Origin: Macrostomum hystrix
Lineage: Eukaryota; Animalia; Platyhelminthes
Direction: 5' to 3'
NCBI GenBank assembly: GCA_950097015.1
Contig: CATNEN010000013.1
Coordinates: forward strand, 186,001-250,000
Length of the DNA: 64,000 bases
Part shown: one piece after another, positions 1 through 64,000 of the stretch
Layout of the letters: each line of letters begins with the position of its first letter
Position numbering within the stretch: the stretch's first letter is position 1
Made by a program: the position numbers and the translations under genes
The notes under the pieces: model-generated
What the model saw: only the letters and a program-made list of their open reading frames with translations
Database searches by the model: none
What the model was told of the DNA's origin: nothing

Positions 1-1084
1 GCCCAATTATAGGTGCAATCAATTATTATTATTTGCTTACTAACTGCTTATTACTTATTGTGTTGGTATAATGCCAGCTCTGCGAAAGAAATCATGTAAG
101 GTTGTCGAAAACAATTGTATTACAGCTTGAAATTTTTATATTTCAAGCACATAATTATTATATTTCTTTGTATATGAGCCGCGTCATTTGCAAAGCTCTG
201 TCTCTAATTGAAAAATAGCTGCATGCCCTCGACGCTGTGCCCAGGTGAAACAATTCACGCGGTAGACGCATGTCTCGACGTGCCATTGCGTCACCTTCAT
301 GCGACACACGCTCTTGAGATAAGAAATCAAATCGGTAGCAGCCATGCTTCTGAAGCAAATCTAACGCGCCACTTTTATTTTATGAACGTTGCTGTATGAC
401 CTTGAGGCTCGTAGTACGACGGTAATTGAGGGTGCTACTGCGTGACATGCGACATATCGAGGTTGATAAAACATGGCGACATGCAAGATTATGCCACGCG
501 ACTGGGTGAGCGAATTACTTGTTTTGAATGAATGAAACTGTCCATTAAAAATGTTGTAAAACTCCAGAGACAAGCATTGTCCCCATTAGAAGAGTACAAA
601 GAGAGCCTCAAATCGTAAAATAAGTCTAACGCAGCAGAAGAAATCGCTCTAATATGTAGGCCGCCAAGGGAAGCAAAACTACGCGCTTCCGAGTACGCGG
701 GTCAACAGAAGACAGCGCTGGACACTACTGGCTGAGATTGCCAGCTGATAAGAGCGCCACAGATAAGGAGACACGCAATGAAGGGCTGCCTGAGTACGAG
801 TAAGACACGTCAAAAACATCAGAACTTAACTCGAGAAATTCATAATACCCGCGTATATCTGTCTATTACTATCTAAGGATCATTGTTTGGTTCAGAGGCG
901 CAGAACGCATTGGACTAGTCAATCCTCCAGCGATTAACCCAGCTTATTATACCTGACCGCTACTTGACATTCTGCTACGAGAGGCAACAGCAGGACTTGC
1001 ATATTCATTCAGCGGGAAGACGTCTGAAGCCAAACGAAATCAATACAACTGACTAAAAACGGATCGCAAAACTTTTCTACTAAC

Positions 1085-2521
1085 ATGCCTCGAGTAAAGC
1101 GATCGAGTAGGTTAGACCTGGAGGTTTCAAGCGAGAACGATTGGCGCATCAAGTCTCTGATCAGCAAGTTCATTCTCAGTGCTCATCAAATCGACGACCT
1201 AAAAATGAAGCTCAAAGAGGAGATTGAGAAGGGTCTCAGTGACGACCCCGAACTCAGAAAACAGAGTTCTCTTCAGATGGCCGTCACCTTCGTTCGTGGA
1301 GTTCTCAATGGATCTGAGCGAGGAAACTTTTTGGCTCTTGACCTCGGTGGAACAAACTTTCGCATTCTCGATGTATCGCTGAGAAACGGGGGCAAGTGTT
1401 TGAGTAGTTGTGAGAACTTTGCCATCCCAACTGAGAGGCTGAGGGGAACAGCCGCTGAGCTGTTTGAGTTCATCGCTGACAAGCTGGCCGAGTTCATTCA
1501 CAAGGAGCAACTGGACAAGTCAAACAAGAGGATCCCTCTCGGATTCACCTACTCATACCCGTTGGAGCTCACCTCACTCACTTCGGGAGTGATCGAGCGC
1601 TTGAACAAGTCTCTGAAAATCAGCGATGCCATTGGCAAGGATCCTGTGCAGCTGTTGCAGGAGGCGATCAACAAGCACTCACTCAACATTGACGTTCTGG
1701 CGATCCTGAACGACACGACTGGCACTCTCATGAGCGGGGCATTCATCGACGCCGCTTGTGGCATCGGCCTCATCATGGGAACTGGAAGCAACGTCTGCTA
1801 CATGGAGAGAATCTGCAGCATTCCGAAGTGGCAGTCTCTGACCGGACAGTCGCTGGACGACTGCCAAGAATTCGACTACGTCATCGTGAACACAGAGTGG
1901 GGCGCGTTCGGAGACAATGGTGTGATCGACTTTCTCAAGACTGAGTTCGATTTCCAACTCGACAAAGAGTCGCTGCATGCCGGCACGTACACATTTGAGA
2001 AGTTGTTCAGCGGCATGTATCTGGGAGAACTGGCTCGCGTCACTCTCGTGAAGCTTTGTGAAGAAGGCCTCGTGTTCGGTGGGAAGCCGTCCGAAGCGCT
2101 ACTCACACCTGGTGGCTTTCCATCGTCCTTCATCTCCCGCGTTGAGCAAGACAATCATCGAGACCTGAGCAACACGTATCGCTGTCTGAAGGAACTGAAA
2201 CTGAGCAGCGTCTCTGACGAAGACTACCACGTTGTTCGCTTTTTGGCCAACACCCTGTCATCGAGGGCCGCACAAATTGTCGCAGCTGGGCTGTCGGTGA
2301 TTGTCGAGCGAATGCAGCGCAATGAGGTCGCTATCGCTGTTGACGGCTCGCTCTTCACCAAGCATCCGGTTCTGCCCGGCCTGATGCAGGAATTCCTGGA
2401 TAAATACTGCACTAGTACTCACACCAGACTCATACATGCGGAGGACGGTAGCGGCAAGGGCGCCGCTTTTACTGCCGCTGTGGCTGAACGAATCCGTTGT
2501 GATGAGGCGATGTCTGAGTAG
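1085..2521 (+). CDS. HK: Hexokinase (single-domain, about 50 kDa type), copy A, intronless
   Basis: 478-aa ORF with LALDLGGTNFR (phosphate-1), ILNDT, GTGSN, VNTEWG, FEKLFSG, VDGS and GSGKGAA hexokinase motifs. Confidence 0.96.
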   Translation: MPRVKRSSRLDLEVSSENDWRIKSLISKFILSAHQIDDLKMKLKEEIEKGLSDDPELRKQSSLQMAVTFVRGVLNGSERGNFLALDLGGTNFRILDVSLRNGGKCLSSCENFAIPTERLRGTAAELFEFIADKLAEFIHKEQLDKSNKRIPLGFTYSYPLELTSLTSGVIERLNKSLKISDAIGKDPVQLLQEAINKHSLNIDVLAILNDTTGTLMSGAFIDAACGIGLIMGTGSNVCYMERICSIPKWQSLTGQSLDDCQEFDYVIVNTEWGAFGDNGVIDFLKTEFDFQLDKESLHAGTYTFEKLFSGMYLGELARVTLVKLCEEGLVFGGKPSEALLTPGGFPSSFISRVEQDNHRDLSNTYRCLKELKLSSVSDEDYHVVRFLANTLSSRAAQIVAAGLSVIVERMQRNEVAIAVDGSLFTKHPVLPGLMQEFLDKYCTSTHTRLIHAEDGSGKGAAFTAAVAERIRCDEAMSE

Positions 2522-3571
2522 CTGCTAAATCTAGGAATGAGCTTTAAGTTGGTTGTGACGCATTCTTTAATAGCCTACTCATTTAATAGCTAAACATGTT
2601 GCGCAATCGTTATTATACTTTTTGCAACTTTTACTGGCCAATTCTTTTGACTTTATGCAATTCTTATTCCTTCTTGTCCTCACCCGCAGTTTCTTTTTAT
2701 TTAACCATTTGAGTCAAGCAGTTTTTAATGAGGCTAAGCTCATACACTTGCGATCGTTTTCAGGGTCCAGGGGTTTTTGACGCTGATGCTGAACCAAGCT
2801 ATGCTACCGCCTGAGGCGTGGCTAAAGCCGTGCCAGCACTTTCCATTCAGTTTTTCCTCTCCTGATTTCGCGGCTTTTTACTCGTACCTCCAAGACTCTT
2901 CATGGCCGCCTGTTTCTATGAATAAAAGGTCTTGATTAATTCTACGCCTCACCATTATGACTAACGACCTAAAGTGCACGGTGCAGTTGTGAGTGTCGTG
3001 TTGTGGCTTACTTTTCTATCTAGCTCAGAAATAAAGAGTTAAAGTGCTGAGTAAATGATACGAAAAAAGCTTTTAAACTAGTCAAAAAGCACAGGGATTC
3101 GTGAGCAGTTGCACACTATCACATGTCAGGTAATCAGATATGCAGTACTGAAATACTCGTAGTAGCATTGTACGCAAGATTTTTAGCTGCCAGGTGCGTC
3201 TTGGCAGGCTCGTTCCAGGTATTGGCGACCATCTCTAGAGGTGAAGCCTGAGCTTCTCTTCGACCAGCGGGAACAGTGTCTCCCCATCGTCCAACAGCTG
3301 CCGGAACTGTGGCCCGAACTGTTGAGGGAACGCGCTCGCGCTATCACCTGACTAATAGCGTTTTACTATCTTTCTACCCAAGAAGTATCATCATGAAGTC
3401 GACTTGGACGACTAAGCTTGAAGTGTAACTTTAGAATTCCTTTGGTATTGACGGACTTTTTATCTGTAAAATTGTACACGTTCAGTGACGATGTGTATAA
3501 AAGGCTTCGATCACAGTTTAAAGCTCTTTTGGGAGTAGCGAGATATTTGTCATCCCAACTGGAAGGTAATG

Positions 3572-3895
3572 ACAATAATTGTAAGAGGGCTGCAGGCAAT
3601 GGCACATCATTTGGTCATACTAGACCCGCAGGCAGCGAGGAGGTAATTCTGCTCATTTCGCTGACTCCTGAACACACACCCACACAGATACCGTACGCAC
3701 GCACAGACTCATACTCGTATACAGTTGTGCACATCTGTCCTGACTTTCTCATTGTCAGGCAGTGTACACATCACTGTGCCTTGGAGGTTGGCATCAAGGT
3801 CGTAAATTGCGCGACAAGTCCCAAGCCTTCTCTCCCCCAAGCCTTCTCTCCACTCCAAATGAATGTGGTCTCGCCGCGGAATCGAGCTCGAGCTT
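3572..3895 (-). mobile_element. tRNA-derived SINE family A copy
   Basis: Reverse complement of the element at 35872-36240, including the CTGCCTGAC...GTCAGGGCAG body and a short ATT tail. Confidence 0.85.
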
Positions 3896-5159
3896 CACAT
3901 CAAACTACAGAGTGAGACAGCGCAGATTCATCAGTTACTGGCTGATGCATGAGCCGGCACTGCATTCTGCTGACATTTATTGGAAAAAGAACCTAAACAA
4001 ACCAGGTATACGCTCTGAAACGTCGAAGACCCTCTTCGGACTACTTCATTTAGTTATTTTTTTAGAAGAGCCTTCGATATTAAATGTATTCTTATCGCAT
4101 ATGATTAATACGAGTAATACTCCACTCAGGCCGACTTGAATCAGCTGGTTTTTCTGATTGATAAAGCCTTCTAATTAACGGTTCGAAATTCCTCAACCTG
4201 GACCTTAGTCGCTGCCACTTTAATTAACCATTGCCGCTGTTGTACAAATGCTGTACACTGCGTCGAGATTCGTCGAGAGCGTCAGGAGCCCCCAGGAAGT
4301 TTTTTTACTAGTCCTTAATTTGGCCTTGCGATAAAAAGCTGGATTTTACCGGCGACATTTGAAAAGTTTAGACTTGCTTGTAACCAGCCAAATGAGTGAC
4401 ACAAGATTAGTCACGTTGTAGCTGAAAGAGCAAACCCTTCTTCAGAGTGTTAAACCAGATCGCCTGACAGTTAATTAGCTTTTTGAAGCAACGGTTCAGT
4501 GCGCTTCAGGACAGCAGGTGGACTAAAAGGTGTCATAAACCAACAGGGACTAATCTTGATTGGTATTTGTATATAGCTTGAACCATGCAAGGTTGTGCCC
4601 TAGAGCCGCTCCCACCAGTGCCATGGGGTGTGTCTGCAGCATGAATAGAATGTGTGTATTTTTAACACTGCATACTGCCAGCACAAGCGCGACAAATGCT
4701 TAATGCAAGTGAATCTTTCATAACAGCAAATCGCTCGCAGGCCAAATAGCGCAAGTCACACCCCCTCCTTGCGAAACAGCATTTGACATTTGACAACACT
4801 GCAATGCAAATGAAGAAAATTACGACCAGAGCCGTAGGAAAGACTGAATCAACTTGCTGAATTGTCGCTGTTACTGTGCAAGGAATTATTAAACAGGCCC
4901 TGTATTTAAGAGAGCAGATTTCATCACAGCCCTAGAAATTTATAAAAAAAGATTTAAACGAACATGTGAAAGTAACACACCGCCAAATAACAAAAAGATC
5001 GCACCAAAGATACGCCACTTGAACCCGTGTAAGGAAGAAAGCTATTATATATACAAACATAATAGTTTCTCTGCATTGAGGTAAAAACCAGCCGCTTAAA
5101 AATCAATTCTTTGATTTAATTTTATACCTTCGATTCCGAAAAATCATTGTCTTAACAAG

Positions 5160-6626
5160 ATGAGTCGCATCAGAAAGTCGAGTCGATTGGACCTGGAGGT
5201 TTCAAGCGAGAACGATTGGCGCATCAAGTCTCTGATCAGCAAATTTATCCTCACCCATCAAAAAATTAACGATCTTAGAGCAAAACTCAAGGAGGAGATT
5301 GAGAAGGGTCTCAGTGACGACCCCGAACTCAGAAAACAGAGTTCTCTTCAGATGGCCGTCACCTTCGTTCGTGGAGTTCTCAATGGATCTGAGCGAGGAA
5401 ACTTTTTGGCTCTTGACCTCGGTGGAACAAACTTTCGCATTCTCGATGTATCGCTGAGAAACGGGGGCAAGTGTTTGAGTAGTTGTGAGAACTTTGCCAT
5501 CCCAACTGAGAGGCTGAGGGGAACAGCCGCTGAGCTGTTTGAGTTCATCGCTGACAAGCTGGCCGAGTTCATTCACAAGGAGCAACTGGACAAGTCAAAC
5601 AAGAGGATCCCTCTCGGATTCACCTACTCATACCCGTTGGAGCTCACCTCACTCACTTCGGGAGTGATCGAGCGCTTGAACAAGTCTCTGAAAATCAGCG
5701 ATGCCATTGGCAAGGATCCTGTGCAGCTGTTGCAGGAGGCGATCAACAAGCACTCACTCAACATTGACGTTCTGGCGATCCTGAACGACACGACTGGCAC
5801 TCTCATGAGCGGGGCATTCATCGACGCCGCTTGTGGCATCGGCCTCATCATGGGAACTGGAAGCAACGTCTGCTACATGGAGAGAATCTGCAGCATTCCG
5901 AAGTGGCAGTCTCTGACCGGACAGTCGCTGGACGACTGCCAAGAATTCGACTACGTCATCGTGAACACAGAGTGGGGCGCGTTCGGAGACAATGGTGTGA
6001 TCGACTTTCTCAAGACTGAGTTCGATTTCCAACTCGACAAAGAGTCGCTGCATGCCGGCACGTACACATTTGAGAAGTTGTTCAGCGGCATGTATCTGGG
6101 AGAACTGGCTCGCGTCACTCTCGTGAAGCTTTGTGAAGAAGGCCTCGTGTTCGGTGGGAAGCCGTCCGAAGCGCTACTCACACCTGGTGGCTTTCCATCG
6201 TCCTTCATCTCCCGCGTTGAGCAAGACAATCATCGAGACCTGAGCAACACGTATCGCTGTCTGAAGGAACTGAAACTGAGCAGCGTCTCTGACGAAGACT
6301 ACCACGTTGTTCGCTTTTTAGCTAATGCTCTTTCTGTACGAGCTGCTCAAATTGTCGCAGCTGGGCTGTCGGTGATTGTCGAGCGAATGCAGCGCAATGA
6401 GGTCGCTATCGCTGTTGACGGCTCGCTGTACAAGAAGCATCCTAAATTGCAATTCCTTATTTCAGAGTTCTTGGACACCTACTGTGAGGATGTTTTTACC
6501 CGCTTGGTGCTGGCAGAAGACGGCAGTGGAAAGGGCGCCGCGTTTACGGCAGCTGTTGCCGAGAGGATCAAGTTCAAAACTGACTCGCAGGACTATTCGG
6601 CTGTCGGTGACTCGTCTGTTGAGTAG
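5160..6626 (+). CDS. HK: Hexokinase copy B, intronless tandem paralogue (offset 4075 bp)
   Basis: 488-aa ORF with the same motifs; central 1028 nt appear identical to copy A, termini differ. Confidence 0.96.
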   Translation: MSRIRKSSRLDLEVSSENDWRIKSLISKFILTHQKINDLRAKLKEEIEKGLSDDPELRKQSSLQMAVTFVRGVLNGSERGNFLALDLGGTNFRILDVSLRNGGKCLSSCENFAIPTERLRGTAAELFEFIADKLAEFIHKEQLDKSNKRIPLGFTYSYPLELTSLTSGVIERLNKSLKISDAIGKDPVQLLQEAINKHSLNIDVLAILNDTTGTLMSGAFIDAACGIGLIMGTGSNVCYMERICSIPKWQSLTGQSLDDCQEFDYVIVNTEWGAFGDNGVIDFLKTEFDFQLDKESLHAGTYTFEKLFSGMYLGELARVTLVKLCEEGLVFGGKPSEALLTPGGFPSSFISRVEQDNHRDLSNTYRCLKELKLSSVSDEDYHVVRFLANALSVRAAQIVAAGLSVIVERMQRNEVAIAVDGSLYKKHPKLQFLISEFLDTYCEDVFTRLVLAEDGSGKGAAFTAAVAERIKFKTDSQDYSAVGDSSVE

Positions 6627-7029
6627 ATGCTCCAGTATTTCTTGGATTTACAACCACGAACTTTAAGATTTTTAGTACGTCCTAAAATTTTAGTTGAGTC
6701 ACGATTGGCTTACGTACTTTTTGAGCCATTTTTTGGAAAACTATGTGTCATTAAACTTCTGTCAGCTCCTTTGCTACGTTCTAAATGCTTTTTTCTTTTA
6801 GGTATATCATTTTTTAAAGACTATTGTGTATGGGCTTTTGTTATAAATTTTAGCAAGGGAAATCTAACTGGTCAAGCTATTCACGCAATACTACTGCTTC
6901 AGAAAAAAAGTTAATGAATAAAATAAACACTTTTATTTATAGCCAGTTATACGTGCCCGCCAGAAAAGTATGCACACCGAGAATCTCATTAATATCGTGT
7001 CCTCCACTGTTACATTGTTTGTTGTTGTT

Positions 7030-7636
7030 GTTGGCGGTGCCGTGGCCTAGCCCTGACGACCTCCTTCAGCCTTACTCGCTCCCTGAACTCGTTACAGAGA
7101 GACAGACTTTCCTCGGGCATTGCTCAGCTCCATGATGCCGCCCCCCTCTTAATGTTGTCCATCATTGGGCACTTTAGCAGGAAGTGCTCCATCTTTGCAC
7201 CTCTCGGCAGTTTTTGCACCTCCACATTCAGAGGACCTACTTTCTCCTCTGCTGCATTTCTCGGCCTCGGTATTTGGCAGCTCGGCGCACTTCAAATGAA
7301 AGCTCACGTTGCACTCACTTCACAACGCTCCGACACTTCTCAGCTTTTGTTGCGTTCCGCACACTTCGTCGCATCCTCCTCCTCTCCACCCTTCGGCCCA
7401 GGGTTCTTCTCCTCATTTCCGAGGAGAAAAGTCTCCAATGTCTCCAAATGTCTCCAGAGAAGAGCTGTCTCCACTCTCATCTGGGTCTTGGCAACGTATC
7501 TCGGATCATGTTCTTCAGAGGGTCCATGCGGAAGGCACTCCCTCAGGGCGCACCAGTGAAGGTCTGGCCCGTAGCGCCGGAAGACATGTCCCCTCCCGGT
7601 AGACTCCGAGAGCCTGTTACATACGTCGAAGAGCAT
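7030..7636 (-). pseudogene. Decayed non-LTR retrotransposon ORF1-like relic: 2A-like motif followed by a disrupted PHD finger
   Basis: Minus strand reads LLGNEEKNPGP (7426-7394), then KCAER, L*SECNVSFHLKC (to 7287) and WRCKNC (7224-7207) across frameshifts and stops. Confidence 0.55.
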
Positions 7637-8242
7637 AGACTACATTTCATACTATTAACTACATTTTCACTTTTAAATGTCTGCTTTCGCGTTAAATTGA
7701 CGTGGTTGTCAATCGGTCCTTCGCAATGCTTTGTTATAAAACCGTTTTAAGTATTATCTGTTTGAGGTACATTGTGATTATCAAACATACATTGGCATTA
7801 CTAAATTAGACACAACACTGTAACCTTGTTTTATAATTCAATCTATGCATACTGATGGTTAAACCTTGCATTTTCACTGTAGGAAAAAGAGACGAAATAA
7901 AAAATTATGAAACGGCTAATTTTAGAAACTGTGCAAAATAGACTACAGAAAAGCATTCAAAGGAAAAATATACATTTGCTGCTACATGTACGTCGTACGT
8001 TCGTACGTCTAGTGTACTCTCAGCATTGAGCATGGTGTGTATGACGATATGTTCCGTTTAAAAAGGAATTCTAGACCGGATTCTAAGTTATTGAAACTAG
8101 TAACCAATGGTAATGTACAAAAATATGTATATGATGGATGATTTGTAATATAAAGCTTTCTATTCTGCTTTGTATTCTGAGTTACAGCTGATTCTCAAAT
8201 TATAGTTTTTCTTCAGTCCACGATCGCATATAGTATTTGAGA

Positions 8243-10132
8243 ATGAGAAAAACGATTGAAATATCCCTACTGATGGCGGTCTTAGGCCTCATTACTGCAG
8301 CAGCGACACCTGCGAACAACGGCGGCGACATTCGAAATAAGATCGGCGAGAGTGCTCACGCTAACGACAGTGGACTTCCTGAGTACATTGATGGCGGAGT
8401 CGGCGGAACTGGTCAAACAAAGAGTGACAGTGCCAGCAAACAACACAGCAGCGGAACTGGTCAAACAAAGAGTGACAGTGCCAGCAAACAACGCAGCAGC
8501 GGAACTGGTCAAACAAAGAGTGACAGTGCCAGCAAACAACACAGCAGCGGAACTGGTCAAACAAAGAGTGACAGTGCCAGCAAACCACACAGCAGCGGAA
8601 CCGGTCTAACAAAGAGTGACAGTTTCAGCGAACCACACAGCAGCGGAACTGGTCAAACAAAGAGTGATAGTGCCAGCAAACCACACAGCAGCGGAACTGG
8701 TCAAACAAAGAGTGACAGTGCCAGCAAACAACACAGCAGCGGAACCGGTCAAACAAAGAGTGACAGTGCCAGCAAACAACACAGCAGCGGAACTGGTCAA
8801 ACAAAGAGTGACAGTGCCAGCAAAAAACACAGCAGCGGAACTGGTCAAACAAAGAGTGACAGTGCCAGCAAACCACACAGCAGCGGAACTGGTCAAACAA
8901 AGAGTGACAGTGCCAGCAAACAACACAGCAGCGGAACTGGTCAAACAAAGAGTGACAGTGCCAGCAAACAACACAGCAGCGGAACTGGTCAAACAAAGAG
9001 TGACAGTGCCAGCAAACAACACAGCAGCGGAACTGGTCAAACAAAGAGTGACAGTGCCAGCAAACAACACAGCAGCGGAACTGGTCAAACAAAGAGTGAC
9101 AGTGCCAGCAAACCACACAGCAGCGGAACTGGTCAAACAAAGAGTGACAGTGCCAGCAAACAACACAGCAGCGGAACCGGTCAAACAAAGAGTGACAGTG
9201 CCAGCAAACAACACAGCAGCGGAACTGGTCAAACAAAGAGTGACAGTGCCAGCAAACCACACAGCAGCGGAACTGGTCAAACAAAGAGTGACAGTGCCAG
9301 CAAACAACACAGCAGCGGAACCGGTCAAACAAAGAGTGACAGTGCCAGCAAACAACACAGCAGCGGAACTGGTCAGACCGAGGAAGTTGGTGCCAGAAAG
9401 AACCGCAGCATTACAAGAGGCAGACTTTTATCCGAAAATGCTAAAAACGTTGAAATGAATCGGACAGCTATGGACGAAAATTTCATCAATAGCGATATCA
9501 AACCAAATACGACGTATGACGGCAATAGAAACGATAGAAAAAAAGAAAACGTTTCTAAAAGCATGGTATCGGGAACTGTACATAATAAAAAAGTAGTAAA
9601 TGCTTTAATAAAGCTTACTGCAATTATGGGCAAGCCTGTTAAAAATGCATCACTAAATAACACACAAGATTATAATAAAACGACAAAACGAAGCGAAAAC
9701 TTTAGCAGTAGCTCAAGTGAAGGAGCAACGAGTAATCTCTCTGTCGAAAGCACAACGACCACCAGCAGCAGCGCCACAGCAAGCACAAGGCAAAGCGAAA
9801 ATTTCAGACAGCAAAGTACAGCAGTCAGCTCCAGAAGAAGTCACGACAGCACAAGACACTCTCAAAGGCAGAATGAAGTTAGTGCGAATGAAATTAGAAG
9901 AAAAAGTCCACCTGGAACTGAAAACCAAGAAAAAAGCAATGCCAGACGGACTGTTTTTGTGCTGCTTCTCTTGCTCGTAATTGTTTCCATCCCAGGCTGT
10001 GTCGGATTCTGCGTATTTTGCAAAACAAGGGCCTCCAGAGCCGGTTGGAACCGCATCGAATTCAATCAGAATTCTAATAAGGCCGCAATTGTGACGGATG
10101 AGAACTGCAGCATGCTCTATAGAGCCATCTGA
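8243..10132 (+). CDS. Type I membrane mucin/proteoglycan-like protein with tandem 16-aa repeats
   Basis: ATG at 8243, hydrophobic signal peptide (ISLLMAVLGLITAAA), about 20 x HSSGTGQTKSDSASKQ, Ser/Thr-rich stalk with many N-x-S/T sequons, TM helix TVFVLLLLLVIVSIPGCVGFCVF, short tail ending YRAI. Confidence 0.88.
   Translation: MRKTIEISLLMAVLGLITAAATPANNGGDIRNKIGESAHANDSGLPEYIDGGVGGTGQTKSDSASKQHSSGTGQTKSDSASKQRSSGTGQTKSDSASKQHSSGTGQTKSDSASKPHSSGTGLTKSDSFSEPHSSGTGQTKSDSASKPHSSGTGQTKSDSASKQHSSGTGQTKSDSASKQHSSGTGQTKSDSASKKHSSGTGQTKSDSASKPHSSGTGQTKSDSASKQHSSGTGQTKSDSASKQHSSGTGQTKSDSASKQHSSGTGQTKSDSASKQHSSGTGQTKSDSASKPHSSGTGQTKSDSASKQHSSGTGQTKSDSASKQHSSGTGQTKSDSASKPHSSGTGQTKSDSASKQHSSGTGQTKSDSASKQHSSGTGQTEEVGARKNRSITRGRLLSENAKNVEMNRTAMDENFINSDIKPNTTYDGNRNDRKKENVSKSMVSGTVHNKKVVNALIKLTAIMGKPVKNASLNNTQDYNKTTKRSENFSSSSSEGATSNLSVESTTTTSSSATASTRQSENFRQQSTAVSSRRSHDSTRHSQRQNEVSANEIRRKSPPGTENQEKSNARRTVFVLLLLLVIVSIPGCVGFCVFCKTRASRAGWNRIEFNQNSNKAAIVTDENCSMLYRAI
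8404..9375 (+). repeat. Coding 48-bp tandem repeat, about 20 copies
   Basis: Unit CAGCAGCGGAACTGGTCAAACAAAGAGTGACAGTGCCAGCAAACAACA, in frame. Confidence 0.97.
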
Positions 10133-12370
10133 GCAACATCTGATGACGATGAAAATTTTCTTGCAGGTCTGTCATGGTACCGACATTTTGTAGATCAGAC
10201 ACTGATAAATGCATTTAAATTAGGGTATATTAATTCGTTGGTAATTTTACTGTTTAATAATTCAAGGTTACGTGATAATCATACCGAAACGCATTATTAA
10301 AACAGAACCGAAGTCCCTGTAACGCAACTAGGAGCATAATTATTGCAACTCAGCAAATATTTAGCTGGCAATGTGAAAATTAACTCGCTCAGTAACATCT
10401 GCTTGGTGTTATATTTTTTCTGATGTTCTGAACTGCTTTCTATTTCTATACTAAAAAGGACGCTAGCTTGATTTGCTAAAAAAATTTTTTGCACGATTTT
10501 TAGATTTTTACAGACAGATATTTCATCAAGGAGTTACTATAATTACTATAATTATATTTATTTCTATATACATGTCTACTCCAGAAGTCCCTCGCATTTC
10601 AGTTCATTAAATAGAAAATCCAAATGATTTCTTGTCTTTTTCTTCACTTGCATTGACATTTTAGCAGTTAAACAAGCAGTCTGTTTCGTGTTTATTGTAA
10701 AATCTTAAATCTTGCTATTTAAACTATTGATGCAACGCGACCGACTTAATGCTGACTTGGAAAGAAGTCAGAGAGGAAGTCTAATTTTAGAAAGTCTTAG
10801 GCGAACTGTATTTGCCTTGTTGCCTGTTGAAACTGTGTAAAGTTTTTAATAGCGATTGAGTTCGTAGTTTGTAATTACGTTTGCTTTTCGAAGAACTATA
10901 TATTTCAGTTAAGTTTAGCAATGAAATGATCTGCGCGTATGCTGTAATACATATGCAAAAAATAATTTAAAGATGATACATTTTTGAACACACATCATGA
11001 TGCGAAATTGCGTAGCTATACATGGAATTCTTCGTGAGGCATCTCCAAAGCTTTTGGGAAGGCTATCCCAGTTGCTAAATTTGTCTCGTTAACAGAAATA
11101 GAAATGATGAATGCCTGCGTGAGCACCAATGAGCAGTCTTTATGAGTCATTCTCTATTCATTAATTTATCAGCTCAAGCGAGATAAAACAGAAAATTTCA
11201 TAAAATAAGGAAAAAACGTTTGTGCTGGCAACTAGTAGAACCTTACTTTTATTTGATAGGTGCCCTAAAAATATTTGTTTTATTAGGTAATGTGGCACCG
11301 ATGCTTTCAATTCAACCACAACATTCAATTTTCGTGAGCAAATGCGACAATTAAACCACATTGATAAAAGTAGCTGCATGAGAGCGACATTTAAGAAATA
11401 ATAATGGATGGCTTAATTTAAGCAGTTTAGGCTTTTACTTCTTAGTTTTTACTTTAACTATTCACTCTTTTGTTACAAATACATTTATCATTTCATTTAT
11501 TCATCGACTTATTTTAGTTTTAACTTTTTATTCATAATAAAGAGGAGTCAGTCAGCATGCTGTATTTCATAATATCGTATCGCTTGTTCACGATATATAC
11601 ATAAAAATAGTTTAAGAGCTATAGACATCGGGCCTAATATTTTTATATTTGTTTTGAAATAAATGACTTATTTTATTTCATAAATTAGTAGTAGCTTTTT
11701 GTTAAGTACTCTTTATATATCCTAAAAACAACTCAGCAATTTTTATTTCTATAGCTATAAAAATAACAAGTGACAATGCTGACCATGCCTAGCAATTTCT
11801 AGTTTGTTTGCTTGAAAACTTACAAACCAATGTTTTGATTATATGCACATATGTAGTAATGAATTACTAAAACTCTTTAACACAAATATTATTTTTTGTT
11901 TTTTGATTTCAATATCTGAATGTTCATTATATCCAAAAATTGTGTTTTAATTCAATATAAATATATATTTTAGGATAAAACTATTGCTATTTATAGGTAA
12001 AATTTTGCACAGCAGCAAGTAAATCTATTATATCTTTAGCTAATTTGTTAAGCCATCTTTCGAGGTACTTGAAGTTTCTCCTTAACAGAAATTTTGCATT
12101 GTGAAAAAGTGTTCTCTATGATGGTAATTTTAAATAAAATGATTCAGTGTTCATCCAAAAAATTTTATTCCCTTTTAAGGGTACAATATTGTCATATTTT
12201 TTCATAAGAAGGTTATGAAACTTATGGTTAGAAACTTATGAGCTTAAGTTTCTCATAAGAATATTGTATAGCTCATTAGCATGAAAATAAATTTCAGAAA
12301 CTTAGAATTAGAACCTTTAAAATAAGCTATAAGCCCCATTCCTGCTCCAGGACGCAGACAGCATCGATAA

Positions 12371-12834
12371 ATGGGCTGCTTCTTATCAAGGCCTGCCGCT
12401 GGCGAGAAACCGCCATTGCTAGATTATTATCAGCAACAGCAGTTGCATCAGCAGCAGTATCAGCAACACCAACAACAACTACTGTATGATCAGCAGCATC
12501 AATACCAGCATTATCAACAGAATCAACAGCAGCGGCAGCGGCAGTCTCTACAGCAACAGCAGCAGCAGCAGCAGCATCAGGCGGTTCCTTGGCAAGTTGG
12601 CACCGCCACTCCAGTGACTCGAATCCGCTGCCGACTGCCGCAGCCGCAGCTGCAGCCAAATGCCGAGGCATTGCAGGCGTCTCAGCCGCCGCCGCCACCG
12701 AGGCGCCAATGTCAGCTGGTGGCGCGTGCCATCTTTGCCTACAAGGCACAGCACCAGGACGACCTGACGTTCTGCGCAGGAGACCGGCTTGAGATACTCA
12801 GCGGCGGCACCCAGCAGCCCTGGTGCTTCGCCAG
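12371..12834 (+). CDS. Src-family tyrosine kinase exon 1 (MGC acylation motif, Gln-rich unique domain, SH3 N-part)
   Basis: MGCFLS start, ARAIFAYKAQHQDDLTF SH3 motif, donor AG|GTGAGC at 12835, phase 2. Confidence 0.9.
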
Positions 12835-12872
12835 GTGAGCAAAATGAGCATTTTGCTAAAGTATATATACAT

Positions 12873-13200
12873 CTTCCTTCCTTCCTTCCTTCCTTCCTTC
12901 CTTCCTTCCTTACTTCCTTCCTTCCTTCCTTCCTTCCTTCCTTTCTTCCTTCCTTCCTTCCTTGCTTCCTTCCTTCCTCCCTTCCTTCCTTCCTTCCTTC
13001 CTTCCTTCCTTCCTTCCTTCCTTCCTTCCTTCCTTCCTTTCTTCCTTCCTTCCTTCCTTGCTTCCTTCCTTCCTCCCTCCCTTCCTTCCTTCCTTCCTTC
13101 CTTCCTTCCTTCCATCCTTCCTTTCTTCCATCCTTTTTTGCATCCTTCCTTCCTTCCTTTTTTGCATCCTTCCTTCCTTCCTTCTTTGCATCCTTCCTTC
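12873..13200. repeat. (CCTT)n microsatellite in Src intron 1
   Basis: About 330 bp of CCTT units, degenerate at the 3' end. Confidence 0.97.
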
Positions 13201-13226
13201 CTACAATGCCCATCCGACACCCACAG

Positions 13227-13401
13227 ACACACTACAAGCGGTCTCACAGGCTATGTGCCCGGCAGCCATCTTCAGCTGGAGTCCGACGACCGGCCCAGCT
13301 CACTGGCCGCATGGTTCGAGGTCAGCCGGCGCGACGCCGACCGGCACCTCCTGCTGCCCGGCAATCCTAGCGGCACCTACATACTGCGGCCTAGCTCGCA
13401 G
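13227..13401 (+). CDS. Src-family kinase exon 2 (SH3 end, SH2 start)
   Basis: Acceptor CCACAG|A; reads R-HTTSGLTGYVP...WFEVSRRDADRHLL...TYILRPSSQ; donor CAG|GTAGCT; phases match both neighbours. Confidence 0.9.
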
Positions 13402-13566
13402 GTAGCTTGACTGATTGCTTAATCTTGTCCTTCAATGAGAAGCCGCTGCACCCCCATCCACTGGTCCTTCAATGAGAAGCCGCTGCTCCCCCATCCACTG
13501 GTCCTTTAATTGCTCTCTTACATGGTCCCACATTTGACTATTAATGATGATTTAACTAAAATCCAG

Positions 13567-13883
13567 GGCCAATATGCTCTGAGCGTCAGAATCAAAGATC
13601 CCAACTTGGATCGCAACTATCTGGTGCGTCACTTCCGCATCCGGTGCACGGACGCTGGCGGATATTACATAGCGCCGCAGGTGACTTTCTCCTCACTGAG
13701 AGATCTGCTGACTCACTACTCGGAGGTCGACGATATTGGCGGCATCGGCTGCCGTCTTGTCGGGCCTTGTCCGCGAGCCTACAAACCACCGGTGCAGTTT
13801 CGCGACGTTGAAGTCAACAGGGCCTGCGTGCAGCTTGGGGGGCGACTTGGCGGAGGCTCCTTTGGCGAGGTCTACCTGGCCAG
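13567..13883 (+). CDS. Src-family kinase exon 3 (SH2, linker, Gly-rich loop)
   Basis: Acceptor ATCCAG|GGC; GQYALSVR...VRHFRI...LGGGSFGEVY; donor AG|GTGAGC, phase 2. Confidence 0.92.
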
Positions 13884-14402
13884 GTGAGCGGCCTTTGGAC
13901 TTCTCATTCCGAAAGTACTTTTAACAGTAGAAAGACAATGGGGAGTATTTTAAATACTATTTTTCCTGTATTTCCTAAAATATTCAACCAAACTCCATAA
14001 AAATCCACAACACGGGCTAAAATTACCGCCCTATCCGATGAAACAACCTCCAAAATCACAAAACATCGGCATCGTCAAGATATTCAACAGTTATCGTCGG
14101 GGTGTCTGGTAGCAAAGACCCTAAATATATGGGCAATTTTTTTGGTCATAATATTTCACTATGTAGCATTGTAGGCTATTATTGTTAATTATATTGTTAA
14201 TTTTTTTATTATGAAACAATACAGATCCGCCAATGATCGAAAATCGGTCATTCGGTTTGGGAGCTGTCGTGAAATAGGCAGTGGATATTTGAAATATCCC
14301 GTGGTCATTCCCTAGAGGGGAAAAATAGCGTGGTCTTACTACTGTTAATGTTTCCAATTATTCAATATTATTATTATTATGTCGGAAACCAAAACTTGCC
14401 AG

Positions 14403-14818
14403 ATGGAACGACTGCCTGGACGTGGCCGTCAAGACAATGAAGCCGAACGCCACGGACGCCGAGCGTTTCATCTCTGAAGCGCGCATTCTTCACCGGCTGA
14501 ATCATCCGCGCGTTGTCCAACTGCTTGGCGTCTGCACAGACGGTGAGCCGCTGTACATCATCACGGAGCTGATGCCGGAAGGCGCCCTGCTGGACTTCCT
14601 GCGCAGGGAGGCCGGCTCCAGTCTTGGCTTCGATCAGCTGGTTGACATGATGGCCCAGGTGGCTGACGGCATGGCCTACCTGGAGACCATGAACTTTGTG
14701 CATCGCGACCTGCGCGCCGCCAACATACTGGTTGGCCAGAACCGCTGGCTGAAGGTTGCCGACTTTGGCCTAGCCAGGATTACTGACGGCGCCTCAGTGT
14801 CAGCTGCCGCCAATACAG
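14403..14818 (+). CDS. Src-family kinase exon 4 (VAVK, HRDLRAAN, DFG)
   Basis: Acceptor TTGCCAG|A; Src-type HRDLRAANILV and KVADFGLAR; donor G|GTGATG, phase 1. Confidence 0.92.
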
Positions 14819-15168
14819 GTGATGCGAGGTTGAAAGTATTTGGTGTGTGTTTTAGACAATGTAATCCATCGAGCACTTTCGATTTTTTTAGACTATTCAA
14901 TTGGGAGGATTTTAAGGGATTTTTTAGACGATTCAATTTAGAAGATTTTAAGGGATTTTTGAGACTTCAGTTTAGAGGGCTTCAATTTTAAATTACTGAT
15001 CATTCAGTTTTTAGGATTTTTGGAATTTCTAAACTGTCCCACTGTTCGTCGACAAAAAGTTAAAACTTAACCTTTTTTAAAGCCAGGTACTCGTAGTACG
15101 CACCAGAAGTGTGAATTGGTGTAGCCGATTCGAGTCATCCCTAATTATCGCGCAAATCCAAATTGCAG

Positions 15169-15524
15169 GCGCCAAGTTTCCAATTCGTTGGACAGCACCA
15201 GAGGCGGCCGGCTGGCAGCGGGCGTTCAGCGTCAAATCCGACGTCTGGTCGTTCGGCGTGCTGATGTGGGAGATTGTGACCTACGGCCGGGTGCCCTACC
15301 CGGGCATGCCCAATCGCCAGGTGCTGCAGGCCGTTGCTGGCGGCTACCGCATGCCCAACCCGCACGACGGCTACCGGGTCCGCTGCGACCCCGGCGTCTA
15401 CCTGATCATGGGCGACTGCTGGGCCGACTGTCCGGCTGCTAGGCCGACCTTCGCCTATCTGAAGGACGCACTGGAGAACTACAGTGTCACAGCTGAGGCC
15501 CAGTACGTACAGGACAAGCTGTGA
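15169..15524 (+). CDS. Src-family kinase exon 5 (C-lobe and regulatory tail)
   Basis: Acceptor TTGCAG|GC gives GAKFPIRWTAPE, SDVWSFG, and a C-terminal AEAQYVQDKL tail tyrosine. Confidence 0.93.
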
Positions 15525-15539
15525 TCCTTCCAGAGAGCA

Positions 15540-15620
15540 AGTGGCAGAGAGGTTGTTGTGCTAACATCTCACAACAAGGTCCCTGAGTTCGAATCCCCGG
15601 CGAGGCCACATTAGATTTAG
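15540..15620 (+). mobile_element. SINE family A head fragment in the Src 3' UTR
   Basis: GTGGCAGAG...AAGGTCCCTGAGTTCGAATCCCCGGCGAGGCCACATT matches the family A 5' end. Confidence 0.7.
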
Positions 15621-16440
15621 GGTACAGCCTGAGATGTACACAGCATTGTGATAGTATGCCTGCGTTTCAGAGTCAGGAGTAAGAATCTACTGTCACCAAT
15701 TTATGTGCCATTGACCACTGCAAATAGTAAAAGCAAAAACTATTAGAGTCATAGATAGAGAGATGCATAGATAGAAATCACCTCTCGAGGCTTCGAACTC
15801 CAGACCTCCACTCGATTACCACAGAAGCGATTGATGACAAAGATGATTTAAAATGTATTTCTATTGGTCTGTGATGCTTTTAATTGAAATGTGTTTTGTG
15901 TTTGCTATTGTGTTTTACTGGTTGTACAGTTTGCACTTTTGAAAAGGCTGAGCAGGAAATTGAAAAGCGGATTTGATTGCTTGGCTAACAGGAAATTTGT
16001 AGATGCTGTTGTTATATTTGTAGATTGCTGTCTAGTCGCATTGTTGCTGCTTTTTTTCAGGAACGTCAATAGCAATAAGTTTCTCTTTTGTAGTGTGCGT
16101 TAGTTGCTAAAACAGCTCATCAATGATGTTTTACACAAGCCTCATTTTTCCTCGACCACTTTTTTACTTCTAAGACTTGCTTTTTTTGAAAGCATGATTA
16201 ATGTGTGTTATCTGTCTTTTTCATTTACTTGCATTGTTTTATCTTATTTTGCTGTTGATATTTGTTTATTATTTTCACTTATATCTTTAAACTTTAATAT
16301 CAGTCTATTAATTATATTTGCTTGATATAAGTTTTGTTCAATCTGTGTTCATATTGCTGCACCAGTTTTATAATTTACTTCCCTTCCCATTATCCCTTCC
16401 CGGTATGTTCGCAAAGCTCTTTTGCACATTCCAATGCAGC

Positions 16441-17025
16441 AGTCAAACCCCAAAGGTACACAGTCAAATCTCACAGGTACACAGTCAAATCCCACAGGTA
16501 CAATGTCAAATCCCACATGTACTTAGTCAAATCTCACAGGTACAAAGTCAAATCCCACATGTACTTAGTCAAATCTCACAGGTACAAAGTCAAATCCCAC
16601 ATGTACTTAGTCAAATCTCACAGGTACAAAGTCAAATCCCACATGTACTTAGTCAAATCTCACAGGTACAAAGTCAAATCCCACAGGTACAAAGTCAAAT
16701 CCCACATGTACTTAGTCAAATCTCACAGGTACAAAGTCAAATCCCACATGTACTTAGTCAAATCTCACAGGTACAAAGTCAAATCCCACATGTACTTAGT
16801 CAAATCTCACAGGTACAAAGTCAAATCCCACATGTACTTAGTCAAATCTCACAGGTATACAGTCAAATCTCACAGGTATACAGTCAAAACCCACAGGTAC
16901 TTAGTCAAATCTCACAGGTATACAGTCAAATCTCACAGGTATACAGTCAAATCTCACAGGTATACAGTCAAATCTCACAGGTATACACACTATACAGTCA
17001 AAACTCACAGGTACACAGTCGAATC
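16441..17025. repeat. 21-bp minisatellite, partly organised as 42-bp dimers
   Basis: Alternating CACAGGTACAAAGTCAAATCC and CACATGTACTTAGTCAAATCT. Confidence 0.95.
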
Positions 17026-17667
17026 CCACGTATAGATCGCCTTGACTCTCAATTTTTGCGTTAATCCAAGCAAACTACTGGTTCACACATCAGTCAAATA
17101 TCCTAGTCTTATCGAGTTCATAACGCATTACGCTCGACTATAAACATAAAGTTTGCATTTACCAGCTAGTCTAAGCTGAAGACTCATGTCTGTGTTTTTC
17201 TGTGTTTCGATAACGGTAAACTCAAATTAGAGTTTACCTGAGCTTTCGGTACGGCGAAACACCGTTTTTAGGCTTGTTTCGCAGTTGTGTTACATTAAAT
17301 TATCTTTTGTTGATTTGAGTCGCTTTTTAGAGTTGACGTGGCTCACAACTTTTTATTAGATTTAGCGACATAGGGTCGGCAACTGTATCTACCTAGATGA
17401 GCATATAAACTCATGTCTTACGCCTATCAAAATTGGTCACTTTTTTGCGTTCGCGAGTTCTTTTTCTATAAAATATATTGCTTAATATGATCCACAATCA
17501 TTTTTATTATTTCGTATCGTTCAATTAGAATTCTGTTAATTTTGTTTTAAGTTTGGTTAATTCGATTTGCACAGCTGCAAATAGAGCTTGTAGTTTAGTG
17601 GTTTGAACTACAAAATTCTACCATATTGTCTGCCTGTTTTTGAGTAGCGAGCTGTGCTAGCGAGTGT

Positions 17668-17890
17668 TGCAGCCTTGTAGTTAGAGTGTCGGACTCACGA
17701 CTAGAAGGTCGGGGGTTCGATTCCCGACTCTACCACACTTAACTCTGAATCGCTTTAGTTCAGCCAGCGCTGAGCAGCATTTAGATGTTTTTAAGATCAG
17801 CTTAGTAGATAAAATATTGAAACACACCATTTAATCAGCTTTTTAATGAAAAAAACTGAGACAGCCAGCTGTAAAATGGGTACCAGGGGT
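17668..17890 (+). mobile_element. SINE family B (tRNA head plus CORE-like domain), interrupted copy
   Basis: Head with GGTTCGATTCC B-box, CACTTAACTCTG, and CAGCTGTAAAATGGGTACC after a roughly 90-bp interruption. Confidence 0.7.
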
Positions 17891-18867
17891 AGAAATGAGC
17901 TGTAGAATATTTTCAGCATTTTCAGCATTCTAATGCGTAGCTATAACGAAATCTTATTTGGATAATTCGCTTTCAGTAATGAAAACTTAAAATATAAAAT
18001 TATTTAAACTTCTTCTCATGTTTTTCGCTTGCCACATTTGGTCACGCAAACGCAGTCCTGCAGTATGGGTGTGTTGTGGAGACAGCCACCTAACTACATA
18101 GCCTATGCGCCGCCTTTATTAACTTAAGGAGAACTACATTCCCCTATGGGATTTGGGGTCATAAAATGTGCGACCAAGAGAAGGGACGAGTGAGCGAGAG
18201 AAGGGGATTTTGGTGGGGAATCAGGGCTGGTAAAGCCGATTGATTGGGTTAACTGGCCATCCCGCGCCTGAGCTTGTTGGGACATTGGGACGTGGATATG
18301 CTTGTATGGGAACGGGATAGTGCGATGGGTCACTGAGATGGGGAAGAGAGGATCTCTGTCTTCCCCCCCGTTAGCCGCAACCCCAAGCTCATGTCGGGTT
18401 GCCTGTGGAGCTGCAGCAGCCTCTGCAAGACCCTGTACTGCGTTTGTCTCTGGCTTAGAATTGACAGAGTTCTGCTTCTAACAGAGGCAAATATTTCTGA
18501 CCAACGGCGACTATGCAAATGAGGGAAGCGACTCGTATCATCTTTTTTATATTTTATGGCGAATGAGCTGATATTACTGTGAGTAGGATGATGCGCTTTG
18601 CTCCTGAATTGCAGCGGAGTAAGAATTTTATGGAGCGCAAATACGATTGTCAAATTTAAGCAAAAACTTCTGGTTGAAAAAGTTTGGATAAAACAAGCAC
18701 AGAGTTGCTTTCAAGCTTCAAGCTTGTGAAACTCGACTCTATCCAATGCTGCTTTTTTGCCGAAAATGACTTGAAATATGGAGGCCTCTGCACCGGGAAC
18801 GGGGGAAGCTCTGGGCTGCAATAATGCGAATCTGATATGCAAACTGACTTAGCTGCAGGGACAAACC

Positions 18868-20076
18868 ACTGAGTCAGCTGTAGCTGCTGTTGCAACCTCT
18901 GTCAGTGAGTCAGCTGTAGCTGCTGTTGCAACCTCTGTGACTGAGTCAGCTGTAGCTGCTGTTGCAACCTCTGTCAGTGAGTAAGCTGTAGCTGCAGTTG
19001 CAACCTCTGTGAGTGAGTAAGCTGTAGCTGCTGTTGCAACCTCTGTGAGTGAGTCAGCTGTAGCTGCAGTTGCAACCTCTGTCAGTGAGTCAGCTGTAGC
19101 TGCTGTTGCAACCTCTGTCAGTGAGTAAGCTGTAGCTGCTGTTGCAACCTCTGTCAGTGAGTAAGCTGTAGCTGCTGTTGCAACCTCTGTGAGTGAGTCA
19201 GCTGTAGCTGCAGTTGCAACCTCTGACACTGAGTCAGCTGTAGCTGCTGTTGCAACCTCTGTGACTGAGTCAGCTGTAGCTGCTGTTGCAACCTCTGTCA
19301 GTGAGTAAGCTGTAGCTGCTGTTGCAACCTCTGTGACTGAGTCAGCTGTAGCTGCAGTTGCAACCTCTGTCAGTGAGTAAGCTGTAGCTGCTGTTGCAAC
19401 CTCTGTGAGTGAGTCAGCTGTAGCTGCAGTTGCAACCTCTGTCAGTGAGTAAGCTGTAGCTGCTGTTGCAACCTCTGTGAGTGAGTCAGCTGTAGCTGCT
19501 GTTGCAACCTCTGTGACTGAGTCAGCTGTAGCTGCTGTTGCAACCTCTGTCAGTGAGTAAGCTGTAGCTGCTGTTGCAACCTCTGTGAGTGAGTCAGCTG
19601 TAGCTGCTGTTGCAACCTCTGTCAGTGAGTCAGCTGTAGCTGCTGTTGCAACCTCTGTGACTGAGTCAGCTGTAGCTGCTGTTGCAACCTCTGTCAGTGA
19701 GTAAGCTGTAGCTGCAGTTGCAACCTCTGTGAGTGAGTAAGCTGTAGCTGCAGTTGCAACCTCTGTCAGTGAGTAAGCTGTAGCTGCTGTTGCAACCTCT
19801 GTGAGTGAGTCAGCTGTAGCTGCTGTTGCAACCTCTGTGACTGAGTCAGCTGTAGCTGCTGTTGCAACCTCTGTCAGTGAGTAAGCTGTAGCTGCTGTTG
19901 CAACCTCTGTGAGTGAGTCAGCTGTAGCTGCAGTTGCAACCTCTGTCAGTGAGTCAGCTGTAGCTGCAGTTGCAACCTCTGTCAGTGAGTCAGCTGTAGC
20001 TGCAGTTGCAACCTCTGTCAGTGAGTCAGCTGTAGCTGCTGTTGCAACCTCTGTGAGTGAGTCAGCTGTAGCTGCT
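18868..20076. repeat. 36-bp minisatellite, about 33 copies
   Basis: Unit GAGTCAGCTGTAGCTGCTGTTGCAACCTCTGTCAGT with few variants. Confidence 0.97.
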
Positions 20077-20984
20077 GGGATGAAGCAAGGAAAGTTATTT
20101 GGATTAAAAGTATTTCACTGTTAATAAAAACAGAATTTAAAAATGTTAACACTGTTTAATTTAAATAAAATGCGACCCATTTTTATGTAAATATACAAAA
20201 TGTATTATGTATTTATACTAGTACTGATATTGTATGATAATGAATTAGACTAAGAGAAGCTTTAGGCGAATGCTTGCAAATGTACGCCAAACGTATTGGA
20301 GTAGGCGGGTCCAGAAAAGCTAGAAGAACAGACGGCATAAGCTTAGGATAAGCTCGAAAGCTGAGAAAATTCAGTGAAACTGGCATGAATAAGAACTATG
20401 CTCAAGATAAATTGAAAGCAACGTTTGGATGAAGCTCCTACAGCTGAAAGCGGAACCACACCTGCTCATTAGGCAGATGTGGCAGAGTTACTCAAAGAGT
20501 TGCAAATTAAAATTTGCTTTCCTACTCAAGTGTCTGAGTAACGGATGACAAATCGTAGTCTGTTTGAGTATGAATTCAATTCCGCTTTGAAATATTCGCA
20601 GACAAATTTTCTGGTCTTGGCCTCGCGTCTCAAAATTTAATCAGCGTTTTTATAATTTTATCGTCCGTTTGCTGTTGGCAATGATCGTCATTAAAGTGCA
20701 GGTTAAAACAAAAGCAACAAAACAAGGACTGGTCATTATTAAAAGGAATAATTATATACAAAAAAACTTTGAAAAGCGGAACTCAGCTCTGCGATTGAGT
20801 TCAGCGTTTATATTTTTCCTACCATCATTGGTAAATTACTTATCTTTATTTGCTCAATAATTTTTTATATAATTTCACACTACACTGTACTTTATAGGCT
20901 TTATGGTCTGCAGTAACAGATAAGTAGCTGATTTCACCTCCAGATGTGAAACCAACAGCACAGATGCAGCTTTTGCGCATCTGA

Positions 20985-21200
20985 ATGCTGCGTTCGAATG
21001 ACCAGTCCGTGGACTGGTGGGCTGCCACACCCTCCTCAATACCCCAGCTAATGCTGGTACACATTTAACAGCTGGGTGAACTGAAGCAATGCAGAGTTAA
21101 GTGTCTTGCTAAAGGACATAAATTGCTCCAGTGGAGTCGGGAATCGAACCCCCGACCTTCAAGTCGTGAGTCTGACGCTCTAACCACTAGGCTACAACCC
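20985..21200 (-). mobile_element. SINE family B copy
   Basis: Reverse complement of the 32685-32950 element (GGGAATCGAACCCCCGACCTTCAAG; CAGCTGGGTGAAC). Confidence 0.8.
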
Positions 21201-21611
21201 AACGGTTAGAGCTTCGGACTACGCTGGCCGAGAGGTCGTGACTTCGAATCTCAGCCTATTTGTGAGTAAGACACCTATGATATCATTGGCTATCGAGTAA
21301 TAGCAAGGTTTTCCCGGATGGAAGCTAGCCTAATTTTATGGACCCCAGTTCCCGGACAAATCTGAAGTGATTCGGCGCGGAAATACCCCCGGAAGTTTGT
21401 TTCAATTGAATAGTAGCTCACGAAGTGGCGGCCGATTGGTCGTGCCACCTCCCCCTCCTCCCGTCAGCAGAGTGAGCAAAATTCTATACTCACATATTTG
21501 AGTAGCTGTTCTGCTCTAAGAGCTCAATTATTATTTTCCTCCAAGCTGAGACAAGGCTAGCGAGAAAAGAGACAGCAGACAGGGAACTGGAAACAGTGTA
21601 GGGACATCAGG

Positions 21612-21674
21612 ATGCTGCAGTCTCGCTCAGCGGACCAGCCGCTGGTGGTGCTGGCGCCGCCTGACTCAAATCAC
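21612..21674 (+). CDS. PDE4: PDE4 alternative N-terminus A, exon A1
   Basis: ATG...MLQSRSADQPLVVLAPPDSNH, donor CAC|GTGAGT, phase 0, matching the acceptor at 22297. Confidence 0.65.
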
Positions 21675-22296
21675 GTGAGTCCCGCGCCCGATTCCTTGTC
21701 TGCATTTTACTCAAAGTTTTCCAACCGCCACGCCGGACTTGATTTTGTTCTGTCAAAGCCAATTCTGTCAAATTTTTCTGGCTTGTTAAGCCTCAATGCC
21801 TTTTGTTACTGGTGCACTCAAAAATTTCACGACTGATAAGTACAAAAGCTGTTATTAACTTTTATTCAACTAATTACATTTATACAGTATGTACATTTAT
21901 TTAGCGGCTGCGTACAGCCGTTCAATCCATGGACTGGACACTGCCCAGTTTACTATTTACGGAAACAATGCGCATATATATAATTTTTTCACCGTGATCA
22001 GTCCAAAACACTGACACCCCTCCTCATAAATATAAAATGTCTCTTCTCCATTTAAAATTATTGTCATTTTCTAAATTCTCATGTGAAATTTGCACACACG
22101 AAGCATTTTATTTTGCTATGTAAAAAGGTAGTAAAAATGTTAACATCTCTACTGATCTACGAGTAGATGAGTAGTGTGTTGCGCATTTCATGTGCCTTAG
22201 AAAAAATTGACATCTGTATTCCGGAAAGTAAGGTTAAAAAATTCATTTTCCTATCTCAATATTTATTAAGTTAAACGTTAAAAATCTCAAAATCAG

Positions 22297-22463
22297 GATC
22301 TACTGGCTCTGCCTGAGTCCAGTCTAAAGCAGCAGCAGCAGCAGCAGCAGAGGCGCCACTCGGATCACGCGCTGTACCGCAGGGCCAGGGACCAGCCAAT
22401 CAGAGGAGGCCTGGCCGTTAAGCTCCCGCAGATTTGCATCACCCTCAGCTGTAACAGCGACGG
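22297..22463 (+). CDS. PDE4: PDE4 alternative N-terminus A, exon A2
   Basis: Acceptor AATCAG|GAT; DLLALPESSLKQ7RRHSDHALYRRARDQPIRGGLAVKLPQICITLSCNSD; donor GG|GTGAGC, phase 2. Confidence 0.72.
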
Positions 22464-22547
22464 GTGAGCGAGCCCTCTAGACCATAAACTAATGTGGGAA
22501 TCAGGAATCGTGCGCTAGGGATATTTTCGAATGATGAGAATGAGATG

Positions 22548-23252
22548 GATGGGGAAGACAGTGTATTGGGAATACAGTGTATGGGGAAGACAATGAATGG
22601 GGAAGACAGTGTATTGGGAATACAGTGTATGGGGAAGACAATGTATTGGGAAGGGAGTGTATGGGGAAGACAGTGTATGGGGAAGACAATGTATTGGGAA
22701 GGGAGTGTATGGGGAAGACAGTGTATGGGGAAGACAGTGTATGGGGAATACAGTGTATGGGGAAGACAGTGTATGGGTAAAACAGTGTATGGGGAAGACA
22801 GTGTATTGGGAATACAGTGTATGGGGAAGACAGTGTATGGGGAAGACAGTGTATGGGTAAGACAGTGTATGGGTAAGACAGTGTATGGGTAAGACAGTTT
22901 ATGGGGAAGACAGTGTATGGGGAAGACAGTGTATGGGGAAGACAGTTTATGGGTAAGACAGTGTATGGGGAAGACAGTGTATTGGGAATACAGTGTATGG
23001 GGAAGACAGCGTATGGGGAAGACAGTTTATGGGGAAGACAGTGTATGGGGAAGACAGTGTATGGGGAATACAGTGTATGGGGAAGACAGTGTATGGGGAA
23101 GACAGTGGATGGGGAAGACAGTGGATGGGGAAGACAGTGTATGGGGAAGACAGTGTATGGGGAAGACAGTGGATGGGGAAGACAGTGGATGGGGAAGACA
23201 GTGTATGGGGAAGACAGTGTATGGGGAAGACAGTGTATGGGGAAGACAGTGG
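22548..23252. repeat. 16-bp minisatellite
   Basis: Unit GGGGAAGACAGTGTAT, about 44 copies. Confidence 0.96.
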
Positions 23253-23734
23253 ATCGGAAAGGGAATGAGAGATGTACTATCGTATGCTGTTAGAAAATAT
23301 TTCTGTAAGACGTCAGTCGCAGTCTTAACTCCTCAGCGCTCCTTAGCATTGTGGATAAGTCCTCCATATTTCATGAATCAAACTTCTGTCTGATAAAAAA
23401 CTTCGCCATCGCAACAAATTTAGATAAGCGATTGCTGAGAATAATCTTCTTGAATAATCGATTCTCGAACACCTTCGAAAGATGCATCAATAATTGATTG
23501 CACCAGCTGTGATTTCTATTTGGAAATATTTCAGATAGCGCTGAGATTGGCCCTCACAGTCCACAAACATCTGAGTGTGCTCTAGCATTTGTGCTTAAAA
23601 TTACTTCAAACGGTCCAGCTAAATTTAGTGCTGATATCCGTGCTGTATGCTACCCGAGACATCGGGGGTTCGAATCTTAGTTCGAGTCTCAAATCTCAGA
23701 CATTTCGATGCGCCCCACAATAGTCATCGGCTAA

Positions 23735-24040
23735 ATCCTCAGCTCTGACACCATCCTCAGCTCTGACACCATCCTCAGCTCTGACACCATCCTCAGCTCT
23801 GACACCATCCTCAGCTCTGACACCCTCTTCAGCTCTGACACCATCCTCAGCTCTGACACCATCTTCAGCTCTGACACCAGTTCTGACAACATTATCAGCT
23901 CTGACACCATCCTCAGCTCTGACACCATCCTCAGCTCTGACACCATCCTCAGCACTGACACCAGTTCTGACACCATCCTCAGCTCTGACACCAGTTCTGA
24001 CACCATCCTCAGCTCTGACACCAGTTCTGACACCATTATC
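23735..24040. repeat. 18-bp minisatellite
   Basis: Unit ATCCTCAGCTCTGACACC with a CAGTTCTGACAC variant. Confidence 0.93.
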
Positions 24041-24688
24041 AGCGACGGCATCAGTGCTGACAGCTGCACTTTTTGTCATTGATTCGGTTCTGAGTTGTAG
24101 GGCAAGTGGTGTGCTCAATACAAAAATAGGTTAGCTCCATTGCACCAGACTCAAAGAGTTTTTCATGCCGGGAGATGGCAAGTCAGCTGGGAGTCTGTGG
24201 AAACTGTAGCTAGCTCATTACCGAGCCGGGGCCAGAAACTTGCAGAGATGCGCAAGAAGACTGCCGGAGCCTTTTTCGAGTGTCCGGAGCACCTTCCTCA
24301 CAGGAGCACCCACCCCGAACCATACTCCACAATATCTCTCCCCTCGTCTCTCTTCCCGAGTGCGGAGAGCGCGCTTCGTTAAAGCCTGTACTGCGAATTG
24401 CTGCCGCATATCCTACTATGGGAACTATGGGCATCGGCGAATTGGGAGCGAGCTTCCAACTGTTACTATTTGGATTGGGAAAACTTGAAATTATTTCTAT
24501 ACACAGAGAGACTAAGGATAGCTAAACCCAGTCGTCAAAGAGTCACTCATTGGCTGCTTCGAGACTGAAGAAATTAAATTGCTTTCATAGAAAACAATTC
24601 TGCTAGATAAAGCCGCTGAGAAGAAAAAGGCAGATTCAGAAATTTCCAGAGCTAGCTAGATAGATAACCAGGTGAGGCCAATTGAGAA

Positions 24689-24727
24689 ATGTCTCTTGAA
24701 CAGCAGCAGCCGCACCTGTGGACTCGT

Positions 24728-24781
<54 letters not shown>

Positions 24782-25038
24782 CTACCGCCGCCGATTATGC
24801 TTAACAATTGTGGCCTCTGTGAAAGGTGCCAGTGTTGCATCTATGGCAGTGGCGGCGGAGGCGGAGGCGGAGGCGGCGGCGGCAGCGGTGCCAGTCGGCA
24901 TTTCTCGCACAGCGACGCCGAGGTTTGGCGCAAACGGCGCAACCTGCTGCGAATCTCTAAGTCCGACTGCTCAACCGCGCAACAGACCGGTGTTGCTAGG
25001 GGCTACCGTTATTGCCCAGCTAAAAGCTTCAGCTCCGC
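24689..25038 (+). CDS. PDE4: PDE4 alternative first exon B (polyQ, Cys cluster, polyG)
   Basis: ATG at 24689, open for 116 codons plus 2 nt, consensus donor GC|GTGAGT, phase 2. Confidence 0.72.
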
Positions 25039-25126
25039 GTGAGTAGCTACGAATTGGTGTGCAGCAGCCAGGTGAATTCTCGGCCGTTTGTCAGGTTTCT
25101 TATAAAATCCGGCTGCTATCGATTCT

Positions 25127-28100
25127 TTCGATTGGAAAACTACCCCCCTCACTTCTTTTGATTGGAAAACTACCCCCCTCACTTCTTTTGATTGGAAAAC
25201 TACCCCCCTCACTTCTTTTGATTGGAAAACTACCCCCCTCACTTCTTTTGATTGGAAAACTACCCGTCACTTCTTTTGATTGGAAAACTACCCCCCTCAC
25301 TTCTTTTGATTGGAAAACTACCCGTCACTTCTTTTGATTGGAAAACTACCCCCCTCACTTCTTTTGATTGGAAAACTACCCCCCTCACTTCTTTTGATTG
25401 GAAAACTACCCGTCACTTCTTTTGATTGGAAAACTACCCCCCTCACTTCTTTTGATTGGAAAACTACCCCCCTCACTTCTTTTGATTGGAAAACTACCAC
25501 TCAGTTCTTTTTATTAGAAAACTACCCCTCGGTTCCTTCGATTGGAAAACTGCTCTTGAGTTCTTTTTATTAGAAAACTACCCCTCGGTTCCTTCGATTA
25601 GAAAACTGCCCTCAGTTCCTTCGATTGGAAAACTACCCCTTAGTTCCTTCGATTGGAAAACTACCCTCAGTTCCTTCGATTGGAAAACTACCCCTCAGTT
25701 CTTTTGATTGGAAAACTACCCGTCACTTCTTTTGATTGGAAAACTACCCCTCACTTCTTTTGATTGGAAAACTACCACTCAGTTCTTTTTATTAGAAAAC
25801 TACCCCTCGGTTCCTTCGATTGGAAAACTGCTCTTGAGTTCTTTTTATTAGAAAACTACCCCTCGGTTCCTTCGATTAGAAAACTGCCCTCAGTTCCTTC
25901 GATTGGAAAACTACCCCTTAGTTCCTTCGATTGGAAAACTACCCTCAGTTCCTTCGATTGGAAAACTACCCCTCAGTTCTTTTGATTGGAAAACTACCCG
26001 TCACTTCTTTTGATTGGAAAACTACCCCTCACTTCTTTTGATTGGAAAACTACCACTCAGTTCTTTTTATTAGAAAACTACCCCTCGGTTCCTTCGATTG
26101 GAAAACTGCTCTTGAGTTCTTTTTATTAGAAAACTACCCCTCGGTTCCTTCGATTAGAAAACTGCCCTCAGTTCCTTCGATTGGAAAACTACCCCGTAGT
26201 TCCTTCGATTGGAAAACTACCCTCAGTTCCTTCGATTGGAAAACTACCCCTCAGTTCTTTTGATTGGGTAACTGCTCTTGAGTTCTTTTTATTAGAAAAC
26301 TACCCCTTAGTTCCTTCAATTGGAAAACTACCCTCAGTTCCTTCAATTGGAAAACTACCCCTCAGTTCCTTCGATTGGAAAACTACCCCTCAGTTCCTTC
26401 GATTGGAAAACTACCCCTCAGTTCCTTCGATTGGAAAACTACCCCTTAGTTCCTTCGATTGGAAAACTACCCTCAGTTCCTTCGATTGGAAAACTACCCC
26501 TCAGTTCTTTTGATTGGGTAACTGCTCTTGAGTTCCTTTTATTAGAAAACTACCCCTTAGTTCCTTCAATTGGAAAACTACCCTCAGTTCCTTCAATTGG
26601 AAAACTACCCCTCAGTTCCTTCGATTGGAAAACTACCCCTCAGTTCTTTTTATTAGAAAACTACCCCTCGGTTCCTTCGATTGGAAAACTGCTCTTGAGT
26701 TCTTTTTATTAGAAAACTACCCCTCGGTTCCTTCGATTAGAAAACTGCCCTCAGTTCCTTCGATTGGAAAACTACCCCTTAGTTCCTTCGATTGGAAAAC
26801 TACCCTCAGTTCCTTCGATTGGAAAACTACCCCTCAGTTCTTTTGATTGGGTAACTGCTCTTGAGTTCTTTTTATTAGAAAACTACCCCTCAGTTCCTTC
26901 GATTGGAAAACTACCCTCAGTTCCTTCAATTGGAAAACTACCCCTCAGTTCCTTCGATTGGAAAACTACCCCTCAGTTCCTTCGATTGGAAAACTACCCC
27001 TTAGTTCCTTCGATTGGAAAACTACCCCTTAGTTCCTTCGATTGGAAAACTACCCTCAGTTCCTTCGATTGGAAAACTACCCCTCAGTTCTTTTGATTGG
27101 GTAACTGCTCTTGAGTTCTTTTTATTAGAAAACTACCCCTTAGTTCCTTCAATTGGAAAACTACCCTCAGTTCCTTCAATTGGAAAACTACCCCTCAGTT
27201 CTTTTTATTAGAAAACTACCCCTCGGTTCCTTCGATTGGAAAACTGCTCTTGAGTTCTTTTTATTAGAAAACTACCCCTCGGTTCCTTCGATTAGAAAAC
27301 TGCCCTCAGTTCCTTCGATTGGAAAACTACCCCGTAGTTCCTTCGATTGGAAAACTACCCTCAGTTCCTTCGATTGGAAAACTACCCCTCAGTTCTTTTG
27401 ATTGGGTAACTGCTCTTGAGTTCTTTTTATTAGAAAACTACCCCTTAGTTCCTTCAATTGGAAAACTACCCTCAGTTCCTTCAATTGGAAAACTACCCCT
27501 CAGTTCCTTCGATTGGAAAACTACCCCTCAGTTCCTTCGATTGGAAAACTACCCCTCAGTTCCTTCGATTGGAAAACTACCCCTTAGTTCCTTCGATTGG
27601 AAAACTACCCTCAGTTCCTTCGATTGGAAAACTACCCCTCAGTTCTTTTGATTGGGTAACTGCTCTTGAGTTCCTTTTATTAGAAAACTACCCCTTAGTT
27701 CCTTCAATTGGAAAACTACCCTCAGTTCCTTCAATTGGAAAACTACCCCTCAGTTCCTTCGATTGGAAAACTACCCCTCAGTTCTTTTTATTAGAAAACT
27801 ACCCCTCGGTTCCTTCGATTGGAAAACTGCTCTTGAGTTCTTTTTATTAGAAAACTACCCCTCGGTTCCTTCGATTAGAAAACTGCCCTCAGTTCCTTCG
27901 ATTGGAAAACTACCCCTTAGTTCCTTCGATTGGAAAACTACCCTCAGTTCCTTCGATTGGAAAACTACCCCTCAGTTCTTTTGATTGGGTAACTGCTCTT
28001 GAGTTCTTTTTATTAGAAAACTACCCCTCAGTTCCTTCGATTGGAAAACTACCCTCAGTTCCTTCAATTGGAAAACTACCCCTCAGTTCCTTCGATTGGA

Positions 28101-29860
28101 AAACTACCCCTCAGTTCCTTCGATTGGAAAACTACCCCTTAGTTCCTTCGATTGGAAAACTACCCCTTAGTTCCTTCGATTGGAAAACTACCCTCAGTTC
28201 CTTCGATTGGAAAACTACCCCTCAGTTCTTTTGATTGGGTAACTGCTCTTGAGTTCTTTTTATTAGAAAACTACCCCTTAGTTCCTTCAATTGGAAAACT
28301 ACCCTCAGTTCCTTCAATTGGAAAACTACCCCTCAGTTCTTTTTATTAGAAAACTACCCCTCGGTTCCTTCGATTGGAAAACTGCTCTTGAGTTCTTTTT
28401 ATTAGAAAACTACCCCTCGGTTCCTTCGATTAGAAAACTGCCCTCAGTTCCTTCGATTGGAAAACTACCCCGTAGTTCCTTCGATTGGAAAACTACCCTC
28501 AGTTCCTTCGATTGGAAAACTACCCCTCAGTTCTTTTGATTGGGTAACTGCTCTTGAGTTCTTTTTATTAGAAAACTACCCCTTAGTTCCTTCAATTGGA
28601 AAACTACCCTCAGTTCCTTCAATTGGAAAACTACCCCTCAGTTCCTTCGATTGGAAAACTACCCCTCAGTTCCTTCGATTGGAAAACTACCCCTTAGTTC
28701 CTTCGATTGGAAAACTACCCCTTAGTTCCTTCGATTGGAAAACTACCCTCAGTTCCTTCGATTGGAAAACTACCCCTCAGTTCTTTTGATTGGGTAACTG
28801 CTCTTGAGTTCTTTTTATTAGAAAACTACCCCTTAGTTCCTTCAATTGGAAAACTACCCTCAGTTCCTTCAATTGGAAAACTACCCCTCAGTTCCTTCGA
28901 TTGGAAAACTACCCCTCAGTTCTTTTTATTAGAAAACTACCCCTCGGTTCCTTCGATTGGAAAACTGCTCTTGAGTTCCTTTTATTAGAAAACTACCCCT
29001 CGGTTCCTTCGATTAGAAAACTGCCCTCAGTTCCTTCGTTTCGAAAACTACCCCTTAGTTCCTTCGATTGGAAAACTACCCTCAGTTCCTTCGATTGGAA
29101 AACTACCCCTCAGTTCTTTTGATTGGGTAACTGCTCTTGAGTTCTTTTTATTAGAAAACTACCCCTTAGTTCCTTCGATTGGAAAACTACCCTCAGTTCC
29201 TTCGATTGGAAAACTACCCCTCAGTTCTTTTGATTGGGTAACTGCTCTTGAGTTCTTTTTATTAGAAAACTACCCCTTAGTTCCTTCAATTGGAAAACTA
29301 CCCCTCAGTTCCTTCGATTGGAAAACTACCCCTCAGTTCTTTTTATTAGAAAACTACCCCTCGGTTCCTTCGATTGGAAAACTGCTCTTGAGTTCTTTTT
29401 ATTAGAAAACTACCCCTCAGTTCCTTCGATTGGAAAACTACCCCTCAGTTCCTTCGATTGGAAAACTACCCCTCAGTTCCTTCGATTGGAAAACTACCCC
29501 TTAGTTCCTTCGATTGGAAAACTACCCTCAGTTCCTTCGATTGGAAAACTACCCCTCAGTTCTTTTGATTGGGTAACTGCTCTTGAGTTCTTTTTATTAG
29601 AAAACTACCCCTTAGTTCCTTCGATTGGAAAAATACCCCTCAGTTCCTTCAATTGGAAAACTACCCCTCAGTTCCTTCAATTGGAAAACTACCCCTCAGT
29701 TCCTTCAATTGGAAAACTACCCCTCATTTCCTTCGATTGGAAAACTACCCCTCAGTTCCTTCGATTCGAAAACTACCCCTCGGTTTATTAGAAAGCTACC
29801 CGTCACTTCTTTTGATCGGAAAACTACCCCTCAGTTCGATCGATTCGAAAACTGCCCCTT
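25127..29860. repeat. 4.7-kb satellite array, 27-30-bp monomer with higher-order periods of 278 and 1138 bp
   Basis: Monomer TTGGAAAACTACCCCTCAGTTCCTTCGA; matching off-frame ORFs recur at 25486/25764/26042 and at 26181/27319/28457. Confidence 0.96.
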
Positions 29861-31138
29861 TATCATTTTTTGCAAGCATCACGAAAGCACTACTATGAGT
29901 AACAAGTAGGGTGTTTTTTCATAAATATAGTTATAGCTCCGATCATTAAAAAATAATTGGATGTGTTTCATTTTAAGGGAGAGAAAAATCCTTTTGAACT
30001 CAGTCATATGCCTTAATAGTATCGACAGCATTGCATTAGTAAGCTCAGTTCCTCCAAGCTCTCATTGTGGGTATTTTCATTGAACAAGTTGAAAAAGTTT
30101 CCCAAGTTAATTAACTAGCCAACTTGACAAAAAGGCTAATTTCATAGTCCACAATACAGGGAGTGGAGAAGCCAATTTTCAACAGGTACTTGTTGGCTTA
30201 TAACACCTGTCCCACTGTTTTCAAAAGCCTTACATCGATCTTTCATCAAACTGACCACTTTTCTTACTGCCTTTGTTTCTTCTGTACCCAACGCAGCCAT
30301 TGCACTCTCATCTGTTTTGCGCCAGTTTTTTGTTGCTATGGGTTTTGTTTCATAAAAGTACATTCGGCATCAAGAATACGGCAAAAAGACAGCCCGGAAG
30401 TCAAGCAAAGCCAAAGTGGTTTGGACCTGTGTACCATTGGAGTGGTCGTGGGCAGTATGTCAGGTAAAAATACGTAATATTTTCCATCAACTATCATTGC
30501 TTTGTGCCATGCCTCTACAGATCGAACACTCAATCTTCTAGCTGCCGTTCCATCCCCTACCCAATAATATCCCAGTCCTAACAATCCTTATTTTAGTCTG
30601 CTTTTTTTTCATTCGGTGTGTCCGTCCCTCACGAGCACAGACAGCTCAGCGATAATTGATGAGACCGGCAACTCACTGCGGTCTCCTAGGAGTCCTCTGT
30701 TGATTATCCTTCTCTTCTTGCCGGCTTTACTTCAAAGATAGTAGAGAGGCTACTGGGAAGAAAATGTACTTGTGTTAAAGACACTCGATCCGTGCAGCCA
30801 CTACCCCTTAAACAGGTCTCCGCCCAAAAACTCTCAACCGATCGAACCACTAGGCGTGCATGCCGTGCACTTCTAACGCGGGAGGCTGTCTGGACTTTTC
30901 TTTGTCTCTTGAAGTCCGCAATGAAAACAATAGTTGACGAAAAAACATGCTCAAACAAAATTTGAATGTTTTAGCATGTAAAACATGTTTAGCATGTTTA
31001 GTCTCAAATGGAGTACGGTTGAGACTAAATTATCAAACACCGGTTGAGACTAAAGGATAATCACAAGTTAATGCTAAATTATGAAACACCAGTTGAGGCT
31101 TGAATGATCAAAAGGTAGGGAAAGCATAAAAAATATAG

Positions 31139-31700
31139 ACTGTAGGGATTGCTGTAAGGATTGCTGTAGGCATTGCTGTAAGGATTGCTGTAGGGATAGC
31201 TGTAGGGATTGCTGTAGGGATTGCTGTAGGTATTGCTGTAGGGATTGCTGTAGGGATTGCTGTTGGGATTGCTGTAGGGATTGCTGTAGGCATTGCTGTA
31301 GGCATTTGTTGGGATTGCTGTAGGGATTGCTGTAGGCATTGCTGTAAGGATTGCTGTAGGGATTGCTGTAGGGATTGCTGTTGGGATTGCTGTAGGTATT
31401 GCTGTAGGCATTCCTGTAGGGATTGCTGTAGGGATTGCTGTAGGGATTGCTGTAGGGATTGCTGTTGGGATTGCTGTAGGCATTGCTGTAGGCATTTGTT
31501 GGGATTGCTGTAGGGATTGCTGTAGGGATTGCTGTTGGGATTGCTGTTGTGATTGCTGTAGGGATTGCTGTTGGGATTGCTGTAAGGATAGCCGTAGGCA
31601 TTGCTGTTGGGATTGCTGTAGGGATTGCTGTTGGGATTGCTGTTGTGATTGCTGTAGGGATTGCTGTAGGGATTGCTGTTGGGATTGCTGTATGCATTCC
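31139..31700. repeat. 12-bp minisatellite
   Basis: Unit GCTGTAGGGATT. Confidence 0.95.
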
Positions 31701-32458
31701 TGTAAGTCAATCTTGATAGTGAAAAAGCCAAGCGCCAGCAACGCAATAAAATTCGACCTGCAAGCTAGCCAGAAGATTTAGGCTCTCGTCCATCACTTAG
31801 CTTTGCAGCCAGGCCAGACATTAAAGCCCGCATCTGGAATTCCTAAATAGAACTACTTTTATTGGCCTAAAATCTTCAAGGACCAGCTGGTTGACTGATC
31901 CAAGTCGAATAGTTTAAGCAGTGCAATGCCGAGTGTTTCGGCTGAGATGGCAGAGCAGTTATGACTGCTCACGAAGCCTCAACCAGGAGCTGCAAAATGT
32001 TTGAATAAAGTTTTTGGTTCGCTTCCACCTTCTCTTCTCCCCCTCCATCCCTGCCCGATCCCGGCTTCCTCCCGCTAGTCCAGAAATTCATCAGAAATAA
32101 GCACGAAACGGCAGCTGCTGAGCCAGGCTGGCTCGGTGGCGCGGAACGAAACACGAATCGGCAGGCTGGGCCCTCCCTCTTACCCGCTTTTCCCATTTTC
32201 TCCCCTCTTTAGCTTTTATTCCCCTTTCCCAGCCTCACCGATTCGCTCGCCAACCGCTCTCAGGCTTGGAGCCGTCATGGCCAATGCCTCCATCGCCAGC
32301 GACTGCGGAGTAGCGAAGTGCAGCGAGAAGCATTTCATAATAGAACAAGAAGCAATCCACCTCACAGCTGGATGCATTTTAGACTCCCGGTTTCTGGGTA
32401 GCCGCAGTCACTATTCTCCCGTCCTCTGCACCGCACAAGAAGCCGCTAATAGTCCGGG

Positions 32459-32580
32459 ATGGCCCGCCTGCAGGTGCCGACTCTGCTGGTTAGTCAGCAG
32501 GAGGAGGAGAGCTTCGGCGATCTCGGCGAATTGCGCAACTTCTCAGCCAGGCACCGCTGCCGAAGGCACACCCTGGCGAT
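32459..32580 (+). CDS. PDE4: PDE4 alternative first exon C
   Basis: In-frame stop just upstream, then ATG; MARLQVPTLLVSQQEEESFGDLGELRNFSARHRCRRHTLA; donor AT|GTGAGT, phase 2. Below the ORF-track cutoff. Confidence 0.72.
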
Positions 32581-32684
32581 GTGAGTGGGGTTGAGGCTTG
32601 AGTTGCCCGGAAGTTACATCTGAATGCTGCGTGGACTGTGGTAACGACACAATCACCCATAATTCTGAGCAGAAGTAATGAGAT

Positions 32685-32950
32685 CTTGCTGAGGCTGTTG
32701 GGCGTTGGACTCTCGACTTGAAGGTCGGGGGTTCGATTCCAGACTTAATTTATGTCCTTTAGCGAGACACTTAACTCTGCATTGCTTTAGTTCACCCAGC
32801 TCTTGAATGGGTACCAAAATTAGCTGGGGTAATTAATGGTGGGTGTGACGTCATCCCATGCAGTCCACCTTCATGTGGCCGAATCGGAACCGGTGTAATC
32901 AATAATTATTCATTATTATTCATATTATCATTATTCATTTATTCATATAA
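32685..32950 (+). mobile_element. SINE family B (CORE-like), near full length
   Basis: tRNA-like head (GGGGGTTCGATTCC), GACACTTAACTCTGCATTGCTTTAGTTCACCCAGCT...AATGGGTACC core, ATT-rich tail. Confidence 0.82.
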
Positions 32951-33696
32951 GGCGGAGATTCATGCTCTTTGAGGAATCCAAGAATCCAAATGCACGAAAA
33001 GTTTCAAGGATTAAGAAGAAACAGAGGAAGAAACAAGAATAAATTAGAAATTAATTGTTTACGTTAGAGACTAGGTGGGCTTAAATAGGATATAGACTGT
33101 TCTTATAGCGACTTCATGAAAAAGTTTGAAAATATTTTGTCGACTATATATTTTCCAAGCCTCACATCACTATCAAAGGTTATGAATGTAGGGTTTCTGA
33201 GGCCTGATTTTTATCAAACGGGGCCACTTTGCTTTGATCCCATAAATCTGAAATATGATGACCAAATAATTTACTATGCGTTCAGGGGGAGACAAGAAGT
33301 TCTAAAACCGATGCTGCCCCCGGATGATGCGGCGTGTAAAAAACGCTTTCTTTCTTGCTACTCGACTGAATAAATAATATTATCATGCTGCTTTGCAGTG
33401 ACTCGGCGACATTTGGCTCCGGCTTCCCTTTTCCCGTCCCCCTCTTCTGCTGATGCGGTGCAAGACACGTGTTTTTCCACTTGGGATAGAGAAAGGTTGA
33501 AGAAAACATTTTTATTAGACGTTGCGTGTCGGAGTGCGAACGGCCTCTTAATTGGCTTCTCAAGCTAGCAGTTCGAATCCAACGTGCTCCCGGGTGACTT
33601 CAAAATGAAACTATTTTTTATAGAGGAAACGCACTCATAGATTAAAGTGACATCTGTTATCAACATATCTGAGTATGTAAGATCCAGTCAGTGCAC

Positions 33697-34668
33697 TTGA
33701 AAAACTATTCAGTTGGTGCACAGCCACCTCACTCCAACTCCTTCCGCTCCACTCTTTCAGTGAACAGCCACCTCACTCCAACTCCTTCCTCTCCACTCTT
33801 TCAGTGAACAGCCACCTCACTCCAACTCCTTTCTCTTCACTCCTTCAATGAACAGCCAGCTCACTCCAACTCCTTTCTCTTCACTCCTTCAATGAACAGC
33901 CAGCTCACTCCAACTCCTTTCTCTTCACTCCTTCAATGAACAGCCACCTCACTCCAACCCCTTTCTCTCCACTCTTTCAATGACCAGCCACCTCACTCCA
34001 ACTGCTTCCTCTCCACTCTTTCAATGAACAGCCACTTCGCTCCAACTGCTTCCTCTCCACTCTTTCAATGAACAGCCACCTCACTCCAACTCCTTCCTCT
34101 CCACTCTTTCAGTGAACAGCCACCTCACTCCAACTCCTTCCTCTCCACTCTTTCAGTGAACAGCCACCTCACTCCAACTCCTTCCTCTCCTCTCTTTCAA
34201 TGAACAGCCACCTCACTCCGACCCCTTACTCCCAGCTCGCTCCAACTCCTTCCTCTCCACTCTTTCAGTGAACAGCCACCTCACTCCAACTCCTTTCTCT
34301 TCACTCCTTCAATGAACAGCCACCTCACTCCAACTGCTTCCTCTCCACTCTTTCAATGAACAGCCACCTCACTCCAACCCCTTTCTCTCCACTCTTTCAA
34401 TGACCAGCCACCTCACTCCAACTGCTTCCTCTCCACTCTTTCAATGACCAGCCACCTCACTCCAACTCCTTTCTCTCCACTCTTTCAGTGAACAGCCACC
34501 TCACTCCAACTCCTTCCTCTCCACTCTTTCAGTGAACAGCCACCTCACTCCAACTCCTTCCTCTCCTCTCTTTCAATGAACAGCCACCTCACTCCAACTC
34601 CTTCCTCTCCTCTCTTTCAATGAACAGCCACCTCACTCCGACCCCTTACTCCCAGCTCGCTCCAACTC
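33697..34668 (+). repeat. 44-bp minisatellite, about 21 copies, with a unique head sequence
   Basis: Unit AACAGCCACCTCACTCCAACTCCTTCCTCTCCACTCTTTCAGTG preceded by TTGAAAAACTATTCAGTTGGTGCAC. Confidence 0.95.
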
Positions 34669-34946
34669 GTCCTTCTCCAGTCCTTCATTACTTTCACTTT
34701 AATCAAACTTCTTTTCAGTCCCTAGGTGATATTCGCCCTATCCCTGTCCTGTTACTTCAGTTAACAAGGATTCGAGTTGGTTCTAGAATTTCAGACCTCA
34801 CAGAAAGTAGGCGACAGTACAGGAAGGGGAGTATGAGTGCTGCACTAAGCCAGAGCTCGCAAGCTGAATTCGATTTAGTCGGATGTTGATCTCTTCCTAA
34901 GCAATTTCTGGAGAGGAAGCGAGAAAATAGTGTGTGCGAACTACAG

Positions 34947-34981
34947 CCAATCAGGGCCTGGCTTGTCCGTGTCGCTATATA
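34947..34981 (+). promoter_or_regulatory. Candidate CCAAT plus TATA promoter upstream of exon D
   Basis: CCAAT at 34947 and TATATA at 34976; motif match only. Confidence 0.35.
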
Positions 34982-35666
34982 GTTTAGAAGAAACTTGGGA
35001 GCACTTTTTCATTGCCTGTGAGCACTAACAGGATCAGTGTGCGACGTTAGGAGAAGAGGAAGTCGCAAATTTAAAGGAAGTTTTTCCCTCGTCGTCTCAG
35101 CTGCATCTCCTAGAAGAAGCTAGAAGCAGAAAGCTGCGTGTTTGTCTCGAGCGTTGCAATTAGGGGCTTCAACTGGAAACAATCATTGTGTTGAGGAGTT
35201 GAGGACTGCAAAGGGCTTCGTTACTAATATTTATCATTGTCATTTATTATCTATTTCCATCGCAAAATAATAATTTGTTATAATTTTTCGCGAACACTCG
35301 CGCCTGAAATCACTCGCTCTATAGAAAAGCATCCTTCCAATAACAATCGGAAATTTTCAGGCCTGCCTGGGTATTTGAATATTCTCTGGCACGCTTCGCT
35401 GAGCCCTATTAGCGCCCACAGGACAGGTGGGAGGCAGGCTTTCCTCTTTGCTGCTTAAGAACTCGCTTCGATGAAGAATTTAACTGGGTTGGGTCCGGCC
35501 ATTGGTTTGTGATTGAGAAAAAAACACAATTGGTGGGATCAGCCAGGCGCAAGTGAGAGAGCAATGCTGCTGCTGCTGCTGCTGTTGCTTCGGGGAATAA
35601 ATAGGCCCCAGGTGAGCCAGTTCGATTCCCCAGATCTGCCGATCTGACCCGAGCGCTTTGAAGAAA

Positions 35667-35800
35667 ATGCAAGCAAAAAACAAGCGCGTCTCCATAGACT
35701 GCAGCATAGCAACGCATCGAGAGATTCGAGGGTGTGCCAGCAGCAGCAGCGGCAGCGGCGGCAAGCTGCTAGCCAGACTGAGCCGCAGATCCCTGCCAAA
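35667..35800 (+). CDS. PDE4: PDE4 alternative first exon D
   Basis: MQAKNKRVSIDCSIATHREIRGCASSSSGSGGKLLARLSRRSLP; donor AA|GTGAGT, phase 2. Below the ORF-track cutoff. Confidence 0.68.
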
Positions 35801-35871
35801 GTGAGTCTCTCTATTGAAAGCTAATTACAGAGGATTATATTTCTTCAGTTGTGTTACAATCGATTCGGGGG

Positions 35872-36240
35872 GGGTCGGTGGCAGAGCGGTGAATGCGTTT
35901 GCCTCTCGCACCAAGGTCCCTAAGTTCGATTCCACGGCGAGGCCACATTTATTTGGGGCGCAGCCGCGGAGAGAAGGTTTGGGGACTTGTCGTGCAATTT
36001 ACGCTCTTGAGGGCCAACCTCCAAGGCACAGTGAAATGTACACTGCCTGACAATAAGAAAGTCAGGGCAGATGTACACACCTGTGTGAGCGTATGCCTGC
36101 GTACAGTATCAGTGTGTGTGTGTGCTCAGGAGTCAGCGAAATAGGCAGAATTGCCTCCTCGCTGGCTGCGGGTCTAGTGTCACCAAACGATGTGCCACTG
36201 CCCGCAGCCCTCCTGCAATTATTATTATTATTATTATTAC
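35872..36240 (+). mobile_element. SINE family A, full-length reference copy
   Basis: A-box-like TGGCAGAGCGG, B-box-like GTTCGATTC, conserved body, (ATT)n tail; related copies at seven other sites in the window. Confidence 0.9.
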
Positions 36241-37868
36241 AATCGATTCGAGGGATTTGCCCGCGAACATCGAGCAAGTCTCTGCAAAGTTATGGTAGAA
36301 ATTTTGGGGACTTCTGGGTCGCACCCCTCATAAAGAAAAACAGGTTTGTATAGATAACTTTTAGGTGCAAGGTGTATGTCTATGGTAGAATGGCTTATTC
36401 GCCCTATTCCACAAAACCAAGTCGATGTAATCGTGTAGAATTGTCCTAATCCATGCTCAAAATCTTATATTTAGCACCTATTAGAGAATTTCAGCTTAGA
36501 AATTAGTGCCAAATTTCATGTAAATCTCATTCTATTAGTACATCAAAAAATCCCCTCATATCTATTCTAAATCGGACCAGACCATACCAAAGCCTAATTA
36601 GGCTCCAGACGAGACTGGCAATGAGTTGGGAACAAGAATTATTCAAAAATCCCCAGTTGATATATAATATTAATCCTTTTTTGTCTTGTCTTTGAGCGAG
36701 TCACGCACAAATGTACTTTTATTTTTTGAGGCATGCTAGGCATGAGGCATGCTCGATTATTTTGTGACTAAAATCAATTAATATATTCTTGTTTTTCATT
36801 CGTTTTAATCACAAGATCTGGCATCAAAACCCTTTGGTGACTACTTCAGAGTCCAGTAGTATTTTACATGGTAGAAAACATGCGCACTCGAGTGAAATCT
36901 TAAGATTCACTCTTCATAATGAGTAGACTCAAAGTTTTTCAAATAAAAAGATGACAACATAGCAACTCATGAGAAAGTTTTTCAGTTGAGATTTTCTCAT
37001 TTAGGGCCCTGTTTACAGGGGCCACCGAAGTTTTACAACGCCGGCTCCAATATTCAGGGCAGTAAAAATAAACTGTAAAAACGGACCAACGTAGACTAAA
37101 TTTGTTGCATGGTTGAGCAGCAACTCTCATCTCTCAATTTCACAGCTTCTTTTCCTTGCCTGCTCACAGCTGCGAGACGCCTAACCCGCTGTCTTTATTG
37201 CGAATCTATTTATTTCTCTCTCATTTTATTTGAATAAACTCCAACCAGTGCATAGCAAGGGTTGCAAGGGTTGAGATAGAGAGAGAGAGACAGCATGGAG
37301 ACAATTTGGTAGCAACACTTGACTTGGCAGGCGGGCGGTAGTCTCTGGTGCCGTGCTCACCCCGCTAAATAGAGGTGGTCAGTTTGAGTGGCTACAATGT
37401 CGGGTCGTTTGAGTCCGCGCTCAGAGTTGCCGTCACAATGTAGAGCTGAAATGGTTCGAGGTCAGCCGGCCGCTATGCTAGCGAAGGTGAGACACTGAAC
37501 AGGGGCTCACAGACAGTGAAGCTTTTGTTTGGCCGACACTGTCCAATCAGAAGGCGCAGAAACTGCTGGTGAAAAGGTGAACAGAAACATAGAAGTGAAA
37601 TGCCAAAGAGAAAGTCTCTCAGGCGCCGTGCAGAGCCAGCTGGCTTCATCAAACGAGAAACTGTGTACTCAAAACCAGACTCTGCAGCAGAGATCATAAG
37701 GAATAAGATCCGGCAGCGGCTCTAGATTGGAGTCCGGAAACTGTTTTACCCGCCTGCTCCGGCTAGAAAGTGAATTCCCACGGCTTTCGACGTGATAACC
37801 GTCGGCAAACGACGGAAAGGCGTGGGCAGAGAAAGCAGCCACAGCAGCAGCAGCAGCCACAGCAGCAG

Positions 37869-38023
37869 ATGTTGCAGGTGCCGACACTACAGGAGGCGAT
37901 TGCAGTGCAGGACGCCAGGTGTCAGCGCGTCCGTTTTGACACGATGCCATCTGGAGCCTGCAAACACGGAGGCAAACACGGAGGCATAGACCTTTTGTAC
38001 AGAAGGCATTCCTGTAACACTTG
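37869..38023 (+). CDS. PDE4: PDE4 alternative first exon E
   Basis: MLQVPTLQEAIAVQDARCQRVRFDTMPSGACKHGGKHGGIDLLYRRHSCNT; donor TG|GTGAGT, phase 2; the spliced junction RRHSCNTC-FDENAG resembles vertebrate PDE4D3 RRHSWIC-FDVDNG (recalled). Confidence 0.75.
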
Positions 38024-38070
38024 GTGAGTTGCATCGCGGATCGCATCAAAGTCTTTAGAATAATTCTTAT

Positions 38071-38314
38071 GTTCATTGAAGGAGTGAAGAGAAAGGAGTT
38101 GGAGTGAGGTGGCTGTTCACTGAAAGAGTGGAGAGAAAGGGGTTGGAGTGAGGTGGCTGTTCACTGAAAGAGTGGAGAGGAAGGAGTTGGAGTGAGGTGG
38201 CTGTTCACTGAAAGAGCGGAGAGAAATGAGTTGGAGTGAGGTGGCTGGTCACTGAAAGAGTGGAGAGGAAGGAGTTGGAGTGAGGTGGCTGTGCACCAAC
38301 TCGTAGTTTTTCAA
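38071..38314 (-). repeat. Inverted copy of the 44-bp minisatellite, about 5 units, with the same head
   Basis: GGAGTTGGAGTGAGGTGGCTGTTCACTGAAAGAGTGGAGAG units ending GTGCACCAACTCGTAGTTTTTCAA. Confidence 0.92.
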
Positions 38315-39176
38315 AGTACATTAGATTATCGGTTTAACTTTAACTGACCAATTCTCTTATTCCAATGTACATTAGATTATATGTTTCGTTTCAACTGATG
38401 AATTCTCTTACCCCTATGTACATTAGATTATCTGGTTCATTTCTACTGACGAATTCTTTCGTCTGACGAACTGACGAAACAAAAATATTTTTTTAACCCC
38501 AATGTTCACCATTCGATTCTTTATCCCATTAAATAATTTAACCCTGTGTGCTTTAACTTCTTCTGACAAAAGAATTGCATAGATGAGCAATCTGAGCATA
38601 AAGTTGTTTGCATACGAGATCGTTTGCATCATATTTTCGAGGCAATCACATGATTAAAAGCTTTGAAAAAAATTTTCGTAAACGAGTGACTGCTATAGAA
38701 GTTACTTCCAGTAAAAACTATAAACTTACAATCTTACAAAGAAGAGGCAATCATTACACTGTTTCCATGGGAACAGCAGCCTTTTTTAGTATTTTTCTAG
38801 TTGATCCCAACCAACTTCCTATTCTACTAGCTCAACAATCTATAGCTTCCATTCTCATTCTCACTGCTCGCTCTTTCACGAAATCTGTTTCCTTCTCCCA
38901 ACTTTCGGTGTTACATTTCGCTGGCCTCAGCTGTAATAGTTCCTTAGTATCCCTAGAAGTCATCCCTTAACTAAGTCCGGTCCAACTGCACTCCAAACCG
39001 CGGTCGACTGCAACTTTCTCGCTGCCCAATCTTTCTCTTATAAATTTCTCCCTCTCTATTAGCCAGCCCGGGACCTGTCCTATGGCCTAGGGAGGGGGAG
39101 GTGGTGTAGAAACAGCGCTGAGTGCATTCAGACATGGCGAAATCGTGCCCCCATGTGACTCCGGCACAGCTCTCTC

Positions 39177-39185
39177 TATATAAAA
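39177..39185 (+). promoter_or_regulatory. TATA box upstream of exon F
   Basis: TATATAAAA about 105 nt before the ATG at 39291. Confidence 0.5.
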
Positions 39186-39290
39186 TGCTGCTTAAATAGC
39201 GTTGCCGTTTGTTACAGCCAGAGTAGGAAGAGAAATAGCGAGTGTGACAGCTAGCGATAGTGTGCTCAAGCCAGTTGATTTCGCCATCAA

Positions 39291-39442
39291 ATGAGAGCCG
39301 CACCGGCCAGTCAGCAGCCGAGGACACGTCGGCATCCGCAGGCGGCGGTCTACCTGCACTCACGCAGCGTGTCGGCGCCGAACGCAGGACTCGCTGGCGT
39401 ACGCGGCGGCATGCGCCTGTCTTTACTGAGCACCTTGGCCAG
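39291..39442 (+). CDS. PDE4: PDE4 alternative first exon F
   Basis: MRAAPASQQPRTRRHPQAAVYLHSRSVSAPNAGLAGVRGGMRLSLLSTLA; donor AG|GTGACC, phase 2; GC-rich island in an AT-rich context. Confidence 0.62.
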
Positions 39443-39491
39443 GTGACCACGCGAACTGTAGTATATTATAGCATTCTAGTACAAGGATTGT

Positions 39492-39900
39492 TTGGATTCC
39501 AGTTAGGATTCCCCAGAATAGTATAATGATTCCCCAGAATAATGTTAGGATTCCCCAGAATTATAATAGGATTCCCCAGAATAGTATTAGGATTCTCCAG
39601 AATAGTATTAGGATTCCCCAGAATAATGTTAGGATTCCCCAGAATAGTATTAGGATTCCCCAGAATTATATTAGGATTCCCCAGAATTATATTAGGATTC
39701 CCCAGAATTTTATTAGGATTTCCCAGAATTATATTAGAATTTCCCAGAATAGTATTAGGATTCCCCAGAATTATATTAGGATTTTCCAGAATTATATTAG
39801 GATTTCCCAGAATCATATTAGGATTTCCCAGAATCATATTAGGATTCTACAGAAAAATATTTGAAGTCCCCAGAATTATATCAGGATTCCCCAAAGTCAT
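39492..39900. repeat. 21-bp minisatellite
   Basis: Unit CCCCAGAATAGTATTAGGATT and variants. Confidence 0.94.
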
Positions 39901-40521
39901 GGTTTGTTTGTTTTCTATTTCAATTTGTTCAGCTAGCTGTCTCATCCCATCACATGAGTCCACAATTCAATCGGTAAATTGATTTACTGCTGTTTCAAAG
40001 GAAATGTTCTTTGATGAATTCACATGCAATACTGATAATTAAAAAGTGCAGTGCAAGGTTCTCAGTCACGTGACCCAATACATCTGATGCATACAGATGT
40101 ATGCCTAAGTAGTCTGCCTAAGTAATGAGTTGTAGACTTGTCACATGTCAAAGCTCGGATACAATTGAGATCTCGCATCTTTCACTAAATAATAATCAGT
40201 TTTCTAATTATAGAAGTGGGATTTTTCTCCCCCGTCACATCCGCTTGGTCACCAAGTGATAATTAATTTTCCTTCTGTAGCGTGGCGGGACCAGGCAACC
40301 ACCCCCGCTGAGACAACAGGTTGGATGCAGTGAGATTAGACTCAAATATTCGCCTATCTATGCTCAGACTGTCTATTTCTTGTTCCTCATCCCAAATTTC
40401 CTCTCTCCAATGGGCCGAGTGGCTATCCAATTAAGCACGGGGATGGCTCGGGAATGACAGCTTCTCCTTCTCGGCTCTCCAGTTCGCCCCATAATTTTTT
40501 TCAACCGAGGAAATCCATCGC

Positions 40522-40529
40522 TATAAATA
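40522..40529 (+). promoter_or_regulatory. TATA box upstream of exon G
   Basis: TATAAATA about 80 nt before the ATG at 40610. Confidence 0.5.
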
Positions 40530-40609
40530 TAAGTGGACAATCGAGAAGGCCATTGCGAGTTTCTCTGAGCACTAAAGTGAAAGTGAAAGTCGTTAAAAAC
40601 TGATTCGAT

Positions 40610-40797
40610 ATGGAGTCCGGCCGTCAGGAACTTCGACGACTGCCAACATCAGTCTCCGCACAGGCCAACGGCAGCCGGTGGACGCAGCGGCGGCACTCGC
40701 TGCTGCGGGCCAACAGCTCGGCGACGCCCCAGACTGCTGGAAGGCGCAATTTTATTCACGCCCGCCTGGTGAAGGGATTCTGGAAGAGAACTACGAG
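40610..40797 (+). CDS. PDE4: PDE4 alternative first exon G
   Basis: MESGRQELRRLP...QRRHSLLR...FWKRTT; donor AG|GTACTG, phase 2. Confidence 0.62.
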
Positions 40798-41286
40798 GTA
40801 CTGCTGGGGGATCTCAGTGTTTGTCCTCATTTTTTCCCATTGCGCGGGAAAACAAATGGAGATTCGTTAATAGCTATAGAATATTTCTCATTAGTTAATG
40901 CCAGCAGCATATGCGCTTCAAGTCCCAATGCGGCACTGGGGATATGTGGCGATGGTAAATAGCTAAAATAGAATGCGAGAGGAATCCGTGACGGAATTCA
41001 GGCCTTCTAAATTGGCCCCCCGAGGCTAATGTGGGCCGGCCTGTTGTTAACAAGCCAACAGCCAGCCGATGCCCATGCAGGGCAGGGGGCTGTTTCCAGC
41101 CCGAAAGAAAGGGAAGAGTAAGTCACTAGTTGGGCTGCTCAACTCTTCGGAGGTCCTAATAAGTTTAGACTGGGCGGGAAAAATATACCTCATTCATTCC
41201 CCATTTGACGGAACCGCATCGAGCTAACTAGCGCGCCGCTTCCGTCTATGGCAAGCAGCAGCCAATCACAGCGAATGAAGTAGATT

Positions 41287-41585
41287 GTAGCCATAGGGTT
41301 AGAGCGACGGACTCACGGAGGTTGTCGCTATAAAGGTCGGGAGTTCAAATCTTTGACTTCGCAGAAAAGTTGTGCCTTTTTAAAAAGAGAAAGTTGCTTC
41401 AGTTCACCCAGCTGTTCAATGGGTACCAGCATCATTTGGGGTAATTGAGGGGTGTGGCGTCCCCCCAGTCCATGGACTGAACAGCCGTACACAGCTTTCA
41501 GATGCACCGCGCAATAGCTGCCGCTGTGTAGAGTTGTCGGCTGCACATCTGGTCCAATTGGGGCAGGTGTAATCAGTTATTATTT
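41287..41585 (+). mobile_element. SINE family B copy
   Basis: Head, GCTTCAGTTCACCCAGCTGTTCAATGGGTACC core, GGTGTAATCA-TTATTA end. Confidence 0.8.
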
Positions 41586-41599
41586 ACTTACGGAGAGGA

Positions 41600-41926
41600 T
41601 TAGTGGCAGAGCGTTTGACTCTCCCGCCAATGTCCCTGAGCTCGATTCCGGGGTCACATTCATTTAGGGAGCAGCCGCTGAGAGAAGGTTTGAAGGCTTG
41701 TGGAATTTTCGCCCTCGTGGGCCAACCTCCAAGGCACAGTGAGAGTGTACACTGCCTGACGATGAGAAAGTCAGGCCAGATGTACACACCTGTGTGAACG
41801 TGTGCCTGCGTACGGTATCTGTGTACGTGTGTGCACAGGAGCCAGCGAAATGGGCAGAATTGCCTCCTCGCTGGCTGCGGGTCTAGTGTCACCATACGAT
41901 CAGCCATTGCCCGCAGCCCTCCTGCA

Positions 41927-41980
<54 letters not shown>
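41600..41980 (+). mobile_element. SINE family A copy with a long (ATT)n tail
   Basis: Aligns by eye with 35872-36240; about 17 ATT units. Confidence 0.9.
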
Positions 41981-41984
<4 letters not shown>

Positions 41985-43229
41985 AGGGAGCCTAAAGCCC
42001 AGAGCTTCCGACTTCTATTCGAGAGGTCGAGAGTTCGAATCTTAGCCCAAGGTAAGGATTCGAACTCTTTACCAAGGGGTCCTCCAGCAAAAAACTTTAT
42101 ATCTAATGGCTTCAGTTCCCCAAAAGTGAAATACTCGTAGTGTAGAGTTTTGGTTGAGAATGGCGGCCTTCTAGGTCCATGATTAGGTGGAATATTTATT
42201 TATCTATCTTGCTTCCGTGAAAATCGTTAGCCAATCACAATGAAGCTTCATTCCTAAGTATTTTTCTAGGGTTTTTTGTTAAAAGAGACTTCTTATGTTG
42301 GCTGAAAGAAGATGTGCAACAGTCTCATGTTATTTTCCTTTTTCGACGCTCTGAAAGAAAAATTAGCAGCAGCAGCATGGCTAATCGAGACTATTCCGCT
42401 AGTCTTGATCAATTATGAACCTCTTTGACTGCTCATTATCTTCTTGTCTGGGGAGTTAGCAGTGGTTCATTTCTCAAAAAAATGTGATCAACTCAATTTT
42501 TGTACGCATCAATAATGCACGCATGAGTTGAAAGCGGCTTTTTTGGCCTCATCGGCCGAAGCTGGGACAGGCGGCGGGTCAGTGGGATCTTGTTAAACAA
42601 TCCCAATCGCCTCGAGTCCGTGTTGAACACACCAGCCTGACACTGCTCCATCTCCGGTTGCTAGACAACAAGAAATCCTAGAAATCCTTGGAATAAGAGT
42701 TGGAGATAGCGCAGCCTGTACTCAATATGCCTGCAGTCCAATCCAGTAGGCCTATGCGGACCTCAACTTTGCCTTGGGCCTCGCCGGCAGACTTTTCTTC
42801 AGCCATTCGCCACCTCCCTAAAAGTAAATTTTCAATCGAATCTTCTTTTCGTTCCTCCTATCTCTAGCCGCTTCTTCTTTCTCTCTCTTTCTCTCTCTCT
42901 CTCTAGCTGCTTGGTTCGCGGGCCCAGTGAAGGGATGAGATTCCGGCATGTTAAGGGTGGGATGGGATGGGGGCCGCTCGCACGGACGCAGAGGGGGGGG
43001 ATGGCTTCCGTTGCGAAGAAGGGGATCTACATAATGGCACTAAATAGAGCCCGGCATGCCAGTAGCTTGTCTTATCTCTCACAATTTCCAACTCTGGCGG
43101 CAGACTGAAAGTCTCTCACAATTTCCCCACCAAGCAATCTCGACAAGAAAAATCTGGGGCAGAAGAAGTTATTTAGTTTCTAAGCGCTTAAAATTGACCA
43201 ACTCGGACACGCTGGAGCAGCGGCTGACG

Positions 43230-43534
43230 ATGCAGAGCCTTCTGGCCAGCCTGCCAGAGCATCCCGCGGACCACCCGGCGCAGCTGGAGGAGTGGACCGA
43301 GACCGAGGAGCTGCCGCCGCAGGAGGAGATTCAATACGAGACGTCCGTGATTCCTACGCCCAATGGCGACATCACCGTTACAAAGAAGATCTTGAAGCGC
43401 CGCAGGGTGCGCATCATCAAGAATATGCAGAAGGGCTTCGTGCCGGCCTCCACCGTGCCATCGTCGGCTGGCAGCGGCGGCTCCGTGCTCACCAGCAGCA
43501 CCGTGAAGGTTACGAGGACGCGCCAGATGCTCGG
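43230..43534 (+). CDS. PDE4: PDE4 alternative first exon H (upstream in-frame ATG also at 43056)
   Basis: MQSLLASLPEHPADHPAQLEEWTETEELPPQEEIQY...KKILKRRRVRIIK...TRTRQML; strong coding-like codon usage; donor GG|GTGGGT, phase 2. Confidence 0.75.
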
Positions 43535-43583
43535 GTGGGTGCGCGCGGGGCTACATTCCAGGAGGCTTGGAACCCACTAGCTT

Positions 43584-43845
43584 ATAAAAATAAAATAAAA
43601 ATAAAAATAATTGCGGGCAATGGCACATCATTTGGTGACACTAGAACCGCAGCCAGCGAGGAGGCAATTCTGCTCATTTCGCTGACTCCTGAGCACACAC
43701 GCACAGATACTGTACGCAGGCATACGCTCACACAGGCGTGTACATCCGGCCTGACTTTCTCATCGTCAGGCAGTGTACAACTTCGAGCTCAGGGACCTTG
43801 GTGCGAGAGGCAAACACGTTAACCGCTCTACCGCCGACCCCCCTA
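43584..43845 (-). mobile_element. SINE family A copy with an internal deletion
   Basis: Reverse complement of the family A head and 3' body; the middle segment is absent. Confidence 0.82.
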
Positions 43846-44295
43846 CCCCATCAGCTTTGAGATCCTTTGAATCGAAGATTTTGCGTTTTGTGTTCTTAAG
43901 ATCTGAGACTAGAAATCTGACACTTTGTGCTCTGAGATGTTTTCGCTTGCAATTTTTGGATTGCATTTTGCTATCTGTGATTTGGGATCTGGGATTTTAG
44001 GACAAAGGACCATGGAGATTTCGCGATTTTAAACTTTAGCGATTCTGCATTTCCCATTTTGCATTTAGCAAAATCACACATGTGGTTACTTGATGTGGGA
44101 TTTTGCTAATCAAAAATTTGAACGATGGAACTTCAAGGATTTGGGATTTCGGTATCTGGGAGTTCCGAATATTGATTGGATTTCTGAGGATTTGGGATTT
44201 TTTGATGATCAAAGAACTTTGAGTCTGGGAGTTTGGGATTTTGAACTATAAGGATCTCGTATCGAGATGGAATTTAGCTTCACGTAATCGGGCAA

Positions 44296-45582
44296 TGATA
44301 TCTAGGATCTGGGATTCAGCGTCATGTAATCGGGCTATAATAATCTAGGATCTGGGATTCAGCGTCATGTAATCGGGCTATAATAATCTAGGATCTGGGA
44401 TTAAGCGTCATGTAATCGGGCAATAATAATCTAGGATCTGGGATTAAGCGTCATGTAATCGGGCAATGATAATCTAGGACCTGGGATTAAGCGTCATGTA
44501 ATCGGGCTATAATAATCTAGGATCTGGGATTCAGCGTCATGTAATCGGGCTATAATAATCTAGGATCTGGGATTCAGCGTCATGTAATCGGGCTATAATA
44601 ATCTAGGATCTGGGATTCAGCGTCATGTAATCGGGCTATAATAATCTAGGATCTGGGATTCAGCGTCATGTAATCGGGCAATAATAATCTAGGATCTGGG
44701 ATTCAGCGTCATGTAATCGGGCAATGATAATCTAGGATCTGGGATTCAGCGTCATGTAATCGGGCAATAATAATCTAGGATCTGGGATTCAGCGTCATGT
44801 AATCGGGCTATAATAATCTAGGATCTGGGATTCAGCGTCATGTAATCGGGCAATGATAATCTAGGATCTGGGATTCAGCGTCATGTAATCGGGCTATAAT
44901 AATCTAGGATCTGGGATTCAGCGTCATGTAATCGGGCAATGATAATCTAGGATCTGGGATTCAGCGTCATGTAATCGGGCAATAATAATCTAGGATCTGG
45001 GATTCAGCGTCATGTAATCGGGCTATAATAATCTAGGATCTGGGATTAAGCGTCATGTAATCGGGCTATAATAATCTAGGATCTGGGATTAAGCGTCATG
45101 TAATCGGGCAATGATAATCTAGGATCTGGGATTAAGCGTCATGTAATCGGGCAATGATAATCTAGGATCTGGGATTAAGCGTCATGTAATCGGGCAATAA
45201 TAATCTAGGATCTGGGATTCAGCGTCATGTAATCGGGCTATAATAATCTAGGATCTGGGATTAAGCGTCATGTAATCGGGCTATAATAATCTAGGATCTG
45301 GGATTAAGCGTCATGTAATCGGGCAATAATAATCTAGGATCTGGGATTAAGCGTCATGTAATCGGGCAATAATAATCTAGGATCTGGGATTAAGCGTCAT
45401 GTAATCGGGCTATAAAAATCTAGGATCTGGGATTAAGCGTCATGTAATCGGGCTATAATAATCTAGGATCTGGGATTCAGCGTCATGTAATCGGGCTATA
45501 ATAATCTAGGATCTGGGATTAAGCGTCATGTAATCGGGCTATAATAATCTAGGATCTGGGATTCAGCGTCATGTAATCGGGC
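44296..45582. repeat. 43-bp minisatellite, about 30 copies
   Basis: Unit CTAGGATCTGGGATTCAGCGTCATGTAATCGGGCTATAATAAT. Confidence 0.97.
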
Positions 45583-47504
45583 CCTCATATTTAGTGCATT
45601 AATTCGCAGGATTCAAAAAGGATTAGCGTTGAACTATTGTTGTTTTTGAACTATTCATTCCTTAGGGTGGATAGGGTGGAAAAAGAACAGTACAATGATC
45701 CACTTCCAGTTTATTCACGCGATGAAAATGAATGCAAAATACTGCTTCGGCAATTTCTGTTGCACTTCGCTAGCAAACCTCTCTCCCTCTCTCTTCGCTC
45801 TCGCTCATTCTCGCACTATCTGTCTTCCATTGCCCTTCCCAGCATGTCGAACTGCCCCCCCTAGCAGTGACATTTGCGCCAACGGCTAGGTCCAGTTCTA
45901 GCTAAGAATTGGTAGGGCTACGGCCTTACTCCCTCTCCATCACTTTCGCATCCCTTATATTTTCCCTTGGTCGACAGCTGCAGCGGAACTTGGCTTTAGT
46001 GCAGTATAATATAGGGTACAGATTGGTGCCTAGCAACTGTTGCTTCATATGGCTTTTCTTTGCACTTCGCGCAGAAACTTTACTCAGGCTCTGGAGTTGT
46101 GGTACTGATTAGACCATAACTAATACTCACCTTGTTTCTGAATTACCCCTGAAACCACGCGTGTCTATGCCAGCTCTGTCTCTCGGATCTCTATGTGATC
46201 GTCCCGAGGCGGTAACTAGTAGTTGGGATTTCGCCCGTGAATCAGAATGCCTAATTGGATTTGCTGGGCGCAGCGTGCAGACATGTCCACTCTCTGCTCT
46301 GTGCCCTTAGCATGCGGAAAGGATTTCATCAATCAGACTTACGCTCGTAACAAGCCTATAAATAATGCAATCTAGGCGCAAGACAAAGGCCAGATTAGAA
46401 GGATTATCCAGTGGTTTTTGGAGTAAAATTCATTACTAGCTCGTATAATGACATTCCTGCCATGCACCGCTTCTCTGGTACATTATAATGTCACACAATC
46501 ATACCTTCAGGAATTCCACCTCAGCATTCTAATTGGTTAAGACACGAAAATTTATTTCTCTGTTCTACCGCTGCTGACGCCCACCCCATGCGAGGCATTC
46601 TGATTGGCTAGGACCAATAGCATTCATTTTTTCCACTTTCAATAACACCAAACGCCAAGTGCACTGATTGCCCAAAGCTCGACGCTTAAACAAATATTCT
46701 ACCGCTTCTCGCACCCAACCCCATGCGAGGCGTTCTGATTGGCTAGAACTCAATGGTTAGATAATTATTTTATAACCCTATCGATCGTCAACCTTGCGTC
46801 AGTCATTATAATTGGCTAAGACTCGACAGGTAAAAACATCTTATTTTGCTCCAGTATTTTAGAAGTTTTAATTGGTTAGAACTCAAGTGTTAAAATTTTC
46901 CTTCTGACCCATTGGACGCCCACCTCACTCTACTTTGATCTCTTCTCTTTCCTTCTCCTCGATAAGGTTTAATGGCCAGGATGAAAATTTCTAAACTCAC
47001 TATCCCTTGGCATCGACTTCACGCCTCAGTCCAATCAGCTTCATTGGCGCATTCGCACATAGTCACGTGATGCAAAACAGACATTGAATTCCACTGGCTT
47101 TTTTAGGCCCAAAATTAGCTTGAATAAAACTCTGCCAAAAACTTGGCTGTCAACTGCAGCGACTCTCCTTTCGGCAATCGGCAGAAAAGGCTTGGCACAG
47201 GCCGCCTTTGATTGCCGCCTCATCAATTGGCTGCCACCGGGCCCTTGCATTTGCATAATCAAATGCGGGCATGCACCGGACCGACAAAGTTGAATATATA
47301 TTGAGTTTCAGGCCGGCCCAGGTCTGGCCAAATGGCGGCTAATTGCTGACAGGAATCCCTCCAAAGGCACTTTGACTAGCTGTCTTCATCTGCATTCGAT
47401 TGCTCATTAGCAAAATCCTACTCATCGGTTCTACTGGTTTATTGGGTTTTTTAAATGCGGGTTAATGGAGGTCAGCTTATTTATAAACAGGTTAGGACAG
47501 CTCG

Positions 47505-48550
47505 AGTCAATTTAGGTCAATTTGGTTCAGGTCATTTTAGGTCAATTTCGGTAGCTCGGGTGGGTATGTTTGGGTGGGTCAGTTTAGGTCAGTTTGGGTT
47601 AGTTTGGGTCAGTTTGGGTCAGTTTGTGTCAGTTTAGGTCAATTTTGGTCAGTTTGGGTCAGTTTCGGTTAGTTTGGGTCAGTTTAGGTCAGTTTAGGTT
47701 AGTTTAGGTCAGTTTAGGTCAGTTTGGGTCAGTTTGGGTCAGTTTAGGTCAGTTTAGGTCAATTTGGATTATTTTGTGTCAATTCAGTTCAGCTTGCGTT
47801 AGTTTGGGTCAGTTTAGGTCAGTTTGGGTCAGTTTGGGTCAGTTTGGGTCAGTTTAGGTCAGTTTAGGTCAATTTGGGTCAGTTTGGGTCAGTTTGGGTT
47901 AGTTTGGGTCATTTTGGGTCACTTTGGGTCAGTTTGGGTCAGTTTGGGTCAGTTTGGGTCAGTTTAGGTCAGTTTAGGTCAATTTGGGTCAGTTTGGGTC
48001 AGTTTGGGTTAGTTTGGGTCATTTTGGGTCACTTTGGGTCAGTTTGGGTTATTTTGGGTCAGTTTGGGTCAGTTTGGGTCAGTTTGGGTCAGTTTGGATC
48101 AGTTTGGGTCAGATTAGGTCAGTTTGGGTCAGTTTGGGTCAGTTTGGGTTAGTTTGGGTCAGTTTGGGTTAGCTTGTGTCAGTTTAGGTCAGTTTAGGTT
48201 AGTTTAGGCCAGTTTAGGTCAGTTTAGGTAATTTTAGGTTAGTTTAGGTCAGTCTGGGTCAGTTTGGGTCAGTTTCGGTCAGTTTGGGTCAGTTTGGGTC
48301 AGTTTGGGTCAGTTTGGGTCAGTTTAGGTCAGTTTGGGTCAGTTTGGGTCAGTTTGGGTTATTTTGTGTCAGTTCAGTTCAGTTTGGGTTATTTTGGGTC
48401 AGTTTAGGTCTGTTTAGTTCAGTTTGGGTCAGTTTGGGTCAGTTTGGGTTAGTTTATTTATAAATTAATATATATGGGTTTGGGTTTATTTGGGTCAGTT
48501 TGTGTCAGTTTGGGGTCAGTTTCGGGGTCAGTTTTGGTCTACTTGGGTCA
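47505..48550. repeat. 10-bp minisatellite, about 100 copies
   Basis: Unit AGTTTGGGTC / AGTTTAGGTC. Confidence 0.96.
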
Positions 48551-48583
48551 GTATTCAATAAGTTGCCTAATTTTGTCTCACAG

Positions 48584-48748
48584 CTTCGACGAAAACGCGG
48601 GCCACCGGCCAGACGGGCAGCCGGTGGGCAGCGGCCTGGTGCTTCAGCATTTGCCGCACCAGCGTCGCGAGTCCTTCCTCTACCGATCTGACTCCGACTT
48701 CGACGTGTCACCGAGGGCGTCGAGAAACTCCTCGCTAACAAGCGATTT
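48584..48748 (+). CDS. PDE4: PDE4 common exon, UCR1 N-part
   Basis: Acceptor CTCACAG|C (phase 2); FDENAG...[29 protein letters not shown] is the PDE4 UCR1 signature with the PKA site RRES; donor TT|GTGAGT. Confidence 0.95.
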
Positions 48749-48814
48749 GTGAGTGAACTGTTGCAGTATCATTTTTAATTGTTAAATAAAATCTAGAAAT
48801 TACCCTGGTAAGTA

Positions 48815-50134
48815 GCAAGCAGCTGATCCACTGATGTACATGAAGGAGAGGGCAAGCAGCTGATCCACTGATGTACATGAAGGAGAGGGCAAGCAGCTGA
48901 TCCACTGATGTACATGAGGGAGAAGGCAAACATCTGATCCACTGATGAGGGAGAGGGCAAACATCTGATCCACTGATGAGGGAGAGGGCAAACATCTGAT
49001 CCACTGATGAGGGAGAGGGCAAACATCTGATCCACTGATGTACATGAAGGAGAGGGCAAGCAGCTGATCCACTGATGAACATGAAGGAGAGGGCAAGCAG
49101 CTGATCCACTGATGTACATGAAGGAGAGGGCAAGCAGCTGATCCACTGATGTACATGAGGAGAGGGCAAGCAGCTGATCCACTGATGTACATGAAGGAGA
49201 AGGCAAGCAGCTGATCCACTGATGTACATGAAGGAGAGGGCAAGCAGCTGATCCACTGATGTACATGAAGGAGAGGGCAAGCAGCTGATCCACTGATGTA
49301 CATGAAGGAGAGGGCAAGCAGCTGATCCACTGATGTACATAAAGGAGAGGGCAAGCAGCTGATCCACTGATGTACATGAGGGAGAGGGCAAACATCTGAT
49401 CCACTGATGTACATGAGGGAGAGGGCAAACATCTGATCCACTGATGAGGGAGAGGGCAAACATCTGATCCACTGATGTACATAAAGGAGAGGGCAAGCAG
49501 CTGATCCACTGATGTACATGAGGGAGAGGGCAAACATCTGATCCACTGATGTACATGAGGGAGAGGGGAAACATCTGATCCACTGATGTACATGAGGGAG
49601 AGGGCAAGCAGCTGATCCACTGATGTACATGAAGGCGAGGGCAAGCAGCTGATCCACTGATGTACATGAAGGAGAGGGCAAGCAGCTGATCCACTGATGT
49701 ACATGAAGGCGAGGGCAAGCAGCTGATCCACTGATGTACATGAAGGCGAGGGCAAGCAGCTGATCCACTGATGTACATGAAGGCGAGGGCAAGCAGCTGA
49801 TCCACTGATGTACATGAGGGAGAGGGCAAACAGCTGATCCACTGATGTACATGAAGGCGAGGGCAAGCAGCTGATCCACTGATGTACATGAAGGCGAGGG
49901 CAAGCAGCTGATCCACTGATGTACATGAAGGCGAGGGCAAGCAGCTGATCCACTGATGTACATGAGGGAGAGGGCAAACAGCTGATCCACTGATGTACAT
50001 GAAGGCGAGGGCAAGCAGCTGATCCACTGATGTACATGAGGGAGAGGGCAAACAGCTGATCCACTGATGTACATGAGGGAGAGGGCAAACAGCTGATCCA
50101 CTGATGTACATGAGGGAGAGGGCAAACAGCTGAT
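48815..50134. repeat. 37-bp minisatellite, about 36 copies
   Basis: Unit GCAAGCAGCTGATCCACTGATGTACATGAAGGAGAGG; explains the three long minus-strand ORFs. Confidence 0.97.
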
Positions 50135-52977
50135 GGTGTGACAAAATCATGAAACAATCGCTTTATTGACAAAGCCAGAGAACCATCCGTCTTTAAGTCG
50201 CTGCCGTTGGATCCAATTTATTTCCATTTTCCATTTATTTTATTGCCGCTGCTCCTATTACTACTTCTAAGTAGTATTCCACAGCTATTAAGAGCGGGAA
50301 AAAGCAAGTTGTTTCGAAAATTGGTTAAAAGCAGTTTATTTTAAGCTTTGTCTTTAGCGCGGCGGCCTTCTGTCCCTAATTTTTGAATACACAGTTTCGC
50401 CATGAAAAGGAAGCCGCGCTCTGCGTTGTTGATTGTTTTTTTTAAGTAAAAGCAATGCCTTCAATGCACAGATGGATTGGGGAGGCCAGAGGAAGGGGAC
50501 AGCCGCGGCAGGAGGCGCAATAGTAAATCAAAGATTTTCTAAGAACCGCCTAGAATTTGCGTCATCGGAACAAAAGCGCAGCAGGCAAGGGCTAATTCCA
50601 ATGCAATGCAATCCGTGGCGATTAAATTTATAGCCACGCCAACTGGCTATAGGAGACAACACCAAACTGATGTGCACAAGTCCACAAGCCTACTAAGGTC
50701 CTTCATCCCATTGACTAGAATTTTCCTCTTTCTTCTTTTCTCTGTGTCGCCCCACATTTTGGGATGAAGTAGGGAGATCGAAAGAGCCAGTCAGAAATAG
50801 AAGAAGGACCTCGTTAATTTTCAGAATCCCCTCAGAATTGCAGGACGTTCGATTCACTCCCTTGTCTGTCCTCCCATCCTCTCCTACCTCCATGAACGCA
50901 ACCCCCATCGCCAGATCCCTAACATGTTATGCACTTTGAATTTCGACAAATGTTTTTCTGTCTGAGGATAAGCCTAAGGTATACAGAATAAATTAATACG
51001 CACTTAGTAACGAGTTTTTCAACAGAGAAATGGTTGAAAATGTAATCTTCTTCCTGTTACATCCGGTTCTGCCCCCGGACCACCTTTCCGGCACTGCCCT
51101 GTAGCAGAATCAGAATGCCAATTTCTACGTCATTGCTATAGAGGAGAGAGAGAGAGGCAGTGGGGAGCATCAAATGCTGGCACTGGGGGTAGGAGTTGCA
51201 GAAGTTGCGAAGGAATCCAATTTCTAGATTCTAGTCGAGTCTCCCCACCATCTCCCGGGGTCTCTACCATCCCCCACCTCCCTCCTCTCTCCGCTCTCTC
51301 TGGCTCGCTCTCGCGCACTAATTAGGTCGATTCCTACAAACCTGGCCGTAGCAGCTGCGCGAGCAGAGGCCGGCGGTGGCGGCGTCGGCGCAAGATTTAT
51401 GACCAGACCCCCTCCTCCTGCCCGGCGCCCTTCGCGCCTCTCCTAGGCGAGCAACTAACGGAGCCGCCCCGGCTTAACGGCCAAGGATGTCAAACTGAAC
51501 AGACCGAAAGTTTTTTTTGAAAAGAGACTTTCCTCCACGCCCGGTTGCGCCAGGCCTTCTCTGCGGGATCGATAAAGAAGAGAAATAGGAGAGACGATGA
51601 AGAAGAAGAGTTAGAAGTGAAGTGCAATTATCGGCGACTAGTCGCTTTAGTATTGAGCTCGAATATAATACCATTGCTAGCTGCGTTGGCAGGGCAGCTG
51701 AGTCTCTGAGAAGCCATCAGAAATTCAATCGAACAAAACCAGAAAACGGACACTGCTACTCGGCTCTTCTGCTGGTGTTGCTTCTTTTCATTAAAACAGA
51801 CAAGCGCGCTCGCTCTGGGGAAGTGAAATGGGCGCCATTTCAGATGAGGGGTGACTAGCCGGATATTGCTGCGGAGAGGCTTATTAAAAATTCTGTGAGA
51901 CTAGATTGCTGACTCCTAATCAGCATGATGAGCCTTAATCCAGTTGCACTCAGATTTCACTTGCTGATGATGAGAAGGCGGTGGCGGCATGACAAGGGGT
52001 GGGCTGGTTGCTAGGGTGTTGCGGCGGAGGCTCCCCAGGGTGGACTTCTTCCGGACCAGGTGGAAAAGTGGCAGCGGAGTCGTCGAATGGGAGAGCTGGA
52101 AATTAAAGAAGTGGAAACACACAGAGAGAGACGGGCATGTTTTTTGATCGGACCCTGCATGCAGTCACCTTGCGCCTCATCCCGATCCGCACCTAGATCT
52201 CTCTCTGCTCCTCCCCCCCTTGCCACAGATGTGCTTCCTCAGCCGTCTCGCCGGCACCTTATTCCTCACTCGGTCAGGCCGGGGTGGGGATCGGTGAATC
52301 TGTACAGACTGGAGGGGAATTGGGCCTTAGACAAGCCATTAAGTGTGGGCCATTGCAGAGTCCTTCTACCCCCGCTCCCCACCCCACAACCGTAGCCCCA
52401 CGAACCTATCAGGCGCTTTCCAATTGATTTCTGCAACGTCAGAAGCCCGCCAACCACCCCGCTCCTTCACACACGCCGGCGCGCACTCCACTCACCCCCA
52501 GATCCTTAGGAGCCTCTCGCCCACTCGCTCTGCTTTGGAAGGCCGGCTTTTGTGGGGGTGGAGAAGAAGGAGGAGAACAGAAAGAGACGGACTGGGGGGT
52601 AGGAGGGGCGGAAGCGGGTCTTTTCTGCGCTCCCCGCCCCCCTCGCCAGCTGCCCTACCCCAAACCACCCATAGACCGGCCTCCAGAGGAGAGGGGAGAG
52701 AGGAAAAGGGGAAAAGAGAAGGGTGGGATAACGGACTAGCAGTTGGTTGGAGGTCCTCGCCTTTACAATAACTATTCTCATCTAGCACAGACTGGCATAG
52801 AGACAGGTTTGACAGCAGTGAAAAAGCCGGCGAGAGAGTCAGAAAGCGGGGTGGGCAATTCTGAGCTCCTGCTCGAGCCCCGCCAGCTCTCGTAATTAGA
52901 CGGCCTCACTCACTCACCTGTGGCCGGCGCCACCTCTGGCCACCGCGAGGCCGGTCCAAACCCTTTAGCCAGCCGGC

Positions 52978-53303
52978 ATGCCGAGACGCTGCCTGCTGCC
53001 GCTGTGCTGCTGCTGCGGCCTCTGCTGCAGCCAGCCTCGCCGAACTTCTCGACGCAAAGACGGCAGCCTCGGCAGCGCCGGCGCCGGCGGCAACGGCAGG
53101 AAAGGCTCAGCGACGTCCGGCGCCTCCGTCAGCTCGTCGGCGGCTGCGGCGGCCAACAGAAAGGCGGAGGAGGCTGGCACGGGGTTGCCGGTGCTTCCGC
53201 TGCTGCCGCCACAATCTTCGTCGGACGAGTCCGGCTCAGAGGAAGAGGAGGACGTCCTGCCGGACTTGCCAAACACTGGCAGTTTCCAGCGGCAGCAAAA
53301 GGC

Positions 53304-53353
<50 letters not shown>

Positions 53354-53411
53354 TGCCGCAGCCGCGAACAACATTAGCAGCATCACGACGCGGCTCTTTG
53401 TACATTTTCAG
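52978..53411 (+). CDS. PDE4: PDE4 alternative N-terminus I: in-frame 5' extension of the second UCR1 exon
   Basis: ATG at 52978 open through MPRRCLLPLCCCCGLCC...polyQ...RRGSLYIFR directly into HSDEIIVTPFAQVL. Confidence 0.68.
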
Positions 53412-53528
53412 ACACTCGGACGAGATCATTGTGACGCCCTTCGCCCAGGTGCTTCACACACTTCGCTCCGTCCACGACAACGTGAAGACCCTGACAGGGG
53501 CCGACCAAATGCCGAATCACAGGGACAG
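53412..53528 (+). CDS. PDE4: PDE4 common exon, UCR1 C-part
   Basis: Acceptor TTTTCAG|A; L-HSDEIIVTPFAQVLHTLRSVHDN matches PDE4 HGDDLIVTPFAQVL; donor AG|GTGAGC. Confidence 0.94.
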
Positions 53529-55888
53529 GTGAGCTATACGATGCAAATAATATTATTTGCTTTGGTATTTGATTGACTCAAAATTGGCTTGAAACCAGCC
53601 TTGAATGTTAGATTGGCCAACATTTTTTCACCTAGTGCTATTTTTATAAATTTTTTGTGGATTCCCTTTTTAAGCCAACCTCAACCCAGGCACGTGACTA
53701 ACTCCAACCAATCAAATTCTTGCTAACTTTAAAATCGTGTTATCTATGATGGGGCCAAGGAAGCACACGCCATATTTGGCCTAGACAAACAAAAGTGCAT
53801 ATGAGTTCGTGTGTAAATTTAGAGAGACAATCAGTCAGAATATAATTGGATCTATTTATGGCCAACTGAGGGGTGGAGGCGCGCAATGCCTGTGAATTAT
53901 TGAATAAAAGCAAATAAAATAGAGAAATGAAGACATGGTGAGATATAATAAGAGCAGTAATATCAGTTCTCATGACATAGGTAACGGAATCCCCAAAGAT
54001 CTATAGTTCATACTGAATATTAGCTGCTGCTTTGCCAGCCCAGCTGCACTGGCTCACTGAAGCGTTCAAGAATTCAATTAGACGGTCAATCACTTCAAGA
54101 CGGTACGGTGGTAGAGACAAATCTATAGCGGTAGGAGGAGAGGAGCAGGGGGAGGGAGGGGGAGGCGGACAGGCCAAGGTGGGAAGAGACCGGCTGCGTA
54201 TAGCAATAGGAATGAGAGAGGAAGCCATACCATTTCTCCCTCTGCTCCCGGACAGCTAGTCTGCAGTATTCAAAGGTCGAGATTGTAAACAGCCTGCAGG
54301 CAGCAACCCCAACCGCACGAGTTGTCCACGACGATCTTTTGTGAGGTCGGGCTTCGAGCAGAAACACACGCACAAACATTTCTTTCTTCCACTTCTCAGA
54401 AATCTGCAGCCCTTCCCTTTTCGCCTCGCCTGTTGCTAACCGATTAGAATTTATGGGCAATTTAGCTCCCGTAAACAGTAGAGAGACGACAGGGGATTTT
54501 TCAAATACCTTTTTTCTATATCTCCTAAAATATTCAGCCAAAGTTTCTGCTCTATTCGATGAAACAACTGCAGTAGACATGGGGGGTAGCGCGGTCTTTT
54601 ATTTCACTCCCCAAATATCATAATTGCCTAACTTGGCTTCGCATAACTTCTTAATTGCATATTTCCTGAGAAAATTCTTATTTTTAACAGCAAAGGTGGG
54701 CAGGTAAAGCTCACCTAACAAGCCTGTTAGTGTTAGTTGTAATCTGGGAACTCCGATTGGACTATTTATAATTAATGTTGCCAAATTCCCTAGCTAGAGC
54801 AGGCCAATCTCACCATCTATACGTTCGCCCCCTCCCTTAGACTATGCGAGTATATTACGAGCTATAGGTGTGGGCCATTGCAGTGAGCCACTGGGTGCTA
54901 GCAGATGATTTATCCCTTATACGCCTCCCAGTCCCACTACTCCACTTTCTACTGCACTCGCTATCCTTTGCCCCCGCCTGTGCTCAGCCTCCCATTTCCA
55001 TCTTCTCCTCTTGTCTCTAGTCTCATTCGCCTTGACGCGATGGATGCAAATTGACTCTCTGACTGACTGCCTGGCCTGAGGGGACTCTCTTCTATAATTC
55101 CCTCTCTTCCTTTCCGCATTGCCTGGGCCTTCCATGCGGGAAGCCGGAGGAGAGAGGGCAGGGGACACTGCGCACTAATTGAGACGAAATTCGACAGCGC
55201 CGGGCGAGCGTGTGATTCGCTTCGTTTTCTCCCAAACCCAGACTGCTGCATCTTCTCCTTAGTCCTCCACCCTTGGGCTGCCTTCCCCCTCCCCGGAGCA
55301 CCTTGTGCAGCTACACTTTGCTGTCCTGAGTCCAGCTCGGCATTCGGGCAACTTCTGGGGCTAGTCTGGGGTGCGGCGCGTTGTGGGATTATCGGGAGCC
55401 TTTTTGGGCCGCGGAGGGAGGGTTGCAAGCCGAGTGGAGGGGAAGGAAGACGGGAGGCCCTCGCCCTTCAGCTGCACCTTCATCTCTCCCGCTCTCACTC
55501 TAAGGAAAGCTGCATAGTTGGCACAAAAATTAGTGACTTGGAATGCGGGAGAAATGTAGGGAGAAATGAGAGAGCGATAGTGAGGGGAGGAAAGAGTGTT
55601 GCCCTGTTCCTATTTCGCCTCTGCTTTCTTCCCCAACAAAAATCTGCCCCACACTAACCCGCCTAGCCCAGATGCACTTAACGCGAATTGGTTGGGCCCT
55701 ACAACCTGAAAAGCGCTTTCTGGGTGCGCTGATAGGTAAGCCCTGCCAGGTTAGGATTATGCAGATCGCACTGCCGAGCAGTGCCAATCCATTTTACCCT
55801 GAGCTCTCCAGCTGACTCAATCGCGCAATGTTCCGTTATAATGATTTTCTGCAACAACAACAATGGGGCAACTTTGCTTTGCCTTGAA

Positions 55889-56048
55889 TTCAGTGTCCTG
55901 CGCAGCTGGTGCTGTGGACATTCAGTGTCCTACGCAGCTGGTGCTGTGGACATTCAGTGTCCTACGCAGCTGGTGCTGTGGACATTCAGTGTCCTACGCA
56001 GCTGGTGCTGTGGACATTCAGTGTCCTACGCAGCTGGTGCTGTGGACA
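55889..56048. repeat. 32-bp minisatellite, 5 copies
   Basis: Unit CAGTGTCCTACGCAGCTGGTGCTGTGGACATT. Confidence 0.92.
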
Positions 56049-56724
56049 TAGTCAAAGAATAACAAAATTAGGTTTCGGAAATATTAACACTAGAAAAAAG
56101 ACAACTCGTGTAGCTCTGAAAAATTAAAATTAAAAGTATGCTTTTATTTCTAAGAATAAAGTCCGATAAGATTTTAAGAAAAAAAAGAAATGCTATTAGA
56201 TTTCTTTGAAAAATTTCCGAGATCTTGTCCTATTTCTAAGAAAGGTGTACTGATATATTTTCAGAATTCTAAGAAACTTTTTTGAAATCGCAACACATTT
56301 CTTAGAAAAGCTTTTTGAACCTTACCTAATTTCTAAGAAAGTCTCTCTGGAATAGTTGATTTCGCATCTTAATAAAGACTTTCAAAAATCTCACTGAAAT
56401 ATAAGACAGACTAATCTTTGGTCAAATTCTCAACGGAGTTATATAATGAAGATTCAAGACTTTACCTGGCATTTTTATACGAATTGAAATAGCCGAACAT
56501 AAAAACACGTCTTAAAACTCACTTTAGCTGGTAACTAGCAAGTTTTGCCCCCCTTCGGGGAGCAGAAATACTTTTAATTCGTCTAGTATATACTTTTTAG
56601 CAGCTGAATTTACAGCTTTTTAAAGCTACAATGAACCACCAGTTGACAATGATCCCCCAGTTGATGATGATCCCCCAGTTGATGATGATCCCACAGTTGT
56701 CATTTCATTTCATTTTAATTTCAG

Positions 56725-56765
56725 CGGACCAGCACAAGCTAGCTCCTTATCGTCTCCGAGCGCTG
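56725..56765 (+). CDS. PDE4: PDE4 41-nt linker (LR1) microexon
   Basis: TTTCAG|C...G|GTAAG; S-GPAQASSLSSPSA; converts phase 2 to phase 1 exactly as needed between 53528 and 57141. Confidence 0.8.
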
Positions 56766-56874
56766 GTAAGCGAATCGATATAAATTAATACGAGAAATAT
56801 TATCTGTCGAATGTAATTGAATTTCACTGACACCTCATTTAACGACTGTTGACCCCAAGGCCAATCAGGACACA

Positions 56875-57020
56875 ATACCGCATATTCCCCTGACTCACAC
56901 CGCGTGTGTACATCTGCCGTGACTTTCTCATATCGTCAAGGCAGTGTACGCTCTCACTTTAGAAGTCGGTTTTCATTGGTGTACTTTTACACGACAAGTC
57001 CATAAGCCTCCTCTCCGTGG
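56875..57020 (-). mobile_element. Degenerate SINE family A fragment
   Basis: GTGTGTACATCTGCC...GACTTTCTC...GGCAGTGTAC...CGACAAGTCCATAAGCC. Confidence 0.65.
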
Positions 57021-57140
57021 CCTCGCCGCGGGTTCTCTATCTGATAGTCCTTTACTCTTACAATGTCTATGGCCAAAATGATCGCCCCAATCACTTGTCT
57101 AATTTAATCGTGACTTGACCTTTGAACAACCTCTACTCAG

Positions 57141-57256
57141 CTGATGAAGACTTCACTCAGCTAGCCGATAAGACGCTGAAGGACCTGGAATGGTGCCTGG
57201 AACAACTAGAGACGATTCAGACGCACCGATCTGTCGCAGACATGGCGTCCAGCAAG
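57141..57256 (+). CDS. PDE4: PDE4 UCR2 exon 1
   Basis: DEDFTQLADKTLKDLEWCLEQLETIQTHRSVADMASSK matches UCR2; donor AAG|GTAAAA. Confidence 0.93.
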
Positions 57257-57340
57257 GTAAAATACTGGAGTTTAAGGGACTATGTCTGCACTCTTTCCTA
57301 GAAGAAAAAATACAAAAAGCTGTCGCCATGCGCATTTTAG

Positions 57341-57452
57341 TTCAAAAAACTGCTCAACATGGAACTGGAACGAATGAGCGGCGGCGGACAAGGCGGAGCT
57401 GCAGCTTCCACGGCTAATCAAATCGAAAACTACATCAAGTCAACCTTTCTGG
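57341..57452 (+). CDS. PDE4: PDE4 UCR2 exon 2
   Basis: Acceptor TTTTAG|; FKKLLNMELERMS...NQIENYIKSTFL matches FKRMLNREL...NQVSEYISNTFL; preceded by an 84-nt intron. Confidence 0.9.
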
Positions 57453-57545
57453 GTTTGCCCTGGTTCTAATGATCGATTAGTGATTACAATGATTTTAAAA
57501 GCAATGCATTTAACTTGCATTGTCTCCATCACTGGAATCTTTCAG

Positions 57546-57955
57546 AGACCGACGATGACACTGCTGTGACGCAGGTAGGGAAATCTAGCAGCTCAGCTGG
57601 TACCGGAGCCTCAGGAAGCGGTGGTGGCGGCAGCAGCGTCAGCGCAAGAGACGTCAGCGAAGGCTCAGCGGCCGAAGGTCGTTCGCCTCGTGAAGCGAAC
57701 GGCGCCCAGGCGACGATGACAAAGGTACAGGTGAAGTCGGCTAGGGCGTCATCACACCTGTCTGGCGAGGCTGGGGCGGCCGCCGATGCCGCTGACGCCC
57801 AGCTGCCGCCGAGAATCGGCGTGGAGACGCCGCACTCTGTCGAGCTCATTCAGCTGTTTGACACGGGCCTAGACAAGTGGGGCATCGACATATTCAAGGT
57901 CACCGAGCTGTCAGCGAACAAGCCGCTCACCGCAATTGTCTACGCAATCTTTGAG
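57546..57955 (+). CDS. PDE4: PDE4 LR2 linker and start of the catalytic domain
   Basis: Acceptor TTCAG|AG; ...LPPRIGVETP...LDKWGIDIFKV...PLTAIVYAIFE; donor GAG|GTGAGA. Confidence 0.9.
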
Positions 57956-58519
57956 GTGAGAGAATTTGATCCTTTAAAGAGCGAGATAGACTATAGACTA
58001 AAGGCGTAGCCAGGGGCGCAAACAAAGGCCGTGTACAGCTGTATGTGCGTACACCCACCTAATTATTTTATTAATTAGTTAATATTCACAAGAGGGCTAT
58101 GCGCACTGGCACATCATTTGGAGGCCCATAGTTAGAATGCAAAAACACAATAAGCATTCTCCTTTCGGGAGCGAAGTGATATCAGTCACAATTTTAATTT
58201 TCTCTTTAAATTTCAATATTTCATTTTTTGTTTTAATGCCTTTGTTTTTTTTCAAATATTAGTTTTTTTCAAAGATTTCTTCACCTTAAATGAATCTTCT
58301 GCATGCTACTGTTTTTTTATCGCCTTCTTTTTTTAAATCGAATTGTTCTGCATCGAACATAAAATAAACAAAAAAAATCAGCACCCAATCGGCGTGCGCA
58401 CCTCAATAATAAAAAAAATAAAAATATAATGATAATAAATATAATAATAATATAATAATAATAATTAAAAAATAATAATAACAATGGTAAATTCTGCCAA
58501 GTCAATTCTGCCCATGACT

Positions 58520-58715
58520 CGAGAGATCATGTGTACACAAACGCTGTACGCGGCACACTCTCGCTGTACCTTGGAGGGTGACCCTCAAGGGCGTAAATTG
58601 CGCGACAAGCCCCCAAGCCTTCTCTCCGCGGCTGGACCCTAGACGAATGTGACCTCGCCGAGGAATCGACCACTAGGACATTGTTGCGAGAGGCAAATGC
58701 CATAGACCGCTCTGC
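58520..58715 (-). mobile_element. SINE family A, 5' half
   Basis: GCGCGACAAGCCCCCAAGCCTTCTCTCCGCGGCTG...CCTCGCCGAGGAATCGA...GCGAGAGGCAAA. Confidence 0.78.
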
Positions 58716-58734
58716 TGCTTAAAAAACGCAAAGT

Positions 58735-58885
58735 TCCCCAGCTGATGCTGGTACCTGTTTTATCGCTGGGCGAACGAAAGCCCTAAGGAAATAAGTGTGC
58801 TACTCTAGGAAAAAAATGCTTCCTTGGGCTGTGATTCGAACTCCCGACCTTTCATCCAGAAGTCCAAAGCTCTAGCCACTGGGCT
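58735..58885 (-). mobile_element. SINE family B, 5' part
   Basis: CCCCAGCTGATGCTGGTACC...ATTCGAACTCCCGACCTT...CTCTAGCCACTGGGCTGCA. Confidence 0.7.
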
Positions 58886-59579
58886 GCAATCAAGTTTGCT
58901 CGTTGATTTTCAGCACCCGACTGAGTATAGAGTGTAGATTATGACTTGGATTGCTAATCTATGCCATGGAGACTATTAAATAGAGTATTTATAGGGGATA
59001 AGGAAATATATTGTTAATCTGCTTCATGAACTTGATTTAAGGAATTAGCAGAGCCTTAGCAGATGGAGGAAAATAGAAAGTAATGTGAACTGATTTGAAA
59101 ACTTTAAAACTTCGATTCAAATCGAAACAACCAGCTAAAGTCGCGAATGAAGCTAGAAAAATAAGAGAGAAAGAACTCGGCTAGCACTCTTGCTGAGTTA
59201 ACTTCTCTTCTTTGCTTGAACTGTTTGAGCTGCTCCTACTAGGCGTTTTCCTCTAGAGGCAGAAAATCTAATAAGATCAGAGTCCTCTTCGGTTGCTAGG
59301 TCTCACTGGTCCATCCAGCTAGGTCTCGACATTTGAGTCTTGGTACAGTCGAATTGTGCATTCGCTTCAATGCTTGCTTGTCAGCGAGTCAGTGAGCACA
59401 CCTGCTCAGCGGATTATTCCAGCCGGGCTGGCAGGACTCAAACGAGCTGGACCACGATTTTTGTCCTCTAGATGTAAGGCCGGTGGCACCAGAAATTGCA
59501 ACCCTTTTTCGAGCATAATGAAGAGAACGTTCGTTTTTTTGAAGACGTGCAGAAAACTTTCGCCAGTTTCTGATTTTTA

Positions 59580-60384
59580 TTTCTAAGAAAGACTTTTTAG
59601 AATCTCCACCCATTTGTAACAACTGCTTACCGAAGTCGCATCTGATTTCTAAGAAAGACTTTTTAGAATCTCCACCCATTTGTAACAACTGCTTACCGAA
59701 GTCGCATCTGATTTCTAAGAAAGACTTTTTAGAATCTCCACCCATTTGTAACAACTGCTTACCGAAGTCGCATCTGATTTCTAAGAAAGACTTTTTAGAA
59801 TCTCCACCCATTTGTAACAACTGCTTACCGAAGTCGCATCTGATTTCTAAGAAAGACTTTTTAGAATCTCCACCCATTTGTAACAACTGCTTACCGAAGT
59901 CGCATCTGATTTCTAAGAAAGACTTTTTAGAATCTCCACCCATTTGTAACAACTGCTTACCGAAGTCGCATCTGATTTCTAAGAAAGACTTTTTAGAATC
60001 TCCACCCATTTGTAACAACTGCTTACCGAAGTCGCATCTGATTTCTAAGAAAGACTTTTTAGAATCTCCACCCATTTGTAACAACTGCTTACCGAAGTCG
60101 CATCTGATTTCTAAGAAAGACTTTTTAGAATCTCCACCCATTTGTAACAACTGCTTACCGAAGTCGCATCTGATTTCTAAGAAAGACTTTTTAGAATCTC
60201 CACCCATTTGTAACAACTGCTTACCGAAGTCGCATCTGATTTCTAAGAAAGACTTTTTAGAATCTCCACCCATTTGTAACAACTGCTTACCGGAGTCGCA
60301 TCTGATTTCTAAGAAAGACTTTTTAGAATCTCCACCCATTTGTAACAACTGCTTACCGAAGTCGCATCTGATTTCTAAGAAAGT
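59580..60384. repeat. 66-bp minisatellite, about 12 near-perfect copies
   Basis: Unit TTCTAAGAAAGACTTTTTAGAATCTCCACCCATTTGTAACAACTGCTTACCGAAGTCGCATCTGAT. Confidence 0.97.
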
Positions 60385-60578
60385 ATTTTAATATTCCAAT
60401 CCATTTTTCCACAATCACATCTGCTTTCTTAGAAAGGCTTTCCGAAATCACGCACGATTTAAGAAATGTATCTAACAAAAAGATTTAAAAAAATAATTTT
60501 TTAAGAAAATAATCAGGAACATATGCAAAATACTCGCATATGTCCTTATTCCGACAACATCTAAATCCGCACCCACAG

Positions 60579-60843
60579 AAGCGGGACTTCTTCAGCAAGT
60601 TCTGCATTCATCCCAGCACTCTAGTCAGCTACTTCTCCCAGGTGGAGCAGCACTACAAGCCCGAGAATCCCTACCACAATGCCGTGCACGCTGCCGATGT
60701 CACCCAGAGCACCCACGTGCTGCTCAACGCGCCGTCGATTGGCAACGTATTCACCGACTTGGAGATCCTGGCCAGCGTGTTTGCCTGCGCCATTCACGAC
60801 GTGAATCATCCGGGCGTCACCAACCAGTTCCTCATCAACACTG
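60579..60843 (+). CDS. PDE4: PDE4 catalytic exon (metal-binding motifs)
   Basis: Acceptor CCACAG|AAG; YHNAVHAADVTQSTHVLL, AIHDVNHPGVTNQFLINT; donor G|GTGAGT. Confidence 0.96.
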
Positions 60844-60944
60844 GTGAGTTGCAGCTGTGCGGGTACGACTGTTTGCCACTGGGAATACCAAACCATTTTC
60901 CCACTCATTATATACGAGCGTTGTACCAAAGTGATACAAAGGGG

Positions 60945-61285
60945 TGAATGGCGCAGAGCTGTTATCGCGTTTGCCTGTGGCGCCAACGTCCATGAGCTTG
61001 ATTCCGCGCCGAGGCCACATTCATTTGGGGCGCAGCCGCGGAGAGATGGCTTGGGGGCTTGTCGTGCAATTTACGCCATCGAGGGCCAACCTCCAAGGCA
61101 CAGTGAAAGTGTACACTGCCTGACAATGAGAAAGTCAGGGCAGATGTACACACGTGTGTGAGCGTATGCCTGCGTACAGTACTCTGTGTGCGTGTGTTTA
61201 GGAGTCAGCGGAATGGGCAGAATTGCCTCCTCGCTGGCTGCGTGTCTAGTGTCACCAAATGATGTGCCATTTCCAGCAGCCCAAC
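60945..61285 (+). mobile_element. SINE family A copy
   Basis: Aligns with 35872-36240; tail lost. Confidence 0.88.
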
Positions 61286-62344
61286 GCGAAGAGATGATTA
61301 AAAATCAATCAAAGGGCCCATGGAGGCGAAAATCATTCTTCTATTTATATTTCTATTGCTAAAAAATCTGGTTGAGATTGAAGATTTTTGTAGTAAGCAA
61401 AATCCTGAGACGGAGAATAAAATAATCAAAAGCTGATCGAAAGAAGTACTTTGAAGTCTGAGATTGGATTTGATTGTGGAGCGAGATAGAATAGAGATTG
61501 CAGCTGACGACTTGCAGGACAAAGGCTGGGGAACTGGATTAAAGTGGAAGCGGAGTTAGGGCAGGCTAGGTCATATCTCAGGATGAATCTTTCCACTATT
61601 CTAAAGCCCCCCTTCTTGATCTGGCCGTTTAATAAGCCTCAGCAAGGGCTGACAATTATCTATAATGAACAGCCGCAAGCTGGTCCATTGCTGGAAGCTA
61701 TTCTTTGCCCAGCTTATATTTATGGACTGTACAACTATGGCTACATTCTGCAAACCGAATATCCGGCCCCAGTGTGAGTTGATGAGTCTCCTCCCATTCA
61801 TCCTTCTCTTATTTCTCTCTCTCATTCATCTCGCATTGCCGTCACTCCGACCATTCTATAACTCGCACATCTCGTGTGCCTGAAGCCTCACAAGCCGTTC
61901 TTATGGCACAGCGGCTTGAGTGCGCCCCTCCCTCATGGCGTTCATTGTGGGGCCGCGTCAGATCCTTGAGCCAGGGGATCCTCCGCCCACGCATTACTCA
62001 AATCTGCTGTGTCAGCCTGTATAGTGTATACCATCACCCGAAAATAAGTTGAGTAAAACTTACTTCTAGAGTAAGCGCTTTCGTATTGTCGTGAGTCTAC
62101 TCGTACTCAAGATAAATATAATCAGAGGTGAGAAGGACAAATTTTCGTGTTCAATCATGTGATTAAGGTAGTCTCAAAATAAACAGAATTAACAGCATGA
62201 TTTAATCTATGTTACTCAGATTAACTTGATCTGATTTAGTATAAATCATGATTTCAGATTTCAGACGTAGTCGATTAACTTAACTCATTTGAACACTCAT
62301 AAACAGAACTCTTTTTTCTGCTAAAATTTTCGAATTCATAGCGC

Positions 62345-63535
62345 TTTTGATTGCGTGACCTTGGGGGATGAAATTCAATGCACATTCTCTCGCTTTTGAT
62401 TGCGTGACCTTGGGGGATGAAATTCAATGCACATTCTCTCGCATTTGATTGCGTGACCTTGGGGGATGAAATTCAATGCACATTCTCTCGCATTTGATTG
62501 CGTGACCTTGGGGGATGAAATTCAATGCACATTCTCTCGCATTTGATTGCGTGACCTTGGGGATGAAATTCAATGCAGATTCTCTCGCATTTGATAGTGT
62601 GACCTTGGGGGATGAAATTCAATGCAGATTCTCTCGCATTTGATAGTGTGACCTTGGGGGATGAAATTCAATGCGCTTTCTCGCGTTTGATAGTGTGACC
62701 TTGGGGGATGAAATTCAATGCACATTCTCTCGCATTTGATTGCGTGACCTTGGGGGATGAAATTCAATGCACATTCTCTCGCATTTGATTGCGTGACCTT
62801 GGGGGATGAAATTCAATGCACATTCTCTCGCATTTGATAGTGTGACCTTGGGGGATGAAATTCAATGCACATTCTCTCGCATTTGATTGCGTGACCTTGG
62901 GGGATGAAATTCAATGCACATTCTCTCGCATTTGATTGCGTGACCTTGGGGATGAAATTCAAATCACATTCTCTCGCATTTGATTGTGTGACCTTGGGGG
63001 ATGAAATTCAATGCACATTCTCTCGCATTTGATAGTGTGACCTTGGGGGATGAAATTCAATGCACATTCTCTCGCATTTGATAGTGTGACCTTGGGGGAT
63101 GAAATTCAATGCACATTCTCTCGCATTTGATAGTGTGACCTTGGGGGATGAAATTCAATGCACATTCTCTCGCATTTGATTGTGTGACCTTGGGGGATGA
63201 AATTCAATGCACATTCTCTCGCATTTGATAGTGTGACCTTGGGGGATGAAATTCAATGCACATTCTCTCACATTTGATAGTGTGACCTTGGGGGATGAAA
63301 TTCAATGCACATTCTCTCGCATTTGATAGTGTGACCTTGGGGGATGAAATTCAATGCACATTCTCTCGCATTTGATTGTGTGACCTTGGGGGATGAAATT
63401 AAATGCACATTCTCTCGCATTTGATAGTGTGACCTTGGGGGATGAAATTCAATGCACATTCTCTCACATTTGATAGAGTGACCTTGGGGGATGAAATTCA
63501 ATGCACATTCTCTCGCATTTGATTGCGTGATCTTA
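62345..63535. repeat. 48-49-bp minisatellite, about 24 copies
   Basis: Unit GTGACCTTGGGGGATGAAATTCAATGCACATTCTCTCGCATTTGATTGC. Confidence 0.96.
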
Positions 63536-63646
63536 GGAAGTGAAATTCAACGCACATTCTCGACTTCACATTCAAAAACAGGCGAATAAACTTAACGCAC
63601 GCGCTCTTTTCAATTTTGCATTGAAAACAACGCCTTTCGCTCGCAG

Positions 63647-64000
63647 AGAACGAGTTGGCAATCATGTACAACGACATGAGTGTGCTGGAGAACCACCACT
63701 GTGCGGTTGCCTTCAAACTGCTGCAAGATCCCGGCTGCAACATCTTCAGCCAGCTGGACGATGTTGAAAGACGCCAGCTGCGCAAGATGGTCATCGACAT
63801 GGTGCTGGCCACGGACATGAGCAAGCACATGTCCCTGCTGGCCGACCTCAAAACCATGGTGGAGACAAAGAAAGTCGCCGGCGGCTGCCTTCTGAAGCTG
63901 GATAACTACAGTGAGAAGATGCAGATCATGCAGAACATGGTGCACTGCGCCGACCTCAGCAACCCGGCCAAGCCGCTGCCGCTGTCCACCCAGTGGGTCA
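63647..64000 (+). CDS. PDE4: PDE4 catalytic exon, truncated by the window end
   Basis: Acceptor TCGCAG|AG; [36 protein letters not shown]. Confidence 0.96.

Follow-up and report, generated by a model that had tools for sequence, protein, structure and literature searches.

A PDE4 gene on the plus strand

The window, by which we mean the whole 64-kb stretch of DNA that was analysed, carries on its plus strand the 5' half of a PDE4 (dunce-type) cAMP phosphodiesterase gene. Profile matches to PF18100 and PF00233 place UCR1, UCR2 and the PDEase_I catalytic domain downstream of a series of possible start units, A to H. UCR2 is encoded by an ORF at 57122-57301 that matches positions 48-89 of PF18100 (E = 4e-13). 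The catalytic domain is encoded at 60540-60947, which matches PF00233 (PDEase_I, E = 1.7e-21), and only the first part of this domain lies in the window. The UCR1 exons are:

48584..48748, + strand: first UCR1 exon, the shared exon; PKA site RRESF; phase-2 acceptor; phase-2 donor ttt/GTGAGT
53412..53528, + strand: second UCR1 exon (HSDEIIVTPFAQVL...); phase-2 acceptor; PF18100 match of 27.6 bits, against a cut-off of 26.9 bits

The acceptor AG of the shared exon is at 48582-48583 and the first base of the exon completes a codon, which makes the acceptor phase 2. Used as a query, exon 48584-48748 gave 341 PDE4 matches. An earlier sequence-only reading of this DNA had placed a PDE4 UCR1 acceptor requiring phase 2 at 48584, and both the reading of the exon and these matches bear it out. 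In ORFs of other genomes that read through the shared-exon boundary the residue before FD is S or R, which indicates that the phase of this acceptor is ancestral. Transcript-type N-termini of other animals, namely Drosophila, Cherax, Pycnogonum, Ampulex, Cyamophila and vertebrates, stop exactly at the FD(V/E)xNG boundary. By these comparisons, the 48584 exon is the common exon to which the N-termini of PDE4 are attached in flies, crustaceans, sea spiders and vertebrates.

An ORF that starts at ATG 52978 runs directly into the second UCR1 exon. The acceptor at 53412 also takes phase 2, and therefore the upstream units are not tied to 48584 by phase alone. As a separate observation, a hexokinase-like ORF was found whose best identity in a word search, ~40%, was to vertebrate two-domain hexokinases.

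Candidate start units upstream of the shared exon

The sequence-only reading described eight units, each with an ATG, an open frame and a GT donor that splits a codon after its second base. The coordinates and features of all eight were verified, as were the GTGAGT donors assigned to B, C, D and E:

21612..21674, + strand: unit A, exon 1 (A1); ATG, 21 codons; phase-0 donor cac/GTGAGT, 7.5 bits
22297..22463, + strand: unit A, exon 2 (A2); no ATG of its own; RRHS, PQICIT; phase-2 donor cgg/GTGAGC, 8.3 bits
24689..25038, + strand: unit B; ATG, polyQ, Cys-rich CGLCERCQCC, polyG; phase-2 donor cgc/GTGAGT, 5.2 bits; coding log-likelihood ratio (LLR) 44 bits
32459..32580, + strand: unit C; ATG, LQVPTL, terminal RRHTLA; phase-2 donor gat/GTGAGT, 7.9 bits
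35667..35800, + strand: unit D; ATG, 44 codons, RLSRRSLP; phase-2 donor aaa/GTGAGT; LLR 17 bits
37869..38023, + strand: unit E; ATG, LQVPTL, terminal YRRHSCNT followed by TG; phase-2 donor ttg/GTGAGT, 8.7 bits
39291..39442, + strand: unit F; ATG, 50 codons, RTRRHP; phase-2 donor cag/GTGACC, 6.6 bits; LLR 36 bits
40610..40797, + strand: unit G; TATAAATA at 40522, ATG, RRHS at 40688; claimed phase-2 donor gag/GTACTG, 3.6 bits
43230..43534, + strand: unit H; ATG, 101 codons, ELPPQEE..ETSVIPTPNGDITVT..KRRRVRIIKN; phase-2 donor cgg/GTGGGT, 7.3 bits

Units C, D, E and F are as short as had been stated and reach an in-frame stop 41-52 codons from the ATG. No interspersed repeats were found in the coding parts of the units, where only the CAG runs match elsewhere.

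The quality of the individual units varies. In A1 the codon LLR is 1.01 per codon and is highest in the claimed frame. A2 can be fed solely by a phase-0 partner; its one possible acceptor, the AG at 22295-6, lies downstream of an in-frame stop (22279-81) and has a poor pyrimidine tract. The CAG run of unit B blurs the frame preference in the codon score. Unit D has the strongest of all donors (9.0 bits), and unit E, when joined to the shared exon, forms the junction codon TGC and so places a Cys before FD. Unit F lies in a GC-rich stretch with several open frames, one of them a minus-strand ORF of 159 aa. In unit G the claimed frame is not the top one by codon score, the claimed phase-2 donor is weak, and a stronger phase-0 donor, ctg/GTGAAG, is present at 40769 (5.5 bits). 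Unit H has a GC3 of 0.86 and an LLR of 1.07 per codon.

Phase and coding signal

The common phase of the eight donors had been given a chance expectation of (1/3)^8. This argument is invalid, since GT donors are plentiful in every phase: each unit ORF contains 1-7 phase-2 GTs, and the unfiltered ATG-ORF-plus-donor candidates of the region number 21 in phase 2, 16 in phase 0 and 14 in phase 1. When a codon-usage filter was applied in a donor-centred enumeration, 10 candidates were retained on the plus strand versus 1 on the minus strand. Six of the plus-strand candidates are in phase 2, and those on the plus strand fall at the eight start sites already listed (A1, B, C, D, E, F, G and H). Filtered in this way, the candidates show a real signal. 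For 7/8 units the top-scoring donor is a phase-2 one (binomial p = 0.0026), the exception being G, and in every unit but B and G the claimed frame has the highest codon score and GC3. The region thus holds several ATG-started exons upstream of one shared exon and in the phase of its acceptor; again G is the exception, as its only phase-2 donor is weak.

The motif RRH[ST] is present in units A (in A2), C, E and G. Elsewhere in the 64 kb, searched in six frames, it occurs only about three more times outside repeats, and the chance rate of RRHS is ~2 per 100,000 codons. LQVPTL is common to units C and E (p = 0.02). A similarity between unit B and a ninth start (SW 95) was gone after homopolymer runs were masked and was rejected.

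Comparison of the units with other animals

Unit C matched the dunce isoform B of Drosophila yakuba in BLASTP (36% identity and 67% positives over 33 aa, E = 6e-6). The matching dunce segment, GSIGDLQKYHSRYLKNRRHTLANV, ends at the same boundary, directly before FDVENG. A counterpart of unit H was found at positions 2200-2402 of contig L001, which comes from another invertebrate (Logan run DRR639838). It is 48% identical, starts with an ATG, keeps the motif block and ends at GG/GTAAGG in phase 2, 3.1 kb upstream of the FDVENG exon of that species. Two further copies of H are present in proteins P0161 and P0162; unit H alone gave no match by word search and no usable match in the ESM Atlas. Unit E shares its LQVP...RRHS features with the N-terminus KLQVPI...RRRHSWICG/FDVENG of the sea spider Pycnogonum litorale, a match at the motif level only. 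Homologues of A, B, D, F and G were found neither among the 150 best matches nor in loci L001-L004, and loci L002-L004 contained no counterpart of any unit.

Sequence comparison thus supports conservation at the same junction for C and H, and for E by motif only. The support for B, D and F is intrinsic. We consider C, E and H very likely to be real alternative start exons and A, B and D likely to be so, and we regard F and G as candidates.

Proposed organization of the long-form transcripts

The arrangement is probably a row of alternative ATG-bearing 5' exons with phase-2 donors that are joined to the shared exon at 48584, giving one core with differing N-terminal peptides. Long-form mRNAs would most likely start at these exons, which are spread over ~22 kb. 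Each start unit would be spliced from its phase-2 donor to the ancestral shared exon, the start of UCR1, and the predicted products would have the UCR1-UCR2-catalytic core in common. If mammalian PDE4 and fly dunce are a guide, the different N-terminal peptides may target the enzyme to distinct partners or membranes and may carry isoform-specific phosphorylation sites. Candidate functional features are the RRH[ST] of A, C, E and G and the Cys-rich stretch of B.

An alternative is that only the units with outside support are real alternative 5' exons (C, H, probably E and perhaps A). The ATG ORFs of B, D, F and G would then have arisen by chance in GC-rich islands, for instance in promoters, enhancers or non-coding leader exons, and would run into a phase-2 GT by accident. 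The 21 phase-2 candidates present before any coding filter fit this explanation, as do the lack of homologues for these four units in the matches and loci named above, the weak donor of G and the several open frames of F. However, B, D and F are still retained in phase 2 after codon filtering, which leaves just one candidate on the minus strand. The donor of D scores higher than any other in the region, and G combines the rare RRHS with TATAAATA 88 nt before its ATG. We regard this explanation as rather unlikely, though it is the strongest competitor of a full row of start exons.

The promoter signals bear on a second alternative, in which the units are coding exons without promoters of their own, reached from one or a few upstream leader exons by mutually exclusive splicing. 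TATA boxes had been reported for units F and G. TATA-like hexamers are indeed present (F, 39039 and 39177; G, 40522), but they are not enriched, with 3 in 8 x 400 nt versus 2.4 expected from the window background of 0.77 per kb. The units lie in GC-rich islands (p = 9e-5) and show no significant rise in CpG o/e (p = 0.07). TATA boxes and CpG o/e were not significant and were dropped as promoter evidence, and the lack of an outstanding promoter signal fits this second alternative. The C-type segment is moreover internal in Drosophila isoform B, after ~500 residues, and the stretches upstream of the ATGs of H and E are open for 62 and 34 codons. Against mutually exclusive splicing, the frames of B, C, F and G are closed by a stop just 1-4 codons before the ATG (two codons in C), and those ATGs must therefore be translation starts. 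The TATAAATA of unit G is well placed, the counterpart of H in L001 likewise starts with an ATG, and each mouse Pde4d isoform has its own promoter (PMC7460819). We consider mutually exclusive splicing improbable.

That the whole pattern is chance, with hand-picked ORFs and the annotated UCR1 exon alone real, would agree with the invalid statistic of the sequence-only reading, but it is extremely improbable given the 10 to 1 strand asymmetry and phase bias after the codon filter and the enrichment of RRH[ST], and it is contradicted by the cross-species conservation of C and H.

Comparison with known PDE4 systems

Alternative first exons, which the sequence-only reading took as established for vertebrate PDE4 and fly dunce, are indeed so (PMC7460819; bioRxiv 10.64898/2025.11.29.691281). 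The proposed row of start exons would, however, not be the unusually large repertoire that it suggested, since mouse Pde4d has 11 isoforms, each with its own promoter (PMC7460819), and Drosophila dunce uses several promoters for at least eight transcripts with five N-terminus classes (bioRxiv 10.64898/2025.11.29.691281). Three isoforms of the invertebrate PDE4 of Aplysia, ApPDE4, have been cloned (PMC4580752), compared to eight or nine candidate starts here.

Mammalian PDE4D (and PDE4A/B) resembles the present locus in having many ATG-bearing 5' exons and one shared FD(V/E)xNG exon that leads into UCR1. In PDE4D, and as predicted for the locus studied here, unique N-termini precede a common UCR1-UCR2-catalytic core. 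The mammalian PDE4D gene spans more than one megabase, whereas the battery described here lies within ~27 kb. In mammalian PDE4D the RRHS near the junction belongs to one isoform type, PDE4D3, where it is the Ser13 site (PMC7770493), whereas RRH[ST] is found in several N-termini here. One PDE4 gene is in view in the window, as opposed to the four mammalian paralogues, and its splicing and separate promoters are proposed.

Dunce is, like the gene described here, an invertebrate PDE4 orthologue. In D. yakuba isoform B the C-type segment follows a long N-terminal region, whereas here it follows an ATG. No counterparts of H, D or F were found among the dunce proteins retrieved.

Implications for PDE4 N-terminal diversity

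It is textbook knowledge of PDE4 that numerous promoters and first exons serve a single catalytic core and that the N-terminus provides targeting. The design is familiar from flies and mammals, and this locus adds one more example. If all units are used, the compact locus would be convenient for asking how one PDE4 gene serves different cAMP compartments, as the N-termini could be removed or tagged one by one within a few kilobases.

The match of unit C to fly dunce and of unit H to another invertebrate hints that some PDE4 N-terminal types are far older than the vertebrate paralogues. It is possible, though we put it forward tentatively, that the alternative N-terminal exons are old orthologous families rather than lineage-specific inventions, with the C type corresponding to the RRHTLA exon of dunce, the E type to the RRHSW of the sea spider and of vertebrate PDE4D3, and the H type present in at least one other invertebrate lineage. 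Such a battery of PDE4 N-terminal exons would then predate much of animal diversification, and the version that survives here, unusually compact at 27 kb, would allow its exons to be dissected one at a time.

Structure of the PDE4 locus

A PDE4 (dunce-type) cAMP phosphodiesterase gene is represented on the plus strand of the window by its 5' half, and its exons downstream of 48584–48748 give Pfam matches to PDE4_UCR and PDEase_I (UCR1, UCR2 and catalytic regions). Eight candidate ATG-bearing units, A to H, lie upstream of a shared first UCR1 exon.

Candidate 5' units and shared exons (in brackets, the codon formed with the C at 48584)
21612–21674 and 22297–22463, +, unit A, exons A1 and A2 (GGC)
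24689–25038, +, unit B (GCC)
32459–32580, +, unit C (ATC)
35667–35800, +, unit D (AAC)
37869–38023, +, unit E (TGC)
39291–39442, +, unit F (AGC)
40610–40797, +, unit G (AGC)
43230–43534, +, unit H (GGC)
48584–48748, +, first UCR1 exon, preceded by AG at 48582–3 and in the PDE4 UCR1 frame given two upstream bases
53412–53528, +, second UCR1 exon, downstream of 48584–48748
about 57137–57270, +, UCR2, downstream of the second UCR1 exon

The eight-unit observation of the sequence-only reading is confirmed: on re-checking, all its coordinates were correct, and every unit has an ATG (in A, within the first exon), an open frame and a GT that leaves two codon bases over, with GTGAGT donors in B, C, D and E as claimed. 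None of the eight junction codons is a stop, and no coding part of a unit is an interspersed repeat. In B, C, F and G the ATG follows an in-frame stop by only one to four codons, which favours translation starting at these ATGs without proving separate transcription starts. The TATA boxes proposed for F and G do exist as hexamers preceding these units, but at a frequency no higher than background. Other weak points are the claimed donor of G (gag/GTACTG, 3.6 bits; a higher-scoring donor at 40769 is phase 0), the openness of the F stretch in several frames, and the poor pyrimidine tract of the single possible acceptor of A2. Unit B contains a CAG run and a Cys-rich stretch. Among short candidate motifs, PQICIT in A2 (22420–22440) fits the PxIxIT pattern, and C and E begin with the LxVP-like LQVP.

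The first UCR1 exon is phase 2 at both ends (acceptor 48584, donor 48749), as is acceptor 53412, so any unit could also join 53412 in frame, and some units could bypass 48584–48748 in this way. An ATG ORF, MPRRCLLPLCCCCGLCCSQPRR..., with a polyQ run, spans 52978–53528 unspliced through acceptor 53412, in the GC-richest part of the window (0.56–0.60), and could be an additional start, bypassing the first UCR1 exon. A likeness of this ORF to unit B was rejected, since homopolymer runs alone account for it.

Long minisatellites crowd the PDE4 introns (25123–29859, 44268–45582, 47575–48455 and 48815–50134; 28-bp × 170, 43-bp × 31, 10-bp × 88 and 37-bp × 36), two of them lying on either side of the first UCR1 exon, at no more than about 130 nt on its upstream side and 70 nt on its downstream side. 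One 44-bp type occurs both downstream of C (33720–34651) and, inverted, near E (38070–38296), 46 nt downstream of the E donor. LQVPTL and RRH[ST] are likewise common to C and E; together these features are possibly the trace of a duplication.

The genes lying before 16 kb are unrelated to PDE4, which makes it plausible that the PDE4 gene begins with unit A, at 21.6 kb.

Neighbouring genes
1085–2521 and 5160–6626, tandem, intron-less, single-domain hexokinase-like ORFs (478 and 488 aa)
8237–10132, ORF of 631 aa with about 25 copies of the Ser/Thr-rich unit SGTGQTKSDSASKQHS, which looks mucin-like
12371–15524, +, Src-family-type tyrosine kinase exons, ending about 6 kb before unit A

The hexokinase-like ORFs are near-identical to each other and only about 40% identical to their best database matches, vertebrate two-domain hexokinases. 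The mucin-like ORF has a hydrophobic stretch close to its C-terminus, and N-terminal MGC, a Q-rich stretch, SH3, SH2 and kinase motifs are visible by eye in the Src-type kinase.

The units compared with chance

The agreement in phase had been valued at (1/3)^8. This is no test, as every unit ORF holds one to seven phase-2 GTs, and we therefore enumerated candidates from the donor side (donor score 5 bits or more, ATG ORF 60 nt or longer) and filtered them by a codon-usage score whose training set was the window's remaining coding sequence. Before filtering, the region held 21 phase 2, 16 phase 0 and 14 phase 1 candidates. After it, the minus strand kept one candidate and the plus strand ten, located at exactly the eight unit loci: B, C, D, E, F and H in phase 2, A1 in phase 0, which is what A2 calls for, and G. 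The phase-2 donor is the best one in seven of the eight units (p = 0.0026), with the exception of B (CAG run) and G the units have their highest codon score and GC3 in the claimed frame, and the units are housed in GC-rich islands (p = 9e-5).

RRH[ST], present in A2, C, E and G, is a signal independent of these tests; elsewhere in six frames of 64 kb it occurs only about three times, once a SINE-like repeat is excluded. That repeat reads TVRRHTLTQ.CTSGLTFSSSG in one frame and produces false RRHT matches (copies at 43715 (+), 41810 (-), 36101 (-), 61174 (-) and near 3591 (+)).

Exon boundary and exon types in other animals

Querying the full library with the 54-residue UCR1 exon returned 341 matches, none above 83% identity, so the library lacks this species and its close relatives. 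In read-through ORFs of many genomes the residue before FD is S or R, encoded by AG and one further base; the phase-2 acceptor is therefore ancestral, and a functional upstream exon must be phase 2 in any animal. Transcript-type N-termini stop exactly at the FD boundary (slash) in several taxa, also in two insects (RRHS mid-exon) and in vertebrate types.

N-termini ending at the boundary
Drosophila dunce, ...GSIGDLQKYHSRYLKNRRHTLANVR/FDVENG
Pycnogonum litorale, MSDNKVAKLQVPIINLP...YPRRRHSWICG/FDVENG
Cherax quadricarinatus, ...GPRRHS/FDVENG

Unit C aligns with the dunce segment before FDVENG (36% identity, 67% positives, 33 residues, E 6e-6) and the alignment ends at the same boundary. Unit E has LQVPTL in common with C and the LQVP...RRHS features in common with the sea-spider N-terminus, and its junction places Cys before FD, as in vertebrate matches reading ICFDVDNG. 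A counterpart of H, with 48% identity to it, was found on a 9.4-kb genomic contig of another organism (L001, Logan run DRR639838; GC 0.35); its reading frame starts from an ATG at 2200 and includes the block ELPPEEEVRTETKVIPTEGGEITVT..KRRRRVRVMKN. This exon (2200–2402) has a phase-2 end, GG/GTAAGG, precedes the same organism's FDVENG exon (5495–5657; cag/C TTT GAC GTT GAG AAT GGA) by 3.1 kb, and forms the junction codon GGC, as does H. A profile of both sequences found two further copies, the near-identical 68-aa proteins P0161 and P0162 (Logan and ENA data). Counterparts of A, B, D, F and G were absent from the 150 best matches and loci L001–L004, an absence that the evolutionary distance makes weakly informative.

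The reading of the units as an alternative-first-exon battery is partly supported. Units C and H are very likely real 5' coding exons feeding UCR1, and E, a little less surely, is too; A probably is one, B rather probably and D somewhat less so, while G is only slightly favoured and F stands at even chances. At least five units are very likely real; that all eight are is unlikely.

A standard PDE4 design with apparently shared exon types

The alternative-5'-exon layout is standard PDE4 gene design. Mouse Pde4d has 11 isoforms, with a different promoter for each (PMC7460819), dunce has several promoters, at least eight transcripts and five N-terminal classes (bioRxiv 10.64898/2025.11.29.691281), and three PDE4 isoforms were cloned from Aplysia (PMC4580752). 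Against these numbers the eight or nine candidate starts are not unusually many, and the large repertoire that had been suggested does not hold.

The alternative 5' exons, probably each with its own promoter, would yield long-form enzymes with a common UCR1-UCR2-catalytic core and differing short N-terminal peptides. If they act as in well-studied PDE4 enzymes, the peptides would set localisation and partner binding; RRH[ST] would provide PKA-type sites specific to single isoforms, comparable to Ser13 of PDE4D3, which on phosphorylation enhances mAKAP binding (PMC7770493), and the Cys-rich stretch of B could act as a lipid anchor. Mildly new are the compactness of the battery, about 27 kb, and the N-terminal exon types C, H and perhaps E, which appear to be common to distant animals.
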